The position numbers and the translations under genes are program-made. A model generated the notes under the pieces. The model ran no database searches and was not told the DNA's origin. It saw only the letters and a program-made list of their open reading frames with translations. This document shows, piece after piece, positions 1-64,000 of a DNA stretch of 64,000 nt (position 1 is the first letter of the stretch; every line of letters begins with the position of its first letter). The stretch is from Parcubacteria group bacterium Greene0416_36 (lineage in GTDB: Bacteria; Patescibacteriota; Patescibacteriia; VMEV01): positions 50 through 64,049 of the forward strand of contig VMEV01000003.1 in the NCBI GenBank assembly GCA_007375725.1. The letters run 5' to 3'.

Positions 1-73
1 CCAAGGAATCTGAGATCGTCAATATCGATATCCCCATGGATCGGGGGTAATACTCTCTTCTTTACACGTAAGC

Positions 74-113
74 AAAACAGTAAGGGCTCAGAATTCTGAG
101 CCCTTACTGTTTT
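74..113. terminator. Perfect 40-nt palindrome (aaaacagtaagggctcaGAATTCtgagcccttactgtttt) followed by a T-run; likely bidirectional intrinsic terminator upstream of the first gene
   Basis: Palindrome read directly; T-run on + strand; lies between an upstream ORF end (off-window) and a TATAAT-like -10 at ~154. Confidence 0.5.
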
Positions 114-241
114 GCGGGTCAGATTTGATTTTTCTCTTCCCCCTTATCTCTGATATAATTTGTAGGTGCAAAATATTTGTCCCTTCGTTTTATCCACCGT
201 AGCGTTTTTGCGAAGGCGGATAAACAAAATCTCAAATTCGT

Positions 242-3229
242 GTGAAATATTTTCGTTATTTAATGGCCTTATTTTTCGTTTTTTTATTCGGGGGATTATC
301 GGCCGTGCTGGCTCAGGAAGTGTCCGAGGCTCCGGAAGAAAATTCTGTCCCTAAGATGCTCCGCGGTATTCCTCTCGGCCCCACCATGATTCGGTGGGAA
401 TTTTTGGCCGTTGCCAAGGAAGGAGAAAAATTTATTTTGGAAGATGAGTATGGGAAGGTCCTAGCGGACGAGATCCCCAAAAAGCTTAATGATTTCTCTT
501 TTTTTGATGAGAAAAATCTACTCCCAAATACTTCCTATTTTAGGCGTATTCGAGATAAAGACGGGGGCGCATCCGAATTTTTGGGGACATTCACGCTTTT
601 TCCCGCGCCGTCGGAATTGATCATTCGGTCGGTGGGTGAAAAAGAGGCTTCGCTGGGCGTAGATAATCGAGCCAATATTGATTTCAAAATCGCGGCTTTA
701 TTTGACAAGATTCCTGGCAAGGCCGCTCCCAATGTCGTATTGCCGGATTTGATGTCTTTGTCCATGGATAGGACCAGCTATTTGTTTCGCAATGTTACCT
801 CGGGTGTGGATGGCAAATGGGGAATCGGGGCTTGGGAGTCGCTGACTTCTCTGGAGAGCGGAAAAGATTATCAATTCTCGGTGAAAGTGCGCAATGCTCT
901 CGGTGTTGAAACTCCTTTTAGCAGTATCTTTTCTTTCTCTACTCTCCGTCCCGCAGATCTCCGCTTGGATGTGGCGGTTGTGTCTTCTTTTGGAGAGGAA
1001 AAAGAGACGCGCATTTTTTATCCGGGAGATGTGATCCACTATACGGTTTATATAAAGAATAAGAGTAGTGTGCCTGCGGATGGCGTCTATTTTCTTTCAC
1101 GCATTGGAGAAGGCTATCGAGGGAAGTTGTCTTTGGATCATATATCTCTTTCGGATTCTAGGGACCAAGATTCCGGGGATTTTTCAGTCACTTCCAAAGG
1201 CGCGGTTTTTGTGAAATTGGGAGAATTTTTGGGCGGAGTGACCAAAAAAATAAAATTTGATTATCAAATTCCTCCATCCTCCGATTTTCCCGCCATCCTC
1301 GATTTGTCTTCTGGAGTCGGCGCTAAAAATATGCCGTATTTGATAATCGCATCTGTCAGCGATCGTGTGGGGCGTATTTTGCCCAATGGAGAAGCCTCAG
1401 ATCGGGGATTATCAGGATTATTTTCAGGGAGAGGCATTTATCAAGAGGTGTTTCTGGAGTCCCCGGTGACTTCTTTGGGCGGCCCCGGAATGATTTTGCT
1501 CTCGAAAAAGGAAGCTCTGGCAGACCAAGCGTTGATTGATCTTTTGGTATCTTCTCTAGATCCGCTATCTCTCCGGGTGTTGAATAAAAAAGTTTTTCGC
1601 GGCGTGCTGGCCAGTCAGAAGGAGGATCGGTTTGCCTTTGAGGAGGAGGCTCGTGTCAGTTTATCTGTAGAAGACCATGCTATTGAGTCTTTATCTGATT
1701 CATTGGCTTTTTCCTGGCTAGAGAGCCAGAAAAAAAATGAGCAGACCGAGCCCTCTATGCTTTCCCCTCTATCGATTGAAGGAAAAGTCACCTTTACGGA
1801 CGGTGAGCTGGTGATGCAAGGGCATGCTTCCGGCCAAGCGAATGTGGATATCAGTATAGTTGTCAATCAAAAAGAGGCGGGGAAAACCGTGACTTCTCCG
1901 GTCGGATCTTGGGAATATTCGGTATCGCCTCTCCTTTTAGTACGCTCCTCCGAGAGGGGAATCGTACGTTTTAACGTCTCGGTTCTTGCCAAACGCAAGT
2001 CGGGCCAAGGCGAGCCGATCGAAAAATCCCTAGGCAGTGTGGATGTCGATTTGTCAGGCTTATCTGTGGAGGAAGAGCCGAAAATTCTAGCATTTTCGGC
2101 GCAGGAGCTGGCGGTTGATCCCTCTTTGGCCGAGGCATTGGGTGCTCGTGTGGGGCGAGGGATCGACGTTCTCTATGGAGCGACTCAAGCGGTGGTCGAG
2201 CAAACCGCCAAAGTGGTCCGTGAAAACGAAAGCACTTTTCAGACGACCTTGGTAGTGGTGGCACCAGTCGTGAGTGTGGCTTCGCCTGCTCTCCTGTCTG
2301 CGATCCCCACTCTGCCGACTTACCTTTTTTATTTTGTCAGCTGGTTTTTGTCTCTCTTGGGGATCCGCAAAAAGAATAAATCTTGGGGGGTTGTCTATGA
2401 TTCGATCACCAAGGATGCGGTATCTCTGGCCATCGTACGGCTTTTTCGCATTGAGCAAAAAGAGTCGGGGATGTCTGCGCTTCTGGTTGAAACCCAGGTG
2501 ACGGATCAGTATGGCCGCTATGGGTTCATTCCCAAATTAGGCGAATTTTACATCGAGGTTCAAAAGCCTGAATATAATTATCCCTCTGCTCTTGTTCCAA
2601 AGGGCCTCCAGTCGGATGATACTTATATCAATTTATATCATCGCCAGCGTATTCTGATTCAGATTGAAGACGCGTCCATTAATTTTGATATTCCCATTGA
2701 CCCCAAAGAGCCGGCCGTGGGATCCCGAGATTGGAAAAATACTTTGTTTGAGATCCGTACTGGATTTGGCTATCTTTCTCGCCCCTTGGCTTATTTAGGA
2801 GCGACTATCAGCTGGGTTGTTGTCGCGGTCAGTTTTAATATTCTCAATGTCTCCATCGCCTTGATATATTTGGGGCTGGCTTTATTCGAGTGGAAGCGTT
2901 CGCGCGACAAAAATAAGCCATGGGGAATTGTCTTTGACTCTTTGTCCAAAAATCCTATATCTCTGGCCAATATTTCCATTGTCGACGCGCAATATGGTCG
3001 TACTCTCAAATCACGCCTGACCGATTACGGAGGCCGGTTTAATTTTTTCCCGCCCCCCGGGTTTTACCGAATGCTGGTCTCCAAAGAAGGATATCAATTT
3101 CCTTCCCAGTTTTTTTATTACAAAGACGGCCGCAAAAAGATGTATTTCGGCGAGAAATTTTCCGTCGATAAGCAGCAGCCCATCGTCAACGCGGACGTGC
3201 CGCTGGATGGAACGGAAATTAAAATTTGA
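242..3229 (+). CDS. Large secreted/membrane-anchored surface protein (995 aa): N-terminal signal peptide, FN3-like beta-sandwich region, two C-terminal repeats of [TM helix + K-x-K-x-WG-V/I-V-Y/F-DS-I/L-T/S-K beta-sandwich module]
   Basis: ORF track; GTG start with K/R-rich n-region + hydrophobic h-region + AQE cleavage-like site; internal duplication visible in translation (LGIRKKNKSWGVVYDSITKDAVSLA / WKRSRDKNKPWGIVFDSLSKNPISLA). Confidence 0.6.
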   Translation: MKYFRYLMALFFVFLFGGLSAVLAQEVSEAPEENSVPKMLRGIPLGPTMIRWEFLAVAKEGEKFILEDEYGKVLADEIPKKLNDFSFFDEKNLLPNTSYFRRIRDKDGGASEFLGTFTLFPAPSELIIRSVGEKEASLGVDNRANIDFKIAALFDKIPGKAAPNVVLPDLMSLSMDRTSYLFRNVTSGVDGKWGIGAWESLTSLESGKDYQFSVKVRNALGVETPFSSIFSFSTLRPADLRLDVAVVSSFGEEKETRIFYPGDVIHYTVYIKNKSSVPADGVYFLSRIGEGYRGKLSLDHISLSDSRDQDSGDFSVTSKGAVFVKLGEFLGGVTKKIKFDYQIPPSSDFPAILDLSSGVGAKNMPYLIIASVSDRVGRILPNGEASDRGLSGLFSGRGIYQEVFLESPVTSLGGPGMILLSKKEALADQALIDLLVSSLDPLSLRVLNKKVFRGVLASQKEDRFAFEEEARVSLSVEDHAIESLSDSLAFSWLESQKKNEQTEPSMLSPLSIEGKVTFTDGELVMQGHASGQANVDISIVVNQKEAGKTVTSPVGSWEYSVSPLLLVRSSERGIVRFNVSVLAKRKSGQGEPIEKSLGSVDVDLSGLSVEEEPKILAFSAQELAVDPSLAEALGARVGRGIDVLYGATQAVVEQTAKVVRENESTFQTTLVVVAPVVSVASPALLSAIPTLPTYLFYFVSWFLSLLGIRKKNKSWGVVYDSITKDAVSLAIVRLFRIEQKESGMSALLVETQVTDQYGRYGFIPKLGEFYIEVQKPEYNYPSALVPKGLQSDDTYINLYHRQRILIQIEDASINFDIPIDPKEPAVGSRDWKNTLFEIRTGFGYLSRPLAYLGATISWVVVAVSFNILNVSIALIYLGLALFEWKRSRDKNKPWGIVFDSLSKNPISLANISIVDAQYGRTLKSRLTDYGGRFNFFPPPGFYRMLVSKEGYQFPSQFFYYKDGRKKMYFGEKFSVDKQQPIVNADVPLDGTEIKI

Positions 3230-3241
3230 ATTACGTTATGG

Positions 3242-3351
3242 ACTGTCATTGCGAGGCCCGCCGTTTTAGGCGGGACGTGGCAATCTCGTGGTAGTATTCC
3301 TACACGAGATTGCCACATCCCCGCTAAGGCGCGGGTCTTCGCAATGACAGT
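3242..3351. repeat. 110-nt near-perfect palindrome (outer 14-bp stem ACTGTCATTGCGA / TCGCAATGACAGT enclosing three hairpins) in the intergenic region between the 995-aa gene and the GH15 gene
   Basis: Read directly: left half and reverse-complement of right half match with few mismatches; central hairpin GTGGCAATCTCGTG...CACGAGATTGCCAC. Confidence 0.6.
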
Positions 3352-3362
3352 GTGACTCACAT

Positions 3363-5366
3363 ATGCCTCGATCAATTATCCTCGGCAATGGCAAAACTCT
3401 CCTCGGCTTCGATGACAATTACGAGCTTCGTGATTGGTATTTTCCCTATGTAGGACAGGAGAATCATGTGGGCAGGCACTACCACAAAATCGGATTTTGG
3501 GTGGATGGTGCTTTCGCGTGGTTTGGAAAATCGTGGGATCTCAAAATCAATTATTCCCCTGAAGGATTTATTGCCACGGTCAGCGGCCGCTCCGAGGCCT
3601 TGGGGATTTCGGCCGAGATAGAAGACACGGTTTATAACGAAGAAAATGTGATGGTTCGCCGCGTCAATGTGAAGAATCTTGGCAAAACCAAAAAAGAAGT
3701 CCGAGTGTTTTTCGCTCAAGAATTTCCCATTGATGAGGTTACCTATGGGAACACTTCGTTTTATGATCCCAGAGGAGAAGTGATCATTCATTACAAAGGC
3801 CAGCGCGTATTTCTCATCAATGGATCTACCAAAGAAAAGGCCGGTTTTTCGGATTTCACCTGCGGGGTTTCCAATTGGGGGACTCAGGAGGGATCGTTTC
3901 GGGATGCCGAAGACGGTAGGCTCGCCCAAAATCATATTGAGCACGGGAGCGCGGATTCGGTGGTGGGATTTAATTTGTACCTAGAACCGGGCGGGATGGA
4001 AACTCTCTACTCCTGGATTGTCGTAGCCGCGGATATCAAAGAGGCCAAGCGACTCAATCGTGAAGTCCTAGCCAAAACGCCCGCTCATATCATCAAAACC
4101 ACACGCTTTTTTTGGAAGGCATGGGTGGAGAAACAGGAATACGAATGGTTCAATCTAGGGCCGGAAATCCGTGATCTGTTTGGTAAATCCTTATTTTTTT
4201 TGAGGCTGCTCACCAATACCAACGGACTTTCTATCGCTTCTCCGGATTCGGATCTTTTGCAGTTTGGCAAGGATACTTACAATTATATGTGGCCGCGTGA
4301 CGGCGCTTTCGTCGTATTGGCTCTGGACAAAGCTGGCTATTCTGAGGTCACGCGCAATTTTTTCTATACGGCCAAAGATTTGCTTTCCGAGGAAGGGTTC
4401 CTCATGCATAAATATCGCCCGGACGGATCTTTGGGAAGTTCTTGGCATTCGTGGATCGCCAATGGCGTCTTGCAGTATCCGATTCAGGAAGACGAGACGG
4501 CCTTGGTTTTGTTCGCGCTCGAACAGCACTATGAGAAAACACACAATGTGGAGTTTTTGGAGGAACTGTACAATCCACTCGTTCGGAAAATGGCTGATTT
4601 TCTCGTGTCTTTTCGCGATTCGGCCACGGGATTGCCTCACCCAAGCTATGATTTGTGGGAGGAGAGAATCGGTATTCATACCTTTACCGTCTCCACGGTC
4701 TATGTAGGGTGTCTGGCCGCTGCCAATATGGCCAAGATTTTGGGCAAAAAAAATGACTGCTCCCGTTATTTTCGGACAGCTTCCGAGATCGCGGCGGCTT
4801 CGGTTCGGGAGATGTACGATACCAAAGAGCGCCGATACTGCCGCCGTCTCTATTGGGAAGGAGGGAAGTGGGTCAAGGATATGACTCCGGACAGCAGTAC
4901 TCTCTACGGACTTCTCCGTTTTGGCATGGAAAAACCGGATTCGCCGAGATTGGTCAGTACGGCCAAAGATTGTTTTTCTCGACTCTCGCTTAAGACATCA
5001 GCGGGAGGATGGGCCCGTTACGAGAAAGACAATTACATGATGATTGATCCTGACTGGACTCGGGTTCCCGGCAATCCTTGGATTCTGTGCACCCTCTGGC
5101 GTGCAGATTATTTGATTTCTTTGGCCCAGAAATCGGAGGACCTCGACGAACCTCGCCGCATCATCGAATGGGTGGTCCGCCGTGCCTCCGCCTCCGGTAT
5201 TCTTTCCGAACAAATCCACCCGACTCTCGGCACGCCTCTCAGCGTCTCGCCTTTAGCCTGGAGCCATGCCCAGCTTGTCATCACCGTCCTTTTCTACCTC
5301 AAAAAAATGGGACAGATTGTGGACCGGCCCTATATCAAGCCGTTCAGGATGAGTAAGGGGTGCTGA
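3363..5366 (+). CDS. Glycoside hydrolase family 15-like (glucoamylase/glucodextranase/trehalase-type) protein
   Basis: ORF track; (alpha/alpha)6-barrel GH15-like motifs in translation (WPRDGAFVVLAL, EERIGIHTFTV, LWEE); N-terminal beta-sandwich region typical of archaeal/bacterial GH15. Confidence 0.65.
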   Translation: MPRSIILGNGKTLLGFDDNYELRDWYFPYVGQENHVGRHYHKIGFWVDGAFAWFGKSWDLKINYSPEGFIATVSGRSEALGISAEIEDTVYNEENVMVRRVNVKNLGKTKKEVRVFFAQEFPIDEVTYGNTSFYDPRGEVIIHYKGQRVFLINGSTKEKAGFSDFTCGVSNWGTQEGSFRDAEDGRLAQNHIEHGSADSVVGFNLYLEPGGMETLYSWIVVAADIKEAKRLNREVLAKTPAHIIKTTRFFWKAWVEKQEYEWFNLGPEIRDLFGKSLFFLRLLTNTNGLSIASPDSDLLQFGKDTYNYMWPRDGAFVVLALDKAGYSEVTRNFFYTAKDLLSEEGFLMHKYRPDGSLGSSWHSWIANGVLQYPIQEDETALVLFALEQHYEKTHNVEFLEELYNPLVRKMADFLVSFRDSATGLPHPSYDLWEERIGIHTFTVSTVYVGCLAAANMAKILGKKNDCSRYFRTASEIAAASVREMYDTKERRYCRRLYWEGGKWVKDMTPDSSTLYGLLRFGMEKPDSPRLVSTAKDCFSRLSLKTSAGGWARYEKDNYMMIDPDWTRVPGNPWILCTLWRADYLISLAQKSEDLDEPRRIIEWVVRRASASGILSEQIHPTLGTPLSVSPLAWSHAQLVITVLFYLKKMGQIVDRPYIKPFRMSKGC

Positions 5367-5464
5367 AATTAAAAACAGAACCGTCTTTTGAGGTTCTGTC
5401 CATTGATGACACAAGTCGCATGATGCAATGACTAGGGATTTTATATCAAAAAAATCGGATCAAA

Positions 5465-6340
5465 TCAAGATTTGATGTGTATCCTTACCACCCTATCCCG
5501 ATTACAGAAATCTTTAAAAATTTCTATTTTCGCCTCCGGATATAATTTGGACGCGTATTGTCGGACTCGTTCTCCCTGATCATGCCCGATTTCCAAAAGC
5601 ACGGTCCCATTGGGGGACAGGTGCTTTTTTGTTTGTTGTAGAAGTTTGAAAATCAAGGCAAGCCCATCGCGAGTAGCGATTAATGCTTGTTTGGGTTCAT
5701 ATTCCAGTTCCGCTCGAGTAGGTGAAGCCTCAAATACGGTTTGGGAAATATAGGGGAGGTTCGCAATAATGATATCCATTTTTTCTTCGAGAGGCTCGGC
5801 CAAATCTCCTTTTTTGAAAATAATTTTTTCTAATACCCCATTATTTTTGGCATTTTTGGTTGCTGTGTTTAAAGCCTCGACAGAAATATCCGTGCCAAAA
5901 AATTCCATTTGAGAATAATGACTTTGTTCTTTTAATAATTTTGCCAGAGCAATGATAATGGCTCCAGAACCCGTGCCGATATCTGCTATTCGTAATTTTT
6001 TTTCACTAATTTTTTTTATTGCCTCTAATGATTTTTCTACGAGCATTTCCGTCTCAGGGCGGGGAATCAGGACCGATGGGTTCACTTCAAATTCCAATCC
6101 ATAAAATCCGGTTTTCCTAATCAGGTATTGGAGGGGATAGTGCTCCTTCAATTTTTTAAGCATCTTATGAAATCGATCCTCTTCTCGTTTTTTGGCCACA
6201 TATTCCGGATGCGCCCACAGGAATGCCCGGTCTTTTCCAATCACATGCATCAGCAGCTCCTCACATTTGTGAGTCGCTTCGGAAATATGGGCCTTTTGGG
6301 ATTGTGTGATCGATGATTGTAACAGTGATTTTATCGTCAT
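5465..6340 (-). CDS. prmC: Release factor glutamine N5-methyltransferase PrmC/HemK
   Basis: IPRPETE motif, GTGSGAI SAM-binding motif, NLPY (NPPY-type) motif; immediately downstream of prfA in the conserved prfA-prmC arrangement. Confidence 0.85.
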   Translation of the reverse strand: MTIKSLLQSSITQSQKAHISEATHKCEELLMHVIGKDRAFLWAHPEYVAKKREEDRFHKMLKKLKEHYPLQYLIRKTGFYGLEFEVNPSVLIPRPETEMLVEKSLEAIKKISEKKLRIADIGTGSGAIIIALAKLLKEQSHYSQMEFFGTDISVEALNTATKNAKNNGVLEKIIFKKGDLAEPLEEKMDIIIANLPYISQTVFEASPTRAELEYEPKQALIATRDGLALIFKLLQQTKKHLSPNGTVLLEIGHDQGERVRQYASKLYPEAKIEIFKDFCNRDRVVRIHIKS

Positions 6341-6353
6341 AGTTATACCTAAC

Positions 6354-6411
6354 TCCCTCCCTTGTTAAGGGGAGGGTTGGGGAGGGGTTTGTTGTTTTAC
6401 CCCTCCAACCC
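6354..6411. repeat. Divergent two-hairpin variant of the palindromic repeat family (CCCTCCC-TTGTTAA-GGGGAGGG + GGGGAGGGGT...ACCCCTCC); overlaps the prfA stop codon
   Basis: Read directly; shares CCCTCCC/GGGAGGG stems and TTGT(T/C)AA loop with main family. Confidence 0.4.
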
Positions 6412-7455
6412 CTTCTTCGTCGCCTCGACAATATCATCCAATTCTCCTTCCATAATCACTCTGACTTGATTGAAGTTTTGGTTGATGCGGTGGTCAGTGA
6501 GGCGGTCTTGAGGGAAATTGTAGGTGCGGATTTTTTCGGAGCGGTCTCCGGAGCCGATTTGGCTATTGCGGGTGGCGGATGCCTCAGCCGCTATTTTTTC
6601 TTCGGCCAGAGCTAAGAGGCGAGAACGCAAAACCTTCATGGCCTTTTCGCGGTTCTGTACCTGGGATCGTTCGTCTTGGCAGGAGACTACGAGTCCGCTG
6701 GGGATGTGGACGAGTCGCACGGCGGAGTAGGTGGTATTCACGCTTTGCCCTCCCGCGCCGCCCGCGCAAAAGGTATCGATTCGGATATCCTTTGGGTTAA
6801 TAGCTATATCCACTTCTTCGGCTTCGGGCATCACGGCTACGGTCACGGTCGAAGTGTGGACGCGGCCGCTTTTTTCCGTTTCCGGCACGCGCTGGACTCG
6901 GTGCACGCCACTTTCATATTTGAACGCGCCAAAAGCCCCGCGGCCATTCACTTCGGCCACCGCTTCTTTGATCCCTCCGATTCCGATTTTGTTGGTTTCC
7001 AGCACTCTGACCTCGTAACCTTGCTTTTCCGCGTATCGGCAATACATGCGGAATAGTTCCGCGGCAAAAAGAGCCGCTTCGTCTCCTCCGGCACCTGCTC
7101 GGATTTCCAGAATGATATTTTTTCGGTCGCGGGGGTCCCTCGGCCGGAGTCCCTCGGTGATTTTCGCGGTCAGATCTTCTTGCCTGAATTGCAGATTTTT
7201 TTGTTCCTCGCGGTAGAGTTCCAGCATTGAATTATCTTTTTCTGTCTCGATTTGGGAGGAGATGCCTTCTAACTCAATGCCTGTTTTTAGAAATTCTTGT
7301 ATGAGCTGTCCCAAATCTTTTTTTTCGGAATATTTTTGGGAAGCTTCTTTCAATTTTTGCGGATTGCCAATAATAGCCGGATCATTCAGTTCCGCTTCTA
7401 AGCTTGTAAATTCCTCGAAATAAGTTGTCATTTTTTGATCTAAATTTGTATCCAT
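6397..7455 (-). CDS. prfA: Peptide chain release factor 1
   Basis: GGQ motif ([26 protein letters not shown]), RF-1 domain; strong conservation across translation. Confidence 0.9.
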
Positions 7456-7488
7456 ATATGATTTTTATCTATTCAGGGGTGTATCGAG

Positions 7489-7575
7489 CAACAAATCCCT
7501 CCCCAACCCTCCCTTTGACAAGGGAGGGGGTAGCAGCCTCCCCCTTGTCAAAGGGGGACTGAGGGGGATTTGTTG
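7489..7575. repeat. Composite palindromic repeat, copy A (CAACAAATCCCTCCCC..CCCTCCCTTTGACAAGGGAGGG..CCCCCTTGTCAAAGGGGG..GGGGGATTTGTTG)
   Basis: Read directly; between prfA start region and rpmE 3' end. Confidence 0.8.
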
Positions 7576-7652
7576 TTATTTGTATTATACACAAATGTCA
7601 CCCCTCGCAATTAAGCGCCGTGGGTGACATTTTTGAGTACAAAAAAACATGA

Positions 7653-8018
7653 CTACTTCTGTGCTGTGGGAGCAGCTGGTGTTTCTGTTGCGGCAACTGG
7701 TTTAGCCACTTTGGCCTTCTTGAGCTTGGGCGGCTTTTCGATTTTCTTTTCTTCAATGATCTTATTGGTTTTTCGGACTTTTTTGATGGCTTTCTTTTCG
7801 GCCAAGGCAGTGGTTGAAGTCATTCTCTTCTTAAATTTCTCCGCTGGGCTATTTTCTTTTCCAGCCAGTTCATGTCTGCGTCCGGTATAGAAAGGATGAC
7901 AAGCCGCGCAGATTTCAGTGGAAAGCTGTTCTCGAGTGGAGCCTGCTTCATATTTGGCGCCACAAGAACACATGATGACCACATTATCGTGATATTTAGG
8001 ATGGATATCGGGTTTCAT
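7653..8018 (-). CDS. rpmE: 50S ribosomal protein L31 with ~50-aa Lys/Ala-rich C-terminal extension
   Basis: MKPDIHPKY...CSCG...HPFYTG signature of bL31; extension KKAIKKVRKTNKIIEEKKIEKPPKLKKAKVAKPVAA is low-complexity basic. Confidence 0.85.
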   Translation of the reverse strand: MKPDIHPKYHDNVVIMCSCGAKYEAGSTREQLSTEICAACHPFYTGRRHELAGKENSPAEKFKKRMTSTTALAEKKAIKKVRKTNKIIEEKKIEKPPKLKKAKVAKPVAATETPAAPTAQK

Positions 8019-8117
8019 AGGCTAGGAGTTTAGGTTTTAGCTTCTTTAGCTTCATTATGCTAGGGGAAGACTAATAATTACTTGAGATTTGTAAGACAGG
8101 AAAAAGATAACAAATAA

Positions 8118-9113
8118 TTAGGGAAAAGGCAAGACGAAGCCCATTTTGGTTTTGGCTGAGGCCAGCTTGGCATTAGCTCGGGAGCGAGCTTTGTCGGCTC
8201 CTTGTTTTAATATTTTTTGAATTGGGTCTCTCTGGTAGGCATGAAATTTTTTTTGGAAGTCTTCGAGGAAGACGGCTACCACTTCTCCTAATTCTTTTTT
8301 GAATTCTGTATAATTTTTGCCCGTGAATTTTTTTTCAAGTTCGGCGATCGGGATTCCGGAAAGCAGATGATAAATGACGAGCAAATTGGAAATGCCGGGT
8401 TTGGATTCCGGTGCGTATTTGATTTCAGATCCGGAATCCGTCACCGCTTGCTTGATTTTCTCGCGGGCCATGTCTGGCGAATCTAGAAGGGCGATATAAT
8501 TGTCCGGGCTGGACGCGCTCTTGCTCATCTTGCCCCGCGGATCATCGAGTCCCATGATTTTGGCGCCTACCTCGCCGGTCCATTGTTTGGGCACCTTGAA
8601 CGTGTTTCCATAGTGATCATTGAATCGCCGCGCCAGTCTCCGGGCCAGTTCCAGATGCTGGGTCTGGTCTTCACCCACGGGAACCAAGTCCGCGTCATAG
8701 AGTAAAATATCCGCGGACATCAAAATGGGATAAGTGAAAAGACCCGCATTGATATTTTTTGGATTTTTGGCACTTTTGTCTTTGTACTGGGTCATGAGTT
8801 CCATCTCGGACATTTTGGCGAGCGTTCCCAAGATCCAGCCCAGCTCGGTATGAGCCGAAACATGGGACTGAATGAAGATCGTGGATTTTGCCGGGTCAAT
8901 GCCGGAGGCCAAGTAGATTGCCGCGATTTCGAGAGATTTCGCGTGAAGTTCTTGGGGGTCTTGGGTCGCGGTGATGGCATGATGGTCCACAATGCAGAAA
9001 AAGCATTCATGATCGTTTTGGAGCTTTAGCCAGTTGGCGATGCTTCCTAAGTAATTGCCGAGATGCAGATTTCCTGATGGCTGTATTCCGCTTAAGATAA
9101 TGGGTTTGTTCAT
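8118..9113 (-). CDS. trpS: Tryptophanyl-tRNA synthetase
   Basis: Class I aaRS motifs: HLGNYLG (HIGH-type) near N-term and KMSKS (GKMSKSASS) in translation. Confidence 0.9.
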   Translation of the reverse strand: MNKPIILSGIQPSGNLHLGNYLGSIANWLKLQNDHECFFCIVDHHAITATQDPQELHAKSLEIAAIYLASGIDPAKSTIFIQSHVSAHTELGWILGTLAKMSEMELMTQYKDKSAKNPKNINAGLFTYPILMSADILLYDADLVPVGEDQTQHLELARRLARRFNDHYGNTFKVPKQWTGEVGAKIMGLDDPRGKMSKSASSPDNYIALLDSPDMAREKIKQAVTDSGSEIKYAPESKPGISNLLVIYHLLSGIPIAELEKKFTGKNYTEFKKELGEVVAVFLEDFQKKFHAYQRDPIQKILKQGADKARSRANAKLASAKTKMGFVLPFP

Positions 9114-9238
9114 AGTTGTGTTGTAAATTTTTGTATATTATAGTAAAATTAGCTTGTCATACTTACTTTGTAAAGTAATATCTGAATCTTTTTTTATAAT
9201 TTTGAATTTTTAATTAATAATTTTTAATTGTTTTTCAT

Positions 9239-9832
9239 ATGATGAACTCATCGTGTTATTCTTCTTCTGGTTCTTGCGATTGCAAGGGCGCTTGTTCTTG
9301 CGGCGGCGGAATGATGAAAAAGTGCTGCCACCCCGACATGCTTCTTCGTGTCGCGTTTGCCAGCGTATTTTTGTATCATGGTATTTTGAAGCTCACTATG
9401 CTTTCGGGAATGGCCGCCGGTTTGGGCATTCCGGTCTGGGGAGTCGCTGTAGTGGCGGGTCTTGAGATCATCGGATCCTTGCTTGTGCTCCTGGCTCCTT
9501 TCATGAAGCATTCCTGCATGGCCGCTTTGGGCGGACTCATGGTCGCTCCGGTCATGCTCGTCGCTATTTTCAAATATCATTGGGGGCAGTGGAATTTCCT
9601 TCCTTCCGCGACTCATCCTGCTGGGGGCATGGAATTCCAAGTGGTCCTCTTGCTCTTGGCTCTCTATTTTATCGCCAAGGGCAAACATTGCGGCGCCTGC
9701 CGAATGATGAAGGCCGGATCTTGCGGTTCAGAAGAGAAATCCGGTTCTTGCTGTGGCGAGGATCAGAGCAAGTGTTGTGGCGGCGCGGAGAAGCCTGCCA
9801 TGGGTGGAATGAACAATGGAATGAAGAAATAA
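9239..9832 (+). CDS. DoxX-family membrane protein with Cys-rich (metallothionein-like) N- and C-terminal tails
   Basis: Central region has DoxX-like TM pattern (VFLYHGILKL...); N-term SCDCKGACSCGGGMMKKCC and C-term CGAC..SCG..SCCG..KCCGG read from translation. Confidence 0.55.
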   Translation: MMNSSCYSSSGSCDCKGACSCGGGMMKKCCHPDMLLRVAFASVFLYHGILKLTMLSGMAAGLGIPVWGVAVVAGLEIIGSLLVLLAPFMKHSCMAALGGLMVAPVMLVAIFKYHWGQWNFLPSATHPAGGMEFQVVLLLLALYFIAKGKHCGACRMMKAGSCGSEEKSGSCCGEDQSKCCGGAEKPAMGGMNNGMKK

Positions 9833-9846
9833 TACGGTTTTTACAA

Positions 9847-9886
9847 AAAATTCGCCGAGGATCAAACACCTCGGCGAATTTTTTTT
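9847..9886 (+). terminator. Intrinsic terminator after the DoxX-like gene (AAATTCGCCGAGG-loop-CCTCGGCGAATTT + T8)
   Basis: 14-bp stem and T-run read directly. Confidence 0.65.
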
Positions 9887-10081
9887 GGGATTAAATTTAT
9901 TTTCTATTCTTCACCTCGAAGAATTCATAAAAAAAGCTTGAGGAAATAAAATCTTCAAGCTTTTTGATTATTTCTAGTTTTCTCGCCTAAAATCTAAATT
10001 TGACTAAAGTGTTTATTTGTGTTAATTTAATTTGTATTTTTTTGTGCATTGATAATTGTTTGTATTCGTAAGGAATAGATC

Positions 10082-12136
10082 ATGAAAACCATTATATTGA
10101 TTACTTTTTGTACTGGTTTACTGGCTGGTTGCAATTCTGCTGAAATTAAGAAAACTGAATATTCTTTTGAGGAGTTGCAGAAGAAAAATAGAACCGAAAA
10201 AGAGCTTGAAATAGCTCAAAAGGTTCAAACGAAAGACATTGAAATCAAAGAAGACGTCATTTTGGACGGCTATGTGGTCCGAGAAAATTTTTATCGCTAT
10301 GTGGCTGGGAAAAAAGAACGGGTCCGATTTGTGGATTACCAGGCGGATAGAATCGCTCATGTCATCCGTGAAGTGGATGGATCTTACAAAGAGGTCTGTC
10401 AGAACCGCAAAACTAATAAGATTATTGAGGTTTTGTTTTATAGACCCGACGGATTTTTGGTCAAAATAGAAGAGTATGGCGTTTCTGGAATCGTGACTCT
10501 GTATTTTTCATACTCGGAAGTCCAAGGAAATTACCCTTTTATCAATCCCATCAAAAGGACTTTGAAAAAGGAGCAAGTATTTCAAGAGGTTATTATCAGT
10601 AAACAAGATGCCTCTTTAAAATTACCTAAAATCTTTCTTCTTTTACGTGAAGTATCGGGAAATACTGAGGCTGTGGGGGATTTATCATCTAAAGATAATA
10701 ATGTCTTTGAATATATCCTGCTTTGCCGTGAGTCCGGAAAGGATACTGAAACCAAAACGGTAACATTGAAGTTCTATTTGCTTTTTGAGTATTTAGGCAA
10801 AAATGAGTCTCGGCTGATGGACTTGTACTACAAAGTTCCGGGCAATGACATTTCTGTCTGCTTGGGCTTTAATAAACAGACCGGTGCTGTCGAGGGATTT
10901 TCATCTGAAAAGGGCCGCATTACTCGGTCCATTTCATATTTTCCTCAGGAAAAATTTCCGAGAATCAATACTTTCTTTCCCAATACTCTGCATGCTCCCT
11001 CAACAATTAATATCCGCAATTTGGATGCCAAGGAGCTTCACTATGTGGATTTCAAGAAGGAAGGCGGATGGGAAAAGAAGGTTTCCCAGACCTTGGTGGA
11101 TAATCGGATTGAATGGAAAAATGAAGGTGCGGATGGATCTTCTATGATCCAAACGAGAGAGTCTTATCCCTTTTTTGAATTTATAGAGGAAAAACAATGG
11201 GATACTCAAAATAAGCTTATTGCGACAAAGGTAAGCGTGGTGGATACTGTAATCCCTAAGACCCTTCTTCATGTATTGTCAACTAACGGATGTTTTTTTT
11301 CGGTGGAAAAGGGTCAGAAGAAATCTGAATCCCTGATGTATCAAGAAAATGCCGTGGAGTCTGAGTATTTGGATGTAGGCATTCCTTTTGAGACTTATCA
11401 AAAGAAGATAGAAACTGGAGGTGAAAAATCTTTTTATGTTACCACGGTTCTGGCAGGCAGGCATCAAGAGATTAAGCAACAGAAATTGCAAAAAGGTGCC
11501 GTAAAATCGCAGGTTATTTACACAAGGTCCAGTGACGAAGCCAAATGGATTGAATGTTCCAAGGAGGATCCTGCCGCTTCAAAACTGAAGGAGTCTTTTA
11601 GTCAAGAGCTTTCAGTTTTCGTGAAAGAATCAATTTTAGATCATCCGAGAATTAAAAAAGAATTGGACGATATTCCTTTTTTTAAGCGAGGTATGGTCTA
11701 TTCTTATCTTGAATCGGGGATTAAGAATTTTATTACCCAAGATATCGTCGATGATTTGGCTGTCAATGATTTTGGAGCCGGGTGCGTATACTTGCATGCA
11801 ATTATTAAGGTCCTTGGTCATTTCACCTATTTGCAAAGCAATGATCTAGACCGGAAAAAGGTGATTGATGAGGCTATTTGGGTTCCTGTTTTGGGCTATT
11901 TGATTGATCCCGCTATTGCTGAAAATTGCATTCGGATCATTGATGAAGAAAAAGAAAATCTGCTCAAGGATGCTTTTTCTCGTGTGGATCGAATTACCCA
12001 TATTAGTGAGCATTTGTTTTCAAAAAAGGAATTGCAACAGATGAAGGAAGAGGTGTCACCCTTTATGATGAAGCAATATTTAAAAAAGAAAGCAGAAATA
12101 ATTGCAAATTATAATCAATTAAAACGATCGAAATAA
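10082..12136 (+). CDS. Hypothetical lipoprotein (684 aa)
   Basis: Signal peptide with lipobox LLAGC (MKTIILITFCTGLLAGC); no recognisable catalytic motifs. Confidence 0.6.
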   Translation: MKTIILITFCTGLLAGCNSAEIKKTEYSFEELQKKNRTEKELEIAQKVQTKDIEIKEDVILDGYVVRENFYRYVAGKKERVRFVDYQADRIAHVIREVDGSYKEVCQNRKTNKIIEVLFYRPDGFLVKIEEYGVSGIVTLYFSYSEVQGNYPFINPIKRTLKKEQVFQEVIISKQDASLKLPKIFLLLREVSGNTEAVGDLSSKDNNVFEYILLCRESGKDTETKTVTLKFYLLFEYLGKNESRLMDLYYKVPGNDISVCLGFNKQTGAVEGFSSEKGRITRSISYFPQEKFPRINTFFPNTLHAPSTINIRNLDAKELHYVDFKKEGGWEKKVSQTLVDNRIEWKNEGADGSSMIQTRESYPFFEFIEEKQWDTQNKLIATKVSVVDTVIPKTLLHVLSTNGCFFSVEKGQKKSESLMYQENAVESEYLDVGIPFETYQKKIETGGEKSFYVTTVLAGRHQEIKQQKLQKGAVKSQVIYTRSSDEAKWIECSKEDPAASKLKESFSQELSVFVKESILDHPRIKKELDDIPFFKRGMVYSYLESGIKNFITQDIVDDLAVNDFGAGCVYLHAIIKVLGHFTYLQSNDLDRKKVIDEAIWVPVLGYLIDPAIAENCIRIIDEEKENLLKDAFSRVDRITHISEHLFSKKELQQMKEEVSPFMMKQYLKKKAEIIANYNQLKRSK

Positions 12137-12150
12137 ATTCTGTCAATTCA

Positions 12151-12185
12151 ATCTCGAAAGGAATAACACTTTCGAGATTTTTTTA
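12151..12185 (+). terminator. Intrinsic terminator after lipoprotein gene (TCTCGAAAG-loop-CTTTCGAGA + T-run)
   Basis: Read directly, 15 nt after stop codon. Confidence 0.6.
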
Positions 12186-12280
12186 ATATATTTAAAAGTT
12201 GCCTCCGTAAGAAATGATGTCAAAAGGAAATAGAAATGACCTAGTTTGAAGGATTTAGAAATGTCCTAGTTAAGGATAAA

Positions 12281-12514
12281 TTGGATAAAAAAATAGAAAA
12301 ACCAGAGACTTTCTGGTCATATTTTGGCCATATTCAAGGCACCTGGAGCATTGGCCAATCGCGAGCCACGCTCAAACAATGCGACCGGTTCTTGTTTTTG
12401 GAGAATGGCACGGAAGAAGGGGGACGGCTTACGGCAGAAGCGAGATCCATGGAAGAGCTGAAAGGGATCTCTCCCGTATTTTCCGAGATGTGGGAATTGG
12501 ACAAACGAGTATAG
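12281..12514 (+). CDS. Small hypothetical protein (77 aa), TTG start
   Basis: ORF track; AAGGA Shine-Dalgarno ~7 nt upstream; two 22-nt direct repeats immediately upstream; no homology recognised. Confidence 0.3.
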   Translation: MDKKIEKPETFWSYFGHIQGTWSIGQSRATLKQCDRFLFLENGTEEGGRLTAEARSMEELKGISPVFSEMWELDKRV

Positions 12515-12591
12515 TTGTTAAAAAATAATTTTTTGTAAATAATAAAAATTTCGAAGGAAATAAAACCTTTGAGATTTTTTTGTTTGGAAAG

Positions 12592-12678
12592 TGGTGGGAA
12601 GGGTGGGGATCGAACCCACGAAGGCGTAAGCCAGCAGATTTACAGTCTGCCCCGTTTGACCGCTTCGGTACCTTCCCA
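12592..12678 (-). tRNA. tRNA-Tyr (anticodon GTA), type II with long variable arm, CCA encoded
   Basis: Manually folded: acceptor GGGAAGG/CCTTCCC, anticodon loop CUGUAAA, T-arm GGTTCGATCC. Confidence 0.8.
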
Positions 12679-12872
12679 TGAAATACGAAAAAATAGTAAC
12701 AAAAAGCCTTTTGAAAGACAAGTATGTATTTGTTTTTTGAAATAAGCGTCACCTTGTCTGGCGTGGATAAGTACGGTTGAAAATTCAGATAATTAGGGTA
12801 CGGTTGAATGCTTGCGTATCTGATTCGGGTCTTGAGTAATTTAACTCGAGAAAGGGGGTGAGACAGAGAACT

Positions 12873-12947
12873 ATGGATCAAAGTATTTTGGTTTTAATCT
12901 TGCTACTGCTTCTAGTAATTGCAATTAAAACTAAAAGAACCCTATAG
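12873..12947 (+). CDS. Candidate 24-aa hydrophobic micro-protein (MDQSILVLILLLLLVIAIKTKRTL)
   Basis: ATG preceded by GAAAGGGGG (spacing ~14 nt, slightly long); single predicted TM helix with basic C-terminus; speculative. Confidence 0.2.
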   Translation: MDQSILVLILLLLLVIAIKTKRTL

Positions 12948-13106
12948 CAACTAGGATTCTTTAGAACCAGAAAAATATAGAGCTTGCTGGACAAGTCCAA
13001 GCAAGTAGGCCCTGAAAAATTTTCAGATACTTTGTTTGGCAAGTTTCTATATAGAATTATAGGTGAAAGAATCCCCTCTGTCAACCAAGCCCTTTTTGTA
13101 GAAAAA

Positions 13107-13150
13107 TAAAATCACGATCCTTTCAATACAAAAAGGATCGTGATTTTTTT
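13107..13150. terminator. Bidirectional intrinsic terminator (AAAATCACGATCC-loop-GGATCGTGATTTT flanked by A/T runs), serves the minus-strand ZIP gene
   Basis: Read directly. Confidence 0.6.
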
Positions 13151-13152
13151 TG

Positions 13153-13190
13153 TTGTTAGTTCCCTTCCTTGTTAAGGGAAGGGTTGGTTG
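13153..13190. repeat. Degenerate single-arm copy of the palindromic repeat family (CCCTTCC-TTGTTAA-GGGAAGGGTTGGTTG)
   Basis: Read directly; abuts ZIP gene stop. Confidence 0.35.
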
Positions 13191-13191
13191 T

Positions 13192-13977
13192 TTATATCTC
13201 CATCCATAGTAGTCCATACATGAGGCCCATCCCAACAATTATCCCAATAAACTGCAGTATCGTTTTGCGGATTGAAGTCGTTTTGTGAAGTTCGGGGACG
13301 AGGTCGGAGCCGGCGATGTAGAGGAAGCCTCCGGCAGCGATGGGGAGAATCCAATTCTGGAGATTGGGGAGGAGGAAATAGGCCACCATGGCGCCTGCAA
13401 TGGCGAATAGGGCGGAGAGGAGATTGAAGAGAAGCGCCTTGGTCCGGTTGAATCCGGCTTCGATCAGGACTCCGAAATCTCCCAGCTCTTGCGGGATTTC
13501 ATGGAGGAGAATGGCAATCGTCGTGGCGACGCCGATTTCGGTGGACACGAGGAAGCTCGAGGCGATGAGCGCCCCGTCGATGAAATTGTGGAGCGCGTCG
13601 GAGATCAGATTCATGTAGCCGAAAGGCTCGACGCATTCCTTGTGCGCTTCGCAGGGAATGTGCTGGTGGCGCCAGTGAAGTACTTTTTCGAGAATGAAAA
13701 AAAGAAGCAGTCCTCCCAGAATTCCGAAAGACATATTCTCTACCGAGACTCCGGATTCAAAAAGTTCCGGAATGATATGAAAAAAGACATCTCCAAACAG
13801 CGCGCCGACCGCCAGAGAGACTAAAATAAATAATCGGCTTCGGAGTTTTTGTTCTTGTACAAAGAGGAGTAAAATTCCCACGAGTGAAACAAGGCTGACT
13901 CCTAGGACGGCTAAAAGCGTATAAAAGAGAGCAGAAGACATAGTTGGAGAAATAATGACATTCTTCAATATTTCCAC
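13192..13977 (-). CDS. ZIP-family divalent metal (zinc) transporter
   Basis: HEIPQELGDF and other ZIP TM signatures; probable GTG start at 13977 preceded by GGAGGGG (alternatively ATG at 13941); ORF-track 5' extension to 14058 is probably spurious. Confidence 0.75.
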   Translation of the reverse strand: MEILKNVIISPTMSSALFYTLLAVLGVSLVSLVGILLLFVQEQKLRSRLFILVSLAVGALFGDVFFHIIPELFESGVSVENMSFGILGGLLLFFILEKVLHWRHQHIPCEAHKECVEPFGYMNLISDALHNFIDGALIASSFLVSTEIGVATTIAILLHEIPQELGDFGVLIEAGFNRTKALLFNLLSALFAIAGAMVAYFLLPNLQNWILPIAAGGFLYIAGSDLVPELHKTTSIRKTILQFIGIIVGMGLMYGLLWMEI

Positions 13978-14310
13978 CCTACCAATTCCCCTCCGAATTT
14001 TCAATTTGGATTTGCCCTTAAATAGGCCTATTTGCCTGTGGATTGAAACGGATCTCAAAACATGCTAAGATGATGTCGAATAAGTCTAATAAGCTATTCT
14101 ATGGCTATTGAGGTGTAGGGGGGTGGTGTGATGCGATTTTGGGCGGACCTTTTTTAGGATTTTTCCTAATATGTCGCACTAAGTTTGTTACCAGATAACG
14201 GAAACACTACTGGTCAATAAACTCAGGGTGACATGTTCACCGAAATTTAATTATTACACAGATCTTCTGCCTTGGTATACAAGGCAGGCCCTGTGAAAGG
14301 GGGTGATATT

Positions 14311-14382
14311 ATGAGCGAGACAACCAAGAAGCACATGGAAGATAAGAAGCATAAATTATCTGGCGATCACAAGAAGAAATAG
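14311..14382 (+). CDS. Candidate 23-aa highly basic/His-containing peptide (MSETTKKHMEDKKHKLSGDHKKK)
   Basis: Near-ideal SD (AAAGGGGG) 7 nt upstream of ATG; preceded by a hairpin (CTGCCTTGGTATACAAGGCAGG); followed by imperfect hairpin 14391-14428. Confidence 0.4.
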   Translation: MSETTKKHMEDKKHKLSGDHKKK

Positions 14383-14672
14383 TTCTTCTCGAGCGAATCC
14401 CTCCGGTTTATCCCGGGGGGATTCGTCTTCTGTCGGATAAGTTGCAACTGAGTGGCATTTATTTTTTATAAACTTTTTAATTTTGAAATCATCGCGCTTA
14501 ATAGGACGTTGCGCGGGCCGGTCCTTAGAGGGCATTGGCCCGGCACTTGCTTGTTAGCTCGCATGATTTCGAACAAATCATATGAAATTGAACTGCGCCA
14601 AGTGTGGTAAGGATTCTTGCAAGGGTTACTAGTTATCCGGGTAGGATGTAGATTTACATCTCTACGAAAAAT

Positions 14673-14699
14673 CCTCGACCGAGTGTCGGGGTTTTTTTT
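14673..14699 (+). terminator. Strong intrinsic terminator (CCTCGAC-CGAGT-GTCGGGG + T8)
   Basis: Read directly; terminates an unannotated + strand transcript (candidate ncRNA or the small-peptide mRNA). Confidence 0.65.
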
Positions 14700-14713
14700 A
14701 TTTGGGAGATTTA

Positions 14714-14801
14714 CAACAAATCCCCCTCGGTCCCCCTTTGACAAGGGGGAGGTAACAAGCTCCCTCCCTTGTCAAAGGGAGGGTTGGGGAGGGATTTGTT
14801 G
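14714..14801. repeat. Composite palindromic repeat, copy B (inverted orientation)
   Basis: Read directly. Confidence 0.8.
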
Positions 14802-14960
14802 CCCTTAATTTGACAGATTTTTTTATACGGCTGGGGGTGTGGGAAACTAGACTGATTTTTAGTGGTGCTTGGCAAAATTATTTTTTAAAAAAATGAAATA
14901 TCCATGCTTTCGATTCTTTGCTGCCTTCTATTCGTGAAGAATATAATACTATTGGAGGAT

Positions 14961-14998
14961 CGAGGGTAGGAGCACAGCGCGCTGTGCCCCTACCCTCG
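14961..14998. repeat. GC-rich palindrome family copy 1 (CGAGGGTAGGAGCACAGCGCGCTGTGCCCCTACCCTCG)
   Basis: Read directly; 37 nt upstream of nrdA start. Confidence 0.6.
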
Positions 14999-15034
14999 CG
15001 CTTTTGAGGCGCGCATTCTTAACCATACAATCCT

Positions 15035-17560
15035 ATGGACATCTTTGTCACCAAGCGAGACGGGGGCCGGGAGCCCTTCAACGCCAATCGAATCAATCAG
15101 TCGATCGAGCGTGTATGCTTTGGTCTGGCTGATCCGGTAGGGAAGGTCGTGCAGGTGGGAACCGATACCCGATTCATGTTGTATGACGGGATTACCACCG
15201 AGGAGCTGGATCAGGCCACCATCAATGCCGCGCTTCAGAATGTCCCGCAAGATCCGGAATACGAAAAAATCGCCACTAGGCTTCTCCTCAAAACTCTTTA
15301 CAAGCGAATTTTGGGGGATTATGAGACTGGCGAGATTCTTCTAATAAAACATCGCGAAGGTTTCGGCCGCTATATTCGCTTCGGGGTCGAGGCCAAGATT
15401 CTGGATGCCCGGATGGTCGCATTATTTGACCTCAATAAATTGTCGGCGCTAATGGATATGTCCCGCGATGATATTCTCACCTACGCAGGTCTCTCGACTC
15501 TGGAAGACCGCTACATGATCAAGGACAAAAAACTCGATTCCCTGGAACTCCCGCAATATTTTTGGATGCGTGTGGCTATGGGGCTTTCGTATCACGAGAA
15601 AAATCCGGTCGAGGCGGCCATTCGTTTCTACGACCGCATGTCTCGCTTGGAATACGTGGCCGGCGGATCCACCAATATCGGCGCGGGGACGACTCGTCCG
15701 GCCTTGTCCAACTGTTTTCTGCTTGAGATCCACGATGATGTCGAGCATATCGCCAAGTCGGTGTCCGATATTTTGAAATTGTCCAAGGCCAGCGGAGGCA
15801 TCGGTGCTTCAATCACCAAGCTCCGAGCCAGCGGTTCGCCATTGTCTTCGAATAATACGACTTCGAGCGGTCCCACGCCTTTTGCCAAAATCATCGACAC
15901 GGCCATCCGAGCGATTCAGCGTGGGGGAAAGAAGACGGGCGCACTCTGCTTCTACATGGAGAATTGGCATATTGATTTTCCGGAATACCTGACATGGAAG
16001 CACAATGCGGGGGATGATTATATGAGAATGAGAACCGCTAATACGTCCGTGTTTTTGTCGGATGAGTTCATGAAGAGAGTCGAAAATCGGGAGGACTGGT
16101 ACATGTTTGATCCCAAGGACACACCGGATCTCAATGAACTCTACGGTGAGGAATTTTCCAATCGCTACGTTGAGTATGTGAAAATGGCCGAGGAAGGGAA
16201 ACTCCGCGTGTTCAAAAAAATGCCAGCCGAGGAGCAGTTTCGGCAGATACTCGTGTCTCTGGAAACGACTTCTCATCCATGGCTGACCTGGAAAGACACC
16301 ATCAATCTTCGTGCGCTCAACAACAATACCGGCACCATTCACATGTCCAATCTCTGCACCGAGATCTGTCTCCCACAAAATCGTGACTCTATCGCCGTGT
16401 GCAATTTGGCATCGCTCAATCTCGCCACTCATTTGAATCCCGATGGCCGCGACATGGATTGGAAGAAACTCGCCGAGACCGTGCATCTGGCCATTCGGCA
16501 CCTGGACAATCTCATTGATATCAATGAACTCCCGGTTCCCGAAGCCATTAAATCCGACCGTGAAAATCGCGCGGTGGGACTGGGCGTGATGGGGCTCGCC
16601 GATGTGGTGGAGAAACTCGGATTTGCCTATGACAGCGACGAGGCTTATGTCTTCACGGACCGCGTTTTTGAATGGATCAGTTTTCACGCCATCGAGGAGA
16701 GCGCGGCCTTGGCCCAATCCCGCGGATCGTACACCCATTTTCACGGATCCGGTTGGTCTCGGGGCATGGTTCCGGTGGACACCTTCGCGAATCTGGAGAA
16801 GCAGAGCCGCCGGGCGGTCAAGATAGATAAGGGCGGGACTCACGCGGCTCTCGACTGGAAGAGTCTGCGCGAGAAAGTCCGCGCGGGCATGAGGAACGCC
16901 ACGCTTTTGGCGGTCGCCCCCAATGCCAATATCGGTCTCGTGGCCGGCACGACTCCGGGCATTGATCCTCGTTTCGCCCAAATGTTTTCCCGCAGTAAAA
17001 TTTCCGGAAAATATCTGGAAATCAATACCAATTTGGTGACGGATCTCAAGAAAGCCGGAATCTGGGAACAGGTACGAGAGAAAATCGTCGAGACCCAGGG
17101 CGATATCGAAAAAATTCCTGAAATCTCGGCCGATATCAAGGCCCGCTATAAGAGCGCCTTCACGGTCTCTCCCTACGCCTTCATCGAAGTGGCCGCGCGC
17201 GCCCAAAAATGGGTGGATCAGGCCCTCTCGCGCAATATGTATCTCGAGACGCGGGACATCGAAGAGATCATGGATATCTACATGGAAGCCTGGCGCCGCG
17301 GACTCAAAACCACTTATTATCTTCACATGAAGCCCCGCCATACCGCCGAGCAGAGTACGATCAAGGTGAATAAGGGCAAGGAGATGGGGAAGACGGGATT
17401 TTCTTCGGTCAAGTGGGGCGCGCCCAGCGAAGCGGAGCGAAGTGAGGGCTCTTCTCCTGTTCCCGAACAGAATAAGCCCGAACCTGTTGCATCCGCCCCC
17501 GCCCCCAAAGTCTGCCCCGTGGATCCGCAACTTAGATTGCAGTGCGATAGTTGTCAGTAG
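15035..17560 (+). CDS. nrdA: Ribonucleoside-diphosphate reductase large (alpha) subunit, class I, with N-terminal ATP-cone
   Basis: ATP-cone (VTKRDGGREPF), NLCTEI active-site loop, C-terminal Cys pair (CDSCQ); followed by nrdB. Confidence 0.9.
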   Translation: MDIFVTKRDGGREPFNANRINQSIERVCFGLADPVGKVVQVGTDTRFMLYDGITTEELDQATINAALQNVPQDPEYEKIATRLLLKTLYKRILGDYETGEILLIKHREGFGRYIRFGVEAKILDARMVALFDLNKLSALMDMSRDDILTYAGLSTLEDRYMIKDKKLDSLELPQYFWMRVAMGLSYHEKNPVEAAIRFYDRMSRLEYVAGGSTNIGAGTTRPALSNCFLLEIHDDVEHIAKSVSDILKLSKASGGIGASITKLRASGSPLSSNNTTSSGPTPFAKIIDTAIRAIQRGGKKTGALCFYMENWHIDFPEYLTWKHNAGDDYMRMRTANTSVFLSDEFMKRVENREDWYMFDPKDTPDLNELYGEEFSNRYVEYVKMAEEGKLRVFKKMPAEEQFRQILVSLETTSHPWLTWKDTINLRALNNNTGTIHMSNLCTEICLPQNRDSIAVCNLASLNLATHLNPDGRDMDWKKLAETVHLAIRHLDNLIDINELPVPEAIKSDRENRAVGLGVMGLADVVEKLGFAYDSDEAYVFTDRVFEWISFHAIEESAALAQSRGSYTHFHGSGWSRGMVPVDTFANLEKQSRRAVKIDKGGTHAALDWKSLREKVRAGMRNATLLAVAPNANIGLVAGTTPGIDPRFAQMFSRSKISGKYLEINTNLVTDLKKAGIWEQVREKIVETQGDIEKIPEISADIKARYKSAFTVSPYAFIEVAARAQKWVDQALSRNMYLETRDIEEIMDIYMEAWRRGLKTTYYLHMKPRHTAEQSTIKVNKGKEMGKTGFSSVKWGAPSEAERSEGSSPVPEQNKPEPVASAPAPKVCPVDPQLRLQCDSCQ

Positions 17561-17583
17561 TAGTGCCATCCCTCCCATTTCAG

Positions 17584-17667
17584 CAACAAATCCCTCCCCA
17601 GCCCTCCCTTTGACAAGGGAGGGAGCAATTTCCCCCTTGTCAAAGGGGGATTGAGGGGGATTTGTTG
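17584..17667. repeat. Composite palindromic repeat, copy C
   Basis: Read directly; between nrdA and nrdB. Confidence 0.8.
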
Positions 17668-17700
17668 TTCATTCTTCATTCTTAATTCTTCATTGAATCT

Positions 17701-18687
17701 ATGCCTCTCATCGGAAAAGCCTCTCCGGAGGATCTAAACATTCACTCGTCCCAATATCAGTGGGCGAGGAAACTCTATGACCAGGCCATTGCCAATACCT
17801 GGTATCCGCATGAAATCACGCTGAAGGAAGATCTCGAAGACTGGAGCCGCATGACGGATGAGGAAAAGCATGCGGTATCTTTCATCATGTCATTTTTCAA
17901 TCCCGCCGAACTCATTGTCAACCGCGTTTTGGCCCTCGGCGTTTATCCGTACCTCAAGGCCCCCGAGTGCCATCTGTATTTGGCTAAACAGATGTGGGAA
18001 GAGGCCAATCATTGCGTGGCTTTTGAGTATGTCATGGAAACTTTTCCGCTCGATCAGGCCAAGCTCTACCATGCCCATATCGAGACTCCTTCGATGCAGG
18101 CCAAGGAGGAATTCGTGGGGCAGTATTTGAAACGTATGACCGAGGATCGCTACGATGTATCCTCGGTCGAGGGCCGGAAAGATTTCGTGCGCAATTTGGT
18201 GGCGTATAATATCGTGATGGAGGGGATTTGGTTTTACAGCGGATTCATGGTCATGCTCTCTTTCCGCCAGCGCAATCTGCTCCGCAATTTCGGATCCATG
18301 ATCAACTGGGTTCTACGAGATGAGAGCCTGCATCTCAAATTCGGTATTCACCTGATACTTTCGATTCTGGAAGAGAATCCGGATCTCCTCACTGCCGAGT
18401 TCGCCGATGAGATCCGCGGGATTATCACCCGAGGTGTGGACCTCGAGACCACGTTCAATTCGGATCTGTTCCCCAATGGAATCTTGGGCCTCAATGCGGA
18501 CTATGTGAATCAATATGTCCGCTATGTGGCCGACCGCCGCCTCGAGGAACTGGGTCTTGGCCCCTACTACAATGTGACCAATCCCGCCAAATGGATGAGC
18601 TCGGCCACGGATGTCTATGAACTCGTCAATTTTTTCGAGTCCCAGAATACGAATTACGAGGTGAATGCGAGGGCACATAAAAAATAA
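17701..18687 (+). CDS. nrdB: Ribonucleoside-diphosphate reductase small (beta) subunit
   Basis: Ferritin-like di-iron motifs (EANHCVAFEY, EGIWFYSGF). Confidence 0.9.
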   Translation: MPLIGKASPEDLNIHSSQYQWARKLYDQAIANTWYPHEITLKEDLEDWSRMTDEEKHAVSFIMSFFNPAELIVNRVLALGVYPYLKAPECHLYLAKQMWEEANHCVAFEYVMETFPLDQAKLYHAHIETPSMQAKEEFVGQYLKRMTEDRYDVSSVEGRKDFVRNLVAYNIVMEGIWFYSGFMVMLSFRQRNLLRNFGSMINWVLRDESLHLKFGIHLILSILEENPDLLTAEFADEIRGIITRGVDLETTFNSDLFPNGILGLNADYVNQYVRYVADRRLEELGLGPYYNVTNPAKWMSSATDVYELVNFFESQNTNYEVNARAHKK

Positions 18688-18696
18688 ATATCGGTA

Positions 18697-18726
18697 GGGG
18701 CGGTCTTGAATGACCGCCCCTTTGCC
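18697..18726 (+). terminator. Terminator hairpin after nrdB (GGGGCGGTC-TTGAA-TGACCGCCCC + TTTG)
   Basis: Read directly; weak T-run. Confidence 0.45.
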
Positions 18727-18806
18727 TTATAGAAGATTCTGATAAAAAAACAACACGAGTGGGTTTCTCATGTTGGATCGATATTCGATCAAAAGTATTT
18801 TTGTTT

Positions 18807-19034
18807 TTACCCTACCTCCTCAGGGAATCTTTCCAGTTTTTTCGATTCTCTCCTCTGTAATTTGATAGGGTCCTCTCTTCTAAATTTCTTCTCATTTCCG
18901 TTTTCGTTCCCATTTTTCACTCCGTTTCCATTCATCCCATGCGTATTTTTTTGCCTAGTTTCTTTCTTGGCTTTTTCTTGTTCCATGACTTTTGCCATGG
19001 TCATTTTTTTGGACATGATAAAGATCTCCATCAA
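18807..19034 (-). CDS. Small basic hypothetical protein (Asn/Gly/Lys-rich)
   Basis: ORF track only; low-complexity; no homology recognised. Confidence 0.15.
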   Translation of the reverse strand: MMEIFIMSKKMTMAKVMEQEKAKKETRQKNTHGMNGNGVKNGNENGNEKKFRREDPIKLQRRESKKLERFPEEVG

Positions 19035-19135
19035 AAATTTTTCAAAAATAATCTGATATACAAAAATGTATTCAACTAATGAATACGGGAGTTATATTAA
19101 GGGATAGATGAAATCTTGTCAAATTCGATTTCTTT

Positions 19136-19384
19136 CTAAATGATTTCCAGCTCTTTGAGCAGTCCCACTTGTTCCTCATTCCCCGGGTCAAATTTCCCGC
19201 GGCTAAACCAGTGGATTCGGTCGAAATCACGGAGGAGGAGGTCCCAGATGTGGAGCCGGCCCTGGAGATAGACATAATCCTTGGTGTAGCAGACGCCGGG
19301 GGTGGCGCAGTCCGTGCCTCGGAAGGTGCGGGCGGCTCGGTCCCATGCGATGTCAGCGGGATTGGCTTGGAGCAGACTGGCCAA
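19136..19384 (-). pseudogene. GC-rich 82-aa ORF in otherwise AT-rich intergenic stretch; possibly remnant of a larger gene
   Basis: ORF track; composition contrast with flanks; no start context; no family recognised. Confidence 0.2.
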
Positions 19385-19606
19385 TTAATATTCCTAAGTC
19401 CCCTCATACTGTTTATAAATACAAACGAATAGGTTGGAAAGGTTGGAATCATTTTCTAGGCACACAAAAACAATTTTTAAGGAATCAATTTAAAAGTCAC
19501 GGAAACTTCCGTGTCTTTTAATTTTGTCTATATCTGCCCATCTTGTCCTTTCCCCCCATTTGGAATACCCTATAAAAATACCCTTTTAGTATTGTTTATC
19601 TTTTGT

Positions 19607-21052
19607 ATGCAAATTACTCTGATGGAGGCGAAAGTATCGGCCAATCATGCCAAATATATTCCGATCATGCTTTCTGTTGGCAAAGAGAAGACCGATGGCT
19701 GGGTGGTGGAGGGGGAGAAAAAGTCATTGGCTTTGGCGGTGGCGGATCCGAAGAAATTGAATCGCCGAAGCTGGTCTATGTTGATTCGCCGAGTTATTTC
19801 AATGGCGAAAGCGCATCATGTAAAGAATATTTGCTTGAATCTTGTTGATTTTAAATTCTCCCATTTGAAAATGTCTTGGGAAGATTTGGTTGAAGAAATA
19901 ACGGTGAATCTCAAGCTCGCCAATTTTGAATTTGTCCGCTACAAAACCAAGCCTGAGGAAGGGTGGAATTGGGTGAAGGAGGTAGCACTTATTACGCCCG
20001 AGGATTCATCGCGCCGTAGTCCCGCCACAAGAGGGACGGAGGCGGATAAATCCGCCAAGGCCGAGATCAAAAAAGGCCTAGAGAGAGGCGTGATTCTTGC
20101 CGACGAGATCAATAATACTCGTGTTCTCGCCAATACTCCCGGCGGCGACATCACGCCCGAGAGTCTCGCCGAAGAGGCGATCAAGGCGGCCAAGGGGCTG
20201 CCCATCAAGGTGGAGGTGCTGGGCGTGGAGAAAATGACCGAACTCAAAATGGGAGGACTCCTGGGCGTGGGGAAAGGGTCGCACTTCAAGCCGCGATTCA
20301 TCATTATGGAATACTTCGGCGGGAAGAAAAGCGAGAAGCCGGTGGTGATGGTGGGTAAAGGCGTGACCTTTGACACCGGAGGACTCAGCCTCAAGCCCGC
20401 CCCTAGTCTGCTCGACATGCATATGGATATGTCCGGCGGGGCGGCATGCATTCACGCGCTCGTGGCCGCGGCCAAGCTCAAGGTCAAGAAGAATTTGGTC
20501 GTACTGGTTCCAGCCGCTGAGAATATGGTCTCGGGCGAGAGTTACCGTCCCAATGATATCTTGACGATGATGTCCGGGAAGACGGTCGAGGTTCTCAATA
20601 CCGATGCCGAGGGCCGTATTATCCTGGCTGATGGACTTCACTATGCTCACCGATATGCGCCTCGTCTCATTGTCGATGTGGCCACACTCACGGGCGCTTC
20701 GCTTGCGGCTTTGGGTCAGTATGGCTCCGGTATTTTTACCAAAGACGAGTCCTTGTCCGATAAATTTTGCAAATGGGGCGAGGAAGTGGGGAACCGCGTC
20801 TGGCCTCTCCCTCTCTGGGACGAGTTCGCCGATGAAATCAAGAGTTCCTTCGCGGATCTCTCCAATATCGGTTCCGTCCGCTGGGGCGACGCTTCCCACG
20901 CCGCCGCATTCCTCTCGTCCTTCGCCGGCGATTTTCCTTGGATCCACCTCGACATGGCCCCCCGCATGGTCGCCACCAAAGCCGATCACCTAGCCAAAGG
21001 AGCAATGGGCGAGCCGGTCCGATTGTTGGTCAAGGTGATGGAAAATTATTAA
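19607..21052 (+). CDS. pepA: Leucyl aminopeptidase (M17 family)
   Basis: NTDAEGRIILADGL signature, M17 catalytic region; start moved to ATG 19607 (upstream part of ORF-track ORF looks non-coding). Confidence 0.85.
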   Translation: MQITLMEAKVSANHAKYIPIMLSVGKEKTDGWVVEGEKKSLALAVADPKKLNRRSWSMLIRRVISMAKAHHVKNICLNLVDFKFSHLKMSWEDLVEEITVNLKLANFEFVRYKTKPEEGWNWVKEVALITPEDSSRRSPATRGTEADKSAKAEIKKGLERGVILADEINNTRVLANTPGGDITPESLAEEAIKAAKGLPIKVEVLGVEKMTELKMGGLLGVGKGSHFKPRFIIMEYFGGKKSEKPVVMVGKGVTFDTGGLSLKPAPSLLDMHMDMSGGAACIHALVAAAKLKVKKNLVVLVPAAENMVSGESYRPNDILTMMSGKTVEVLNTDAEGRIILADGLHYAHRYAPRLIVDVATLTGASLAALGQYGSGIFTKDESLSDKFCKWGEEVGNRVWPLPLWDEFADEIKSSFADLSNIGSVRWGDASHAAAFLSSFAGDFPWIHLDMAPRMVATKADHLAKGAMGEPVRLLVKVMENY

Positions 21053-21133
21053 AAAATCCCTCCCCAGCCCTCCCTTTGACAAGGGAGGGGGTAGCTTCCC
21101 CCTTGTCAAAGGGGGACTGAGGGGGATTTGTTG
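21053..21133. repeat. Composite palindromic repeat, copy D
   Basis: Read directly; begins immediately after pepA stop. Confidence 0.8.
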
Positions 21134-21149
21134 CTGGCTTTTTCTATTT

Positions 21150-21929
21150 ATGAAAAATATCTCTCTTCTCTCCTGGAACGTCAACGGCATCCGCGCGGTC
21201 GATCGAAAAGGTGCGCTCGAATGGCTCCGCGTGGCCGAGTACGACATTGTCGCTCTCCAAGAAATCAAGCTTTCCGATGTATCCCAACTCACGGACAAAG
21301 TGAAAAATGTGCCGGGGTATCATTCGTTTTGGCATCCCTGCTTGGAGCGAAAGGCTTATTCGGGCGTGGCGGTGTACACCAAAAAAGAGCCCAAATCCGT
21401 CAAAACCGATTTTGGAAAAAATAGTCTGCTCTCGCGAGAAGGCCGGGTGATCGAAATGGATTTCGGGGATTTTATATTCCTCAATATTTATTTCCCCAAT
21501 GGGGGATCCGGACCCGAGCGCTTGGATTTTAAGATGCGTTTTTACGCCGAATTTTTGAATTATATAAAAGCACTCGATAAAGCCGGCAAAAATATTATTT
21601 TTTGCGGGGATGTCAATACCGCCCACAAACCCATCGACCTCGCCCGCCCCAAGGCTAATGAGGAAGTATCTGGGTTTCTGCCCATGGAGCGCGCCTGGAT
21701 CGACGAGCTAGTGTCAGCCGGTTTTGTCGATACCTTCCGACTGTTTCACTCGGAGGGGGAGCGATACACTTGGTGGGACCAAAAATCTCGCGCCCGCGAC
21801 CGGAACGTCGGCTGGAGAATCGATTATTTTTTTGTCAATGATCAAATGAAGCACAAGGTCGTCTCTGCGGATATTCTCCCCAATTATATGGGGTCGGATC
21901 ATTGTCCGGTGACTTTGGGGATTAAATAA
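21150..21929 (+). CDS. xth: Exodeoxyribonuclease III (AP endonuclease, ExoIII/APE1 family)
   Basis: LSWNVNGIRA N-terminal motif, DHCPV C-terminal motif. Confidence 0.9.
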   Translation: MKNISLLSWNVNGIRAVDRKGALEWLRVAEYDIVALQEIKLSDVSQLTDKVKNVPGYHSFWHPCLERKAYSGVAVYTKKEPKSVKTDFGKNSLLSREGRVIEMDFGDFIFLNIYFPNGGSGPERLDFKMRFYAEFLNYIKALDKAGKNIIFCGDVNTAHKPIDLARPKANEEVSGFLPMERAWIDELVSAGFVDTFRLFHSEGERYTWWDQKSRARDRNVGWRIDYFFVNDQMKHKVVSADILPNYMGSDHCPVTLGIK

Positions 21930-22011
21930 AAAAATCCCTCCCCAACCCTCCCTTTGACAAGGGAGGGGGTAGCTTCCCCCTTGTCAAAGGGGGATTGAGG
22001 GGGATTTGTTG
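21930..22011. repeat. Composite palindromic repeat, copy E
   Basis: Read directly; begins immediately after xth stop. Confidence 0.8.
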
Positions 22012-22021
22012 CTATATTTCT

Positions 22022-22561
22022 ATGATCGGCAAAACCCATCTCGCCATCGGTGCCGCCTCCGCTTGGATTGGCACGGCTGTACTCTCACTCCCCGCAGTTT
22101 TCTGGGCCCCTATGGTCGGGGCTTTATTCGCGTTGGTTCCTGATATCGATGCGTCAGAAGCAAAAATTTCTAACCTCAATTACAAGGGCATTCAATTTTT
22201 TAGGCCCTTCCAAATGGTCTTCTCCAATTTTAAGCATCGCGGGTTTTGTCATTCGATTGTGTTTTTGATCGGGCTTTATTTATTGGGTCTATACGGCTTT
22301 TATGCGGGCTTTATTTCCGCGGGGTTTCTCTCTTTTGCCATGATCGGCTACGCCAGCCACTTACTCCTCGATGCCCTGACTCCGGCCGGGATCGGCTTGT
22401 TTTGGCCCATTCCTATTAAATTTCGGCTCTTGCCGAGGGTGATTTCTCCCAAGACCGGCGGGTTTGTCGATAGTCTTTTTTGGATCGTGGGAAATGTGGG
22501 ATGGCTTCTCTATTACCTCGTCTATTTTGGCGCCTCGACCGTCCCGGGCGGGGGATTTTAA
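22022..22561 (+). CDS. Membrane-bound metal-dependent hydrolase (YdjM/DUF457-like)
   Basis: MIGKTHLAIGAA...HRGFCHSIVF...SHLLLD pattern; multiple TM helices. Confidence 0.55.
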   Translation: MIGKTHLAIGAASAWIGTAVLSLPAVFWAPMVGALFALVPDIDASEAKISNLNYKGIQFFRPFQMVFSNFKHRGFCHSIVFLIGLYLLGLYGFYAGFISAGFLSFAMIGYASHLLLDALTPAGIGLFWPIPIKFRLLPRVISPKTGGFVDSLFWIVGNVGWLLYYLVYFGASTVPGGGF

Positions 22562-22611
22562 ATTAAAAAACTTCCAATTAAAATGGAAGTTATTTCACTT
22601 AAGAAATTTCT

Positions 22612-24390
22612 TTACAAAGTGGAGCCATAACGAAGAGAAATGGCGTTCCGGCGGAGTTTGAGAGTGGGGGTCAGGAGCCCCGCCTCTATTGTGAAGGGTT
22701 CGGGGATGATCTCAAACTCGTAGATTTTTTCCCATTTTTCTAAGCGGCTATTTACTTTCTGGAGGATATTGTCGAAATCTTCCTTTCGGGTATGCTGATT
22801 TTGAGGAACGATTAATGCTTTTACGAAATTTCTGCTGTTGCCGATAATGCATACTTGCTGGATTTCGGGGTACTGGAGTATTTTTTCTTCAATCGGAAGG
22901 GGGAATACTTTTTCTCCATTGCCTAGGACGATCATGTCTTTAACCCTGCCAATGATTCGGAGTATCCCTTTATTATCTAAATACCCGATGTCTCCAGTGG
23001 CAAGCCAATTATCTTGAAGGATTTTCCCTGTGGCTTCAGGGTTGCGATAATATTCTTTCATGAGCCCGGGGCTTTTAACGAGAATCTCTCCTTCGATGTA
23101 AGGATTCTTGTGGGTCTGAGGCCACTCGTCTGTCGGGATGATTTTGATTTCGACGCCAGAGAGAGGTTTTCCAGCAGCTCCAGGATTCGTTCCATCAGAG
23201 TCAAGAGTGATCACGCCCGCTTCGCTCATGCCAAATCCTACACGAGAGTCCAGTCCAATAGCATTGAAATCTTTGATTATTTCTGTGCGTATTGGGGCTC
23301 CACCGACCAGAAGGGTTCGTACGGATCCGCCCAATTTCTTTTTTATCGTTTGGATCACAGTTCTATCCAAAATATTTTTGAATATTGTGGGCCAGTTTTT
23401 TCGATAAGCGCGGAATGCCAAGCCAAGCAGGGTTCTTTTAATCGGCGAGAGCCCTTTTCCTGCGTGTATTTTTTCCAAGAGAGAGGGGACCGTGCAGATC
23501 AGAGTAGGTTGGTGCAGCTGGAACGCTTCCATGAGATTGGCGGGGGTTGTTTTGTCGCAATGGTAAATATACGCGCCACTCAAAAATAAGAACCACTGTA
23601 CCCATCTTTCAAATATGTGGCTGAGGGGAAGGAAGCTGACATACCTTTCATTTTTTTGGACAAGGTTTAATAATCCGATCATTTTTAGATTTTTGGCAAT
23701 GTCTCCATGAGTATGGACACATCCTTTGCCTTCTCCGGTAGTTCCGGATGTGTATATGATTGTGGCAGGGTCATAATCGGAGACCAGTGGCAGGGTGCTC
23801 ATGTAGGTGAGATGATTCTCGATGTGGGTTCCTGGATATCGGAGGCATGCATCTGTGATCAGGGTGCCGAGGGTCACGCAAGACGGGTCGGCAGTGAAAA
23901 CGAGATAAGTGCTGTCGAGCAGTATTATCTTCTCGATTCCTATTTTTTTGAATTCTTGGATCGCCTGGATATTGGTTCCGATGGTTACTAGCATTTTGCA
24001 TTGTGCGTGCGCGGTTTGTTTTTGTGCGCCTTCTTGGGTTGTGGTTTGGTGGATGGGTACCACGATACCCCCTGCCGATAGTGCGGCCATATCCATCATA
24101 AACCATAATATGCAGTTGGGGGCCCATATTGCGATCCGGTCTCCTTTTTCGAGGCCGGCGTTTATGAGCCCGAATGTTAGATCTAGTACAAATTGACGGA
24201 TTTTTTGGCTATCCATGGCTTCCAATCTCTGCCAGTTATCAGCAGGATTTCGGAAGGTCCCTATATCCGGGCTATTCCAAAAACATTCTAGAATAGTTGA
24301 GTAATTTTGCATTGTTGCAGTCTCCCAATAAATAAATTGTAAATGTTCGACGATTGCCTTTAAAATAGGCTTATAACTGTGGCTTGTCAA
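22612..24390 (-). CDS. AMP-dependent acyl-CoA synthetase/ligase (long-chain fatty-acid-CoA ligase-like)
   Basis: AMP-binding motif IIYTSGTTGEGKG, TGDIGYLD...GRVKD motifs. Confidence 0.85.
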   Translation of the reverse strand: MTSHSYKPILKAIVEHLQFIYWETATMQNYSTILECFWNSPDIGTFRNPADNWQRLEAMDSQKIRQFVLDLTFGLINAGLEKGDRIAIWAPNCILWFMMDMAALSAGGIVVPIHQTTTQEGAQKQTAHAQCKMLVTIGTNIQAIQEFKKIGIEKIILLDSTYLVFTADPSCVTLGTLITDACLRYPGTHIENHLTYMSTLPLVSDYDPATIIYTSGTTGEGKGCVHTHGDIAKNLKMIGLLNLVQKNERYVSFLPLSHIFERWVQWFLFLSGAYIYHCDKTTPANLMEAFQLHQPTLICTVPSLLEKIHAGKGLSPIKRTLLGLAFRAYRKNWPTIFKNILDRTVIQTIKKKLGGSVRTLLVGGAPIRTEIIKDFNAIGLDSRVGFGMSEAGVITLDSDGTNPGAAGKPLSGVEIKIIPTDEWPQTHKNPYIEGEILVKSPGLMKEYYRNPEATGKILQDNWLATGDIGYLDNKGILRIIGRVKDMIVLGNGEKVFPLPIEEKILQYPEIQQVCIIGNSRNFVKALIVPQNQHTRKEDFDNILQKVNSRLEKWEKIYEFEIIPEPFTIEAGLLTPTLKLRRNAISLRYGSTL

Positions 24391-24495
24391 TGTTTTGCAA
24401 TTTTGACTTCCGCCCCTTTTTTTATTATCCTATTTCTGCTGTTGCTTGGTTGTTCCATTCTTCATTCTTAATTCTACATTTTTAATTCTTTCTAT

Positions 24496-24566
24496 TCGGG
24501 GATCGTCTAATGGTAGGACACTGGCCTTTGAAGCCAAGAATCGGGGTTCGACCCCCTGTCCCCGAA
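24496..24566 (+). tRNA. tRNA-Gln (anticodon TTG)
   Basis: Manually folded: acceptor TCGGGGA/TCCCCGA, anticodon loop CUUUGAA, T-arm CGGGGTTCGACCCCC. Confidence 0.8.
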
Positions 24567-24573
24567 CCCAACT

Positions 24574-24603
24574 AAAAACACCTTATTTAAATAGGGTGTT
24601 TTT
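24574..24603 (+). terminator. Intrinsic terminator after tRNA-Gln (AAAAACACC-loop-GGTGTTTTT)
   Basis: Read directly. Confidence 0.6.
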
Positions 24604-24694
24604 GGTTTTATCCTTGTTTTATGTCGGTTTTTGTGTTTACATACTGCTATGTCCAAAAAAGGTGTTCATTCTGTTTATAAGGAGTATCTATCGA

Positions 24695-25185
24695 TGAATA
24701 GTGAAAAAATTAAAGATTTTTTCTTTGAAGCAATGCGGGAAGGGTGGGCGGTGCAATCACCTAAAATCCCCATCTCCAATCTTCCGGGTTCTAAAAGCAT
24801 ACCCTATTCGAAGGGGGAGTATTTTCTTCTCGATTATTATTTTGTGGCTCCTAATTCAAACTCAAGTTATGGCTCGACGGTTATTTGGATTGCTGGTCGG
24901 CCGGTTTGGTTAATGCATTATGGCGGCTGGTACGATGAACCAGTCATTCCGTTTTTAAAACGAGCCTTAATGCAAAATTATAGTGAAAATTTTTTTTGGG
25001 GAGGCAGAGGGCCGGAGCGATTGGAGGGAGAGAGTCATACTTTGCAGTATTTAAATAATGTTGAGCAAAATGATTTCAATAGTTTTCGAGGAAGCGAATA
25101 CATCATTTCAACATCGGACCAATCCGGAAAGCCAGAGGGACAAAAATTAGGGGGACATCATTATTTTGGTGGGCTATTTGTATAA
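24695..25185 (+). CDS. Hypothetical protein (163 aa)
   Basis: Perfect AAGGAG SD 9 nt upstream of ATG at 24695 (ORF-track start 24631 probably too early); no family recognised with confidence. Confidence 0.5.
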
Positions 25186-25347
25186 ATAGGCAATTTTCTT
25201 AAATAGGAGCCCTTGCGTAAGTCATTCAACTTTAAAAAAGGTTGAATTTTTTTATAGCATTTTTATTGCCTTTCTCGTATCATTTTTGATACGATTCGGG
25301 TAGGAAAATGATACGATTTTTGATAAAGTCTGCGATGAGTAATTCAT

Positions 25348-26628
25348 GTGATTATGTTTCCTATTAGAATAAATAAACCGTATTATCATAAGTTTTTTAT
25401 CCAACGGGCAGGTTTAGTTGCTATTTTTGTATCGGCGCGCTGTTTAGCTAAGGACAAAAGCGTTAACAACTTGGATGAAGACTTAAGAATAGAAATCAAT
25501 AATCTGCAATGTCGAGAATATGGGGCCGTGAAGAAAAAACAACTATTTAATATTCCAGCAAGTTTCAATGGTTCAAAATTAAGAGGTCTTAAACAGACCA
25601 TAATTTTTATTTTGGTGTTGCCGAAAGGTGAAAATATATTAAATTTTTTCCCGAAATCGACAGCTATTCTCGAAGATATTTCGATATGTGAATTATCCGG
25701 TCAAAAACAACTTAATTTCAATATAAATGAACGAGCAGAGGATGGAGACAGAAGGCCTTGGGTAACATTTGTACTGATAAATTTACCGTTGTTATCTTTT
25801 TCAGTTGATCTTGCGTTAACTAGGCGTTTTTTGGATAGCGACGATGTGAAAATTATTGTGAATTCAAAAATAAAAAATAATTTCTCGTCCATAAAACATT
25901 TTTTCTGGTATTTAATTGGAGGAAATATTTTTTTCAAAAAAGGAAGTGATCAAAGCCATGAGCGAAGATTTCTAGTTAGTTTTGATGAAAATTTAGACAA
26001 TGGCATTCATTATTTAGAGTTTTTGGCGGATAGAATGCCGAAATTCGATCAGATAACTTTAAACCTTGGCTATAATGAAACTGAAGCAGGCAAGAGGGCG
26101 TCTAATATAATAAAAACATTTTCTCAAATTATTATTGATATTGCTCGTGAATATAGGATAGACCCTGTCATCGTTGCATCAGTTATCTATCAGGAACAAT
26201 CAATAAATGTTAATTTTGTTGATACTTTGACTGATTATGTTGGAGGATTGGCTTATTTAAATACTTCGGTGGGAATTGGCCAGATTAGAGTCAAAACAGC
26301 CGAGAATTTAGAGAAATTGTATCCTGAATTAAGACCGTTGGTTATTGATAATAATTCAGTTGATTCAAATATACTAAGAGTTACAAGGCTGTTAGAGCCT
26401 TCGCTGAATATAAGGTTTGTAGCCGCAAAAATTAAATTCTCGCAGGAGAGATGGAAGCAGTCTGGTTTTGATATAAGCGATAAATCGGATATTTTAGGAA
26501 CTTTATACAACTTGGAAGATATTGCCAATCCGATTTTACCTAATGAAGCACCGGAAGCTAATGATTTTGGTTTGGGTGTAGAAAATAATTATCAGAAGGT
26601 TCGTAAGTTGTTGGGGTATGAAAATTAA
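25348..26628 (+). CDS. Hypothetical protein with C-terminal lytic-transglycosylase (SLT)-like domain
   Basis: C-terminal IASVIYQEQS...SVGIGQIRVKTAENL resembles SLT E-S...G-L-M-Q catalytic region; AT-rich composition differs from flanks. Confidence 0.45.
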   Translation: MIMFPIRINKPYYHKFFIQRAGLVAIFVSARCLAKDKSVNNLDEDLRIEINNLQCREYGAVKKKQLFNIPASFNGSKLRGLKQTIIFILVLPKGENILNFFPKSTAILEDISICELSGQKQLNFNINERAEDGDRRPWVTFVLINLPLLSFSVDLALTRRFLDSDDVKIIVNSKIKNNFSSIKHFFWYLIGGNIFFKKGSDQSHERRFLVSFDENLDNGIHYLEFLADRMPKFDQITLNLGYNETEAGKRASNIIKTFSQIIIDIAREYRIDPVIVASVIYQEQSINVNFVDTLTDYVGGLAYLNTSVGIGQIRVKTAENLEKLYPELRPLVIDNNSVDSNILRVTRLLEPSLNIRFVAAKIKFSQERWKQSGFDISDKSDILGTLYNLEDIANPILPNEAPEANDFGLGVENNYQKVRKLLGYEN

Positions 26629-27202
26629 AAAGGCTTTAAAGGTTTTTTTAATTTTGATTTTAATTTATAATTTATTTCTATTTTGTAGTATTTACTATTA
26701 TTCCAGAATAGAAAAAATTTTAAAAGCTGACGCTATTGTAGTTTTAGGTGCCAGTCAATGGAATGGACAGCCTAGTCCGGTTTTTAAGGCAAGGCTTGAC
26801 CATGCCTATGATTTATACTCCGGATTGTATGCTGATAAATTGATATTGACAGGTGGTATAGGTAAAGGAGAAAATTTATCGGAGGCTGAGGTCGGAAAAA
26901 GATATTTGGTTTCTAAAGGCGTCAAAAAAGAGGCTATTTTAATGGAAGAAAAAGGATGGACTTCTTGGCAAAGTTTGAATAATGTTAAAGATATTATTAA
27001 AGATCAATATGTAGAATCTTTTATCTTGGTAAGTGATGGGTTCCATTTAATGAGGCTGAATAAAATGGGAAATGATTTGGGTTGGAAAGTGACTACTTCT
27101 CCTACCCCCGATAGCCCGATTCTCAGAAATAAGTGGACAGAATTTAGATATATGCTAAGAGAGCTGGGTGTTTATTGGATGTATTTATTTTTTAAAGTTT
27201 AA
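26618..27202 (+). CDS. DUF218 (YdcF/ElyC/SanA-type) envelope-biogenesis protein, N-terminal TM anchor
   Basis: DAIVVLGASQ...RL..A..LY..GLYADKLILTGG pattern typical of DUF218; overlaps upstream gene by 11 nt. Confidence 0.65.
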   Translation: MKIKKALKVFLILILIYNLFLFCSIYYYSRIEKILKADAIVVLGASQWNGQPSPVFKARLDHAYDLYSGLYADKLILTGGIGKGENLSEAEVGKRYLVSKGVKKEAILMEEKGWTSWQSLNNVKDIIKDQYVESFILVSDGFHLMRLNKMGNDLGWKVTTSPTPDSPILRNKWTEFRYMLRELGVYWMYLFFKV

Positions 27203-27309
27203 AAAACATAATATATTTTGGATACGATTTCGCCTAGAAAGGCTTTATTTATCTGTTCTCGTGTTCTTTTTGTGTTCTATCCAAATGATTTTTTTTAGGG
27301 AGAAATATC

Positions 27310-27888
27310 ATGGTTAAAATAGTAAAAAGCAGGAAGAAAAAGACGGGACAAACCGATGACGAGAAATTGGTGAATCAGATCATGAAAAAGGAGAAAAAAA
27401 GGGGGAAGAAATTGTTTAAAGAAAGAGAGCTTTCCGGATCCTTGGAAGTCCAGTGGCAAGCCTTTACAGATGTGATTGCAGTGAGGCGGGATGAAGAAGT
27501 CTTTTGTCTCGTTTCGCTGTCCGCATTGTTTGATTTATTGGCCTTGTCGGATGATAAATTTCGTGAAGTAGGTGAGTGGGGGCTGGAAAAATGGATACCC
27601 CTGGAGTTCGATGATCCCTGTGATTTTGTCCGCAAATGGTTAGCGGCTATTGCTGAAAATCTGGGTATTTTGGACGAAGAAGAGAGGGCGCTTCGTTTGG
27701 AATCTTTTGATAATGATGTGGATTTTTATACAATCGATTGCGAAACTCTGGAGAAAATAAAAAGCCAGATTATCTCTCCTCCGGATTGGGTTGAAAAGCT
27801 ATTCAATAACAATGAGATGTCCTACAATGAAGAAGAGACAGATTCCGATTATGAATCCGGGGAAGATCGTGGTCTATGGGGATCTTAA
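27310..27888 (+). CDS. Hypothetical protein, basic N-terminus and strongly acidic C-terminal region
   Basis: ORF track; no family recognised. Confidence 0.4.
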   Translation: MVKIVKSRKKKTGQTDDEKLVNQIMKKEKKRGKKLFKERELSGSLEVQWQAFTDVIAVRRDEEVFCLVSLSALFDLLALSDDKFREVGEWGLEKWIPLEFDDPCDFVRKWLAAIAENLGILDEEERALRLESFDNDVDFYTIDCETLEKIKSQIISPPDWVEKLFNNNEMSYNEEETDSDYESGEDRGLWGS

Positions 27889-27970
27889 TTTTCTTTACAA
27901 AAGTCAAATTGAAAAATCAAAAAAAAACCGTATCAACGGTTTTTTTAAATTGCATCGCGGCTAAGTAAGG

Positions 27971-28044
27971 TAGCAGGGATGGGGGTCGAACCCATGACCT
28001 CGGGTTTATGATACCCACGCTCTAACCAGCTGAGCTACCCTGCT
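27971..28044 (-). tRNA. tRNA with CAT anticodon (elongator Met or Ile2-lysidine type; not initiator)
   Basis: Manually folded: acceptor AGCAGGG/CCCTGCT, G1-C72 pair and only two G-C in lower anticodon stem argue against initiator. Confidence 0.8.
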
Positions 28045-28103
28045 AAATCTGTGCCTGCACCGCGTAGCCCTCTCCTCGAGCGTAAGCGATGAAGGCGAAG
28101 CGG

Positions 28104-28187
28104 TGCCGTCGGTCGGAATCGAACCGACACCTCGGTGAAGAGACAGGTTTTTGAGACCTGCGTGTCTACCAGTTCCACCACGACGGC
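28104..28187 (-). tRNA. tRNA-Leu (anticodon CAA), type II long variable arm
   Basis: Manually folded: acceptor GCCGTCG/CGACGGC, anticodon stem CAGGT/ACCTG loop CUCAAAA, T-arm GTCGGTTCGATTCCGAC. Confidence 0.8.
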
Positions 28188-28189
28188 CT

Positions 28190-28226
28190 GCCTAATGTCA
28201 AATCGCAAAGCGATTTGACATTAGGC
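28190..28226. repeat. Perfect 37-nt palindrome GCCTAATGTCAAATCGC-AAA-GCGATTTGACATTAGGC between the divergent tRNA cluster and parA
   Basis: Read directly; contains TTGACA on both strands. Confidence 0.5.
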
Positions 28227-28437
28227 GCGTCGAGCCCCCTAAAGGGCGAAGACGTCATGTCTAATCCGCATTTGCAATCGATGCCTTTTTCAGAAAAAGG
28301 TGGTCCCATTTGGAGGATGGACCCATAATTCATACGACAAATATATGCGATTTTATTTGCGTTGTCAAAGGAGAAAAAATGAAATATTATGAAACTACAG
28401 ATCTCTTCGTTTCGAGGAAATTTTATTTTTTTCAGCT

Positions 28438-29211
28438 ATGGCTCACATCATTTCGCTCATCAATCAAAAAGGGGGGGTAGGGAAGACGACGACATCGATC
28501 AATCTTGCGGCGGCTCTAGCCATCGAAGGGAAAAAAGTCCTCCTCGTGGATCTCGATCCTCAGGCCAATGCGACATCGGGACTCGGTATTGATTACCGGA
28601 CCGTCGGGGGAGATATTTATTCGCTTCTATTGGGCAAAACCAAGCCCGAGGATTCCGTGTTTCAGACTACGGTCGAGAATTTGTACGTTCTCCCCGCCAC
28701 TCCGGAATTGGCCGGCGCGTCCGTGGATTTGGTCACTCAGGAAAAACGGGAATATCGGCTCGTCGAGCCTCTTGCTCATCTCTCCAATTATTTCGATTAT
28801 ATTCTGATCGACTGCCCGCCGTCTTTAGGACTCCTCACCATCAATGCTCTGACTGGTTCCGGTCAGATTTTGATCCCAGTTCAGGCTGAGTATTATGCTC
28901 TAGAAGGGATCGGTCAACTTTTGTCTACGGTTGGCTTGGTCCAAGAACATCTGGCTCCAAATCTTAAAATTTTAGGCGCGGTGGTGACCATGTATGATCG
29001 CCGCAACAAGCTGGCTCTGCAGGTTGTCAAAGAATTGGATCAGTATTTCCCCTACTATGTTTTTAAATCGTTTATCCCCAGAAATATTCGTCTGACCGAG
29101 GCGCCGAGCCATGGGAAGACGATTTTCGATTATTCTCCCGGATCCTTGGGCGCCATGGCGTACCGCAATTTAGGCGGAGAGATTATCGAGAAGTTGGGGA
29201 AATTAATATAA
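28438..29211 (+). CDS. parA: Chromosome partitioning ATPase ParA/Soj
   Basis: Deviant Walker A KGGVGKTT. Confidence 0.9.
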
Positions 29212-29236
29212 TTTTTTTAAGAATTTATCAATTTCT

Positions 29237-30115
29237 ATGTCCAATACCGGTTTAGGTCGCGGGCTGGGGGCCCTCATTCCCCGGCTTCCAAAATTAGAAC
29301 AAATTTCTTCTAGGAATGAACTCCTCAAAAGCGAAGAAGAGTCGGGTGTTCGCGTGGTCGAACTGCCCCTAGATGCGATTGTCCCCAATTCCGCCCAGCC
29401 GCGTACGGTATTTGATGAAGTCTCTTTGGCGGAACTCGCCTCCTCGATCCGTCAGTATGGAGTCTTGAGTCCGATCATTGTTGAGGAAGTGGGTTCTGGC
29501 AAATACGCCATCATTGCCGGCGAGCGCCGCTGGCGAGCCGCACGTCTGGCTGGCCTCGACACCATCCCCGCCATTGTCCGCGAAACCGGGGAGCAGGAGC
29601 GTCTCGAATTGGCTCTGGTTGAAAATATCCAGCGCCGAGATCTCGATGCTATCGAAGAAGCCATGGCCTATGACCGCCTCGGCTCGGAATTCGATCTTAC
29701 CCAAGAAGAAATCGCCGATCGCATGGGCAAAAGCCGCTCCCAGATCGCCAATTTTATTCGCCTTCTCGCTCTCCCCGAGGACATCCGTCGCGCCCTGCAG
29801 GAGGGAATGATCTCCGTGGGCCACGCAAAGGTGATTTTGGGAATGGAAGACGAAGAGTCTCAGCGTAATTTATTCCGCAAAATTTTGGAAAATGAACTCA
29901 GCGTCCGTGATGCCGAAGGCTTGGTGCCCGTCAAATCCACCTTCCGCCGCTCTGAAGGCAACCCGGCCGACCCCCGCTGGTCTGATTGGGAGCAGACCCT
30001 CTCCGAAGAACTCTCCGCCCGCGTCCTCATCTGCCGAAAAGGCAAATGCAATGAAATTCGAATCCAATGCGAACCGGAGGAACTCGAGGAGATTGTGGAG
30101 AAATTGAAGGAGTAA
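29237..30115 (+). CDS. parB: Chromosome partitioning protein ParB/Spo0J
   Basis: ParB box GERRWRAA, HTH region. Confidence 0.9.
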   Translation: MSNTGLGRGLGALIPRLPKLEQISSRNELLKSEEESGVRVVELPLDAIVPNSAQPRTVFDEVSLAELASSIRQYGVLSPIIVEEVGSGKYAIIAGERRWRAARLAGLDTIPAIVRETGEQERLELALVENIQRRDLDAIEEAMAYDRLGSEFDLTQEEIADRMGKSRSQIANFIRLLALPEDIRRALQEGMISVGHAKVILGMEDEESQRNLFRKILENELSVRDAEGLVPVKSTFRRSEGNPADPRWSDWEQTLSEELSARVLICRKGKCNEIRIQCEPEELEEIVEKLKE

Positions 30116-30121
30116 CGTGTT

Positions 30122-30177
30122 GGAAACGCAAAAATGTAGGGGCACAGCGCGCTGTGCCCCTACATTTTTGCGTTTCC
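30122..30177 (+). terminator. GC-rich palindrome family copy 2 acting as parAB terminator (GGAAACGCAAAAATGTAGGGGCACAGCGCGCTGTGCCCCTACATTTTTGCGTTTCC)
   Basis: 56-nt perfect palindrome with T-run on 3' side, 7 nt after parB stop. Confidence 0.6.
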
Positions 30178-30316
30178 CCCTTGACAAAATTCCCATTTTC
30201 GCCTATCCTATCCGTATTCTCTTCCCTGCGCTTGATATGGAGCATAATAGTTTGAAAAGGGAAGAGAGTTGCTGATTCGTGTTTTTTGATATTTTTTCTT
30301 TTGAAAGGGCTATCAG

Positions 30317-31483
30317 ATGCAGAATATTGTAAATTTGATAACTGCGTTTAAGGGGACATTGTCCCTGTTAGTTTGTCTTGTCATGCTTCTATTAGTACTC
30401 AAACGCATATTTGCGTTTGGGAAATGTCTTCCCCCTCAACAACTTACTGTGACTGAAGCGTCACAGGTCTCTCTTAACTGGACTCAACGATTTCGCATCG
30501 TTTTGAGCGGAGCTTCTGGTAAACCTAAAGGAGATTATTATTATGATGCTCAGCAATTGAAAATTGTGAAAGCGGAACTTCTCCTGCTCCAACAAGGAAA
30601 TAATAGAATAGAAGCCAAGTATTCTATTTTGTCTGGTCAGTGGACACAAGAGGTGGCTACTAATCAGGCATTGTCGCAGAAATTGGCAGAATCCAATGAC
30701 GAATTGAAACGTGTGATCGCTCAGTCCGCCATTTCAAAAGTCGCTCGAGAGAAAGAAGCGGGGGATTATGAATTGCTTGTTCTCTCATTGCAAGCTGATC
30801 TTGTTGGTACGTGCAATACCCTTAAGAATGCACAGGATTCTTTGGCCAAAGAGGCAACTGAAGTTACTCGCTTGAAGGAAGAGATCGTAGGCTGGAATAA
30901 AACGGTTGAAGGTCTCAATAATGAGTGTCGAAAATTGTCAGAACAAAATAAAGCCTTGGAAGTTCATCTCAAAAGCGCTGAATGTCATATAGAAGTTCGT
31001 GACGCAAAGATCGTGGAGATAAGGAAGGTTTTTCAGAAACAGGCTAACCTGTACTTTCAAGAGTATACCTATCAATTTCCGCATGACATAGGTCATGAGA
31101 TTCTTGAGGTATCTGGAGAAACCTCTGAAACACTTTATGATATTGAAGAGGCTCCAAAGGGTCAAAGCGTGTTGCAGAAACCACAGGAATGCAAGATATT
31201 CAAGCCCCTAACTAGAGAAGAGTGGGATAATCCTTTTCCTAGTGACATACATCCAGAGTGTACAATGGTTCGAGAGGCTTTTGAGAAAGATCAGAAGGAG
31301 CATGCTAGAAAATTTCTGGCTCAGCAGTTGCAGAATTCTAATTCTCATATTGCGAAACTCCACGGACAGGAAGGTCCAATCGAGCGACAGGGAGAGGGTG
31401 AAGATTCTGAGCCCGTGTTGGTAGAGGAAGTAACCACGGAGACAATCGTAGATATCGATCTACCAGATCGTCAAGAAGGCTAA
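30317..31483 (+). CDS. Membrane-anchored coiled-coil protein (hypothetical)
   Basis: N-terminal TM helix (LSLLVCLVMLLLVL) then long heptad-like region rich in E/K/Q/L. Confidence 0.5.
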   Translation: MQNIVNLITAFKGTLSLLVCLVMLLLVLKRIFAFGKCLPPQQLTVTEASQVSLNWTQRFRIVLSGASGKPKGDYYYDAQQLKIVKAELLLLQQGNNRIEAKYSILSGQWTQEVATNQALSQKLAESNDELKRVIAQSAISKVAREKEAGDYELLVLSLQADLVGTCNTLKNAQDSLAKEATEVTRLKEEIVGWNKTVEGLNNECRKLSEQNKALEVHLKSAECHIEVRDAKIVEIRKVFQKQANLYFQEYTYQFPHDIGHEILEVSGETSETLYDIEEAPKGQSVLQKPQECKIFKPLTREEWDNPFPSDIHPECTMVREAFEKDQKEHARKFLAQQLQNSNSHIAKLHGQEGPIERQGEGEDSEPVLVEEVTTETIVDIDLPDRQEG

Positions 31484-31577
31484 AAGTTTCGAAACAATAT
31501 TTTTTTAGAAACCATTTTTGCAAAAGAGGCACTCTTAACCAAGAGCGCCTCTTTTTTCGCTTGTCGCGTGTTGGCTG

Positions 31578-31619
31578 TTGTCCCTCCCTTGTCAAAGGGA
31601 GGTTAGGAGGGATTTGTTG
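31578..31619. repeat. Half-copy (single arm) of the palindromic repeat; overlaps topA stop
   Basis: Read directly: CCCTCCC-TTGTCAAA-GGGAGG..GGGATTTGTTG. Confidence 0.6.
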
Positions 31620-33822
31620 CTTCATAATCACACTCCTTACTCGAACACTTATTCTTGCCTTTACCCGCCAAAATGATCAAGGATGAGCACTTTGGACACT
31701 TCTCGCCCGTGGGTTTGTTCCAGAGGGAGAAGTCGCAGGCCGGGTATTTATTGCAGGAATAGAAAATCTTGCCGGTTTTGGTGCGTTTTTCGGCGATTTC
31801 TCCCAATCCGCATTTGGGGCAGGCAATGCCGGTGGTGATGGACATGATATTCTTGCATTCGGGGTAAGCCGAGCAGGCCAGGAATTTGCCGTATCGTCCC
31901 ATTTTTACAGCCATGGGAGCTCCGCACTTGTCGCAGATTTTGTCGGTTTTTTCCATTGGGGGCCGGCCGGATTCTTCGGAGCTGAGTTCGGCCGTGGTTT
32001 TGCATTCGGGGTAATTGGAACAGGCTAGAAATTTGCCAAACTTGCCGATTTTTTTGATCATGGGGGAGCCGCATTTGGGGCAGACTTTGTCGGTCGCTTC
32101 CTCGGTCAATTCTTTTTTGGAAACGGTTTTGTCTTTTTGCACAAGATTTTGTTTAAAAGGCTGGTAAAAATCATTGATCAGCGGCTGCCAGGATTTTTTG
32201 TCCTCAGCGATCATATCCAGATCTTCTTCCATCTTAGCCGTGAATTCAATGTCCACGATATTGGGGAAGTGCTGGACCAAGACTTTATTGACCAGCTCGC
32301 CGGTCTCGGTAGGCGCGAATTTTTTGTCCTCGTTTTTGATCACGTACCCGCGCGCCTGGATGGTATCGATGGTGGGCGCGTAAGTGGAAGGGCGGCCAAT
32401 GCCGTGTTCTTCGAGTATTTTGATGAGAGTGGCTTCCGAATATCGTGCCGGAGGTTCAGTGAAATGCTGTAGCGGCTCGATTTTATTGGCGGATAATTTA
32501 TCGCCTTCCTCCAGCTCGGGAAGAATTGATTCCTTGGTCATGGTCTTGTAGATTTTCAGGAACCCGTCGAATCGGAGGATCACGCCATTGGCCCGGAATG
32601 AGTATACTCCCGCGCTGATATCCACCGCGGTTTGAGCGAGCACGGCGTCGGTCATTTGTGTGGCCACGGTCCTACGCCAAATCAGGTTGTAGAGCTTATA
32701 TTGGCGCGGTTCGAGCTGATCCTTGATGGATTCGGGCGTGCGTTCCACCGAGGTCGGGCGTATGGCCTCATGCGCTTCCTGGGCGGATTTGGATTTGGTC
32801 GTGTAGGTGAGAGCCTCGCTGGGCAGGTACTTGTCGCCCAGTTCACTCTTGATGTAGCTTCTCGACTGATCAATGATCTCGCGGGAGAGATTCACGGAAT
32901 CGGTTCTCATGTAGGTGATGAGACCCGTCGGATCGCCTTTGTCCAATTTAATACCCTCATAGAGCTGTTGGGCCAGTTTCATGGTTTGTTTGCTGGAGAA
33001 TCCCATTTTTTTGGAGGCTTCCTGTTGGAGGGTGCTGGTGGTGAAAGGGGGGAGGGGGTGTTTCTTCGTCTCTTTTTTCTCAATTTTCAAAATGGAATGA
33101 GGTTTATTTTTTACTTCCGCCAATATTGCTTCCGCGTCTTTGGCCGTGGCAATAGCGAATTTATCCAGTTTGTTGCCGTTTTTGGCATGGAGCAAGGCGG
33201 GGAAGGCCGACTCGTCCGTGGCTCCTATTTTTTTGAATAATCCTTCGACGGTCCAATATTCCTGGGGCAGGAATTTGCGTATCTCTTCCTCGCGCTCGCA
33301 TACCAGGCGAACCGCGACGGACTGCACGCGTCCTGCGGAGAGTCCGAAACGGATTTTTTTCCAGAGAAAGGGAGAGAGTTCGTAGCCCACCAAACGGTCG
33401 AGAACGCGCCGTGCCTGCTGGGCATCGACGAGGTGTGGATAAATGACGCGCGGGGTTTTGAGGGCCTCTTCTATGGCTTTTTTGGTGATTTCATGGAAAA
33501 CAATGCGTTTGGTTTTCGCGGGATCGAGGCCCAAGGCTTGGGACAGGTGCCAGGCTATCGCCTCACCTTCGCGGTCTTCGTCCGTTGCCAGAATCACCTC
33601 GCCCGAATTGGCGGTGAGCTCTTTGAGTTCGGCGAGCGTCGCCCGTGCCTTTTCGGGCACTTCGTACTGCGGCAGGAACCCGTGTTCGATGTCGATTCCC
33701 ATCTTGCTTTTGGGCAAATCGCGGATATGTCCCTTGGATGACCGCACGGTATAAGCCTTTGGCAGGAATTTGGAAATAGTTTTGGCCTTTGTCGGCGACT
33801 CCACGATAATAAGTGTTTTCAT
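31603..33822 (-). CDS. topA: DNA topoisomerase I with C-terminal zinc-ribbon repeats
   Basis: TOPRIM N-term (MKTLIIVESPTKAKTI), C-x-x-C zinc ribbons (CPKCGSP, CDKCGAP, CPKCGLG, CPKCS); start set at ATG 33822 (ORF-track 5' extension looks spurious). Confidence 0.9.
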   Translation of the reverse strand: MKTLIIVESPTKAKTISKFLPKAYTVRSSKGHIRDLPKSKMGIDIEHGFLPQYEVPEKARATLAELKELTANSGEVILATDEDREGEAIAWHLSQALGLDPAKTKRIVFHEITKKAIEEALKTPRVIYPHLVDAQQARRVLDRLVGYELSPFLWKKIRFGLSAGRVQSVAVRLVCEREEEIRKFLPQEYWTVEGLFKKIGATDESAFPALLHAKNGNKLDKFAIATAKDAEAILAEVKNKPHSILKIEKKETKKHPLPPFTTSTLQQEASKKMGFSSKQTMKLAQQLYEGIKLDKGDPTGLITYMRTDSVNLSREIIDQSRSYIKSELGDKYLPSEALTYTTKSKSAQEAHEAIRPTSVERTPESIKDQLEPRQYKLYNLIWRRTVATQMTDAVLAQTAVDISAGVYSFRANGVILRFDGFLKIYKTMTKESILPELEEGDKLSANKIEPLQHFTEPPARYSEATLIKILEEHGIGRPSTYAPTIDTIQARGYVIKNEDKKFAPTETGELVNKVLVQHFPNIVDIEFTAKMEEDLDMIAEDKKSWQPLINDFYQPFKQNLVQKDKTVSKKELTEEATDKVCPKCGSPMIKKIGKFGKFLACSNYPECKTTAELSSEESGRPPMEKTDKICDKCGAPMAVKMGRYGKFLACSAYPECKNIMSITTGIACPKCGLGEIAEKRTKTGKIFYSCNKYPACDFSLWNKPTGEKCPKCSSLIILAGKGKNKCSSKECDYEATNPS

Positions 33823-33927
33823 AATGCAATGATATTTTGTTGGAATAGTCTCAAAATTTAATATATAGACAAAGTGATTACTTGTCACTCGATGCGTGAT
33901 GTGGATTACGAAAATCAGCGCACTCAA

Positions 33928-34014
33928 CAACAAATCCCCCTCAGTCCCCCTTTGACAAGGGGGAGGCTGTTACCCCCTCCCTTGTCAAAGGGAGGGTTGG
34001 GGAGGGATTTGTTG
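33928..34014. repeat. Composite palindromic repeat, copy G (inverted orientation)
   Basis: Read directly; upstream of topA. Confidence 0.8.
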
Positions 34015-34143
34015 CTTTCAAAGTCGGCCAATTATGTTTTTTATTCCAGAATTTGTCAAATATGGATTTAAAATCCCGATAAGAATGTTACTTATCGGGG
34101 ACATGAATTTTAGGTGCATTTTGTTTTTTCCAGTTGCGATTTT

Positions 34144-34740
34144 TTAAGATATAAAGACAAAGAAGCAACACGTGAACGATAAAAAAAATCCGAATACTAC
34201 GTCCATGACACAATGCTGTTTGACCGCGACGGTGCTGATAGCAATGAGACTAGCCCAGAGGAAAAATACCATTCCTTTTTTCCAGCATCCCATAAAAAGA
34301 AAGATGAACGCCCCCGCAAAGGAGAGGGATACATGGGATGAAGGACATGCATTCTGCGGGCTGTCCAGTTTTTTCATGGGGAGATACAGATACTGTGTGA
34401 AAAAATCATGACAGTGGCTATGATCCCAATAAAATTTCGTGGGCCAGAAGAGGTAGATGAAAAATGACACGAAGATAATGAGACAATAGCCATAAAATGC
34501 TCGATACATTTGTTCCGGATGATCTGTCCACAGAATTACTAGCGCCAGTTTCAAAAAAAATGATAGATAAACTATCATCATCCAGGGGATGTAAGGTATT
34601 TTATGATCCCAAGAGAGTATCGGGACCTCGACTAAATCAAAGAAGCGGAAATGATTCGTCGGAAAATACGCTACTGAAGTGATTACCCCCAGCAATAGTA
34701 CAAAGAAAATTTTCTTGCGAAAGAACCGCGGTTTTGACAT
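34144..34740 (-). CDS. PAP2-superfamily membrane phosphatase-like protein
   Basis: PSSH (PSGH-type) motif and downstream H...D (KQHCVMDVV) in a polytopic membrane protein. Confidence 0.6.
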   Translation of the reverse strand: MSKPRFFRKKIFFVLLLGVITSVAYFPTNHFRFFDLVEVPILSWDHKIPYIPWMMIVYLSFFLKLALVILWTDHPEQMYRAFYGYCLIIFVSFFIYLFWPTKFYWDHSHCHDFFTQYLYLPMKKLDSPQNACPSSHVSLSFAGAFIFLFMGCWKKGMVFFLWASLIAISTVAVKQHCVMDVVFGFFLSFTCCFFVFIS

Positions 34741-34803
34741 GGCATCCTCCTCAAATAAAGGTGGAATTGTTCCCTATAATGATTCATTATAGGCATAGTT
34801 GCA

Positions 34804-35904
34804 TTAGGAAATCCAATATCGTCCTCCTCTGCTGATAATTGTTTTTCTCATCTCCATTTTCGTGATGATTCCCAAGAGCTCGCCATACGGAATACTGCTG
34901 GAGATGAGGAGTTCATCCAGAGTAGGGGAATCGTGGAGGAGGGAGAGTATTTTTTTCTCTTCGGCGGATAATTCGATCGGGATCGCGAGAGGGAGACTTG
35001 ATTGAGCACCGGGAGAAGTCTTTTCTAGCGTGAAGAGTTCATTCAAATCCTCGAGAGACGCGATCACTGCGGCTCCACTAGCCAGGAGCCGGTTGGTTCC
35101 CGCGGACTGGGGGCGGGTGATGTCTCCGGGGACCGCGTAGACATTGCGATTCTGTTCGAGGGCGAATCGGGCGGTGATGAGGGCTCCGGAATCTTTGGGG
35201 GCCTCGACGATGATGGTATCGGCTGCGAGTCCGGAAATGATCCGATTTCTCCGTACAAAATTGGCGGGATGCATGCTCGAGAGCGGGGGATACTCAGACA
35301 AGAGCAGTCCTTTCTCAGCGATTTGTCGTGCTAATCCTTGGTTCTTGGCGGGGGATATCTCTCGCTCCACGAGCGGATTGCCCAAGACCGCTATGGTCCG
35401 GCCCCCATGCTCCATTGCTTTTTGGTGGGCCACGGTATCGATCCCTGTGGCGAGGCCGCTGACAATAGAAACCTCTTTTTTGGCGAGATATTCGGCAATC
35501 AAGCCCGCCATTTTCTCTCCATAGGGTGACGGTTTGCGAGTCCCCACTATGGCCGCGCGCTTTCCTTGAGAAGCGAGAGTGATATCTCCTTTATAAAAAA
35601 GGAGAGCTGGGGGAGAGGGAATTTCTGTCAAAATCTGTGGATAACTTTTATCCTGAATCGAGGTGATTTGGATTCGGGATTCGTCTAGTGCTTTAAATAG
35701 GGGCTTTGGGTCCAGTTTCATTTTTTGGATCTCATAATTTTCCAGGCATTTTCTGGGGAGATTGAGGGGCACGAGTTCTTTTCCTGCCGCTTCCCACGCG
35801 GTTTTCCCATCCGGAAAATGGCGCATGATTTTGGCCGTGGCGGCTGGGCCAAATCCGTCCAGAAAATAAAAAAGCGCCCAATAATACGAAGGTGGATACT
35901 CCAT
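34804..35904 (-). CDS. dprA: DNA processing protein DprA (Smf)
   Basis: Rossmann-like DprA core (GTRKPSPYG...SGLATGIDTVAHQ...GNPL). Confidence 0.85.
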   Translation of the reverse strand: MEYPPSYYWALFYFLDGFGPAATAKIMRHFPDGKTAWEAAGKELVPLNLPRKCLENYEIQKMKLDPKPLFKALDESRIQITSIQDKSYPQILTEIPSPPALLFYKGDITLASQGKRAAIVGTRKPSPYGEKMAGLIAEYLAKKEVSIVSGLATGIDTVAHQKAMEHGGRTIAVLGNPLVEREISPAKNQGLARQIAEKGLLLSEYPPLSSMHPANFVRRNRIISGLAADTIIVEAPKDSGALITARFALEQNRNVYAVPGDITRPQSAGTNRLLASGAAVIASLEDLNELFTLEKTSPGAQSSLPLAIPIELSAEEKKILSLLHDSPTLDELLISSSIPYGELLGIITKMEMRKTIISRGGRYWIS

Positions 35905-35973
35905 AATGATATTGGCGCACAGGTGCTTTATTTCTTAGACAGATTATAGAAAGGAGAGTTTTAATTCAAGGGG

Positions 35974-36021
35974 GCATAAATATGTAGGGGCACAGCGCGC
36001 TGTGCCCCTACATATTTATGC
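35974..36021. repeat. GC-rich palindrome family copy 3 (GCATAAATATGTAGGGGCACAGCGCGCTGTGCCCCTACATATTTATGC) with T-rich 3' flank on + strand
   Basis: Read directly. Confidence 0.6.
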
Positions 36022-36298
36022 GTTTGACTTTTTTTCCCCGGAGATTTAAGATAACAAGATCCAGAAAAAATTATTTGTGACCGGTCTTGTTCTACTATTC
36101 AGATACGCCGTTGGATTTCCCTCCTAAACCAAGTTGCGCATCTGAGGTAGAACAAGTCTGGCCACATTTCTTTTAGTGAAATCAGTTCTGCCTGCTGTTT
36201 GAGGGTCAGATTCCCTCCTAACTGCACTCTCTCGGCGGCAGAACCGATTTCGCTAAACAAAAAAACTGCGGAATTATCCGGAGGTTTTTTGTTTTGAG

Positions 36299-36385
36299 CA
36301 ACAAATCCCTCCTCAACCCTCCCTTTGACAAGGGAGGGGGTAGCAGCCTCCCCCTTGTCAAAGGGGGATTGAGGGGGATTTCTTG
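36299..36385. repeat. Composite palindromic repeat, copy H; overlaps pth stop codon
   Basis: Read directly. Confidence 0.8.
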
Positions 36386-36930
36386 TTAAACCTATTCATC
36401 GTCCCCTCCAGCCCCTTTTCCAACAGATGCACCACCGAATCATGGCATTTCTTAACAATATCTGGCAGTTTTTTTTCCTCTTCCGCCGAGAAATTATCCA
36501 GCACAAATGAAAGTGCTTTATGGGTATTGGCTTCGGGCCGTATGCCCACTTTGAGCTGAGTCATCTCTTTACTTCCCAGAAGATCGATGATCGACTGCAT
36601 GCCTTTTTGTCCGCCAGAGCCGGAAGCGCTCACCCATTTGATCTGTCCAAAAGCCAGATCCGCGTCATCTCGGACCACTACCAATTGGGGGATCGGGATT
36701 TTGTAGAAGCTAAGCGAGGCGGCAATGGATTTGCCGGAATCATTCATGTAGGTATGAGGTTTGAGAAAAACATGTGTTTCTTGGCCGAGTGACAGAGAGG
36801 CTATTTCTCCATGGAATTCATTTTTGTTTTCCCAGTCCAAGGAAAACAAATCCAATACCCGCCAAGCGATATTATGACGAGTAAAAGCATATTTTGGGCC
36901 GGGGTTCCCCAGTCCCGCCACAAGATATTT
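36358..36930 (-). CDS. pth: Peptidyl-tRNA hydrolase
   Basis: MKYLVAGLGNPGPKY N-terminus, catalytic His region; start set at MKYLV (ORF-track start 36951 overlaps der). Confidence 0.85.
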   Translation of the reverse strand, partial: KYLVAGLGNPGPKYAFTRHNIAWRVLDLFSLDWENKNEFHGEIASLSLGQETHVFLKPHTYMNDSGKSIAASLSFYKIPIPQLVVVRDDADLAFGQIKWVSASGSGGQKGMQSIIDLLGSKEMTQLKVGIRPEANTHKALSFVLDNFSAEEEKKLPDIVKKCHDSVVHLLEKGLEGTMNRFNKKSPSIPL

Positions 36931-36940
36931 CATAGTTGGT

Positions 36941-38311
36941 TTATTGTTCAATGTTTTTAAAATCGAGCAGCAAAGGAGTGCCGAAGAATTCGTTTTCTTC
37001 GCGGATTTTCTTCATGATGATATTATTGATGGCTTTGGGGATTTCTTCTTTTTTGTCCGTGGTGAGTTCGAAGGTCGGGGGATTGGTTTGGGTCTGCCGG
37101 ATGCCGTAGATATAGGGGATTAGAGAATCTTTTTTGCGGATACCGTGTTTGGCTTTGATTCTGCCGACAATATCGTCCAGTATTTCTTGCGGCACAGTTC
37201 GGTTGCGTTCGCTATGGATTCGCAGAGCCATGTCCATGATTTGATCCACTTTTTCTCCGGACTGTGCGGATAAGAAGATCACCGGAGCCCACGGGATCGA
37301 GTCAAAATAACTGCGGATTATTTTCATATAATCATTGACCGTGTCGAGCGTTTTGTCTGGAATTTTGTCCCATTTGTTTACCAAGATGACAACCGAATTA
37401 TAAAGGGTGCGGTATTGTCCCAATATTTTTTGATCTTGATGGTCGATGGGAAGTGAAGCATCGATCATGAAAAATACAATTTCAGCACGCTCAACGGTAT
37501 CGAGCGTTTTGATAACGCTTTGTTTTTCAATAGAATCGCCTTTGTATTTATATTTTCTGCGTATTCCGGCAGTATCCAAAATTTTTATCGTTTTTCCGCT
37601 GTAGCTCACCAAAGTATCTTGGGGTTCGCGGGTGGTGTGTGGGATCTCGCTGACTATAACTCTCGAATACCCCAAAAGAGAATTGAGTAGAGTCGATTTT
37701 CCAACATTGGGTTTGCCGAGAATGGCGATGGTAAAATCCGGTTTGGGCAGTACCGAGTGTTTTTGTCCCAACTTGGATAAAATTTCGACCAGATCTGAGA
37801 GCATTTCTGCGCTTCCGGTTCCATTTCGGGCGGATACGGCAAAGGTGTGGTTTCCTCCCAGACTATAAAAACTAGCCAATTCTTTTTTCTTTTTCGGGCT
37901 GTCCGCTTTATTGGCCACGATGAGGAAGGGCTTTCCAAGGCGGCGCAGTTTTTTGACTATTTCATAATCTTCAGGAACCGGGCCGGTGTCAATATCCACT
38001 ACAAATATAAAAACGTCGGTTTTTTTGAAAACCACTTCGATTTGTTTTTGTACATTTTCTTCGATCTCATTTTTATCGGCAAATTTGAGATTTCGTATGC
38101 CGGCGGTATCCACCAGCTGAAATTGATACTGGTCCCAATGGCAGACGTCCACATTGGGATCTCGGGTAGTTCCTGGAATCGGAGAGACTATGGCCTTATC
38201 TTTTTCGACGAGACGGTTAAAAAGCGTGGATTTCCCCACATTAGTGCGGCCAATGATGGAAACTTGGTAGAGATCGTGTTTGAGTTCGATGGGGCGTTTT
38301 AGGGAGTCCAT
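36941..38311 (-). CDS. der: Ribosome-biogenesis GTPase Der (EngA), two tandem GTPase domains + KH-like C-term
   Basis: Two P-loops (GRTNVGKST, GKPNVGKST) with DTAG motifs. Confidence 0.9.
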   Translation of the reverse strand: MDSLKRPIELKHDLYQVSIIGRTNVGKSTLFNRLVEKDKAIVSPIPGTTRDPNVDVCHWDQYQFQLVDTAGIRNLKFADKNEIEENVQKQIEVVFKKTDVFIFVVDIDTGPVPEDYEIVKKLRRLGKPFLIVANKADSPKKKKELASFYSLGGNHTFAVSARNGTGSAEMLSDLVEILSKLGQKHSVLPKPDFTIAILGKPNVGKSTLLNSLLGYSRVIVSEIPHTTREPQDTLVSYSGKTIKILDTAGIRRKYKYKGDSIEKQSVIKTLDTVERAEIVFFMIDASLPIDHQDQKILGQYRTLYNSVVILVNKWDKIPDKTLDTVNDYMKIIRSYFDSIPWAPVIFLSAQSGEKVDQIMDMALRIHSERNRTVPQEILDDIVGRIKAKHGIRKKDSLIPYIYGIRQTQTNPPTFELTTDKKEEIPKAINNIIMKKIREENEFFGTPLLLDFKNIEQ

Positions 38312-38314
38312 AAA

Positions 38315-39781
38315 TTATTGATACAGGCGGTCGGCGCCTAAGATGATGACATAATCAGCCTCGGATGAATTAAATTCTTCTGGAATAGCGTCTTTTTTGA
38401 TATTCTTGGAATATTGGGTGAGGGTCTCAATTGAGCGCGGATCATCGGTTTTTCGTGCGTAGATGACCGTTTTCTTGTAATTTTGCGCCCCTGTATTTGA
38501 AATATTCAGGATATTGAACCCCAGAGACCGGAGTTTATCAGCCTCCTGGGCCGCCAGTCCTTCAATAAAGGTGCCATTTAACAACTCAACCGTCCCTATT
38601 CTTTCTAAAGAAAGGGTAGTGGGACTTGCTATACCCTCGGTTAATGCTGGGTTTTCTCTAGCGAGTGATGCGGGAGCCTCAAAACGCCTCTTTGTCTTAT
38701 CAAAAATTTTGTCTTCTTCCAATAGGTTACGCGCGATAAAGCGGAGTTCCTCAAAGTCTCCAGTCCGGGTTCGCAGAGTAAATCCTTCCGCATTATTTTC
38801 ATAGAGCGGTCCATCTGGACCGGCGTCAATGATTTTTTGTGTGATTTCCGGATTGGCGGCTTGGCTTCCCAGAGCGATGGCTCGGTATATTTCACCTAAG
38901 GTCAAATTGGTTTTGACATTGGCTTCCAGAATCCCAATCATTTTTTTGATCAAAAAAGGATTGAGCAAGGTTTTAAAAGAAAGGGCTTTCTCTTTTGCGG
39001 CCAAGATCAGCTGGTGCTGGCGGCGGCTTCGGGCATAGTCTGATCCTTCTACTCCATAGGAGTGGCGTGAGCGGACGTATTTGAGGGCCAGAGCTCCGTC
39101 CATAGAGTTGGGCCCTTTTGGAATGACCAGCCTTTCGTACCGGGATTCGATCGGGAAGGCGTTTTCTCGGCCGGCGATCGGATACATTGGGTCTTCCAAA
39201 CGGTTCGTCACTTCTACATCCAATCCCCCCAAGGCATCAATGGCCTCGGTAAATCCTTTAAAATTCACCAAGGCGTAATAGTGAATGGGAATATCAAGCA
39301 GTTCACTGACGAATTCTGTTGTCTCGTCGAGCGCGGTTTCGGGGTTTTCTTTGTGGGCGAAATAATAAATATGGTTGATTTTTCTCCAAGCATAATCCGG
39401 CAGATACACGAGCAGGTCGCGTGGCAGATTCATGAAGGAAACTTTTTCTTGGGAAGGAGAGTAGCTTCCGACCAGCAGGGTATCGGTCAAATCCGCTCCT
39501 TCATGTTTTTCTCCGCCAATTCCCAAGAGCAGAAAATTGATCCGGTCATTTTCTTCTCCCAACAGAGCACTGGCCCCTCCTTCTTTTTCCGAGCCTTGGA
39601 CCGCTTGAATGAGTTTGGATCCGGTACTTTTGATCCAGGCGGCGAAAGTGTGTTCCGGAGCCGTGGACGAAATACTCCACGAAAAAAATACTACGAGAAT
39701 CAATCCAAATACGAACAGGCCCCCCAATATTTTTTTTGCGCGGGTCGGCAGAATGGATTTTTTCTGATGGATGGGTTGCAT
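38315..39781 (-). CDS. LytR-CpsA-Psr (LCP) family cell-envelope glycopolymer transferase-like protein with C-terminal LytR_C-like domain
   Basis: N-terminal TM, LLLGIGGE...DLTDTLLV LCP core pattern. Confidence 0.75.
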   Translation of the reverse strand: MQPIHQKKSILPTRAKKILGGLFVFGLILVVFFSWSISSTAPEHTFAAWIKSTGSKLIQAVQGSEKEGGASALLGEENDRINFLLLGIGGEKHEGADLTDTLLVGSYSPSQEKVSFMNLPRDLLVYLPDYAWRKINHIYYFAHKENPETALDETTEFVSELLDIPIHYYALVNFKGFTEAIDALGGLDVEVTNRLEDPMYPIAGRENAFPIESRYERLVIPKGPNSMDGALALKYVRSRHSYGVEGSDYARSRRQHQLILAAKEKALSFKTLLNPFLIKKMIGILEANVKTNLTLGEIYRAIALGSQAANPEITQKIIDAGPDGPLYENNAEGFTLRTRTGDFEELRFIARNLLEEDKIFDKTKRRFEAPASLARENPALTEGIASPTTLSLERIGTVELLNGTFIEGLAAQEADKLRSLGFNILNISNTGAQNYKKTVIYARKTDDPRSIETLTQYSKNIKKDAIPEEFNSSEADYVIILGADRLYQ

Positions 39782-39865
39782 AGAGCTTGGTTGGATATTG
39801 CCGAATTATAATATAAAATAGGCCGGTTTGGCAAAACTATTTACGATTCTGTAAAATACAGTATA

Positions 39866-40486
39866 ATGGTTAAAATTTCTATACTTTTTATGAAAAAAAT
39901 GGCTGATGATTCAGAATTTTTCCGTAAGGGCCGATTGAGTGCCGCTTCTTTTTTCGCCTCCGGCATTGAACTGCTCCGCGTGGTGATGATTTCGCTCCTG
40001 ATTATAGTACCGGTGCGGTATTTCCTCATCCAGCCCTTTTATGTCAAGGGAGCTTCCATGGAGCCCAATTTTTTTGATAATGAATATCTCGTCGTGGATG
40101 AAATCAGCTATCGTTTTTCCGAGCCGCAACGAGGGGATATCGTGGTTCTCAAGTATCCCCGGGATATCCGGCAGTATTTCATCAAGCGGATTATCGGCCT
40201 CCCCGGAGAACGAGTGAGGGTGGCGGATGGATTCGTCTACATCAACGGCCTGCAGCTGGGCGAGAGTGCGTATCTGGACAAAAGTGTCCTGACTCACAAA
40301 GAGGATATTTGGGTGCTCAAAGATGACGAATATTTCGTTTTGGGCGATAATCGGATAGCGAGTTTGGATTCTCGTGATTTTGGTCCCATCCGGCGTTCTC
40401 ATATTGTCGGAAAAACTTGGATTCGAGGGTGGCCTCTCCATAAATTAACCGTATTTGAGACTCCGGAGTACAGCAATCAATTTTAA
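39866..40486 (+). CDS. lepB: Signal peptidase I
   Basis: GASMEPNF (Ser box), VLGDNR...SLDSRDFG boxes; exact start (39866/39890/39899) uncertain. Confidence 0.85.
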   Translation: MVKISILFMKKMADDSEFFRKGRLSAASFFASGIELLRVVMISLLIIVPVRYFLIQPFYVKGASMEPNFFDNEYLVVDEISYRFSEPQRGDIVVLKYPRDIRQYFIKRIIGLPGERVRVADGFVYINGLQLGESAYLDKSVLTHKEDIWVLKDDEYFVLGDNRIASLDSRDFGPIRRSHIVGKTWIRGWPLHKLTVFETPEYSNQF

Positions 40487-40559
40487 ATTAATTTTTTATT
40501 CTGTTTCTTTTTGGAGAGGATCATAATCCAAGAGAAACTTTTTTCTTTTCGAGAAAATT

Positions 40560-41903
40560 ATGCCCAAATATTCAAAAGCAGCCGAGGTCAAAGAGATTAA
40601 GCGGCCTAAGAAAATGATAGAGACGATTCGAGGGATGAAGGATTTGATTCCAGGAGATCAGAAATATTGGGATTATCTGGAAGGGATCGTCACAAAATTT
40701 GCTCACAGTTATTCCTTTCGGAAGGTCCAGACGCCGGTATTGGAAAACCCCCAGCTTTATTCCAAAATTTTCCACAAAAAAGGAAAAGCGGACGACGATT
40801 CTTTTTTGGTGGAAGCGTCAAATGGCGAAAAGTTAGTTTTGCGTCCGGATTTAACCGTTCCCATGGTGCGCAGCTACTTCGAACACGCGCTCGAGCAAAG
40901 CAACTATACGGTCAAACTCTATAGTTCCGGACCTGTTTTCCGACAAGAAGCTAAAGGCCGTTCTGGAGAGTGGCGGTCAGCTCACCAGTTGGCTTGTTAT
41001 ATTTTTGATGAAAAAAATCCTTTGGCCGATGTGCAGGTCATCATGTTCAGTTATCAGGTTCTCCGGGAGGCGGGTTTTTCTGTGACCGTGAGCATCAACA
41101 GCATGGGTTGTTCGGAGTGCCGCGATCAATATAAAGAAGCTTTGCTTTCGTATTATCGAGGCAAGAAAAAATTGCTCTGCCAGGGGTGCCAGGAGAGCAT
41201 GGCCAAAGCCCCTTTGTATGTTTTGGACTGTTCGGAAGACGCCTGCTCAGGACTCAAAAAGGATGCTCCGCAGTCTTTGGACTGGCTCTGCGCCGCTTGC
41301 AAGGATCACTTCATGAAAGTACTCGAATGTCTGGACGAAGTGGGGATCAGCTATGCTCTTAATCCTTATTTGGTCAGCGGCCTGGATATGCATGCCAAGG
41401 TCGTGTTTGAAATCATCGAGAACAGCCAGCTCGAGAATAGTGTGGTCAAGCCTGTTGTCTTGGGGGCCGGCGGCCGTTATGACGAGCTCATCAATAAAAT
41501 GATGGGGGTGGATGTGGCCTTGGTCGGCTTCACCCTGATGATGGAGTCGAGCATCAAACGCATCCGCCAGCTTCAGTTGGAAGTACTGGAGCTCGGCAAC
41601 CCCGATATTTTCGTGGCCCAGCTGGGAGATGTCGCCAAAAAACGTGCCTTGGCTCTTTTTGAGCAATTGCGGCGGGATGGCATTTCGGTATCCGAGAGTT
41701 TCGCCAAAGACAACCTCAAGGCTCAGCTGGAACTAGCCACCCGGTTGGGTGTGAAATTCGCTCTCATTTTGGGCCAGAAGGAAATACTCGATGGCACCAT
41801 TATCATTCGCGATATGGATGGAGGCGTGCAGGAAATTGTGGACTTCAATAAGGTGATACTGGAGATCAAGAAGCGGCTGCGGAAAATGGAATCGGCGAAG
41901 TAG
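40560..41903 (+). CDS. hisS: Histidyl-tRNA synthetase
   Basis: Class II motifs, IRGMKDLIPGD N-terminal HisRS signature, GGRYD motif 3 region; start may be 40614. Confidence 0.9.
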   Translation: MPKYSKAAEVKEIKRPKKMIETIRGMKDLIPGDQKYWDYLEGIVTKFAHSYSFRKVQTPVLENPQLYSKIFHKKGKADDDSFLVEASNGEKLVLRPDLTVPMVRSYFEHALEQSNYTVKLYSSGPVFRQEAKGRSGEWRSAHQLACYIFDEKNPLADVQVIMFSYQVLREAGFSVTVSINSMGCSECRDQYKEALLSYYRGKKKLLCQGCQESMAKAPLYVLDCSEDACSGLKKDAPQSLDWLCAACKDHFMKVLECLDEVGISYALNPYLVSGLDMHAKVVFEIIENSQLENSVVKPVVLGAGGRYDELINKMMGVDVALVGFTLMMESSIKRIRQLQLEVLELGNPDIFVAQLGDVAKKRALALFEQLRRDGISVSESFAKDNLKAQLELATRLGVKFALILGQKEILDGTIIIRDMDGGVQEIVDFNKVILEIKKRLRKMESAK

Positions 41904-41914
41904 TGAAGAAAAAG

Positions 41915-41998
41915 CAACAAATCCCTCCCCAACCCTCCCTTTGACAAGGGAGGGGGTAGCAGCCTCCCCCTTGTCAAAGGGGGATTGAGGGGGATTTA
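41915..41998. repeat. Composite palindromic repeat, copy I
   Basis: Read directly; between hisS and rpsU. Confidence 0.8.
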
Positions 41999-42110
41999 TT
42001 TATTGGCCCTCTATTTGCTTATTTGTAATAAAATTGTTAATTTATCAAGGTCGAATATCGTGGACATTATATCCGTTCAGTTTTGGATAATTGAACACAA
42101 GAGAAAGGGG

Positions 42111-42356
42111 GTGTTTTTTCTGGTAGAACTCAAGCGAAAAAAAGGGGAAACCTTTGAAAGTTTTCTCCGAAGATTCAACAAAAAATTGATTCATAGCGGG
42201 CAATTGATACAGGCTCGTAAGATTCGTTTTTTTAAGCGACCAGTCAATAAAACCAAGAAAAAGACTTCAGCTTTGCGCCGTCTGGAAATCAATAGGGAAC
42301 GCGAGTATCTGAAAAAAATCGGACGTCTAAAGGAAGAAAACACACGCCGCTACTAA
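42111..42356 (+). CDS. rpsU: 30S ribosomal protein S21 (non-ATG start: GTG 42111 or CTG 42120)
   Basis: VELKRKKGETFESFLRRFNKK...RRLEINREREYLKKIGRLKEENTRRY aligns with bS21; AGAAAGGGGG SD just upstream; 5' part of ORF-track ORF (41985-42110) is repeat copy I, not coding. Confidence 0.65.
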   Translation: MFFLVELKRKKGETFESFLRRFNKKLIHSGQLIQARKIRFFKRPVNKTKKKTSALRRLEINREREYLKKIGRLKEENTRRY

Positions 42357-42498
42357 GATACTCCTTGATTTATCGAAAAAACCCTGGACCTAAAAATTTT
42401 ATCTCGATATAATATATTTATATTATGGAAGATGAAATTCGGAAGGTCTTGGGTTTTTTCATTATTTATCTTTATAGCCGGCTAATGCTTGTCTAGCT

Positions 42499-44994
42499 AT
42501 GCAAAACAAATATTTTTTGTTCTCTAAATATTTTTTTCGTTCATCAAGGTTCCGGTTTAATTATTTGATTCCGATTGTCACTTTAGTGCTCGGATTTTTT
42601 TTGTTTTTTGAGGCCTCGTTTGTTTTGGCCCAAGGAGATGTATTGGGTGTCGAGCCTCTGGAAGCATCCGGCCTTGCTACGGATTCCGATATCCGCATCG
42701 TGATCGCCAATGTTATTCGTATTATTCTTGGTTTTTTAGGGACCTTGGCTTTAGCGATCGCTCTCTATGGCGGATTCACCTACATGACCGCGGCAGGTGA
42801 TGCTGAAAAAGTGGATCGAGCTAAAAAAATTCTCAAAAATGCACTGATCGGTTTAGCTATTATTTTATCGGCATTTGGTCTCGTTTCATTCTTGATCCGT
42901 GCGCTTTCGGGTGCTTCAATTGGGGACGGTGCGGGCGGAGGACGTTTTGGCGCCGGAGGATTGGGCGCCGACGCCGGGCGGGATGCCATCGAGTCTCATT
43001 ATCCGATTCGCGGGGCGCTTGGCGTTCCCCGCAATACTAAGATTATGGTGACTTTCAAAGAGCGTATTGATATTTCATCGGTCATTAATGATAGCGGGAC
43101 TTCGGACGACCGGCTCGATGATCGTATCACCGATGCGATTGAAATTTCTCCGCTGGAGGGATCAGCGTTATCTCAGAGCGAGGTCAGAGCGGCTTCGACT
43201 TCGGACGGCAAAACCTTTGTTTTTGATCCCATTCCTCTGTTGGGGAATTCTCGAACCAATACCCCCTACAAAGTAACTTTGCGAAGCGGGATACAGAATA
43301 TAAATGGCGATCCTATTTTTGGTAATCTGGGTCTCTATGAGTGGGAGTTCGAAGTCAGTACAGTTGTGGATTTGACCCCTCCCCAAGTGATCAGTGTTAT
43401 TCCTCGCCGAGTGACGCCTCCCGCGGAACCCATCACCTATGCCCGAAATATTGTGGTGCAGGTGACCTTCAATGAACCGATGGATCCTACCTCTTCTTCG
43501 GGTATTGTCACTGTGGATCCCAATGATGATGGACTTTTATCCAATTTCAGCAATATCGAAGTGTTTTCAGAGGACGCGGCAAAGGGACGCCATTATTTCC
43601 CCGGGACTTTTTCTGTTTCCAATCTCTATCAAACCGTGGAATTCATCACCCATGATTTATGCGGCAAGAATTCTTGCGGTCAGGATGTGTTTTGTCTCCC
43701 GGGCAATGCGACTCTGGGGGTAGATGTGAAGGCCGCGACACTCTCGGAAAATCCTCCGGAAGCTTTTGGATTCCCTTATGATGGGGTAGTGGATGCCAGC
43801 GGCAACTCTCTGGACGGCACGGCTGATGGCATTGGTCAAGGTCCGGGACTGGATAATTATTCTTGGGTTTTCAAAACCAATAATACGATTGACCTGACTC
43901 CTCCGGTGATAGAGAAGGTTTCTCCTGGCCTTTTTTCGGTGGAAGTGCCGCTTAAGGCTAAAATTAGCGCGCTCTTCAGTAAGCCTCTCTTGTTTAAAAC
44001 TCTCACCAGCCGCAATGTGATTCTGGACCAAGGATTTTACTGGGTGACCGCGGTGGCCTTGGGGGACACAAAAGCCGAGGTATTCATTGATCATAGCGGG
44101 TTGGAAGACAATACGATTTATAATGTGGAAATGAATTCCGGTATTCTGGACCTTTATCAGAACTGTTTCAAGCCCTGCGTCGGGCCTGAAGCGACAAATC
44201 AAGCGCCCGCCAGAGCCAGAGATGATGCTCGTCGCATTGATTTGACTCTCGTCAAGCAGGCTTTGGAAGAATACAAAAATCGGACCGGGTCCTTTAATAT
44301 TTCTGGAGCTGGCTATAAGGGATCGGGCATGGGACTCCTCACCTTTTCCGATGGAGGCGATTATCCCCGTTCGATCCTTGATTTCCTCATCGAAAATACC
44401 TCGCTCAAAACCAAGGTCAAGAATTTGAGCCAAGCTGGGCTGGATTCCGGATACAGGCTCTACACCTGCGCCAATGACCGGCAGTATTCTTTGTCCGCCA
44501 CCATGGAAGATGCGCGGGCCTTTTCCGATCCTGATTTTGTAGAGGCGGTTTGTATGGGAAGCGGCCCCGAGGGAGTTTCCAGCCGTTACGGCAAAAATTT
44601 TGCCATTAGCTCGTCCAATACCGTGGATGCGCGGGGCGAATTCGCGTCCAGAGACAATATTCGCAAATCTGATTTTTCAGCCATAGAGGAGGCTTTACGC
44701 CGTTACCGCGCGACTAATGGTTCCTTCCCTCTCTCGGCCGGTCTTTGTTCCGGAGTGGACGGCAATTTTGCCGATGCCTTGAAGCCTTTCTTGGCTACCA
44801 TGCCGGGAGACCCCGCTTTTCCTTGGAAAACCACCAAAAATTATGCCTATTTGAATTTTGGCGATACGTACGCCCTCTTGGGAGAGACCGAGGGACTCCA
44901 AAAGGCTCAAGAATTTTTCTTGGATAATTGCGGGGTCGAAAATTCGGGCGTCTATCACTATTGCGTCGGAGATTGCGCCAAAGTGTCTCAATAA
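42499..44994 (+). CDS. Giant surface protein 1 (831 aa): signal peptide, TrbC/VirB2-like double-TM pilin domain, Gly-rich linker, beta-rich repeats, two C-terminal type-IV-pilin/GspG-like globular domains
   Basis: Translation: ...IRIILGFLGTLALAIALYGGFTYMTAAGDAEKVDRAKKILKNALIGLAIIL (VirB2-like); GDGAGGGRFGAGGLG linker; ARDDARRIDLTLVKQALEEYKNRTGSF and RDNIRKSDFSAIEEALRRYRATNGSFP resemble the post-helix region of type IV pilins/pseudopilins. Confidence 0.75.
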   Translation: MQNKYFLFSKYFFRSSRFRFNYLIPIVTLVLGFFLFFEASFVLAQGDVLGVEPLEASGLATDSDIRIVIANVIRIILGFLGTLALAIALYGGFTYMTAAGDAEKVDRAKKILKNALIGLAIILSAFGLVSFLIRALSGASIGDGAGGGRFGAGGLGADAGRDAIESHYPIRGALGVPRNTKIMVTFKERIDISSVINDSGTSDDRLDDRITDAIEISPLEGSALSQSEVRAASTSDGKTFVFDPIPLLGNSRTNTPYKVTLRSGIQNINGDPIFGNLGLYEWEFEVSTVVDLTPPQVISVIPRRVTPPAEPITYARNIVVQVTFNEPMDPTSSSGIVTVDPNDDGLLSNFSNIEVFSEDAAKGRHYFPGTFSVSNLYQTVEFITHDLCGKNSCGQDVFCLPGNATLGVDVKAATLSENPPEAFGFPYDGVVDASGNSLDGTADGIGQGPGLDNYSWVFKTNNTIDLTPPVIEKVSPGLFSVEVPLKAKISALFSKPLLFKTLTSRNVILDQGFYWVTAVALGDTKAEVFIDHSGLEDNTIYNVEMNSGILDLYQNCFKPCVGPEATNQAPARARDDARRIDLTLVKQALEEYKNRTGSFNISGAGYKGSGMGLLTFSDGGDYPRSILDFLIENTSLKTKVKNLSQAGLDSGYRLYTCANDRQYSLSATMEDARAFSDPDFVEAVCMGSGPEGVSSRYGKNFAISSSNTVDARGEFASRDNIRKSDFSAIEEALRRYRATNGSFPLSAGLCSGVDGNFADALKPFLATMPGDPAFPWKTTKNYAYLNFGDTYALLGETEGLQKAQEFFLDNCGVENSGVYHYCVGDCAKVSQ

Positions 44995-45021
44995 AAATAA
45001 AAAAAATGCTACTCCTTTTTT

Positions 45022-48000
45022 ATGTTTAAACTGTCCACTTTTCCATGTCTTTTATTGGGGATCATCATGGCGGCAAGTTTCTTTGTTCCTCGGTCTTTCA
45101 ATCCTGAAATAGCTCTTGCCGCATCTCCTGATCTGGGATTGGCTCCCCTCGAAGACTCGGGACTGGCGACAGACACGGATTTACGGGTGATTATTGCTCG
45201 CATCATCCGTGCTATTTTAGGTTTCCTGGGTGTTTTAGCATTAGGTATTACGCTCTATGGCGGGTTTGTCTACATGACTGCCCGAGGCGATGCCGAGCGT
45301 GTCGAGACTGCGAAGAAGATTCTGCGCAATGGAGTGATCGGGCTTGTGATTATTATGGGCGCTTATACTATCGCTTCTTTCGTGATCCGGTCGCTTACCA
45401 GTGCTACTGGGGTGGGCGGGGGATCGGGGGCTGGTGGCCGCGGCGGGATTGGCGGTTTTGGGGCCGGCGGGTCGGATATTTTCACGGTGGATAATATTAC
45501 TCCCAAGGGTGATATTCCCATCAAAAATGTGGTGGTTCGTATTGTTTTTAATGCTTCCATTGAGCCGGGATCGATTCGTGACCGAATTTCTGTCTTGGAT
45601 TTATCTAGCGGGGAAGAAGTTTCGGGTCACTATGATGTGGCGGGCAATATTGTTGAGTTCACCCCGTCCCAAGCCTGTACCGAAGATCCCAAACGTTTTT
45701 GTTTTCTTGGCGATACTGAATTTGATGTCCGCGTGATCGAGGGAATTGTGGCCTCGGAAGTTCGAAAAACACAGAAGAATGCTTATCGAACAGATGGGAT
45801 TGATCCGGAAGGCGAGGAATCGCCCGAAGCCGCATTTGGGTCTGGTGCCATTACTTTGGCTTGCCGTGCTTTTGCTATTTCGGACAATTGTACGGCGAGA
45901 TTCAAAACGGGGAATCTAGTCGATTCATTAGGTCCTGATACCCGAATTATCAATCCTGCCGAGGGTCAGGGAGTTCCGGGAGGGGAAGAGGGGGCTTCGG
46001 TGGATGTTTTATTCGGAATCGAGGATAATTCAGGCATTTCTTATTCTCAATTATGGACTGCCAAAAAAGGAGAAGGTTTTAGCGAGGAAGGACTTTTTTC
46101 ACCCCTAGATGAAATCTCTCCCAGATCCGTAGAAGATGCTTTGATTCTTTGGAACACGGAAAATTTGGAAAAAGGGTCAATCTATAATTTAAAAATCGCT
46201 TCATTTGATATTGATACGAATTCCAAAGAATCCGAGATAATGTCGGTTATTGTGCGGCCTTTGCATTGTTTTGACGAAGAGTTGGATAAGGATTTGGGGG
46301 AGGTGGTAGCGGGTCCACCTGCTTGCGGAGGGGACTGTGGCCAGTGTGGAGGCGGAGTCTGTGTGACTTCTCTCGATTGTGCCCAAGGGGCGTGTCTGGC
46401 TGGAAAGTGCGTGTCTTTGCCTGAAATTTCTGAGGTATTCCCATCGGACGGTGCTTCCGGTACCTTTGTGACGGTCTATGGCCAAGGTTTTGGGGACGCC
46501 TTGGGAAAGGTGAGCTTTTTGGGAGGAGCGGGCCCAACGGACGATGTGGCGGCCTCTTTGCCAGGCGGCCAGTGCGGCAATACTTGGCATGATGATTTTG
46601 TCATTGTTGAAGTACCGAGTGCCGCTAAAACGGGTCCGATCAGCCTGTCCACCAGCCACGCCCTGATGGATACCACGGCCGATAGCCGGGGAATCCAGAT
46701 GGATTTTACCGTCAACAATAACCGCCGTCCCTCTATTTGTCTGGTAGATCCGGAGGTAGGGGAGCCTTTTTCTGATATTCGAGTAGTCGGCAAGAATTTT
46801 GGCCCCACCGCGGGTACAGGGGCGAATAAAAGCACGGTCAAATTTGGAAATATTTCCGCGCCTTCGGCTGTTTGGGGACCGGAATCCATTACCAATATAA
46901 AAATTCCGCTCTTACGTGGCGGAGAAACCTTTGTTTCCGTTGATACTGTTGCTTCCCAAAGCAATCGTGTGCCGTTCATGGTCAAAGAATCGGAAACCTT
47001 GCCTCGTATCGAAAAAATTATCCCTTCTTCTGGCCCGGTATCCCAATATATTACCCTCTCAGGAGTTAATTTTGGCTCTGCGGCAGGAAGTGTTGAATTC
47101 ATTGGTTCCGACGGGAAAACGACTTTGGCGGATATTGAATTCCCCAAAGAATGCAAGAGTAATTATTGGCATCCCGAGTCGGTTGTCGTGAAGGTTCCGC
47201 CTGTATTTTTGCAGGATGCTTCAGGGGAAATTTTATATCGTGTGATTCTCAAAACTTCCGGCGGAGCCCAGAGCAATTTTGTCGATTTCGACGTCAATAC
47301 AAGAGAGCGGACTCCCGGACTCTGCGCCATTTCTCCGGACAATGGCCCGGCTGGACTGGAAGCCACTGCCATTGGAGAAGGGTTTGGCGCCTTTGTGGCG
47401 GGGGATTCATCGGTGCGGTTTTCTGCGGCGGGAACCGGAGCTGCGGCTGGAATAGCGAGTTGGGATGTGAAATCCGTGGTAGTTTCTGTTCCTCCAGCGG
47501 CCCAGAGCGGGGATGTAATTTTGATTGATTCTACGGGTACCCAGTCCAATGGTGTTCTCTTTACCGTGGGTGTCTGTCAGGCGGATACATGTCAAGAAGG
47601 GCTGGTCTGTTGCGGCAATGGCGCCTGTTCCGCCCAGTGCGATGAGCCTGTTCCTTTTTGCGCGTATAAATGGTCTTTTTCGACCGGAAAAGTGGAAGGC
47701 TGGCCTTGCGCGGATGATGGAGATTGTTCTTGCCCTTCTGCTCCCACAGCCGATAATCCCTGTATGACCTGTTCGCCCTCGGGCGTTTGTCAGGCTTCCT
47801 GTTCTTCGGATGCCGACTGTCGGGAAGGGTCGAGCTGCCAGTGCGGGAGCGGGAAAAATTCGGCTTGTTTTTGTCAGAGTAATGCCCCCTTTGTGATAGA
47901 GGACGAGACTTGTGGAGAAAATTCCCAGAGCCCTTCTCCCTTCATCAGTTCCGAAGATGCCTGCACGAATGCCAAAATTTCTGCCCGTTTTTCAGTCAAT

Positions 48001-51000
48001 ATGTCAGATGATTCTTTGTTTATTTCTCCGGATGAAAATTTCTCCTCGATTCTGGTCAAAGAGTGTAATGCCGGAGACAGGCTGGATCCAGCCGGCTGCC
48101 GTTTGTTGGAGGGCGAGCTTTCTTTGATTAATTCCGGATTATCGGGAGAAGGTTTTATATTTGTCGGGGGTTCGGCAGATTCACCTCGGTCTCTCCGAAT
48201 CAATACTTGGTATCAGGTACTCATTCGTGGAGGAGACCATCCCCTAGCCGTGCGCGCGTCTCCTGAATTGGGTGGCCTCGCCATGAGAGAGGATTATATT
48301 TGGTCTTTTAAGACAAAAGAAAGTTGTACCGCTTCCAAGGTTTTGGTTTTACCGGGAGCGAAAACATTTACAGATCCTTCTCTAATCCAGAATTTTACTT
48401 CAGAGGCCGTAGCCGCGAACTGCAATATGATTACGGTTCCAGCATCGGACTGGAAATGGAGTACCCAAAAAAATGACGGGCCCTTTATTTCCATTTTCGA
48501 TGTACTGGATGATCATTCCGAGATTATTGGGGATGCCCAATCCGCCATGCCCGCGCCATTTGGACTTCTGACCCCAGCCAATGACCCCGCCCAGCTCACC
48601 GCCCAATTGTGCCGAGGGGGGAATGCGTGCTCAGCGGGGCTCCAAGACAGCGCGGATGTCTCGGTTTTATTCGATACGAGCTCACCCAATCCTCGGGTGA
48701 TTATCGATCCTTCGTGTTCCATTAATACCCAGAGCCCGTCTCCTTTTATGAGTAGTACCGGGGCTTGTGCTAATGCTTTGATATCTGCCCGATTCAATAA
48801 AGACATGAATGATGACCGATTATTGGATCCGAGCCAGGTACAGCTCCGCAAGTGTGGAGATGGAGACAAATTTGATTCTGGGGACTGCGATGATGTTCTT
48901 TCCGGTATCGATAGCAATGGAGATAGCAAAGCCGATGCCTTGAGTAAAGTGGGAGCGGATAATGCCGCGGGCGAAGGATTTTTATTTGTCCCATCGGCCG
49001 AAAAATTAGAGCCAGATACTTGGTATGAGGCGCGTATTGCCGGAGGCGATGGCGGCATGATTAGCGAGGACGGGTTTCCCATGAAAGAGGATTTCGTCTG
49101 GCACTGGAAGACCCGCAATAGCACCGCTCTTTGCGATATCTCAAGGGTTTTGGTGACTCCTCCTTCGGCTTTGGCGACTTTTAAAGGGGCCAAGACTCGA
49201 TACAGTGCGGTTCCCTTAGCTGCTAATTGCAATATTCTCCGTGGAAATTATTTGTGGAAATGGGATACAACGAATCCTCTGAATGATTTGCGTGTCGAAC
49301 TTTCCAATCCTCTAGGGGCGGATCTTCCCGATCCTATTCTCAGCACCGAACAGGTAGCAAATGCTTCTTTTGAAGACCTAGATCTTTCAGGATGGATCCG
49401 GTCGGCCCCAGCCTCGGCGGATTCAATCATCTTTAAGCGCGTTCCATCTCCAGGATTGCTCCGTGAAAATGCTCTCCGCATCGATAAGATTGGAGGCAAA
49501 GCGGATTCATTGTCCGAGGGCGTGGCACTAGATCCGGGAGTCCACTATCGACTGCGTGTCCATTTCAAAACTGATGCAGGCACGTCTTTGCCCCTTGTAT
49601 TGGATGAATCGGGCAGCGGATCCATTATTTTGGCTCTCGATTTGAATTCTGCTTCTTTTGTCGAACATTTTGAGGATTTTAAGGTTCCCGATTTCGCCAA
49701 ATCTCCTCGGATCCGCTTTTCTGCAGCCGCGGGACAGGTTTTGGGCGCTTTTGTCAACGAGATTTCCATCCGCGAGGTAATCGAATCTGGAGGAGCCATT
49801 ATTGCCGAGGCTCGTAGCCAAACCTTGGTCGAAAATCCCATTCATATTCGCGCGGCCATTTTGCCGAGCCTCAAATCTGATACTGGAGACCTGTATATTG
49901 TATTCAATAAGCCCAGAGTGGTGGAGCAATATCCGATTTGTCAGTCGGCGTGTCTGAATGCTGCTTTGGGGGGGCGCTTCAATTCAGCGATGGATTTGGA
50001 TTCTTTGGAAGACAATATGGAACTTTGGTCCTGTGAGAATGCAGTCTGTGCTTCGGGATCAGCGAAAAATATTTCTATCGCCGGAAGCAATGCCGATATA
50101 ACCGCCGAATTTGGAACGATTTTTAACTTGTCTCCTCTTTCGAATCGCGGTCTTTTGGAAAAAGACCGCCAATATCGCATTGTTATTCGCGGCGGAACCT
50201 CTGGAGTCAAAAGCGGGGAGGGGGTGGTGCTCGATGGATTGAACTTTGATTCTAATGGCGACGGGATCAAGGATAGTTATTCTTGGACCTTTAAAACTTC
50301 CACCAATCTTTGCGTGGTTGCTTCGGTGGGTGTATTGCCTTTATTCAAGGAGAAATTCTTGATCGGCGTGGATCAGGATTATGTGGCTATGCCCGCGGGA
50401 ACGGGGGACTCCTGCAATCCTAATGGCCAGAAAATTAATCCTCTGACCGTAGATTGGAGATGGTTGTCTTCGGTCAATACCGTTGCTTCTATTTCGCAGG
50501 GCGATCTCGAGCCTGCCGAACTTTTGGACAATCGCATCGATCCTTTTCAGACCGCCACGACCGAGGGCCCGGGCGAAACGGAAATCATCGCTTCCAATGA
50601 GCCCCCCACCGCGGAAGGCAAGGCTAAGCTGAAGGTGACTTGCGGACTTAAAAATGATACGGACTGCAAGGACTCCGATATCGAAACTTCTATATTTGAG
50701 TGGGGAATCAATCGTGGGAGCGGGTGTTGCTTTGCTAGGCCGCGGGTAATTGTTCCTCTGGGCGCTTTTGACGACGAATCGGTTCCGGACAATGCGCTTC
50801 CACTATTGGGGGCTGCGTTTCCAAAGCCGGGAATCAATGCCGGGTTTAGCGGCGATCTGCTCCATCCAAATCCAGCCGCCCTGCCTTTGGTCTGCCGCAA
50901 CGCTTTGATTGCCGCCCAGTTCAGTGAAAGGATGAATTTGGCGGATCTTACAAGTAATAATATTATTGTCCAGATCAATAATAGCAATAAGCCTTGCGGC

Positions 51001-52224
51001 GCCGTGGTTGGCCGTTCTTTGTTAGAAAGAATCAAAGATACGCTCCTGTCTTTGGGCGGATCAACCACCCGCGCGGAGGACACTTTTTGCACGGTCGATG
51101 GCCGTCTGTTCGTGTCCAATCAAGGGACCCATGGCATGTTCAGATGGAAGCCGGACGAATTGATGCAAGGGGGTTCGGTATATCGGGTGACGATTAAGGG
51201 GGGGCGTTTTGATGAATCTCGAAGAAATATTAGGGGAGGCATAAAAGGAGCGGCGGGCGTGAGTTTGGCCGGAGATTTTGTCTGGGAATTTAAGGTTAAG
51301 GATGAAATCTGCGAGATTCGGTCCGTGGATGTGGAAGTGTCGAGATTCAATGGGGATCCCTCTTTTGCTGGCTTTGATTTCTTTCGATGTGGTCTCCGAG
51401 ATGATTGTTTGGATGATTTATATTCGGAGAGATCGGGATTGCCGGTGCCGGAAAATCAGCACAAATATACTCCTTATGCTTATGACAAGGACCGCCAATT
51501 GATTGATGCCAATTTTTCGTGGGTGAATTCTAATGGAACCGTACTTTCTATTTGTTCCGAAGGTTCTTCTTGTCCGGTGGATTTGAATGCCTCGGGGGTG
51601 GATGGGCGTTTGGCCAAGGATGATTTAGCGGGCGGAGCCGCTATTTCAACCATTTCTAAGAATGGCCATGCTCTCGTTACTGTATTGGCCCAGGGTCCAG
51701 AAGGCGTGGGCGGCTCCGCTTCCAAGACGATTCGTATCGACTCTTTCATGTGCCAGAACCCTTGGCCGTCGTCCAAAACCTTTCCTTTTACGGACAGCGG
51801 CGAGCTGGCAACGAATTTCAGTTTCTTCTATTGCCGGGATGCCGGAGGTCCAGGTTTGGAAGATGATCTGCCTCCGCTCTCATCTCCGGTCGTTGTCGCT
51901 CCCGGAGACACGCCCGCGGATGTGATCAAAGACTCCAATTGTCCAGGTGTTTCATCCTTTGTTTGCGGCGACGACGGAAAGACTTATAATAATGAATGTG
52001 TCGCTAAGTCCAAGAATGTTTCTATTTTACGCAAGGGCCGTTGCGACATAGGACTCATCAAAGAATTGCTCTTCTTTGTGGATGTTCCCGATAATGTGGT
52101 GCGGAATCTAGAATGTAAGGGAGCCGTGGAATATCTCTGCGGAGCCGATAATAAAACGTATTACAATCGATGCGTTGCCGATAAAGCAGGCATCGCGATT
52201 GCCCGAATAGGCAAGTGTAAATAA
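45022..52224 (+). CDS. Giant surface protein 2 (2400 aa): VirB2-like N-terminal anchor paralogous to protein 1, Gly-rich linker, four IPT/TIG-like domains, Cys-rich EGF-like region, four Ig-like repeat modules, tandem C-terminal Kazal-type inhibitor domains
   Basis: Translation: LRVIIARIIRAILGFLGVLALGITLYGGFVYMTARGDAERVETAKKILRNG; IPT/TIG-like repeats at nt ~46419-47565 (PEISEVFPSDGASGTFVTVYGQGFG...); Cys-rich 47566-47880; Kazal C-x7-CGxDGKTYxNxC at 51940-52044 and 52114-52218. Confidence 0.8.
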   Translation: MFKLSTFPCLLLGIIMAASFFVPRSFNPEIALAASPDLGLAPLEDSGLATDTDLRVIIARIIRAILGFLGVLALGITLYGGFVYMTARGDAERVETAKKILRNGVIGLVIIMGAYTIASFVIRSLTSATGVGGGSGAGGRGGIGGFGAGGSDIFTVDNITPKGDIPIKNVVVRIVFNASIEPGSIRDRISVLDLSSGEEVSGHYDVAGNIVEFTPSQACTEDPKRFCFLGDTEFDVRVIEGIVASEVRKTQKNAYRTDGIDPEGEESPEAAFGSGAITLACRAFAISDNCTARFKTGNLVDSLGPDTRIINPAEGQGVPGGEEGASVDVLFGIEDNSGISYSQLWTAKKGEGFSEEGLFSPLDEISPRSVEDALILWNTENLEKGSIYNLKIASFDIDTNSKESEIMSVIVRPLHCFDEELDKDLGEVVAGPPACGGDCGQCGGGVCVTSLDCAQGACLAGKCVSLPEISEVFPSDGASGTFVTVYGQGFGDALGKVSFLGGAGPTDDVAASLPGGQCGNTWHDDFVIVEVPSAAKTGPISLSTSHALMDTTADSRGIQMDFTVNNNRRPSICLVDPEVGEPFSDIRVVGKNFGPTAGTGANKSTVKFGNISAPSAVWGPESITNIKIPLLRGGETFVSVDTVASQSNRVPFMVKESETLPRIEKIIPSSGPVSQYITLSGVNFGSAAGSVEFIGSDGKTTLADIEFPKECKSNYWHPESVVVKVPPVFLQDASGEILYRVILKTSGGAQSNFVDFDVNTRERTPGLCAISPDNGPAGLEATAIGEGFGAFVAGDSSVRFSAAGTGAAAGIASWDVKSVVVSVPPAAQSGDVILIDSTGTQSNGVLFTVGVCQADTCQEGLVCCGNGACSAQCDEPVPFCAYKWSFSTGKVEGWPCADDGDCSCPSAPTADNPCMTCSPSGVCQASCSSDADCREGSSCQCGSGKNSACFCQSNAPFVIEDETCGENSQSPSPFISSEDACTNAKISARFSVNMSDDSLFISPDENFSSILVKECNAGDRLDPAGCRLLEGELSLINSGLSGEGFIFVGGSADSPRSLRINTWYQVLIRGGDHPLAVRASPELGGLAMREDYIWSFKTKESCTASKVLVLPGAKTFTDPSLIQNFTSEAVAANCNMITVPASDWKWSTQKNDGPFISIFDVLDDHSEIIGDAQSAMPAPFGLLTPANDPAQLTAQLCRGGNACSAGLQDSADVSVLFDTSSPNPRVIIDPSCSINTQSPSPFMSSTGACANALISARFNKDMNDDRLLDPSQVQLRKCGDGDKFDSGDCDDVLSGIDSNGDSKADALSKVGADNAAGEGFLFVPSAEKLEPDTWYEARIAGGDGGMISEDGFPMKEDFVWHWKTRNSTALCDISRVLVTPPSALATFKGAKTRYSAVPLAANCNILRGNYLWKWDTTNPLNDLRVELSNPLGADLPDPILSTEQVANASFEDLDLSGWIRSAPASADSIIFKRVPSPGLLRENALRIDKIGGKADSLSEGVALDPGVHYRLRVHFKTDAGTSLPLVLDESGSGSIILALDLNSASFVEHFEDFKVPDFAKSPRIRFSAAAGQVLGAFVNEISIREVIESGGAIIAEARSQTLVENPIHIRAAILPSLKSDTGDLYIVFNKPRVVEQYPICQSACLNAALGGRFNSAMDLDSLEDNMELWSCENAVCASGSAKNISIAGSNADITAEFGTIFNLSPLSNRGLLEKDRQYRIVIRGGTSGVKSGEGVVLDGLNFDSNGDGIKDSYSWTFKTSTNLCVVASVGVLPLFKEKFLIGVDQDYVAMPAGTGDSCNPNGQKINPLTVDWRWLSSVNTVASISQGDLEPAELLDNRIDPFQTATTEGPGETEIIASNEPPTAEGKAKLKVTCGLKNDTDCKDSDIETSIFEWGINRGSGCCFARPRVIVPLGAFDDESVPDNALPLLGAAFPKPGINAGFSGDLLHPNPAALPLVCRNALIAAQFSERMNLADLTSNNIIVQINNSNKPCGAVVGRSLLERIKDTLLSLGGSTTRAEDTFCTVDGRLFVSNQGTHGMFRWKPDELMQGGSVYRVTIKGGRFDESRRNIRGGIKGAAGVSLAGDFVWEFKVKDEICEIRSVDVEVSRFNGDPSFAGFDFFRCGLRDDCLDDLYSERSGLPVPENQHKYTPYAYDKDRQLIDANFSWVNSNGTVLSICSEGSSCPVDLNASGVDGRLAKDDLAGGAAISTISKNGHALVTVLAQGPEGVGGSASKTIRIDSFMCQNPWPSSKTFPFTDSGELATNFSFFYCRDAGGPGLEDDLPPLSSPVVVAPGDTPADVIKDSNCPGVSSFVCGDDGKTYNNECVAKSKNVSILRKGRCDIGLIKELLFFVDVPDNVVRNLECKGAVEYLCGADNKTYYNRCVADKAGIAIARIGKCK

Positions 52225-52242
52225 TCTAAAATAAAATCGTTT

Positions 52243-52725
52243 ATGTTTGACGATGTCACTAAAACCGATCGAGAAAAAAGCGAACCCGTGGATATTTTCG
52301 AGAGCGTGCTAGATGAGGTATCTAGCGCTCCCGTGCCCATGGGCCAAGATCAAGAGGGCGTTCCTATTCCTTCTTCTTCAGTTTGGGCTATGGTCAAGAT
52401 TGGGGCTGCTGTCGGAGCCCTTCTCCTCTTGGCAGGAGCCGGACTTTATTATTGGAAAATGAGCGGAGCCCAAAACTGGGGAGGCGCCGTCGAGGTAAGA
52501 GAGGCCAAAAAGATTACGCCTCCGGCTTCTCTCGAGCCGGTGGAAAAAGAAGCTCCTTTGGATCTGAAACTAGACAGCGACGGAGATGGATTATTAGATG
52601 CTGAAGAGCAAAATGTCTATAAAACCAACCCGTTTTTATCGGATACGGATCGGGATGGATATACGGATGCACAGGAAATTTCAGCCGGCTATAATCCTAT
52701 TGGGGACGGGAAATTGAATCCCTAA
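52243..52725 (+). CDS. Membrane-anchored protein with thrombospondin-type-3-like Ca-binding repeats (DSDGDGLLDAEE, DTDRDGYTDAQE)
   Basis: TM helix (VKIGAAVGALLLLAGAGLYYW), then D-x-D-x-DG-x-x-D-x-x-E repeats read from translation. Confidence 0.6.
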   Translation: MFDDVTKTDREKSEPVDIFESVLDEVSSAPVPMGQDQEGVPIPSSSVWAMVKIGAAVGALLLLAGAGLYYWKMSGAQNWGGAVEVREAKKITPPASLEPVEKEAPLDLKLDSDGDGLLDAEEQNVYKTNPFLSDTDRDGYTDAQEISAGYNPIGDGKLNP

Positions 52726-52729
52726 AAAA

Positions 52730-53779
52730 GTGAAGGGGCAGAGAATTATTTTAAATAAAACCGCGAATATGAACGGACCTGAAAAACAAGAGACAGGCAC
52801 AGTGCCTGTTTCCAAAGAGAATGAATCTTCTCCCATTTCTATGTTTGTCATGCCCGAGAAATTTGTTGGGTTAGGCAGCAAGAGGGAGGGAATGGGAGGG
52901 GGAAATAAATTGCCTCTAGCTATCGGCGGCGTTTTAGTTTTAGCTTCAGGCATTTTGTTTTTATTAAGAGATCAGTTGTTTGGGCCCGCTCCTGTTATTC
53001 CTGCTCCTAGCGTGGCCAAGCAAACTCCGGAGTCCAAGGCTCCTCTCGCCTCAGAACCTCCCAAAGAAAAAGCTCCGATTGTGGAAGAGAAGCAAGAACC
53101 TCCCAAGGAAGAGTTCCCGGCCGAGGCAGAGCTCCCTTCTTTGGCTGTGGAATATATCTCGGCCAGAGATTCGGACCAGGACGGCCTGACCGACACGGAG
53201 GAATTGATTTTTAATACTTTTCCCAACCGGCCGGACAGCGACGGGGATGGTCATGTAGACAGCGCCGAGATACTTAATTTCTATAATCCCACGGGAAACG
53301 CGCCGAGCAATCTCGCGAGTTCCGGATTGGTCTCGACTTATGAGAATAAAGATTATGAATATTTCGTTTTTTATCCAGCCAACTGGATCCGCGATATTAT
53401 TTCTTCCAAAAAAGTAATTTGGTCCACGCAGACAGAAGAGAAAATAGAAATATCCATCGAGGATAATCCGACAAAAAAGACGATTACGGAATGGTATAAG
53501 GAGAAACATCCGGAAGCGGCCGCGGATCTTATCAATACTTTTACGACCAAGAATGGATTACGGGGCGTAAAAAGCAAGAATGGTCTCTATATCTATATGA
53601 TCAAGCCAGTTGAAGCTTCTATTACGAACGAGGCCAAAGGGACTCTGGTTTATGCCCTGCGTTATCTGCCCGGGAGTAGAACCGAACTTAATTTCCGCAC
53701 CTCATTTGAACTCATGAAGGAGAGCTTTACGATTGCCGCGCCTCCCGCATTGCCTGAACCGCTCGAGCTTGCTTTATGA
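52730..53779 (+). CDS. Paralogous membrane-anchored protein with TSP3-like repeats (DSDQDGLTDTEE, DSDGDGHVDSAE) and C-terminal globular domain; GTG start (alternative ATG 52769)
   Basis: TM helix (LAIGGVLVLASGILFLL), Pro/Glu/Lys-rich linker, Ca-binding-like repeats; 4-nt ATGA overlap with ybeY. Confidence 0.55.
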   Translation: MKGQRIILNKTANMNGPEKQETGTVPVSKENESSPISMFVMPEKFVGLGSKREGMGGGNKLPLAIGGVLVLASGILFLLRDQLFGPAPVIPAPSVAKQTPESKAPLASEPPKEKAPIVEEKQEPPKEEFPAEAELPSLAVEYISARDSDQDGLTDTEELIFNTFPNRPDSDGDGHVDSAEILNFYNPTGNAPSNLASSGLVSTYENKDYEYFVFYPANWIRDIISSKKVIWSTQTEEKIEISIEDNPTKKTITEWYKEKHPEAAADLINTFTTKNGLRGVKSKNGLYIYMIKPVEASITNEAKGTLVYALRYLPGSRTELNFRTSFELMKESFTIAAPPALPEPLELAL

Positions 53780-54243
53780 TCATGATTTGGGAATACAGGC
53801 AGAATGCGGGCGAGCATTGTATCCTTGCCAAATTCATATCGGATATTTTAGGCCGAGTATCTTTCGGTTTAGGTCTGGACTGGAAGTGGAGCCAAAATGT
53901 CCAGGCGGGCAGAGGGATTTTGTCGTGTGTGATCGTAGGGGAAAGACGCATCAAAAGTCTTAATGCGGAGTGCCGCAATCAATCCAAAATAACTGATGTT
54001 CTTTCTTTTGGATCATTGGAAGAGAAAAGCGGCGAGCAATTGTGGGGCGAGATTTTTATCTGTTATAATGTGGCCGAGAGGCAGGCTAAAGAGTACGGAC
54101 ATTCCTTGGAGCGTGAGGTTGAAATTTTGTTCGTGCACGGACTCCTGCATTTATTCGGTTATGACCATCATACCGCCCGGGACCGAAGAGAGATGCAACA
54201 TATAGAGGAAAAAATAGTCGGCGGAGGACTTATTGGCAGGTAA
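53776..54243 (+). CDS. ybeY: Endoribonuclease YbeY (rRNA maturation factor)
   Basis: HGLLHLFGYDH zinc-binding motif. Confidence 0.9.
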   Translation: MIMIWEYRQNAGEHCILAKFISDILGRVSFGLGLDWKWSQNVQAGRGILSCVIVGERRIKSLNAECRNQSKITDVLSFGSLEEKSGEQLWGEIFICYNVAERQAKEYGHSLEREVEILFVHGLLHLFGYDHHTARDRREMQHIEEKIVGGGLIGR

Positions 54244-54249
54244 ATTTTT

Positions 54250-54627
54250 ATGCGTTTTTTATTTTCAATTCAAAGAGCCAGTGCAGGTTTTATGAAAGCT
54301 TTAGAGACCGAGCCCCATTTGAGAATTGAGTGCGTGGCCGGTTTTTTAGTCGTGGCTTTAGGTTTGTTTTTGCACCTGTCTCTTTTGGAGTGGATTGTGG
54401 TTTTTTTGCTGGTGGGATGGGTGATCAGCCTAGAGCTTCTCAATTCGGTTTTTGAAAGAGTTTTGGATATTTTTAAGCCCCGTTTGCATTCCGCGGTCGG
54501 GGAAGTCAAAGATTTGCTCTCCGCTATGGTCCTGTGGAGTGCCTTTATTTCGACGGTCATTGGCTTCCTGATTTTTTTCCCAAAATTACTGATATTTTTC
54601 GTTGAACATTTTATCCGAATTGGATAA
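54250..54627 (+). CDS. dgkA: Diacylglycerol/undecaprenol kinase family (DgkA-like)
   Basis: ELLNSVFERVLD...VGEVKDLLSAMVL pattern in a 3-TM small protein; ybeY-dgkA adjacency as in Firmicutes. Confidence 0.7.
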   Translation: MRFLFSIQRASAGFMKALETEPHLRIECVAGFLVVALGLFLHLSLLEWIVVFLLVGWVISLELLNSVFERVLDIFKPRLHSAVGEVKDLLSAMVLWSAFISTVIGFLIFFPKLLIFFVEHFIRIG

Positions 54628-54685
54628 AATATGAGAAGGTTTTTTATTATGCGCTTTCCGCGCATCCGCCTCATGCGGGTTAAAT

Positions 54686-55945
54686 TTGACTAATTTCATG
54701 TCTAGGGATGAGATCATCACAGGAATTGATGTGGGTTCCCGATCCGTCAGGGTTGTCGTGGGACAAAGGATTCCAGAACGCGAGAAGGGTTCGGCTCTTC
54801 AAGTAATCGGCGTGTCCGAATGTCCTTCCGAGGGCATCAGCAAGGGCGTCATCAAAAGCATCGAGGATGCGGTGAGCTCTATTTCACTGTGCCTTGAAAA
54901 AGCAGAACGCATGGCCGGCGTTCCGATCGAACATTCCTATATCAGCATTTCCGGTGCGCATGTAATCTCTCAGACATCCAAGGGGGTTATTGCCGTATCG
55001 AAGGCGGACGGGGAGATTCATGAAGAGGATGTAGACCGCGTGATCGAAGCGGCTCAGGCGGTGGCGACTCCTCCCAACTATGAAATTTTACATGTGATTC
55101 CTAAATTTTTTACCATCGACAGCCAGTCAGGGATCAAGGATCCGATCGGCATGACGGGCGTTCGCCTCGAGGTGGAGGCGCAGATTATTTTGGGGCTTTC
55201 TTCCCAGATCAAAAATCTGACTAAAGCTATTTATCGGACTGGAGTGGATATCGATGATTTGGTTTTGGGCAGTCTTGCGGGAAGTGAAAGCGTGCTGACT
55301 AAGCGTCAGAAAGAATTGGGGGTTGGACTCCTCAATATGGGAGGGGCGACGACGGCTTTGGTGGTTTTTGAAGAAGGCGAAGTTCTGCACTCTGCGGTTT
55401 TGGCCGTGGGGTCTGACCACATAACCGCGGACATTGCCATTGGTCTGCGCACTTCTTTTGACGTGGCCGAACAGATTAAGATACTTTATGGCTGTGCTCT
55501 GCCGGAAGAAATAGACAAAGATGAAAAAATTTCTCTCAAAGAATTCACCCAAGAAGACGTTAACTATTCTCGCCGTCAAATTGCTTCTATTATCGAAGCG
55601 CGCCTTGAAGAAATATATGAGATGGTGGATCGTGAACTCCGTAAAATCAATAGAAGTGGGCTTTTGCCGGCCGGCATTGTGCTCTCCGGCGGAGGGGCAA
55701 AACTTAAGGGATCGTTGGAAGTGGCCAAGCGCAAGTTTCGTCTGCCTGCGACTATTGGGTATCCAGAACTGGCTACTTCCATTGAAAAGCTCAATGATCC
55801 TGCCTATGCTGTAGCTGTGGGATTGGTTTTGTGGGGCAATCGAGTGGCGGATTCATCCGGAGGGGGCAAATCGACCTTTCGTTTTTCAGCCGTGGAGGGA
55901 GTGAAAGAGAAGATCAAGGATTGGATACGGTCTCTGATCCCTTAA
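54686..55945 (+). CDS. ftsA: Cell division protein FtsA
   Basis: Actin-like ATPase fold motifs (GIDVGSRSV, LSGGGAKLKG). Confidence 0.85.
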   Translation: MTNFMSRDEIITGIDVGSRSVRVVVGQRIPEREKGSALQVIGVSECPSEGISKGVIKSIEDAVSSISLCLEKAERMAGVPIEHSYISISGAHVISQTSKGVIAVSKADGEIHEEDVDRVIEAAQAVATPPNYEILHVIPKFFTIDSQSGIKDPIGMTGVRLEVEAQIILGLSSQIKNLTKAIYRTGVDIDDLVLGSLAGSESVLTKRQKELGVGLLNMGGATTALVVFEEGEVLHSAVLAVGSDHITADIAIGLRTSFDVAEQIKILYGCALPEEIDKDEKISLKEFTQEDVNYSRRQIASIIEARLEEIYEMVDRELRKINRSGLLPAGIVLSGGGAKLKGSLEVAKRKFRLPATIGYPELATSIEKLNDPAYAVAVGLVLWGNRVADSSGGGKSTFRFSAVEGVKEKIKDWIRSLIP

Positions 55946-55981
55946 GTCAGGCGGAGGGGGCTATTTTAAAAAAAATTTCAT

Positions 55982-57253
55982 ATGGAAATCAAACCAGAAA
56001 TGGAGTCAGTGGCAAAAATTAAAGTCATCGGGGTGGGAGGAAGCGGAGGGGCCACTATTAATAAAATGGTTCAGTATAATATACCGAGCGTGGATTTTAT
56101 TACGATGAATACGGATGCACAGGCTCTTCGATATTCCTTGGCTCCGATCAAGATGCATATCGGCAAAGCCGTGACCCGCGGACTAGGCGCAGGCATGGAT
56201 CCGGAGATGGGGCGGAAATCCGCGGAAGAGAATCAAAATGAGATACGAGAATTGCTCAAGGGCGCGGATATGGTTTTTATCACTTGCGGGCTGGGTGGGG
56301 GGACCGGAACCGGTGCGGCTCCTGTTGTGGCCGCTATTGCTAAAGAAATGGGCGCCCTCACCGTAGCCGTGGTGACTAAGCCCTTCTCCTTTGAAGGAAA
56401 TCAGCGCAGGATGGTGGCCGAGAAAGGGTATGAAAATTTAATAGGCAAGGTGGATTCGATTATCACTATACCCAATGACCGGATATTGCAAATCATCGAT
56501 AAAAAAACGACTTTACTCGATGCGTTTTCCGTCGTGGATGATGTGCTCCGCCAAGGGGTGCAGGGCATTTCGGAGCTGATTACGGTCCATGGGATGACCA
56601 ATGTGGATTTCGCGGATGTGAAATTCATCATGCAAAGCTCGGGCACTGCGATCATGGGCATCGGCATGGGAAAAGGGGAGAATCGGGCCATCGACGCGGC
56701 CAAGGCTGCCATTGAGTGTCCTCTTCTGGATGTGTCCATCACCGGAGCCACGGGCGTCCTCTTCACGGTGACCGGAGGCAAGGACTTGGGAATGTTCGAA
56801 CTCACGGACGCGGCCAAAATTATTACCGAACAAGTCGCGCCGGACGCCAGAATCATTTATGGAACCGTGATTGATGAGAAAATGACCGATGAGGTGAAGG
56901 TCACCGTGGTCGCCACCGGTTTTGGAGGAGGTGCCGCCGCTATGGCCAAGAGAGATGCTACTTCTCCCAGAGAGGTTGCATCGGATGTGAAATTTTCTGC
57001 TAATAAATATTCTACTGTCTCAGGCGCCAATCCGATTCGCCGCTTTGGTGTTTCGGAATCCGTGTCCGGCGGGAGCGAAAGAACTGGGGGGGAAGGGTCT
57101 CGATCGGAGGGCAATAAAAATGTCCAGGAAAAACATTCCTTTAAGATGGTTCGCCCCGAATCGGTCGCCAGTGTCATGGATAATGTCTCTGATGCTCCAG
57201 CCGGCGACAGCGATTTGGATATTCCGGCCTTTATCCGCAAAAAAATGGCGTGA
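55982..57253 (+). CDS. ftsZ: Cell division GTPase FtsZ
   Basis: Tubulin signature [20 protein letters not shown]. Confidence 0.95.
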
Positions 57254-57296
57254 TTACTCAACAATTCACATTTTTTGAAAATTTTGTTATTATTTT

Positions 57297-58568
57297 TTGA
57301 TATTAACAAAATGTCGTATGAATAATAAAAATACAATTCCAGCCTTGCTTTTATTATCCAGTTTAGGGATGGGGTTTTTGGGCGGGGTTTTGGGCGTCCT
57401 TTTATCCAAAAGTACCCTTGCTATCCAAGCAAAAGATGGCATTTTAGAAGATTTATCAATCCCTTTGCAAATACAAGAAGAGGAAAATGCCACCATTTCC
57501 TCGGTCACTAAAGCGATGCCATCGGTTGTCAGCATTGTTGTCTCTAAGGATCGAGCCTTATTATACCGTGGCGCGGGGATGGAAGATTTATTTTTCGGAT
57601 TTCCTTTTGGCTCATCTCCTTATCGGGGCGGCAATCCAATTGTGCCAGAGAATGTCGCCAATAATGAAGATACTGCCGGAGAATCCATTCGAGAACAGGT
57701 GGGTGGGGGCACGGGATTTATTATTTCGGCAGATGGAATGATTCTCACCAATAAACATGTGGTTTCGCTCGAAGCTGCCGAATATACGGTGGTTACTCAA
57801 GACGGCAAAGAATATCCGGCAACTGTACTCGGCAAGGATCCTTTTAATGATTTTGCCATTGTTAAGATAACAGCCCCGGAATCCCTTCCTGTTTTGGAAT
57901 TGGGAGACTCGGACCAGATACGAATTGGCCAGACAGCTATTGCTATTGGCTACAGTCTGGGCCAGTTTAAGGATACGGTGACCAAGGGAATTGTCAGCGC
58001 GATTAACCGGAGAGTAGTGGCAGGCGATGGTCTGGGAGCTAGCGAAGTGATCGAAGAGGCGATACAGACGGATGCGGCCATCAATCCCGGTAATTCCGGA
58101 GGACCCCTCCTCGATATCGCGGGCCGGGTGATCGGAATCAATACGGCTGTGAGTCAGTCTGGGCAGCTGATTGGTTTTGCCATCCCCATCAATAGCGCCA
58201 AAGCTGTGATAGATAATGTGAAAAAATTTGGACGTTTGGTTCGTCCTTTCCTTGGCGTTCGTTATATTTTGATCGATGAGTCGATTGCCGAAGAGCGGAA
58301 GCTGTCTCGTGATCATGGTGCCTTGATTGCCCGATCGGAGAGAAAGAATGATCCTACGATATTGCCCGGATCTCCGGCCGAGAAAGCGGGTTTGGCCGAA
58401 GGAGATATCATTTTGGAGGTCGATGGCACGGAGGTCGACCAAAAGAATTCTCTCCCGGAGCTCATCTCTCGAAAATTACCCGGAGATACAGTCTCGCTTA
58501 AAGTTCTCCGAGAAGAAAAAGAAATCACAAAGCCCGTTGTGCTGGAAGAATTTGTGGCTAAATTATGA
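57297..58568 (+). CDS. htrA: HtrA/DegP-family serine protease with C-terminal PDZ domain
   Basis: Catalytic triad context (TNKHVV, D, GNSGGPLLD), PDZ (GDIILEVDG). Confidence 0.85.
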   Translation: MILTKCRMNNKNTIPALLLLSSLGMGFLGGVLGVLLSKSTLAIQAKDGILEDLSIPLQIQEEENATISSVTKAMPSVVSIVVSKDRALLYRGAGMEDLFFGFPFGSSPYRGGNPIVPENVANNEDTAGESIREQVGGGTGFIISADGMILTNKHVVSLEAAEYTVVTQDGKEYPATVLGKDPFNDFAIVKITAPESLPVLELGDSDQIRIGQTAIAIGYSLGQFKDTVTKGIVSAINRRVVAGDGLGASEVIEEAIQTDAAINPGNSGGPLLDIAGRVIGINTAVSQSGQLIGFAIPINSAKAVIDNVKKFGRLVRPFLGVRYILIDESIAEERKLSRDHGALIARSERKNDPTILPGSPAEKAGLAEGDIILEVDGTEVDQKNSLPELISRKLPGDTVSLKVLREEKEITKPVVLEEFVAKL

Positions 58569-59693
58569 CTTGGCAGGAAGCTAAAAATTTAATGGTGGAC
58601 CTCCGCGTGCGAATCGACAACACGTGGGGGTTGCTTTGACTTGGAAAATCGCTTGGCCCAGATTGTAGAACTCGAAGGTGAAATGGCTGAAGCGGGATTC
58701 TGGCAGAGGCCCGGGGCAGAAAAAAAAGCCAGAGAGTTTGGGGCGTGGAAAGAAGAAGTCGAGGGATGGAAAAAGCTGCGTTCCACTATTCTGGCTCTCA
58801 CCTCTCTTTTGGAAGAGGCCCAGGTTGCCAATGATTTGGAATTATTGTCTTCGATCATGGCTGAATATCGGGAAGCCGAGGCCTCTTTCTCCAAAATGGA
58901 GTTTGGCGTTTTTTTGGGCGGGCCTTATGATGATTTGGGCGCACTTCTCAGCATTCACGGAGGAACCGGAGGGGTGGACGCGCAGGATTGGGCGCAAATG
59001 CTTATGCGCATGATCATTCGTTTTTGCGAGAAAAAGAAATGGAACGTGACTATTTTATCCCTCTCCGCCGGGGGCGAAGCGGGAATCAAAAGCGTGGATA
59101 TCCGAATTGAGGGGCGTTTTGTCTATGGCCATCTCAAAAGCGAGGCAGGACTGCATCGGCTGGTTCGCATTTCTCCTTTCGGCTCGGCGGATACGCGGCA
59201 GACTTCTTTTTCCTTGATTGAGGTGATCCCCCTCTTTGATGATATTTCGGAGATCGAGATTCGTCCGGAGGACCTGCGGGTGGATACCTTTTTGGCCGGG
59301 GGGCATGGAGGGCAGGGGGTTCAGACGACTTATTCAGCCGTCAGAGTGGTTCATCTTCCCACGGGAATAACTGTTGCCTGCCAGAATGAACGTTCTCAAA
59401 TACAGAATCGTGAAACTGCCATCAGTGTGCTTAAAAATAGGCTCTACCAAAAAGCCCTTGAAGAAAAGGAGTCCAAAGAAAAAAAATTACGGGGACAGCA
59501 TAAAGAGAGTCAGTGGGGAAGCCAGATACGCTCTTATGTTTTGCACCCTTATAAATTGGTCAAGGATCATCGCTCCGGCCACGAATCAACCGATCCGGAG
59601 AGCATTTTGGATGGAGAGTTGGATCTGTTTATGCTGGCTTATCTCCGCTGGGCCAAAGGGCTAGAAGTGCAGGACAAAAAGCCAAGCAATTGA
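58565..59693 (+). CDS. prfB: Peptide chain release factor 2, with programmed +1 frameshift (short frame-0 ORF ending at CTT TGA C; main body in +1 frame)
   Basis: SPF and GGQ motifs (ISPFGSADTRQTSF; AGGHGGQGVQTT); TGGGGGTTGCTTTGAC mirrors the E. coli AGGGGGTATCTTTGAC shift site; ORF track starts main frame at 58641 (TTG), with an ATG at ~58565 overlapping the htrA stop in a different frame. Confidence 0.75.
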
Positions 59694-59746
59694 TTATTTT
59701 ATTGTTTTAATATAATCTATTAGATTATTAAATCGAATTTTAGTGT

Positions 59747-60667
59747 ATGGGAAAAAGTATTTTAGTCACTGGCGGGGCTGGTTTTATAGGGTCTCATCTT
59801 GTGGATGCCTTGGTTTTGGCTGGCCATGTCGTGGTGGTGGTGGATGATTTATCCGTCGGGAAAAAAATGTTTTTGAATAAGGGGGCGAGATTTTCCAAAA
59901 AAGATATCCGAAGCGAGTCCATGGATGCTTTATTTAAAAAATACCAGTTTGATTGGGTTTTTCATTTGGCCGCGCATAAAAGTATTCGCCACTCTCTGGA
60001 ACATCCGAGCTATGACGCAGATATCAATATCATGGGAAGCCTTAATATCATTGAGCTAGCGGTCAAATATGGGGTGGAGCGACTGATTTTTCCGTCTTCG
60101 GCGGCCGTGTACGGCAACTGCCCGACCATCCCCAGCCATGAGAATATCAATGTTTATCCTATAAGCCCTTATGGAATCAGTAAATATTCTATTGAACTCT
60201 ATTTGAATTTTCTCAGGGAGCATCGGGGGCTTTGCTCGGCGGCGCTTCGTTTTTCCAGTGTCTATGGCCCGAGGCAGGATACTTCCGGAGATGCGGGGGT
60301 GATCGCGGTTTTTGTTCATAAGGTAATCAAGGGAGAAACGCCGACGGTGTTTGGAGATGGCACCCAGTCCCGCGATTTTGTGTTTGTGGGCGATATCGTG
60401 CGCGCTGCGATTTTGGCCGCGGAATCAAGTTATTGCGGAGTCGTGAATGTAGGGACGAATCACGAGATCTCTTTGAATATGCTGCTCGATTCCATGCGCC
60501 GGGCGTCCGGAAAAAATTTCAAGGTGGAATATGCAGACTGGGTGCCGGGAGAAATTCGCCGCAGTCTCCTGGATAATTCTTTGGCCCAGAGAGTGCTAGG
60601 GTGGGCACCGGAAGTGAGCCTAGATGAGGGGCTTCGTAGAACCTTTGAGTATTTCCGAGCTAAATAA
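59747..60667 (+). CDS. NAD-dependent nucleotide-sugar epimerase/dehydratase (extended SDR; GalE/UXS-like)
   Basis: TGGAGFIGSHL Rossmann motif, YxxxK region. Confidence 0.8.
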   Translation: MGKSILVTGGAGFIGSHLVDALVLAGHVVVVVDDLSVGKKMFLNKGARFSKKDIRSESMDALFKKYQFDWVFHLAAHKSIRHSLEHPSYDADINIMGSLNIIELAVKYGVERLIFPSSAAVYGNCPTIPSHENINVYPISPYGISKYSIELYLNFLREHRGLCSAALRFSSVYGPRQDTSGDAGVIAVFVHKVIKGETPTVFGDGTQSRDFVFVGDIVRAAILAAESSYCGVVNVGTNHEISLNMLLDSMRRASGKNFKVEYADWVPGEIRRSLLDNSLAQRVLGWAPEVSLDEGLRRTFEYFRAK

Positions 60668-60678
60668 TTTCTTGATAT

Positions 60679-61974
60679 ATGACCGTGGGAATTGTCGGCG
60701 CCGGTCCGGTGGGACTCACCTATGCGGTGGGTTTGGCTAAAAAAGGTTTTGGGGTGCAGGTTGTAGACATTGATAAAAATAAAATCAATTCTCTTCGAGG
60801 CGGCAAAGTGCCTTTTTATGAGAAAGGATTGGAAGAGGCGCTGAGTCAGGCTATAATTCTCGGAACTATTGCTTTTTGGGATCAGTGGAATTTGGATACT
60901 CTGCCTGATATCTGGATTATCTGCGTGGGGACGCCGGAGGGAAAAGACGGACGAGCGGATCTCCGCTTTTATAAAGGAGCCTTGAGTTCGCTCGTTCCTT
61001 TTTTGAAGAATCAAGCCATAGTCATCAACAAAAGTACGGTGCCTTTGGGAACTGCCCAGATGGCGGATGCTTTTTTTAAAACTCAGGTTCCTGATAAAAA
61101 AATTTTCGTCCTTTCAAACCCCGAATTTTTGGCGCAGGGAAAATCCATGGAAGACTTTTGGGATCCACAGCGTATTGTTATTGGCCAAGGGCATCCGGAA
61201 GAGTTTGTCAGAAAATCTCTGGAGGAGATCTATGGCTGGGCCAAGTGTCCTTTTGTATGGACCGATTGGAATACGGCTGAGCTCATCAAATATGCCTCGA
61301 ACGCTTACTTGGCCACTCAGATATCATTTATTAATTCTATTGCCGGAATATGCGAATCCATTGGCGCGGATGTCACCGAGGTGGCCGCCGCCATGAAGCT
61401 GGATGACCGCATCGGGAAAAAAGCTTTTTTGGGTGCGGGACTGGGATATGGAGGCAGTTGTTTTTCTAAAGATATTCAGTCTCTTATTTCTCTTGGGAAA
61501 GAGACGGGCGCTGCGGTCGAATTATTGGAGGCTGTGGATCACATGAACGACAAACAAATCAGGAGATTTATTTCTAAAATCACCGGCGCTCTGGGTGGGG
61601 ATATAACTGGCAAAACCATTGCTATTTGGGGACTTGCCTTTAAGCCTCATACGGATGATCTTCGAAGTGCCCCCTCCATAGAAATCATCGATTCTTTGGA
61701 GTCCTTGGGGGCTAAGGTCCGGGCTTATGATCCAAAAGTGGGAGAAAAAATTTTAGCCCGATGCCCTGGGGTTCGGGTTTGTTCCTCAGCCGGGGAGGCT
61801 GCGTCTGGGGCTGACTGTATTGCTCTCTGTACCCAATGGGAGGAATTTCGAGATGTTTCATTTGAGGAACTCGCGGCCTCGGTCCGCAGTCCCATTTTGG
61901 TCGACGGGCGAAATCAGTTTGACAAAGAGCTTCTCGCTGGCTTAGGTTGGAAATATATTAGCATCGGCAGATAA
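60679..61974 (+). CDS. ugd: UDP-glucose 6-dehydrogenase
   Basis: N-terminal GAGPVGL Rossmann, GGSCFSKD catalytic Cys motif. Confidence 0.85.
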   Translation: MTVGIVGAGPVGLTYAVGLAKKGFGVQVVDIDKNKINSLRGGKVPFYEKGLEEALSQAIILGTIAFWDQWNLDTLPDIWIICVGTPEGKDGRADLRFYKGALSSLVPFLKNQAIVINKSTVPLGTAQMADAFFKTQVPDKKIFVLSNPEFLAQGKSMEDFWDPQRIVIGQGHPEEFVRKSLEEIYGWAKCPFVWTDWNTAELIKYASNAYLATQISFINSIAGICESIGADVTEVAAAMKLDDRIGKKAFLGAGLGYGGSCFSKDIQSLISLGKETGAAVELLEAVDHMNDKQIRRFISKITGALGGDITGKTIAIWGLAFKPHTDDLRSAPSIEIIDSLESLGAKVRAYDPKVGEKILARCPGVRVCSSAGEAASGADCIALCTQWEEFRDVSFEELAASVRSPILVDGRNQFDKELLAGLGWKYISIGR

Positions 61975-62038
61975 AAAGAATGACGAATTCATTTCCTTTT
62001 TCTTACCCTTCACCTGATTTTTAATTGGGTGGAGGTTT

Positions 62039-63481
62039 ATGTTTTTATTTTTTCGGCATTTTACGCGGTGCGTATTCTCATTTCTATTGGGGATTGTCTG
62101 CTTTTATGCCTTAGGGGAGAGTGCTCTCGTGGCGGGGTTTTTATGTTTGGGAGTTTGGGGGGTATTTTCCCGTAGATATTTATTGGCTGGATTATTGCTC
62201 CTGTTATTTTTCGGAGGCACGCTCCGCTCCTATGCTGATTTGTCTTTGTGGGAATATCACGATAATACGAGAGGTTTTTGGGGCCAGTCGGTGGTTTTTC
62301 GTGGAAAAGTGGCAACCTCGAAAGAGACACAATCCGGCATGAGCTATGAAATCGTGTCTCTCGAACCGTTTATTTCCGGCCGACTCGCCTCTCGGGGAGA
62401 CATTTACCCGCGTCTTTTTCGGGGAGATATTATCGAGGCACGGTGTCGGGTGGAGGCGCCGGTTTCCTCGTCGGATTTTGATTACGCCCGATATCTATTG
62501 GGGCGGAAAATAAAGTCGATTTGCCAGAATCTAAGCTGGGAAAAAATAGGGAGCGAGGATCAGGGAATGATTGCCCTCGGGGTAGAGGCTTCCAAAAAAT
62601 GGCTGGATCGGACATGGAACCGTTTGCTTTCACCCCCGTATTCGTCCTTGGTTTTGGCTCTGGTTTTCGGCGATGCTCGGGGTTTGGATTCCGCCAGCCG
62701 TGATCTGTTTGCGAAAGCGGGATTGTCCCATATTTTGGTGGTGTCGGGCTGGCATATCAGTTTTTTTATCGATCTCTTAGTTCGCGGGGGAACTCGGGTG
62801 GGCATTCCCAAGCCGTGGAAACTAGTTCCAGTTTTGGCCATGCTTTTATTTTATCTCCTGATTCTCGATTTTCAGAGCGCGGCCCTGCGGAGTGCGATCA
62901 TGGGTGTTTTGGCTTTTGGCGCGGCACTCTCGGGACGAGTCTATGATTCGCGCCGTGCGTTATTTTTTTCGGCGGGTCTTATGTCTCTGGCTTCTCCTTC
63001 TATTATTTTCTACGATATTGGATTTCAGTTGTCTTTTTTGGCGACCTTGGGAATACTGGTTTTGGAGAAAACCATCACCGGTTGGATTCCCGCGATTTTT
63101 TCTTGGGGAAAGATACGCGAGCATGCCTCCCTCACTATCGCCGCCTCTATTTTTACCCAGCCTCTCCTCTTGTATTATTTTGGCGTATTTTCTCCCGTAG
63201 CTCTCTTGGCCAATGTGCTGGTTTTGCCTTTTGTTGCCTCTATTGTACTCTCGGGTTTAGCCGTGACTGTGATTGCCGCGGTGTGGTTTACACTGGCCCA
63301 ATATCTTTCGATTTTATTATGGCTTGCCTTGATTCTGCTTGAAAATAGTATCCAATTGCTTCTTCGGATCCCCTATGCCTATTTTGACTTCCGTTTGGGA
63401 GGAGTCGGATTGCTCTCTATTTATTTATGTTTTGGTCTTATTCCTATCGTGCTTTATCAGAAAAATAAGAAGAGAGTATGA
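62039..63481 (+). CDS. comEC: ComEC/Rec2 DNA-uptake channel, membrane (DUF4131 + competence) portion only
   Basis: Polytopic membrane protein with LVVSGWHISFF (ComEC LxxSGxH motif); ends with ATGA overlap into next ORF. Confidence 0.75.
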   Translation: MFLFFRHFTRCVFSFLLGIVCFYALGESALVAGFLCLGVWGVFSRRYLLAGLLLLLFFGGTLRSYADLSLWEYHDNTRGFWGQSVVFRGKVATSKETQSGMSYEIVSLEPFISGRLASRGDIYPRLFRGDIIEARCRVEAPVSSSDFDYARYLLGRKIKSICQNLSWEKIGSEDQGMIALGVEASKKWLDRTWNRLLSPPYSSLVLALVFGDARGLDSASRDLFAKAGLSHILVVSGWHISFFIDLLVRGGTRVGIPKPWKLVPVLAMLLFYLLILDFQSAALRSAIMGVLAFGAALSGRVYDSRRALFFSAGLMSLASPSIIFYDIGFQLSFLATLGILVLEKTITGWIPAIFSWGKIREHASLTIAASIFTQPLLLYYFGVFSPVALLANVLVLPFVASIVLSGLAVTVIAAVWFTLAQYLSILLWLALILLENSIQLLLRIPYAYFDFRLGGVGLLSIYLCFGLIPIVLYQKNKKRV

Positions 63482-64000
63482 AGCGATTGTATTTATTGTT
63501 GGCATTGGTCATTGTTGGGGTGGGTGTATTTTGGTTTTGGATCTGTCAGACGGACTTCATTATGGAAGTTTCCATTTTAGATGTGGGGCAGGGGGATTCG
63601 ATTCTGGTCCGGTCTCCCGAGAAAATTATGTTGATCGACGGCGGTCCGAATGCGCGGGCCGTGTCGGAATTGGGCAGGGTTTTGCCCGCGGGTACAAAAA
63701 AGCTTGATTGGGTGGTGATCACGCATCCGCATCTCGATCATTTTGGCGGATTATTTTGGGTTGCGGATCGATATGAGATCGGCGAGCTGTGGGTCTTTAC
63801 CGTATCGGGAAGCCCTCAGTATGAGCGGTTTTTATCTTTGGCTCGGGAGAAAAAAATTCCTGTCAGGATGCCTGCGGCTCCGGAGCAGATTGATTTGGGG
63901 GGAGGTGTTCGGGTGGAAGTTCTCTACCCTTTTCAGGCCGGTAATCCCTTCACGAACAATGACTCGGTCGTCCTCAAGGCAAGCTATGGCGAGATTGAGT
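63478..64000 (+). CDS. Metallo-beta-lactamase domain protein (ComEC C-terminal domain encoded as a separate ORF); partial, runs off window
   Basis: N-terminal TM helix then ILDVGQGDS...DWVVITHPHLDHFGG (HxHxDH MBL motif); not in ORF track because no stop within window. Confidence 0.6.
   Translation, partial: MKRLYLLLALVIVGVGVFWFWICQTDFIMEVSILDVGQGDSILVRSPEKIMLIDGGPNARAVSELGRVLPAGTKKLDWVVITHPHLDHFGGLFWVADRYEIGELWVFTVSGSPQYERFLSLAREKKIPVRMPAAPEQIDLGGGVRVEVLYPFQAGNPFTNNDSVVLKASYGEIE

Follow-up and report, generated by a model that had tools for sequence, protein, structure and literature searches.

We found that a contig of a small groundwater genome, a Parcubacteria-labelled MAG, carries six long palindromes built on a 28-bp unit that, by its sequence, is already known: the "double-foot" REP of TnpA_REP subclass 2.4, that is, of RAYT group 4. 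The palindromes are probably double-foot REP hairpins that serve as bidirectional intrinsic terminators. A preliminary description of this DNA had presented them as a second repeat family, a label that hides the known class; what appeared to be a new 'co-varying palindrome' becomes a recognisable double-foot REP with a likely RAYT partner. The sequence covered was a 64,000-nt window and further sequence of the same contig past the window end (in locus L245), 73.5 kb in total.

Six palindromes share a 28-bp unit

Three of the six copies had been listed before, and their shared core is as described: GCACAGCGCGCTGTGC is found at three positions only (14972, 30142 and 35990), with 0.11 occurrences expected by chance, and three were reached in 0 of 100 shuffles. 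A fourth copy had been missed, and two more (copies 5 and 6) lie past the window end (Table 1). The six palindromes range from 38 to 56 bp, with zero spacer. Five of them are perfect, including copies 2 and 3, for which that word had been used; it had also been used for copy 1, but this copy has a single A/C mismatch within the core (14971/14988).

At the base of all six copies is a 28-bp unit, GTAR-N10/N10'-YTAC, where the slash marks the dyad. In every copy, GTAG or GTAA stands 14 nt to the left of the dyad (-14), and CTAC or TTAC 14 nt to its right (+14). Next to this foot, copies 2, 3, 4 and 6 have GGG/CCC, copy 1 has GGA/CCC (one mismatch) and copy 5 has AGA/TCT; the foot of copy 5 is GTAGAGAC, not GTAGGGGC. 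In all six copies, perfectly complementary arms of 5-14 bp carry the palindrome past the 28-mer. The arms were said to differ completely between copies. Those of copies 2 and 3 nevertheless have a pattern in common with each other and with the three copies not listed before, A-rich on the left and T-rich on the right (GCAAAAAT, GCATAAATAT, GCAAAACA, AAAAAATTT and AAAAACAAG).

Perfect zero-spacer palindromes in the 73.5 kb fall into two classes: three with a half-length of 8, about as expected by chance, and these six, whose half-lengths are 19-28 when copy 1 is counted across its single mismatch. Degenerate copies of the palindrome were not found in the 73.5 kb. All six copies are intergenic, and they are single units, without doublets. 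Their predicted hairpins have energies of -31 to -49 kcal/mol; the predicted RNA fold of copy 4, for example, is at -38.3 kcal/mol (z -9.7).

Table 1. Positions and anatomy of the six palindromes. Coordinates are those of the window, or of locus L245 where this is given; a slash separates left from right halves or arms.
Copy	Position	Palindrome	Core	Arms	Surroundings
4	72-115	44 bp, perfect	80-107, GTAAGGGCTCAGAA/TTCTGAGCCCTTAC	GCAAAACA/TGTTTTGC	starts 21 nt past the stop of the upstream plus-strand gene
1	14961-14998	38 bp, one mismatch	14966-14993	CGAGG/CCTCG (perfect), then CGCTTTTGAGG	before the nrdA ATG
2	30122-30177	56 bp, perfect	30136-30163, GTAGGGGCACAGCG/CGCTGTGCCCCTAC	GGAAACGCAAAAAT/ATTTTTGCGTTTCC	begins past the parB stop
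3	35974-36021	48 bp, perfect	35984-36011	GCATAAATAT/ATATTTATGC	69 nt upstream of the dprA start (minus strand); downstream of the pth stop (minus strand)
Further copy	L245 12748-12793				0.8 kb past the window end
Further copy	L245 14142-14187				2.2 kb past the window end

Pairing is kept while the sequence changes

The preliminary description had pointed to a conserved structure with divergent sequence, and a comparison of the six copies bears this out. Pairing holds in 113 of 114 cells. Fourteen of the 19 pairs are altered on both sides and none of the 19 on one side only, a result matched by 0 of 500 shuffles. Half-sites differ between copies at up to 9 of 14 positions within this one genome, always symmetrically; the core of copy 4 has four differences per half from the other copies, every one of them compensated. 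In the wider family, the interior is nearly always self-complementary and takes dozens of different sequences. Viral contigs contain 146 matches to GTAGGGGC-N12-GCCCCTAC, and all six inner pairs are complementary in 79 of these (chance per match, 2.4e-4). The proposal that the arms always co-vary is too strong: in other genomes, the palindrome ends at the 28-mer in ~95% of copies.

It had also been suggested that the palindromes are operators of a dimeric DNA-binding regulator, later co-opted as terminators. Perfect two-fold symmetry and the presence of one copy upstream of nrdA are what an operator might look like. However, the symmetric divergence of the half-sites within one genome argues against this, as do the positions of the copies, four of six being behind genes and most not at promoters. 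In addition, a regulator family was linked to the motif in none of 120 loci, and the family is found in many phyla and in viral contigs with freely varying interiors. We consider an operator very unlikely.

The 28-bp unit has the features of a double-foot REP

Among the REPs of subclass 2.4 are families called 'double foot', which have GT[AG]G at the 5' end and C[TC]AC at the 3' end (Quentin et al. 2018, BMC Genomics 19:475; PMC6006769). The same study describes three G-C pairs at the stem base, said of the canonical long REPs of this subclass, and some REPs that are inserted in frame within tnpA_REP. Subclass 2.4 is group 4 of the RAYTs of Bertels et al. 2017. The palindromes share with double-foot REPs both feet and, in most copies, the GGG/CCC stem bottom. 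The 28-bp unit lies within the length range of 20-50 nt, and it is both repeated and extragenic, with six copies in 73.5 kb. The exact 28-mer is found in many phyla, flanking RAYT genes or in frame within them, and these genes are like the tnpA_REP genes of subclass 2.4; the 28-bp REP class as a whole occurs across many phyla and in viral contigs. Read in this way, the unit would consist of GT[AG]G as the foot, 10 further nt, and then the exact reverse complement of both, ending in C[TC]AC, and would represent the cognate hairpin of TnpA_REP subclass 2.4 (RAYT group 4).

The palindromes also differ from described double-foot REPs. The host is labelled Parcubacteria (CPR), a group that the cited papers do not mention for subclass 2.4, and a tnpA_REP gene was not found in the 73.5 kb of this genome. 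All of the copies here have complementary arms, whereas A/T-tract arms of this kind around double-foot REPs are not described in the cited papers and are rare in other genomes.

Canonical GTAG REPs and BIMEs of Enterobacteria, Pseudomonas and Stenotrophomonas (Nunvar 2010; Di Nocera 2013; Ton-Hoang/Corneloup) resemble the palindromes in having a GC-rich palindrome behind a GT(A/G)G head and in lying between unidirectional and convergent genes near 3' ends, where roles in termination and mRNA stability have been proposed. Certain families are also embedded in longer palindromes. In contrast to the palindromes here, they have polarity, since an unpaired GTAG marks just one of their ends; the stems contain imperfections or bulges and have loops of 2-4 nt, and inverted doublets are frequent (PMC3733652, PMC2817692). 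The foot is here mirrored and paired, the symmetry is exact through the centre, and the units are single, without BIME or REPIN doublets. Assignment to the canonical single-foot GTAG REPs and BIMEs was rejected on these grounds.

REPINs (Bertels & Rainey 2011) are closer in some respects: they are long, symmetric, hairpin-forming units thought to be mobilised by RAYT, and their halves evolve compensatorily. However, a REPIN is made of two separate inverted REPs and a spacer, whereas here one 28-bp hairpin has both feet. Quentin et al. (PMC6006769) suggest that a double-foot unit could arise from an inverted dimer by central deletion.

The same 28-mer is associated with RAYT genes in other organisms

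The exact core found in the window, GTAGGGGCACAGCGCGCTGTGCCCCTAC, is present in frame (peptide CRGTARCAPT) within RAYT-like genes in L127, L143, L201, L203 and L224. It is also present ~330 nt beside RAYT-like genes in L126, L142 and L235, and those genes hold other variants inside. A RAYT gene from Gemmatimonadota (L018, 7003-7602) has the commoner variant GTAGGGGCGCAGCATGCTGCGCCCCTAC on both flanks. The RAYT-like proteins match NF047646 (REP_Tyr_transpos) with E values of 1e-18 to 1e-29, most also match PF01797, and NH[IFV]H, WQ and YIxNNP-like motifs are present. Searches of the 73.5 kb by tblastn, profile hmmsearch and Pfam annotation revealed no tnpA_REP gene or remnant; hmmsearch gave only hits with E>0.3, and the two best of these were the translated REP itself.

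Other RAYTs are HUH enzymes that bind a folded single strand and cut and rejoin it beside the GTAG foot; PMC8266576 reports an assay that follows cleavage and strand transfer in vitro. Judging from the sequence comparisons, the protein partner of the palindromes is likely to be a single-strand HUH transposase (RAYT/TnpA_REP) and not a duplex-binding dimer. Cutting and rejoining by a RAYT at the GTAG foot is presumed to be how the hairpin would have multiplied, and the copies in this organism may have spread in the same way. Either strand could be a substrate because the foot is on both strands.

Most copies are at gene ends with a terminator-like layout

The spacings given earlier for copy 2 and parB and for copy 1 and nrdA hold, with 6 nt and 36 nt between them, and the terminator-like appearance noted for copy 2 extends to most of the six copies. 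Four of the six copies are 6-27 nt past a stop codon. Five have an A-run upstream and a T-run downstream; likewise in five, a U-rich run follows the GC stem on both strands, and in copy 1 on the plus strand only. The ordinary terminators of this genome have the same layout (A-tract, stem, loop, stem, T-tract), nearly all of them with loops of 4-10 nt as against the zero spacer of the palindromes. In other genomes, copies are also mostly intergenic (34 between convergent genes, 8 between divergent ones), and their median distance from a gene 3' end is 27 nt.

Two copies are away from gene ends: copy 1 precedes nrdA, and copy 3 follows the pth stop at a distance of 336 nt. A TATAAT-like hexamer near 14936-14941 comes before copy 1, which is probably a hairpin of the 5'-UTR or upstream region and not a terminator at a gene end. 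Copy 2 is followed by a promoter-like sequence (TTGACA-17-TATCCT, 30181-30209).

In their GC hairpins, A-run and T-run flanks and, for four copies, short distances from stop codons, the palindromes are like bidirectional Rho-independent terminators. They are unlike them in that the stem is a repeated, cross-phylum REP and not locus-specific, that the loop is absent at the DNA level, and that the activity is predicted. Transcription arriving from either side would most likely be ended by the stable GC hairpin and U-run, which would also shield the 3' end of the mRNA. The U-run is wholly paired with the A-run in the copies, and this pairing could weaken termination.

The gene-end sites, and an A/T-tract layout like that of the other terminators, would also be expected if the palindromes were ordinary intrinsic terminators that evolved in place and came to resemble REPs by convergence on a stable GC hairpin; the failure to see a RAYT gene in the 73.5 kb points the same way. 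However, convergence would have had to make the 28-mer identical in three copies and identical to the REP inside or beside RAYT genes of unrelated bacteria, to hold the distance from GTAR to the dyad at 14 nt in all six copies, and to give a zero-spacer centre in a genome whose ordinary terminators nearly all have loops. We disfavor evolution in place and regard it as unlikely.

The centre and arms are exactly symmetric

The two central pairs, which are unpairable in a hairpin, are complementary in all six copies, and there are no G-U pairs among ~140 pairs. An RNA function leaves both features unexplained. The exact symmetry of arms and centre may reflect either selection or a process acting on DNA, such as strand switching templated by the hairpin or insertion into AT-rich palindromes at their dyad.

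It is possible, if far from certain, that the symmetry arose by hairpin-seeded intrastrand or interstrand template switching ('palindrome growth') or because the 28-mer was inserted precisely at the dyads of AT-rich palindromes that already existed. Either route would add to the reading of the palindromes as REP hairpins and terminators, and would not replace it. Exact Watson-Crick complementarity of centre and arms in every copy is consistent with such a process. In addition, 8 of 193 palindromes in other genomes are extended by at least 4 nt, with GC-type arms (for example in L105, L226 and L069), compared to 0.75 expected; L224 has a REP nested at the centre of another REP; in three species, REPs have been reported as 'inserted within' longer palindromes (Di Nocera 2013); and an 'empty' AT-rich zero-loop palindrome is present at 24574-24603. 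In contrast, insertion into a loop should often be off-centre, and off-centre remnants were not seen. The A-run-then-T-run orientation of the arms in five of the six copies points to function over neutral copying. The genomes compared are distant, the nearest ParB being 47% identical, and could not show an empty site or an unextended copy. At orthologous loci in Nodosilinea, the arms differ yet remain complementary, a pattern that ordinary compensatory changes in a selected stem could also explain.

A fuller account, in which this small Parcubacteria-labelled genome maintains a REP/RAYT system, double-foot REPs have been turned into terminators, and strand switching or dyad-targeted insertion grows the 28-bp hairpin into a perfect palindrome of 44-56 bp, seems to us rather doubtful. 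If it is correct, then a selfish hairpin gives rise de novo to bidirectional terminators, whose exact symmetry, down to the unpairable centre, is the footprint of their birth. If the palindromes both terminate transcription and have grown outward, they offer a compact example of how a reduced genome can domesticate a mobile hairpin to mark gene ends.

Independent assemblies contain three of the palindromes

The window contains comEC and dprA, and the centres of the palindromes happen to be 6-bp restriction-type palindromes, as might be expected of a DNA-uptake signal or a restriction-modification-related motif in inverted pairs. The preliminary description had named such a motif, scattered inside genes, as an observation that would speak against a selected hairpin. 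This was not seen: no copy is inside a gene in the 73.5 kb, and isolated half-sites are absent, the two one-mismatch matches comparing with 0.9 expected by chance. We give almost no credence to an uptake or restriction-modification motif, or to an artefact of assembly. Nor did assembly create the palindromes: several independent ENA assemblies reproduce the window base for base; one spans copy 2 and two others span copy 4, one of these two also spanning copy 1.

The k=31 Logan contigs end just beyond the dyad, in line with a perfect palindrome that exceeds k in length. In practice, assemblies built with k=31 break at the dyad of such long perfect palindromes. Perfect palindromes also yield spurious small ORFs, as well as peptides like CRGTARCAPT within RAYT genes.

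The palindromes share a 28-bp unit

We found that the palindromes noted in the preliminary description of the window are real, and stronger than had been claimed. The three copies noted there were confirmed, and three more were found: one near the start of the window, and two on L245, an ENA contig from the same genome that runs 9.5 kb beyond the window end (Table). The 16-mer GCACAGCGCGCTGTGC has exactly three sites in the window (14972, 30142 and 35990; chance expectation 0.11), and three matches were reached in none of 100 shuffles. The copies had been called perfect palindromes; this holds for copies 2 and 3 but not for copy 1. The core of copy 4 differs from that of the other copies by four positions per half, all compensated.

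Perfect zero-spacer palindromes in the 73.5 kb formed by the window and its extension on L245 fell into two classes. Three had a half-length of 8, at about the chance level. The second class is the six copies, with half-lengths of 19-28 (copy 1 being counted across its single mismatch). GTAG or GTAA lies exactly 14 nt from the dyad in all six. When GTAR and YTAC set 26-30 nt apart were searched for in the 73.5 kb, the six copies alone were recovered, each with 9 or 10 of its 10 inner pairs formed, and no degenerate copies turned up. Because GTAR is fixed 14 nt from the dyad and the six copies alone were recovered, the unit is 28 bp, GTAR-N10/N10'-YTAC (the slash marks the dyad). We refer to the complementary flanks outside this unit as arms.

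Conserved structure with divergent sequence had been proposed, and the six-copy alignment bears this out. Watson-Crick pairing was found in 113 of 114 cells, with both-sided change at 14 of 19 pairs and one-sided change at none. That level of covariation was reached in 0 of 500 shuffles, and slid registers fell to 31-52% paired. Uptake-signal and restriction-modification sites were rejected as explanations: no half-site occurs alone in the window, and there were only two one-mismatch matches (0.9 expected by chance).

Table. Coordinates of palindromes, a second inverted-repeat family, and RAYT-like genes that contain a REP
Feature	Location	Description	Basis
Copy 1	window 14961-14998	38-bp palindrome, one A/C mismatch in core	sequence reading and inverted-repeat scan
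Copy 2	window 30122-30177	perfect 56-bp palindrome	sequence reading and inverted-repeat scan
Copy 3	window 35974-36021	perfect 48-bp palindrome	sequence reading and inverted-repeat scan
Copy 4	window 72-115	GCAAAACAGTAAGGGCTCAGAA/TTCTGAGCCCTTACTGTTTTGC	inverted-repeat scan; missed by the preliminary description
Copies 5 and 6	L245 12748-12793, 14142-14187	perfect zero-spacer palindromes, AAAAAATTTGTAGAGACGCGCCA/TGGCGCGTCTCTACAAATTTTTT and AAAAACAAGGTAAGGGCGTATTG/CAATACGCCCTTACCTTGTTTTT	
CCCTTTGACAAGGG...CCCTTGTCAAAGGG repeat	window 7511-7555, 14734-14779, 17606-17647, 21072-21113, 21950-21991, 33948-33992, 36321-36365, 41937-41981		
CCCTTTGACAAGGG...CCCTTGTCAAAGGG repeat	L245 12874-12915		
RAYT-like gene	L127 3122-3745	REP inside	
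RAYT-like gene	L203 725-1330	REP inside	
RAYT-like gene	L224 59-673	REP inside	
RAYT-like gene	L126 1-528	REP inside	
RAYT-like gene	L235 595-1215	REP inside	

The idea of an assembly artefact was rejected. Exact-protein look-ups led to the same contig in several ENA assemblies and to Logan contigs, and all overlaps were identical to the window. The k=31 Logan contigs end 1-8 nt beyond palindrome dyads (ends of L122, L123, L124, L246 and L247), which is what a perfect palindrome exceeding k should cause. These breaks are independent read-level support for the palindromes; such elements therefore fragment short-k assemblies. The matching assemblies begin 89 nt ahead of the window, and a 995-aa ORF called from position 242 had no match in the protein look-up.

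The ParB encoded in the window has a 100% identical counterpart in 'MAG: Parcubacteria group bacterium Gr01-1014_18', and the second-best ParB among 5.8 billion proteins is 47% identical. Thus, there is no close relative for locus-by-locus comparison. No orthologous loci of this genome were found, and strain-level contigs were identical.

The palindromes are double-foot REPs

TnpA_REP (REP-associated tyrosine transposase, RAYT) subclass 2.4, which is Bertels' RAYT group 4, is defined by the motifs NH[IFV]H, WQ and YIxNNP and is found in Cyanobacteria, Bacteroidetes and various other phyla. Its canonical long REPs have three G-C pairs as the stem bottom, its 'double foot' REPs have GT[AG]G at the 5' end and C[TC]AC at the 3' end, and in-frame REP insertion within tnpA_REP is unique to it (Quentin et al. 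2018, PMC6006769). RAYT group 4 has been described from Cyanobacteria, Chlorobia and Caldilineae, and its flanking 16-mers are repeated to a moderate degree (Bertels et al. 2017). The palindromes match this published description of subclass 2.4 and hence belong, as double-foot REPs, to a known class. Two features are peculiar here: perfect arms that are extended in every copy, and a host labelled as CPR.

No curated RNA family applies to the palindromes. Rfam at the gathering threshold gave four tRNAs only for the whole window, and the only matches near copies 1 and 3 in permissive scans were sub-threshold miRNA-like hairpins. Text searches of the literature gave no relevant match to 16-20-mers or 12-mers of the core and only primer tails for GTAGGGGC together with palindromes, and the supplements of Di Nocera 2013 have no such core sequence.

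The 28-mer is widespread and mostly intergenic

In a scan of one genome per species, the degenerate motif matched at least 120 stretches, with listed hosts from Chloroflexota, Gemmatimonadota, Acidobacteriota, Cyanobacteria, Binatia, Nitrospiria, Planctomycetota and others. The commonest form, GTAGGGGCGCAGCATGCTGCGCCCCTAC, accounted for 70 of 126 among the matches listed. The exact window 28-mer was present in at least 120 further metagenome contigs. On viral contigs, where we fixed the outer 8+8 nt and left the interior free, all six inner pairs were complementary in 79 of 146 matches and five in 33 (chance of all six, 2.4e-4 per match). There were dozens of distinct interiors, that of copy 6 among them. 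The fetched loci also bear other GTAG...CTAC palindromes of 28/29 nt, among them one with a GTAGAGAC foot resembling that of copy 5.

Among the matches listed, most were intergenic, 34 between convergent genes versus 8 between divergent genes, with a median of 27 nt to a gene 3' end; convergent and divergent spacers are themselves about equally common. There was no target-site duplication, as flank direct-repeat matches were at chance level, and the flanks were random save for a weak pyrimidine preference at -1.

One conserved locus carries the exact 28-mer in L128, L130, L134, L138, L139 and about 40 more metagenome loci, in the layout ...GGAGGAACAAAATGGTGCGGGGCCGGGC(core)AAGATGCACATCGCACCC... 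with diverging flanks. It is apparently acidobacterial, since L015 (Terriglobia) has it too. Many related genomes have thus inherited one and the same REP copy. In L237 and L229 a RayT-type gene lies 2-4 kb off.

RAYT-like genes accompany the 28-mer in some other genomes

A dimeric-regulator site had been suggested, and this found no support. Neighbouring ORFs clustered around the 120 genome matches listed yielded no linked gene family; none occurs in more than 8 of these loci, and the recurring families are all generic (SDR, EF-G, ABC, kinases).

A directed tblastn search, with E. coli RayT and then with the homologues recovered, showed that at 10 loci a RAYT-like gene adjoins the 28-mer or encloses it. 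The exact window core is carried in frame by such genes in L127, L143, L201, L203 and L224, where it encodes the peptide CRGTARCAPT. The gene at 7003-7602 of L018 (Gemmatimonadota) has the 28-mer on both flanks, the arrangement of a REPtron (a tnpA_REP gene flanked by or containing its REP). In L126, L142 and L235 the exact 28-mer is ~330 nt from a RAYT-like gene whose interior holds another variant. The RAYT-like proteins match NCBIfam NF047646 'REP-associated tyrosine transposase' (E 1e-18 to 1e-29), most also match Pfam Y1_Tnp, and they sit in a very large family that bears the JGI name 'REP element-mobilizing transposase RayT'. About 40 of the best 120 closest family members keep the segment xRGTAR[RC]APT. 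No RAYT gene or remnant was found within the 73.5 kb of this genome. L224 has two nested REPs, GRGTSRGTARCAPTCAPT, one inside the other; unlike in-frame insertion (Quentin et al. 2018), no published description of this was found.

Extended arms and a terminator reading

In this genome the palindrome extends 5-14 nt beyond the 28-mer in all six copies. The claim that arms covary to keep pairing holds for every copy here. Elsewhere the palindrome almost never exceeds the 28-mer. Among the metagenome copies of the exact core listed, the half-length was 14 in 97 of 120, 15 in 15, 16 in 5 and at least 17 in 3, a spread that follows the chance distribution; viral contigs were alike. Extension by at least 4 nt was found in 8 of 193 non-redundant copies (0.75 expected), with GC-type arms, so the excess of extended palindromes elsewhere is small but real.

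In five of six copies the left arm is an A-run and the right arm a T-run. Ordinary terminators in the long-hairpin inventory of the 73.5 kb share this layout of A-tract, stem, loop, stem and T-tract (for example, ACAAAAAATTCGCCGAGG-loop-CCTCGGCGAATTTTTTTT). Four copies begin 6, 9, 21 and 27 nt past a stop codon, a 336-nt stretch without annotation has copy 3 at its far end, and copy 1 is 36 nt ahead of nrdA. The predicted RNA hairpins have energies of -31.5 to -48.7 kcal/mol (z-scores -4.4 to -10.7). The arms and the positions after stop codons support the terminator-like character proposed earlier, and the simplest reading is that the REP hairpin would be the stem of bidirectional intrinsic terminators here, with the arms as A and U tracts.

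Sigma-70-like -35/-10 pairs lie 3-6 nt past the right arms of copy 2 (30181-30209) and copy 1 (15004-15031). Copy 3 is likewise followed within 3-6 nt by a promoter-like TTGACT-17-TAAGAT (36024-36052, + strand). Each of these putative REP terminators thus seems to border directly on the promoter that follows.

A REP of the double-foot family is present in the hemE-nuclease spacer of four of four Nodosilinea lineages. The arms vary by lineage and are complementary throughout: GTCGGGTT/AACCCGAC, TCTTAG/CTAAGA and, where the core is shortened, GCT/AGC. In the fourth lineage (L376 1091-1200) the core is decayed and the arms are perfect over 14 nt. By sequence comparison, these spacers support the view that arms can be heritable and symmetric. 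N. nodulosa (L380, about 1167-1188) has a 22-nt 'mini' REP, GCTGTAGGGGTGCCCCTACAGC, with feet only, where its relatives have a full one. In L379 the nuclease gene is annotated as starting at the ATG in the middle of the REP, probably a mis-call.

Exact symmetry

The two central pairs are complementary in all six copies, and G-U pairs are absent. An RNA function cannot explain either property. Across the family no position is more mutable than the centre, yet the centre is usually palindromic, suggesting that a copy starts out perfectly symmetric and that later constraint acts on its stem alone. Such symmetry could possibly arise by central deletion of an inverted REP dimer, as suggested by Quentin et al. 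2018 (PMC6006769), or by hairpin-templated strand switching. It is also possible that REPs insert at the dyad of pre-existing palindromes. REPs within longer palindromes are described in three species (Di Nocera 2013), and L224 has the nested pair noted above. At 24574-24603, 7 nt past a tRNA gene, there is an AT-rich zero-spacer palindrome with one mismatch, AAAAACACCTTATTT/AAATAGGGTGTTTTT. It resembles a terminator that lacks the GC stem, the form expected of an 'empty' arm pair.

Other features of the window

Another inverted-repeat family, presumably the first repeat family of the preliminary description, has at least nine intergenic copies of the form CCCTTTGACAAGGG(AGGGG)-N7-18-(CCTCC)CCCTTGTCAAAGGG. 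This repeat holds a TTGACA hexamer, often with 'aaatccctcc' alongside, and was absent from all other fetched loci.

The unannotated stretch between copy 3 and pth (36022-36357) has, besides the promoter-like pair given above, an internal inverted repeat (36076-36095 and 36147-36166) and an A/T-tract hairpin (36248-36301). It has no Rfam match and could be a small RNA of ~250 nt. A 110-nt intergenic inverted repeat (3242-3351) has 49-nt arms that are 82% complementary, ACTGTCATTGCGAGG...CGCAATGACAGT. Two adjacent genes encode very large proteins (42499-44994, 831 aa; 45022-52224, 2400 aa) with T4SS_pilin and Big_5 matches, and there are two PCRF/RF-1 release-factor genes within the 64 kb (6397-7455, - strand; 58683-59693, + strand).

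Follow-up and report, generated by a model that had tools for sequence, protein, structure and literature searches.

A probable imported two-gene cassette, encoding a predicted peptidoglycan-cleaving enzyme and its DUF218 partner, within an AT-rich tRNA-flanked region of a Parcubacteria genome

The locus lies within a 64 kb stretch of DNA, analysed whole and referred to here as the window, and is framed by tRNA genes. An identical protein in NCBI carries the organism name ‘Gr01-1014_18’, a Parcubacteria (CPR) bacterium. On one side is tRNA-Gln(ttg) (24495–24570, + strand, ARAGORN; 24496–24566 in Rfam, 59 bits), followed by a hairpin detected by terminator scan (24570–24607); on the other are tRNA-Met(cat) (27969–28044, − strand; Rfam 27971–28044) and tRNA-Leu(caa) (28102–28187, − strand; Rfam 28104–28187), after which come parA (28438–29211) and parB (29237–30115). 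Both tRNA-Gln and tRNA-Met point their 3′ ends at the intervening block. The initial annotation placed three tRNA genes around this block and four open reading frames between them; ARAGORN and Rfam confirmed the coordinates and strands of the former, and all of the latter are present, including an 11 nt overlap between the middle two, here called genes A and B.

The two outer reading frames stand apart from this pair. The upstream one (24694–25185, +, 163 aa), initially described as an orphan with a perfect Shine–Dalgarno sequence, does have a strong one (AAGGAG, 8 nt 5′ of the ATG) but is no orphan, matching DUF5680 (Pfam PF18931, E = 3e-8) above the Pfam cut-off; an AT-rich hairpin at 25225–25253 belongs to this gene. 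The downstream one (27310–27888, +, 192 aa) encodes an acidic protein (pI 4.6) with a basic N-terminus, and is separated from tRNA-Met by a bidirectional terminator hairpin assigned to neither strand (27921–27946). Here the label of orphan was apt: no match was found in Pfam, NCBIfam, PHROG or PADLOC, and a search of 1.84 billion representative proteins returned only the protein itself and two weak, repeat-like matches. Both outer genes were absent from all related loci examined, and are bystanders outside the cassette described below.

Base composition separates the inner genes from the outer. An AT-rich zone extends from approximately 25150 to 27400 (GC 0.31–0.34, against a window mean of 0.468), and a scan of the 64 kb with spans of 1855 nt found its GC minimum, 0.326, in the span starting at 25201 (mean 0.468, s.d. 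0.040, z≈−3.5). Extreme composition is confined to overlapping genes A and B (25348–27202), with GC of 0.33 and 0.32 respectively, GC3 of 0.28 compared with 0.50 for the window, and ranks 1 and 2 among the 43 window genes in codon-usage distance. The DUF5680 gene (GC 0.40, GC3 0.36, codon-distance rank 9/43) and the acidic reading frame (GC 0.42, GC3 0.44) are unremarkable, their GC lying towards the low end of what ordinary genes of the window show. The low GC reported for the block is therefore real, but the strong anomaly, in GC and codon usage alike, belongs to two genes rather than four. At 26 other loci carrying the pair, in hosts with GC from 0.25 to 0.54, the difference in GC between the pair and its flanks ranged from +0.048 to −0.074; in the window it is −0.143, twice the largest deficit found elsewhere. 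In most genomes the pair is a little richer in AT than the surrounding DNA (median difference approximately −0.03), so part of the deficit is gene-intrinsic; however, since its GC elsewhere follows that of the host, a difference of −0.14 points to horizontal acquisition. There being no close relative with an empty site, it is composition by itself that argues for insertion in the window.

Gene A (25348–26628, +) encodes 426 aa; neither a signal peptide nor any other recognisable export signal was found in it. Residues 1–245 (25348–26082, +) form a conserved tandem β-sandwich (AF2 pLDDT 92.5, pTM 0.91, N-terminus structured as strands) with invariant acidic motifs (AEDGDRRPW, DSDDVK), shared at 47–50% identity with proteins bearing SLT, Hydrolase_2 or FG-GAP domains. 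This is a new domain without a Pfam family, for which comparison with PDB structures gave only generic tandem binding-module matches, and it probably binds a wall polymer. The remainder (26083–26628, +) is a lysozyme-like catalytic domain of Tse3/DUF1402 type, with motifs YQE283QS, NTSxGIGQ312 and GTLY387N. It matches Pfam DUF1402 at 35 bits (cut-off 27); Foldseek against the PDB put Tse3 on top with probability 1.0, MltC and g-type lysozyme being weaker matches; and in a match of the family profile to Tse3 (E = 1e-4), E283 falls on the catalytic Glu250 of that enzyme (PMC3792639). Gene A is therefore predicted to encode an enzyme cleaving the glycan strands of peptidoglycan, with Glu283 as predicted catalytic residue. 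The SLT-like C-terminus initially proposed holds at the level of fold, since the domain shares its lysozyme-like superfamily fold and its arrangement of motifs (E-S, G-x-x-Q, Y) with SLT-family lytic transglycosylases and goose-type lysozymes; SLT family identity (PF01464) was rejected, there being no Pfam match to it and DUF1402 matching instead.

Gene B (26618–27202, +, 194 aa) begins 11 nt before the end of gene A, an overlap by which the two are predicted to be translationally coupled. An N-terminal membrane anchor precedes a DUF218 domain (Pfam PF02698, E = 3e-27), and the product is, as judged from its sequence, a putative membrane-anchored enzyme of the SanA/ElyC kind with its catalytic domain outside the membrane. 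Conserved T115, H143 and R181-E182 match the triad T125, H149 and E182 of SanA, an Escherichia coli inner-membrane protein which, like ElyC, has this anchored architecture, and which acts on peptidoglycan synthesis in the periplasm by means of a required Thr-His-Glu triad (PMC12176290). Identity to SanA is nevertheless only about 19%, the NCBIfam ElyC equivalog profile scores 35 bits, far under its 205-bit cut-off, and gene B, unlike sanA and elyC, is invariably tied to a putative muramidase gene. The block thus does encode a predicted peptidoglycan glycosidase together with a DUF218 protein, as had been suggested, the former being of DUF1402/Tse3 type.

Linkage between the two genes is strict. 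A gene B homologue lies directly 3′ of the gene A homologue in 30/30 distinct Patescibacteria loci, which occur in unrelated contexts and mostly show a 4 nt ATGA overlap. The spread of the pair is very patchy, with at least 11 full-length loci in a set of 185,579 species genomes and approximately 57 clusters among 5.8 billion proteins. The two top relatives of gene A (63% and 55% identity) are both from low-GC hosts, the closest, at L029, having flanks of approximately 25% GC; the nearest sampled relatives reach 47% for the core ParB and 32% for the neighbouring acyl-CoA synthetase. As the closest sampled cassette is just 63% identical, any donor would be unsampled. Elsewhere the same N-domain carries SLT or SleB-type C-domains, with a different partner family downstream of each, such that partner family co-varies with the type of catalytic domain. 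The catalytic domain of gene A is also found in Firmicutes, as the tip of Rhs toxins.

Direct repeats bracket the cassette in other genomes. Locus-specific repeats of 40–100 nt were found in 6/22 of these (L002, L011, L012, L016, L042 and L047; z = 10–47), with cores present only at the two flanks except for a third copy of the short L047 core. The repeat-bounded unit is in each case the two genes only, the duplicated target varies by locus, and each duplication is inferred from a single genome. At L042, an unrelated Parcubacteria contig, the cassette adjoins the tRNA-Leu(caa)–parAB landmark also present in the window, and the repeat takes in 31 nt from the 3′ end of that tRNA gene, beside parAB; this bracketing by a duplicated tRNA 3′ end makes the association of the element with tRNA sites real. 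The original impression of foreign-looking DNA beside tRNA genes also holds. In the window itself there are no significant flanking repeats, no att repeat and no copies of any tRNA 3′ end, even allowing 2–3 mismatches. The upstream flank (25278–25318, +; repeat D20) contains GATACGATT twice; this 9-mer has three copies on the + strand of the 64 kb, all in this area, where 0.55 are expected (2/100 shuffles reach three). A weak match of 25278–25296, TATATTTTGGATACGATT, lies at 27212–27229 (+), 10 nt past the gene B stop codon (Smith–Waterman z = 1.7, not significant alone), and the upstream copy may represent either what is left of a target duplication or a copied promoter. The downstream copy sits where the significant repeats lie in the six genomes named above.

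The explanation that best fits the whole, and which we consider probable, is that the AT-rich signal marks an imported, wall-cutting cassette of approximately 2.1 kb, comprising two genes, one of them a dedicated partner. It would extend over roughly 25.2–27.3 kb with no recombinase aboard; most likely, the ultra-small Parcubacteria (CPR) host would have gained it by horizontal transfer, the donor being a member of that radiation with lower GC, and the point of insertion would have been the stretch rich in tRNA genes that precedes parAB. Elsewhere the cassette appears to behave as a self-contained insertion unit, found in unrelated places and frequently lying between copies of a duplicated target. 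For restriction-modification units, Furuta, Abe and Kobayashi (2010, PMC2853133) described recombinase-free ‘insertion with long target duplication’. It is seen chiefly in naturally competent bacteria, with direct repeats ranging from some tens of bp to about 100 bp, in some cases at tRNA genes, around inserts whose GC is often deviant. The cassette resembles these in being a few-gene unit with locus-specific direct repeats and no mobility gene, and differs in that its cargo is a wall hydrolase pair, rather than a DNA-cleaving system, and that the repeat in the window is vestigial at best.

A classical island occupying the whole 3.4 kb block from tRNA-Gln to tRNA-Met, its tyrosine or serine integrase having targeted a tRNA 3′ end and since decayed together with the att sites, would account for the tRNA 3′ ends pointing inwards from both sides, the accessory look of all four genes, the somewhat low GC of the DUF5680 gene and the genuine tRNA-Leu duplication at L042. 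We consider it improbable: the lack of an integrase, which had been noted from the start and holds, extends to integrase fragments, and no tRNA-end repeat was found; the break in composition matches the gene pair and not the tRNAs; and at other loci the outer genes never accompany the pair, the repeat-bounded insert is two genes, and targets differ. The proposal of an old or decayed four-gene island thus gives way to a two-gene unit, other genomes showing target duplications around a recombinase-free pair and no integrase-island remnants. Native, vertically inherited genes, AT-rich through gene-specific constraints such as low expression or membrane and secreted protein composition, would fit the mild AT-richness of the pair in most genomes, its position in L042 beside tRNA-Leu(caa) and parAB, as in the window, and the similar identities between L042 and the window for gene A (47%) and ParB (46%); yet the exceptional GC deficit, GC3 and codon ranks in the window, the relatives of gene A in low-GC hosts, with identities above those of core proteins to every genome sampled, and the patchy spread make this highly improbable. 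Scarcely credible is a remnant of a prophage or satellite, with the gene A product serving as endolysin or virion-associated lysin and that of gene B as a holin-like membrane protein. The order of a signal-less lysin and a small membrane protein is superficially that of endolysin and holin, and there are generic β-sandwich matches to tail proteins in BFVD; but no relatives were found in IMG/VR, tblastn gave no matches in 50,697 phage records and 72,556 plasmids, none of the four proteins matched a PHROG, phage genes occurred in none of about 30 contexts, and DUF218 is a Rossmann-like enzyme domain rather than a holin.

As to function, the product of gene A would cut peptidoglycan, although it has no recognisable export signal by which to reach it. 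Gene B would be its dedicated partner, matched to the catalytic domain of A, restraining its activity or protecting the producer's own envelope from it, for instance through action on peptidoglycan that is nascent or lipid-linked. Tse3, the T6SS muramidase effector of Pseudomonas aeruginosa, is the best structural and profile match to the catalytic domain, and the two share the catalytic Glu, the G..Q and Y motifs (PMC3792639) and the lack of a signal peptide. As with Tse3–Tsi3, the enzyme gene is followed by one for a membrane-associated, extracytoplasmic protein that strictly co-occurs with it, but identity to Tse3 is only about 18–19%, the N-terminal half of gene A is an unrelated all-β tandem sandwich, and Tsi3 is a β-sandwich lipoprotein where gene B is DUF218 enzyme-like. 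To our knowledge, no T6SS is known in CPR. In Eubacterium Rhs proteins (L020, L021) the same catalytic domain forms the C-terminal tip, at 38–42% identity end to end, with a small membrane protein gene immediately 3′, as in the cassette. Like polymorphic toxins, the CPR family combines a constant N-region with varied wall-cleaving C-domains and matching downstream partner families; unlike them, it has no Rhs, LXG, PAAR or other recognised trafficking domain and no orphan-tip arrays, and gene B is outside known immunity families. The swapping of C-domains along with their partners, together with use at Rhs tips, makes an effector/immunity-like role for the pair plausible but unproven. As the target of gene A, a host or competitor wall is slightly, and tentatively, preferred; the wall of the cell itself is possible.

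A housekeeping-type autolysin module, in which A reshapes the wall of its own cell as it grows or divides and B tunes lipid II or nascent-glycan flux with no antagonism, is rather doubtful. Enzymes with specific membrane regulators are common, SleB–YpeB being an example, and the N-domain of gene A, with its likeness to binding modules, is of a kind typical of wall-binding autolysins. Envelope biogenesis is the role of the DUF218 proteins SanA and ElyC (PMC12176290), and gene B conserves the SanA triad. Against this stand the missing signal peptide, the patchy and mobile spread with insertion footprints, the interbacterial toxins (Rhs tips, Tse3) as nearest relatives of the catalytic domain, and the constancy of the N-domain while catalytic domains and partners are swapped in step. 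With regard to the effector/immunity-like role, the apparent active site of the DUF218 domain is retained, which runs against that reading, being atypical of a simple binding-type immunity protein.

The block is bounded by tRNA genes, as the initial annotation had proposed: ARAGORN placed tRNA-Gln(ttg) at 24495–24570 (+) on one side, and tRNA-Met(cat) at 27969–28044 (−) and tRNA-Leu(caa) at 28102–28187 (−), with parAB next to it, on the other, and Rfam gave the same positions to within a few bases. The 3′ ends of the Gln and Met genes point into the block. Windowed GC over the 64 kb fell from about 0.47 to 0.31–0.34 across approximately 25150–27400, and the lowest of all 1855-nt windows (0.326; mean 0.468, s.d. 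0.040) started at 25201. The AT-richness ascribed on first reading to the whole block is therefore real, but it belongs to 25.2–27.3 kb. Gene A (25348–26628, +, 426 aa) and gene B (26618–27202, +, 194 aa), which overlap by 11 nt, have a GC of 0.33 and 0.32 and a GC3 of 0.28, against a window gene mean of 0.50 (s.d. 0.08), and rank first and second of 43 window genes in codon-usage distance; the proposed check on composition and codon usage thus singles out this pair. The outer two genes, a DUF5680 gene (24694–25185, +, 163 aa, GC 0.40) and an acidic ORF (27310–27888, +, 192 aa, GC 0.42, GC3 0.44), fall among the window's other genes with low values and are not clearly deviant by GC, GC3 or codon usage.

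All four ORFs described between the tRNA genes are present, and match DUF5680, DUF1402, DUF218 or nothing. The 163-aa protein, taken at first for an orphan, is a DUF5680 member by Pfam; the acidic ORF keeps that label, having found only itself among 1.84 billion representatives beyond two weak repeat-like matches. Residues 111–182 of the acidic protein show weak similarity to a unit repeated within two giant proteins, one of 3976 aa (E 2e-7) and one of 3151 aa (E 1e-4), with up to 24 stretches matched to its C-terminal part. ORF listing and profile searches recovered no integrase, recombinase or remnant of one among all ORFs of ≥50 aa in 24.5–28.2 kb, in line with the first impression that none is visible. 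Rfam gave tRNAs only, and no riboswitch or other ncRNA in the leader of the pair.

The product of gene A consists of two parts (AlphaFold2 pLDDT 87.8, from a 53-sequence alignment). Residues 247–421 are modelled as a helical lysozyme-like domain, the best PDB matches of which are Tse3, the T6SS muramidase effector of Pseudomonas aeruginosa (Foldseek probability 1.0). The gene A family profile also reached Tse3 by sequence (E 1e-4), placing an invariant YQE283QS on AE250Q, with Glu250 being the catalytic residue of Tse3 (PMC3792639), and NTSIGIGQ on NTSIGLGQ. In Pfam, DUF1402 (PF07182) scored 35 bits against a cut-off of 27 and PF01464 (SLT) gave no match at E up to 0.01; precomputed matches included PF22115 only weakly. 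Since DUF1402 is matched above its cut-off and PF01464 is absent, the earlier description of the C terminus as SLT-like holds for the superfamily but not for the family; paralogous proteins with the same N-domain do bear PF01464. By profile and model, the C-terminal domain of gene A is a Tse3/DUF1402-type muramidase domain with an intact lysozyme-type active site.

Modelled separately (pLDDT 92.5, pTM 0.91), residues 6–240 fold into an all-beta tandem sandwich that belongs to no Pfam family and, in structure comparison, resembles generic tandem binding modules only; matches in BFVD were likewise generic beta-sandwiches. No trafficking determinant (signal peptide, Rhs, LXG, PAAR, MIX and similar) was recognised on this domain. 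A hydrophobic stretch, GLVAIFVSARC (residues 22–31), was considered as a signal peptide and rejected: it is conserved and buried, and residues 6–31 are modelled in AlphaFold2 as core beta-strands with pLDDT >90, which argues that the gene A protein has no Sec signal peptide.

Gene B matches DUF218 (PF02698; 95 bits, E 3e-27), so that this part of its DUF218/ElyC-like designation stands, but it is not an ElyC orthologue, as the NCBIfam equivalog NF007794 gave 35 bits against a cut-off of 205. By sequence, its DUF218 domain matched no solved structure. A basic N terminus is followed by one hydrophobic anchor segment (residues 8–28), and T115, H143 and R181-E182 are conserved in 12/12 cassette partners (gene B and 11 homologues). 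In a MAFFT alignment including SanA, which like ElyC is an inner-membrane DUF218 envelope factor of E. coli, T115, H143 and E182 correspond to SanA T125, H149 and E182, the match of the Glu resting on a common R-E motif at which the alignment is offset by a few columns. SanA influences peptidoglycan synthesis from within the periplasm and requires its Thr-His-Glu triad for function (PMC12176290). On these analyses the SanA-type triad of gene B is intact and its topology faces outwards.

An identical protein at NCBI is labelled Parcubacteria group bacterium Gr01-1014_18, from the CPR/Patescibacteria. Approximately 57 full-length relatives of gene A (47–63% identity) were present among 5.8 billion clustered proteins, and all those that are named come from Patescibacteria. 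Loci were drawn from exact-protein look-ups, GTDB species genomes (at least 11 full-length loci, a lower bound from a pattern-based scan) and JGI metagenomes. A DUF218 gene lies directly 3′ of gene A in 30/30 distinct family loci, the junction being mostly a 4-nt ATGA overlap. The neighbourhoods of this two-gene cassette are otherwise unrelated, and include fmt/def, MacB transporters, an AAA ATPase, HisRS...ParAB, and AbiE toxin–antitoxin with MmeI-type restriction genes; the DUF5680 gene and the acidic ORF are found in no other cassette locus. Two fetched loci, L004 (cassette at 7874–9735) and L005, have a defence-island-like setting, the cassette lying between two AbiEi/AbiEii toxin–antitoxin pairs and an MmeI-type restriction-modification gene. 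A third, L017 (4723–7403, Parcubacteria RIFCSPHIGHO2_01_FULL_47_10b), again has the cassette between tRNA genes, with tRNA-Pro and tRNA-Arg 53 nt 5′ and tRNA-His approximately 500 nt 3′; no flanking repeat was detectable on that contig, which contains Ns.

GC of the pair tracks that of the host in 26 other loci (host 0.25–0.54; pair minus flanks +0.048 to −0.074); for the window pair it is −0.143. The nearest relative of gene A, at 63% identity, comes from a locus (L029) with flanks of about 25% GC, compared with best non-self identities, among the same 5.8 billion proteins, of 47% for ParB, a conserved core protein, and 32% for the adjacent acyl-CoA synthetase. These last values imply that no close genome exists in that collection and that the genome belongs to a phylogenetically isolated lineage. 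Taken together, the GC deficit and the closer, low-GC relative argue that the pair reached this genome, of 47% GC, from a patescibacterial donor of lower GC and has not yet ameliorated. The long-chain acyl-CoA synthetase (22612–24390, −) may itself be a distant import. An origin of the pair in a phage, plasmid or defence system was considered and rejected: no relative was found in IMG/VR, tblastn against INPHARED phages and PLSDB plasmids was negative, and the PHROGs and PADLOC defence models did not match the proteins of the block.

How such a pair could be inserted is best seen at other loci. Alignment of upstream with downstream flanks detected strong direct repeats (z 10–47 against shuffles) in 6/22 testable loci, one copy lying no more than about 75 nt before gene A and the other no more than about 30 nt after gene B. 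In five (L002, L011, L012, L016 and L042) the repeats exceed 30 bp and are locus-specific, with no mobility gene inside; the sixth, L047, is weakly so. Their sequences differ from locus to locus: in L012 the repeat is the 3′ end of an upstream gene (approximately 100 nt), in L011 the leader and opening 24 nt of a pilT-like gene, in L002 and L016 an intergenic hairpin, and in L042 a terminator together with the final 31 nt of tRNA-Leu(caa). Dispersed repeats were rejected as their source because, within the fetched loci, each core is confined to the two flanks, with the exception of a short core in L047. The most telling case is L042, where a partial copy (5841–5919) and the intact tRNA (7910–7994) enclose an insert of approximately 1.95 kb holding two genes only, an att-like structure without an integrase. 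Directly downstream of cassette and tRNA-Leu(caa) in L042 is parA-parB, a landmark common to this locus and the window; the two organisms are not closely related, ParB being only 46% identical between them.

Within the window itself no significant flanking repeat was found. Duplicated tRNA 3′ ends, proposed as att sites, were absent: the last 14–22 nt of all four tRNAs had no second copy in the window with 2–3 mismatches allowed, and a repeat search of 24.3–28.4 kb returned short AT-rich families at chance level only. An imperfect 19-nt repeat (25278–25296 and 27212–27229) sits at positions analogous to those of the strong repeats elsewhere, but is not significant alone (z 1.7). A word count over the + strand of the 64 kb gave three copies of the 9-mer GATACGATT (expected 0.55), every copy being in one of the two intergenic regions flanking the cassette (25288–25318 and 27221–27229), and an 8-mer regex found one further partial match, on the reverse strand at 43121. 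These copies may be the vestige of a target duplication, or else a promoter or operator that has been duplicated; GATACGATT is not conserved upstream of the cassette in relatives.

An island inserted at a tRNA site, as initially envisaged, therefore survives in part. Foreign DNA, a tRNA-rich site and predicted wall-active proteins are all present, but as a recombinase-free cassette of two genes rather than an island of four. Decay of an integrase island fits poorly, because the composition break covers the gene pair only and the window has neither integrase nor tRNA-end duplicate; the tRNA-end repeat typical of integrase-type islands is present in the unrelated L042 and absent here. At the other loci the pattern is one of units of a few genes, without a mobility gene, flanked by duplications that are long, variable and target-derived and that sometimes lie at tRNAs. 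It matches insertion with long target duplication, a process reported for restriction-modification units and chiefly from bacteria with natural competence (PMC2853133).

The N-domain is not tied to one enzyme. At 47–50% identity it is fused to Tse3-like, SLT, Hydrolase_2 (SleB-type) or FG-GAP C termini, and the downstream partner varies with the type: DUF218 for Tse3-like (30/30), a common protein of approximately 200 aa for SLT (2/2), and another common partner for Hydrolase_2 (2/2 loci); a long SLT variant of 739 aa lacks one that is tightly linked. The partners from the two SLT-type loci are mutually homologous (E 2e-22), as are those from the two Hydrolase_2-type loci (E 1e-6), and both kinds are N-terminally anchored, tightly coupled downstream and unlike DUF218. 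Beyond CPR, the catalytic domain is most closely related to RHS-repeat toxins from gut Eubacterium genomes, whose C-terminal tips match it end to end at 38–42% identity; after each such tip come a small multi-pass membrane protein and, next, orphan Rhs tips. Two such loci, L020 (42–2435) and L021 (4585–7572), encode RHS-repeat toxins with a Tse3-like tip, next to which is a gene for a 90-aa multi-pass membrane protein; their orphan tips bear other toxin domains. Precomputed Pfam lists for approximately 30 cassette contexts contained no T6SS genes, and CPR are not known to have a T6SS.

Domain swapping, matched partners and Rhs-tip relatives suggest effector–immunity-like logic, and a constant carrier with swappable warheads, matched partners and a patchy, mobile distribution make such logic plausible from sequence comparison. 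The product of gene A would cleave the glycan strands of peptidoglycan, and that of gene B would be a dedicated partner, specific to the catalytic domain, that limits this activity or protects against it at the producer's envelope. Several points count against a simple effector–immunity reading: DUF218 looks like an enzyme and not a binder, neither a secretion system nor any known trafficking domain is apparent, and export of the gene A product is not accounted for in any model. A wall-binding autolysin with gene B as its specific membrane regulator would give the same partner specificity, which also counts against the effector reading. Between the two possible targets we slightly prefer a foreign wall, of host or competitor, over the cell's own.

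A more ambitious proposal, which we regard as possible but rather doubtful, is that the cassette represents an undescribed CPR family of polymorphic wall effectors, with swappable warheads neutralised by partners and with recombinase-free spread by long target duplication. The new tandem beta-sandwich N-domain, lacking a signal peptide, would target or deliver Tse3-like, SLT or SleB-like warheads against the wall of a host or competitor; in the producer, a membrane-anchored partner encoded downstream and specific to each warhead would neutralise it, that of the Tse3-like type being a catalytically competent DUF218 enzyme; and the two-gene units would spread in the manner of selfish restriction-modification units. 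Were this polymorphic-effector proposal true, DUF218 proteins (SanA/ElyC) would gain a concrete role as enzymes that protect or modify peptidoglycan or lipid II. Among known kinds, what is found here belongs with effectors or autolysins of the lysozyme family that have a cognate partner, and with insertion with long target duplication. If no functional inference holds, the cassette is an ordinary small horizontal acquisition.

The pairing bears on two questions: how ultra-small, host-dependent CPR bacteria breach or remodel walls, which is little understood, and what biochemical job DUF218 proteins (SanA/ElyC) perform, which has long resisted explanation. The compactness and strictness of the muramidase–DUF218 pairing, and the existence of sister modules with their own partners, make both testable with two small recombinant proteins. 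The repeats, for their part, would extend recombinase-free insertion with long target duplication, previously known for restriction-modification only, to a cell-wall gene pair.

Several other features were noted in passing. A second AT-rich patch near a tRNA gene (10082–12136, +, GC 0.37–0.39; tRNA-Tyr at 12592–12677, −) encodes a 684-aa protein without a Pfam match (GC 0.38, GC3 0.385). A perfect 17-nt inverted repeat, GCCTAATGTCAAATCGC / GCGATTTGACATTAGGC, with a 3-nt loop lies at 28190–28226, 5′ of tRNA-Leu and before parA, and directly after parB is a 388-aa orphan (30317–31483, +), also without a Pfam match. In the fetched locus L024 (1952–4191), beside a Hydrolase_2-type N-domain protein, a LAGLIDADG-like ORF and an archease gene precede rtcB, a layout that may be a homing-endonuclease or intein arrangement. 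Further along the window, a giant ORF of 2400 aa occupies 45022–52224 (+).
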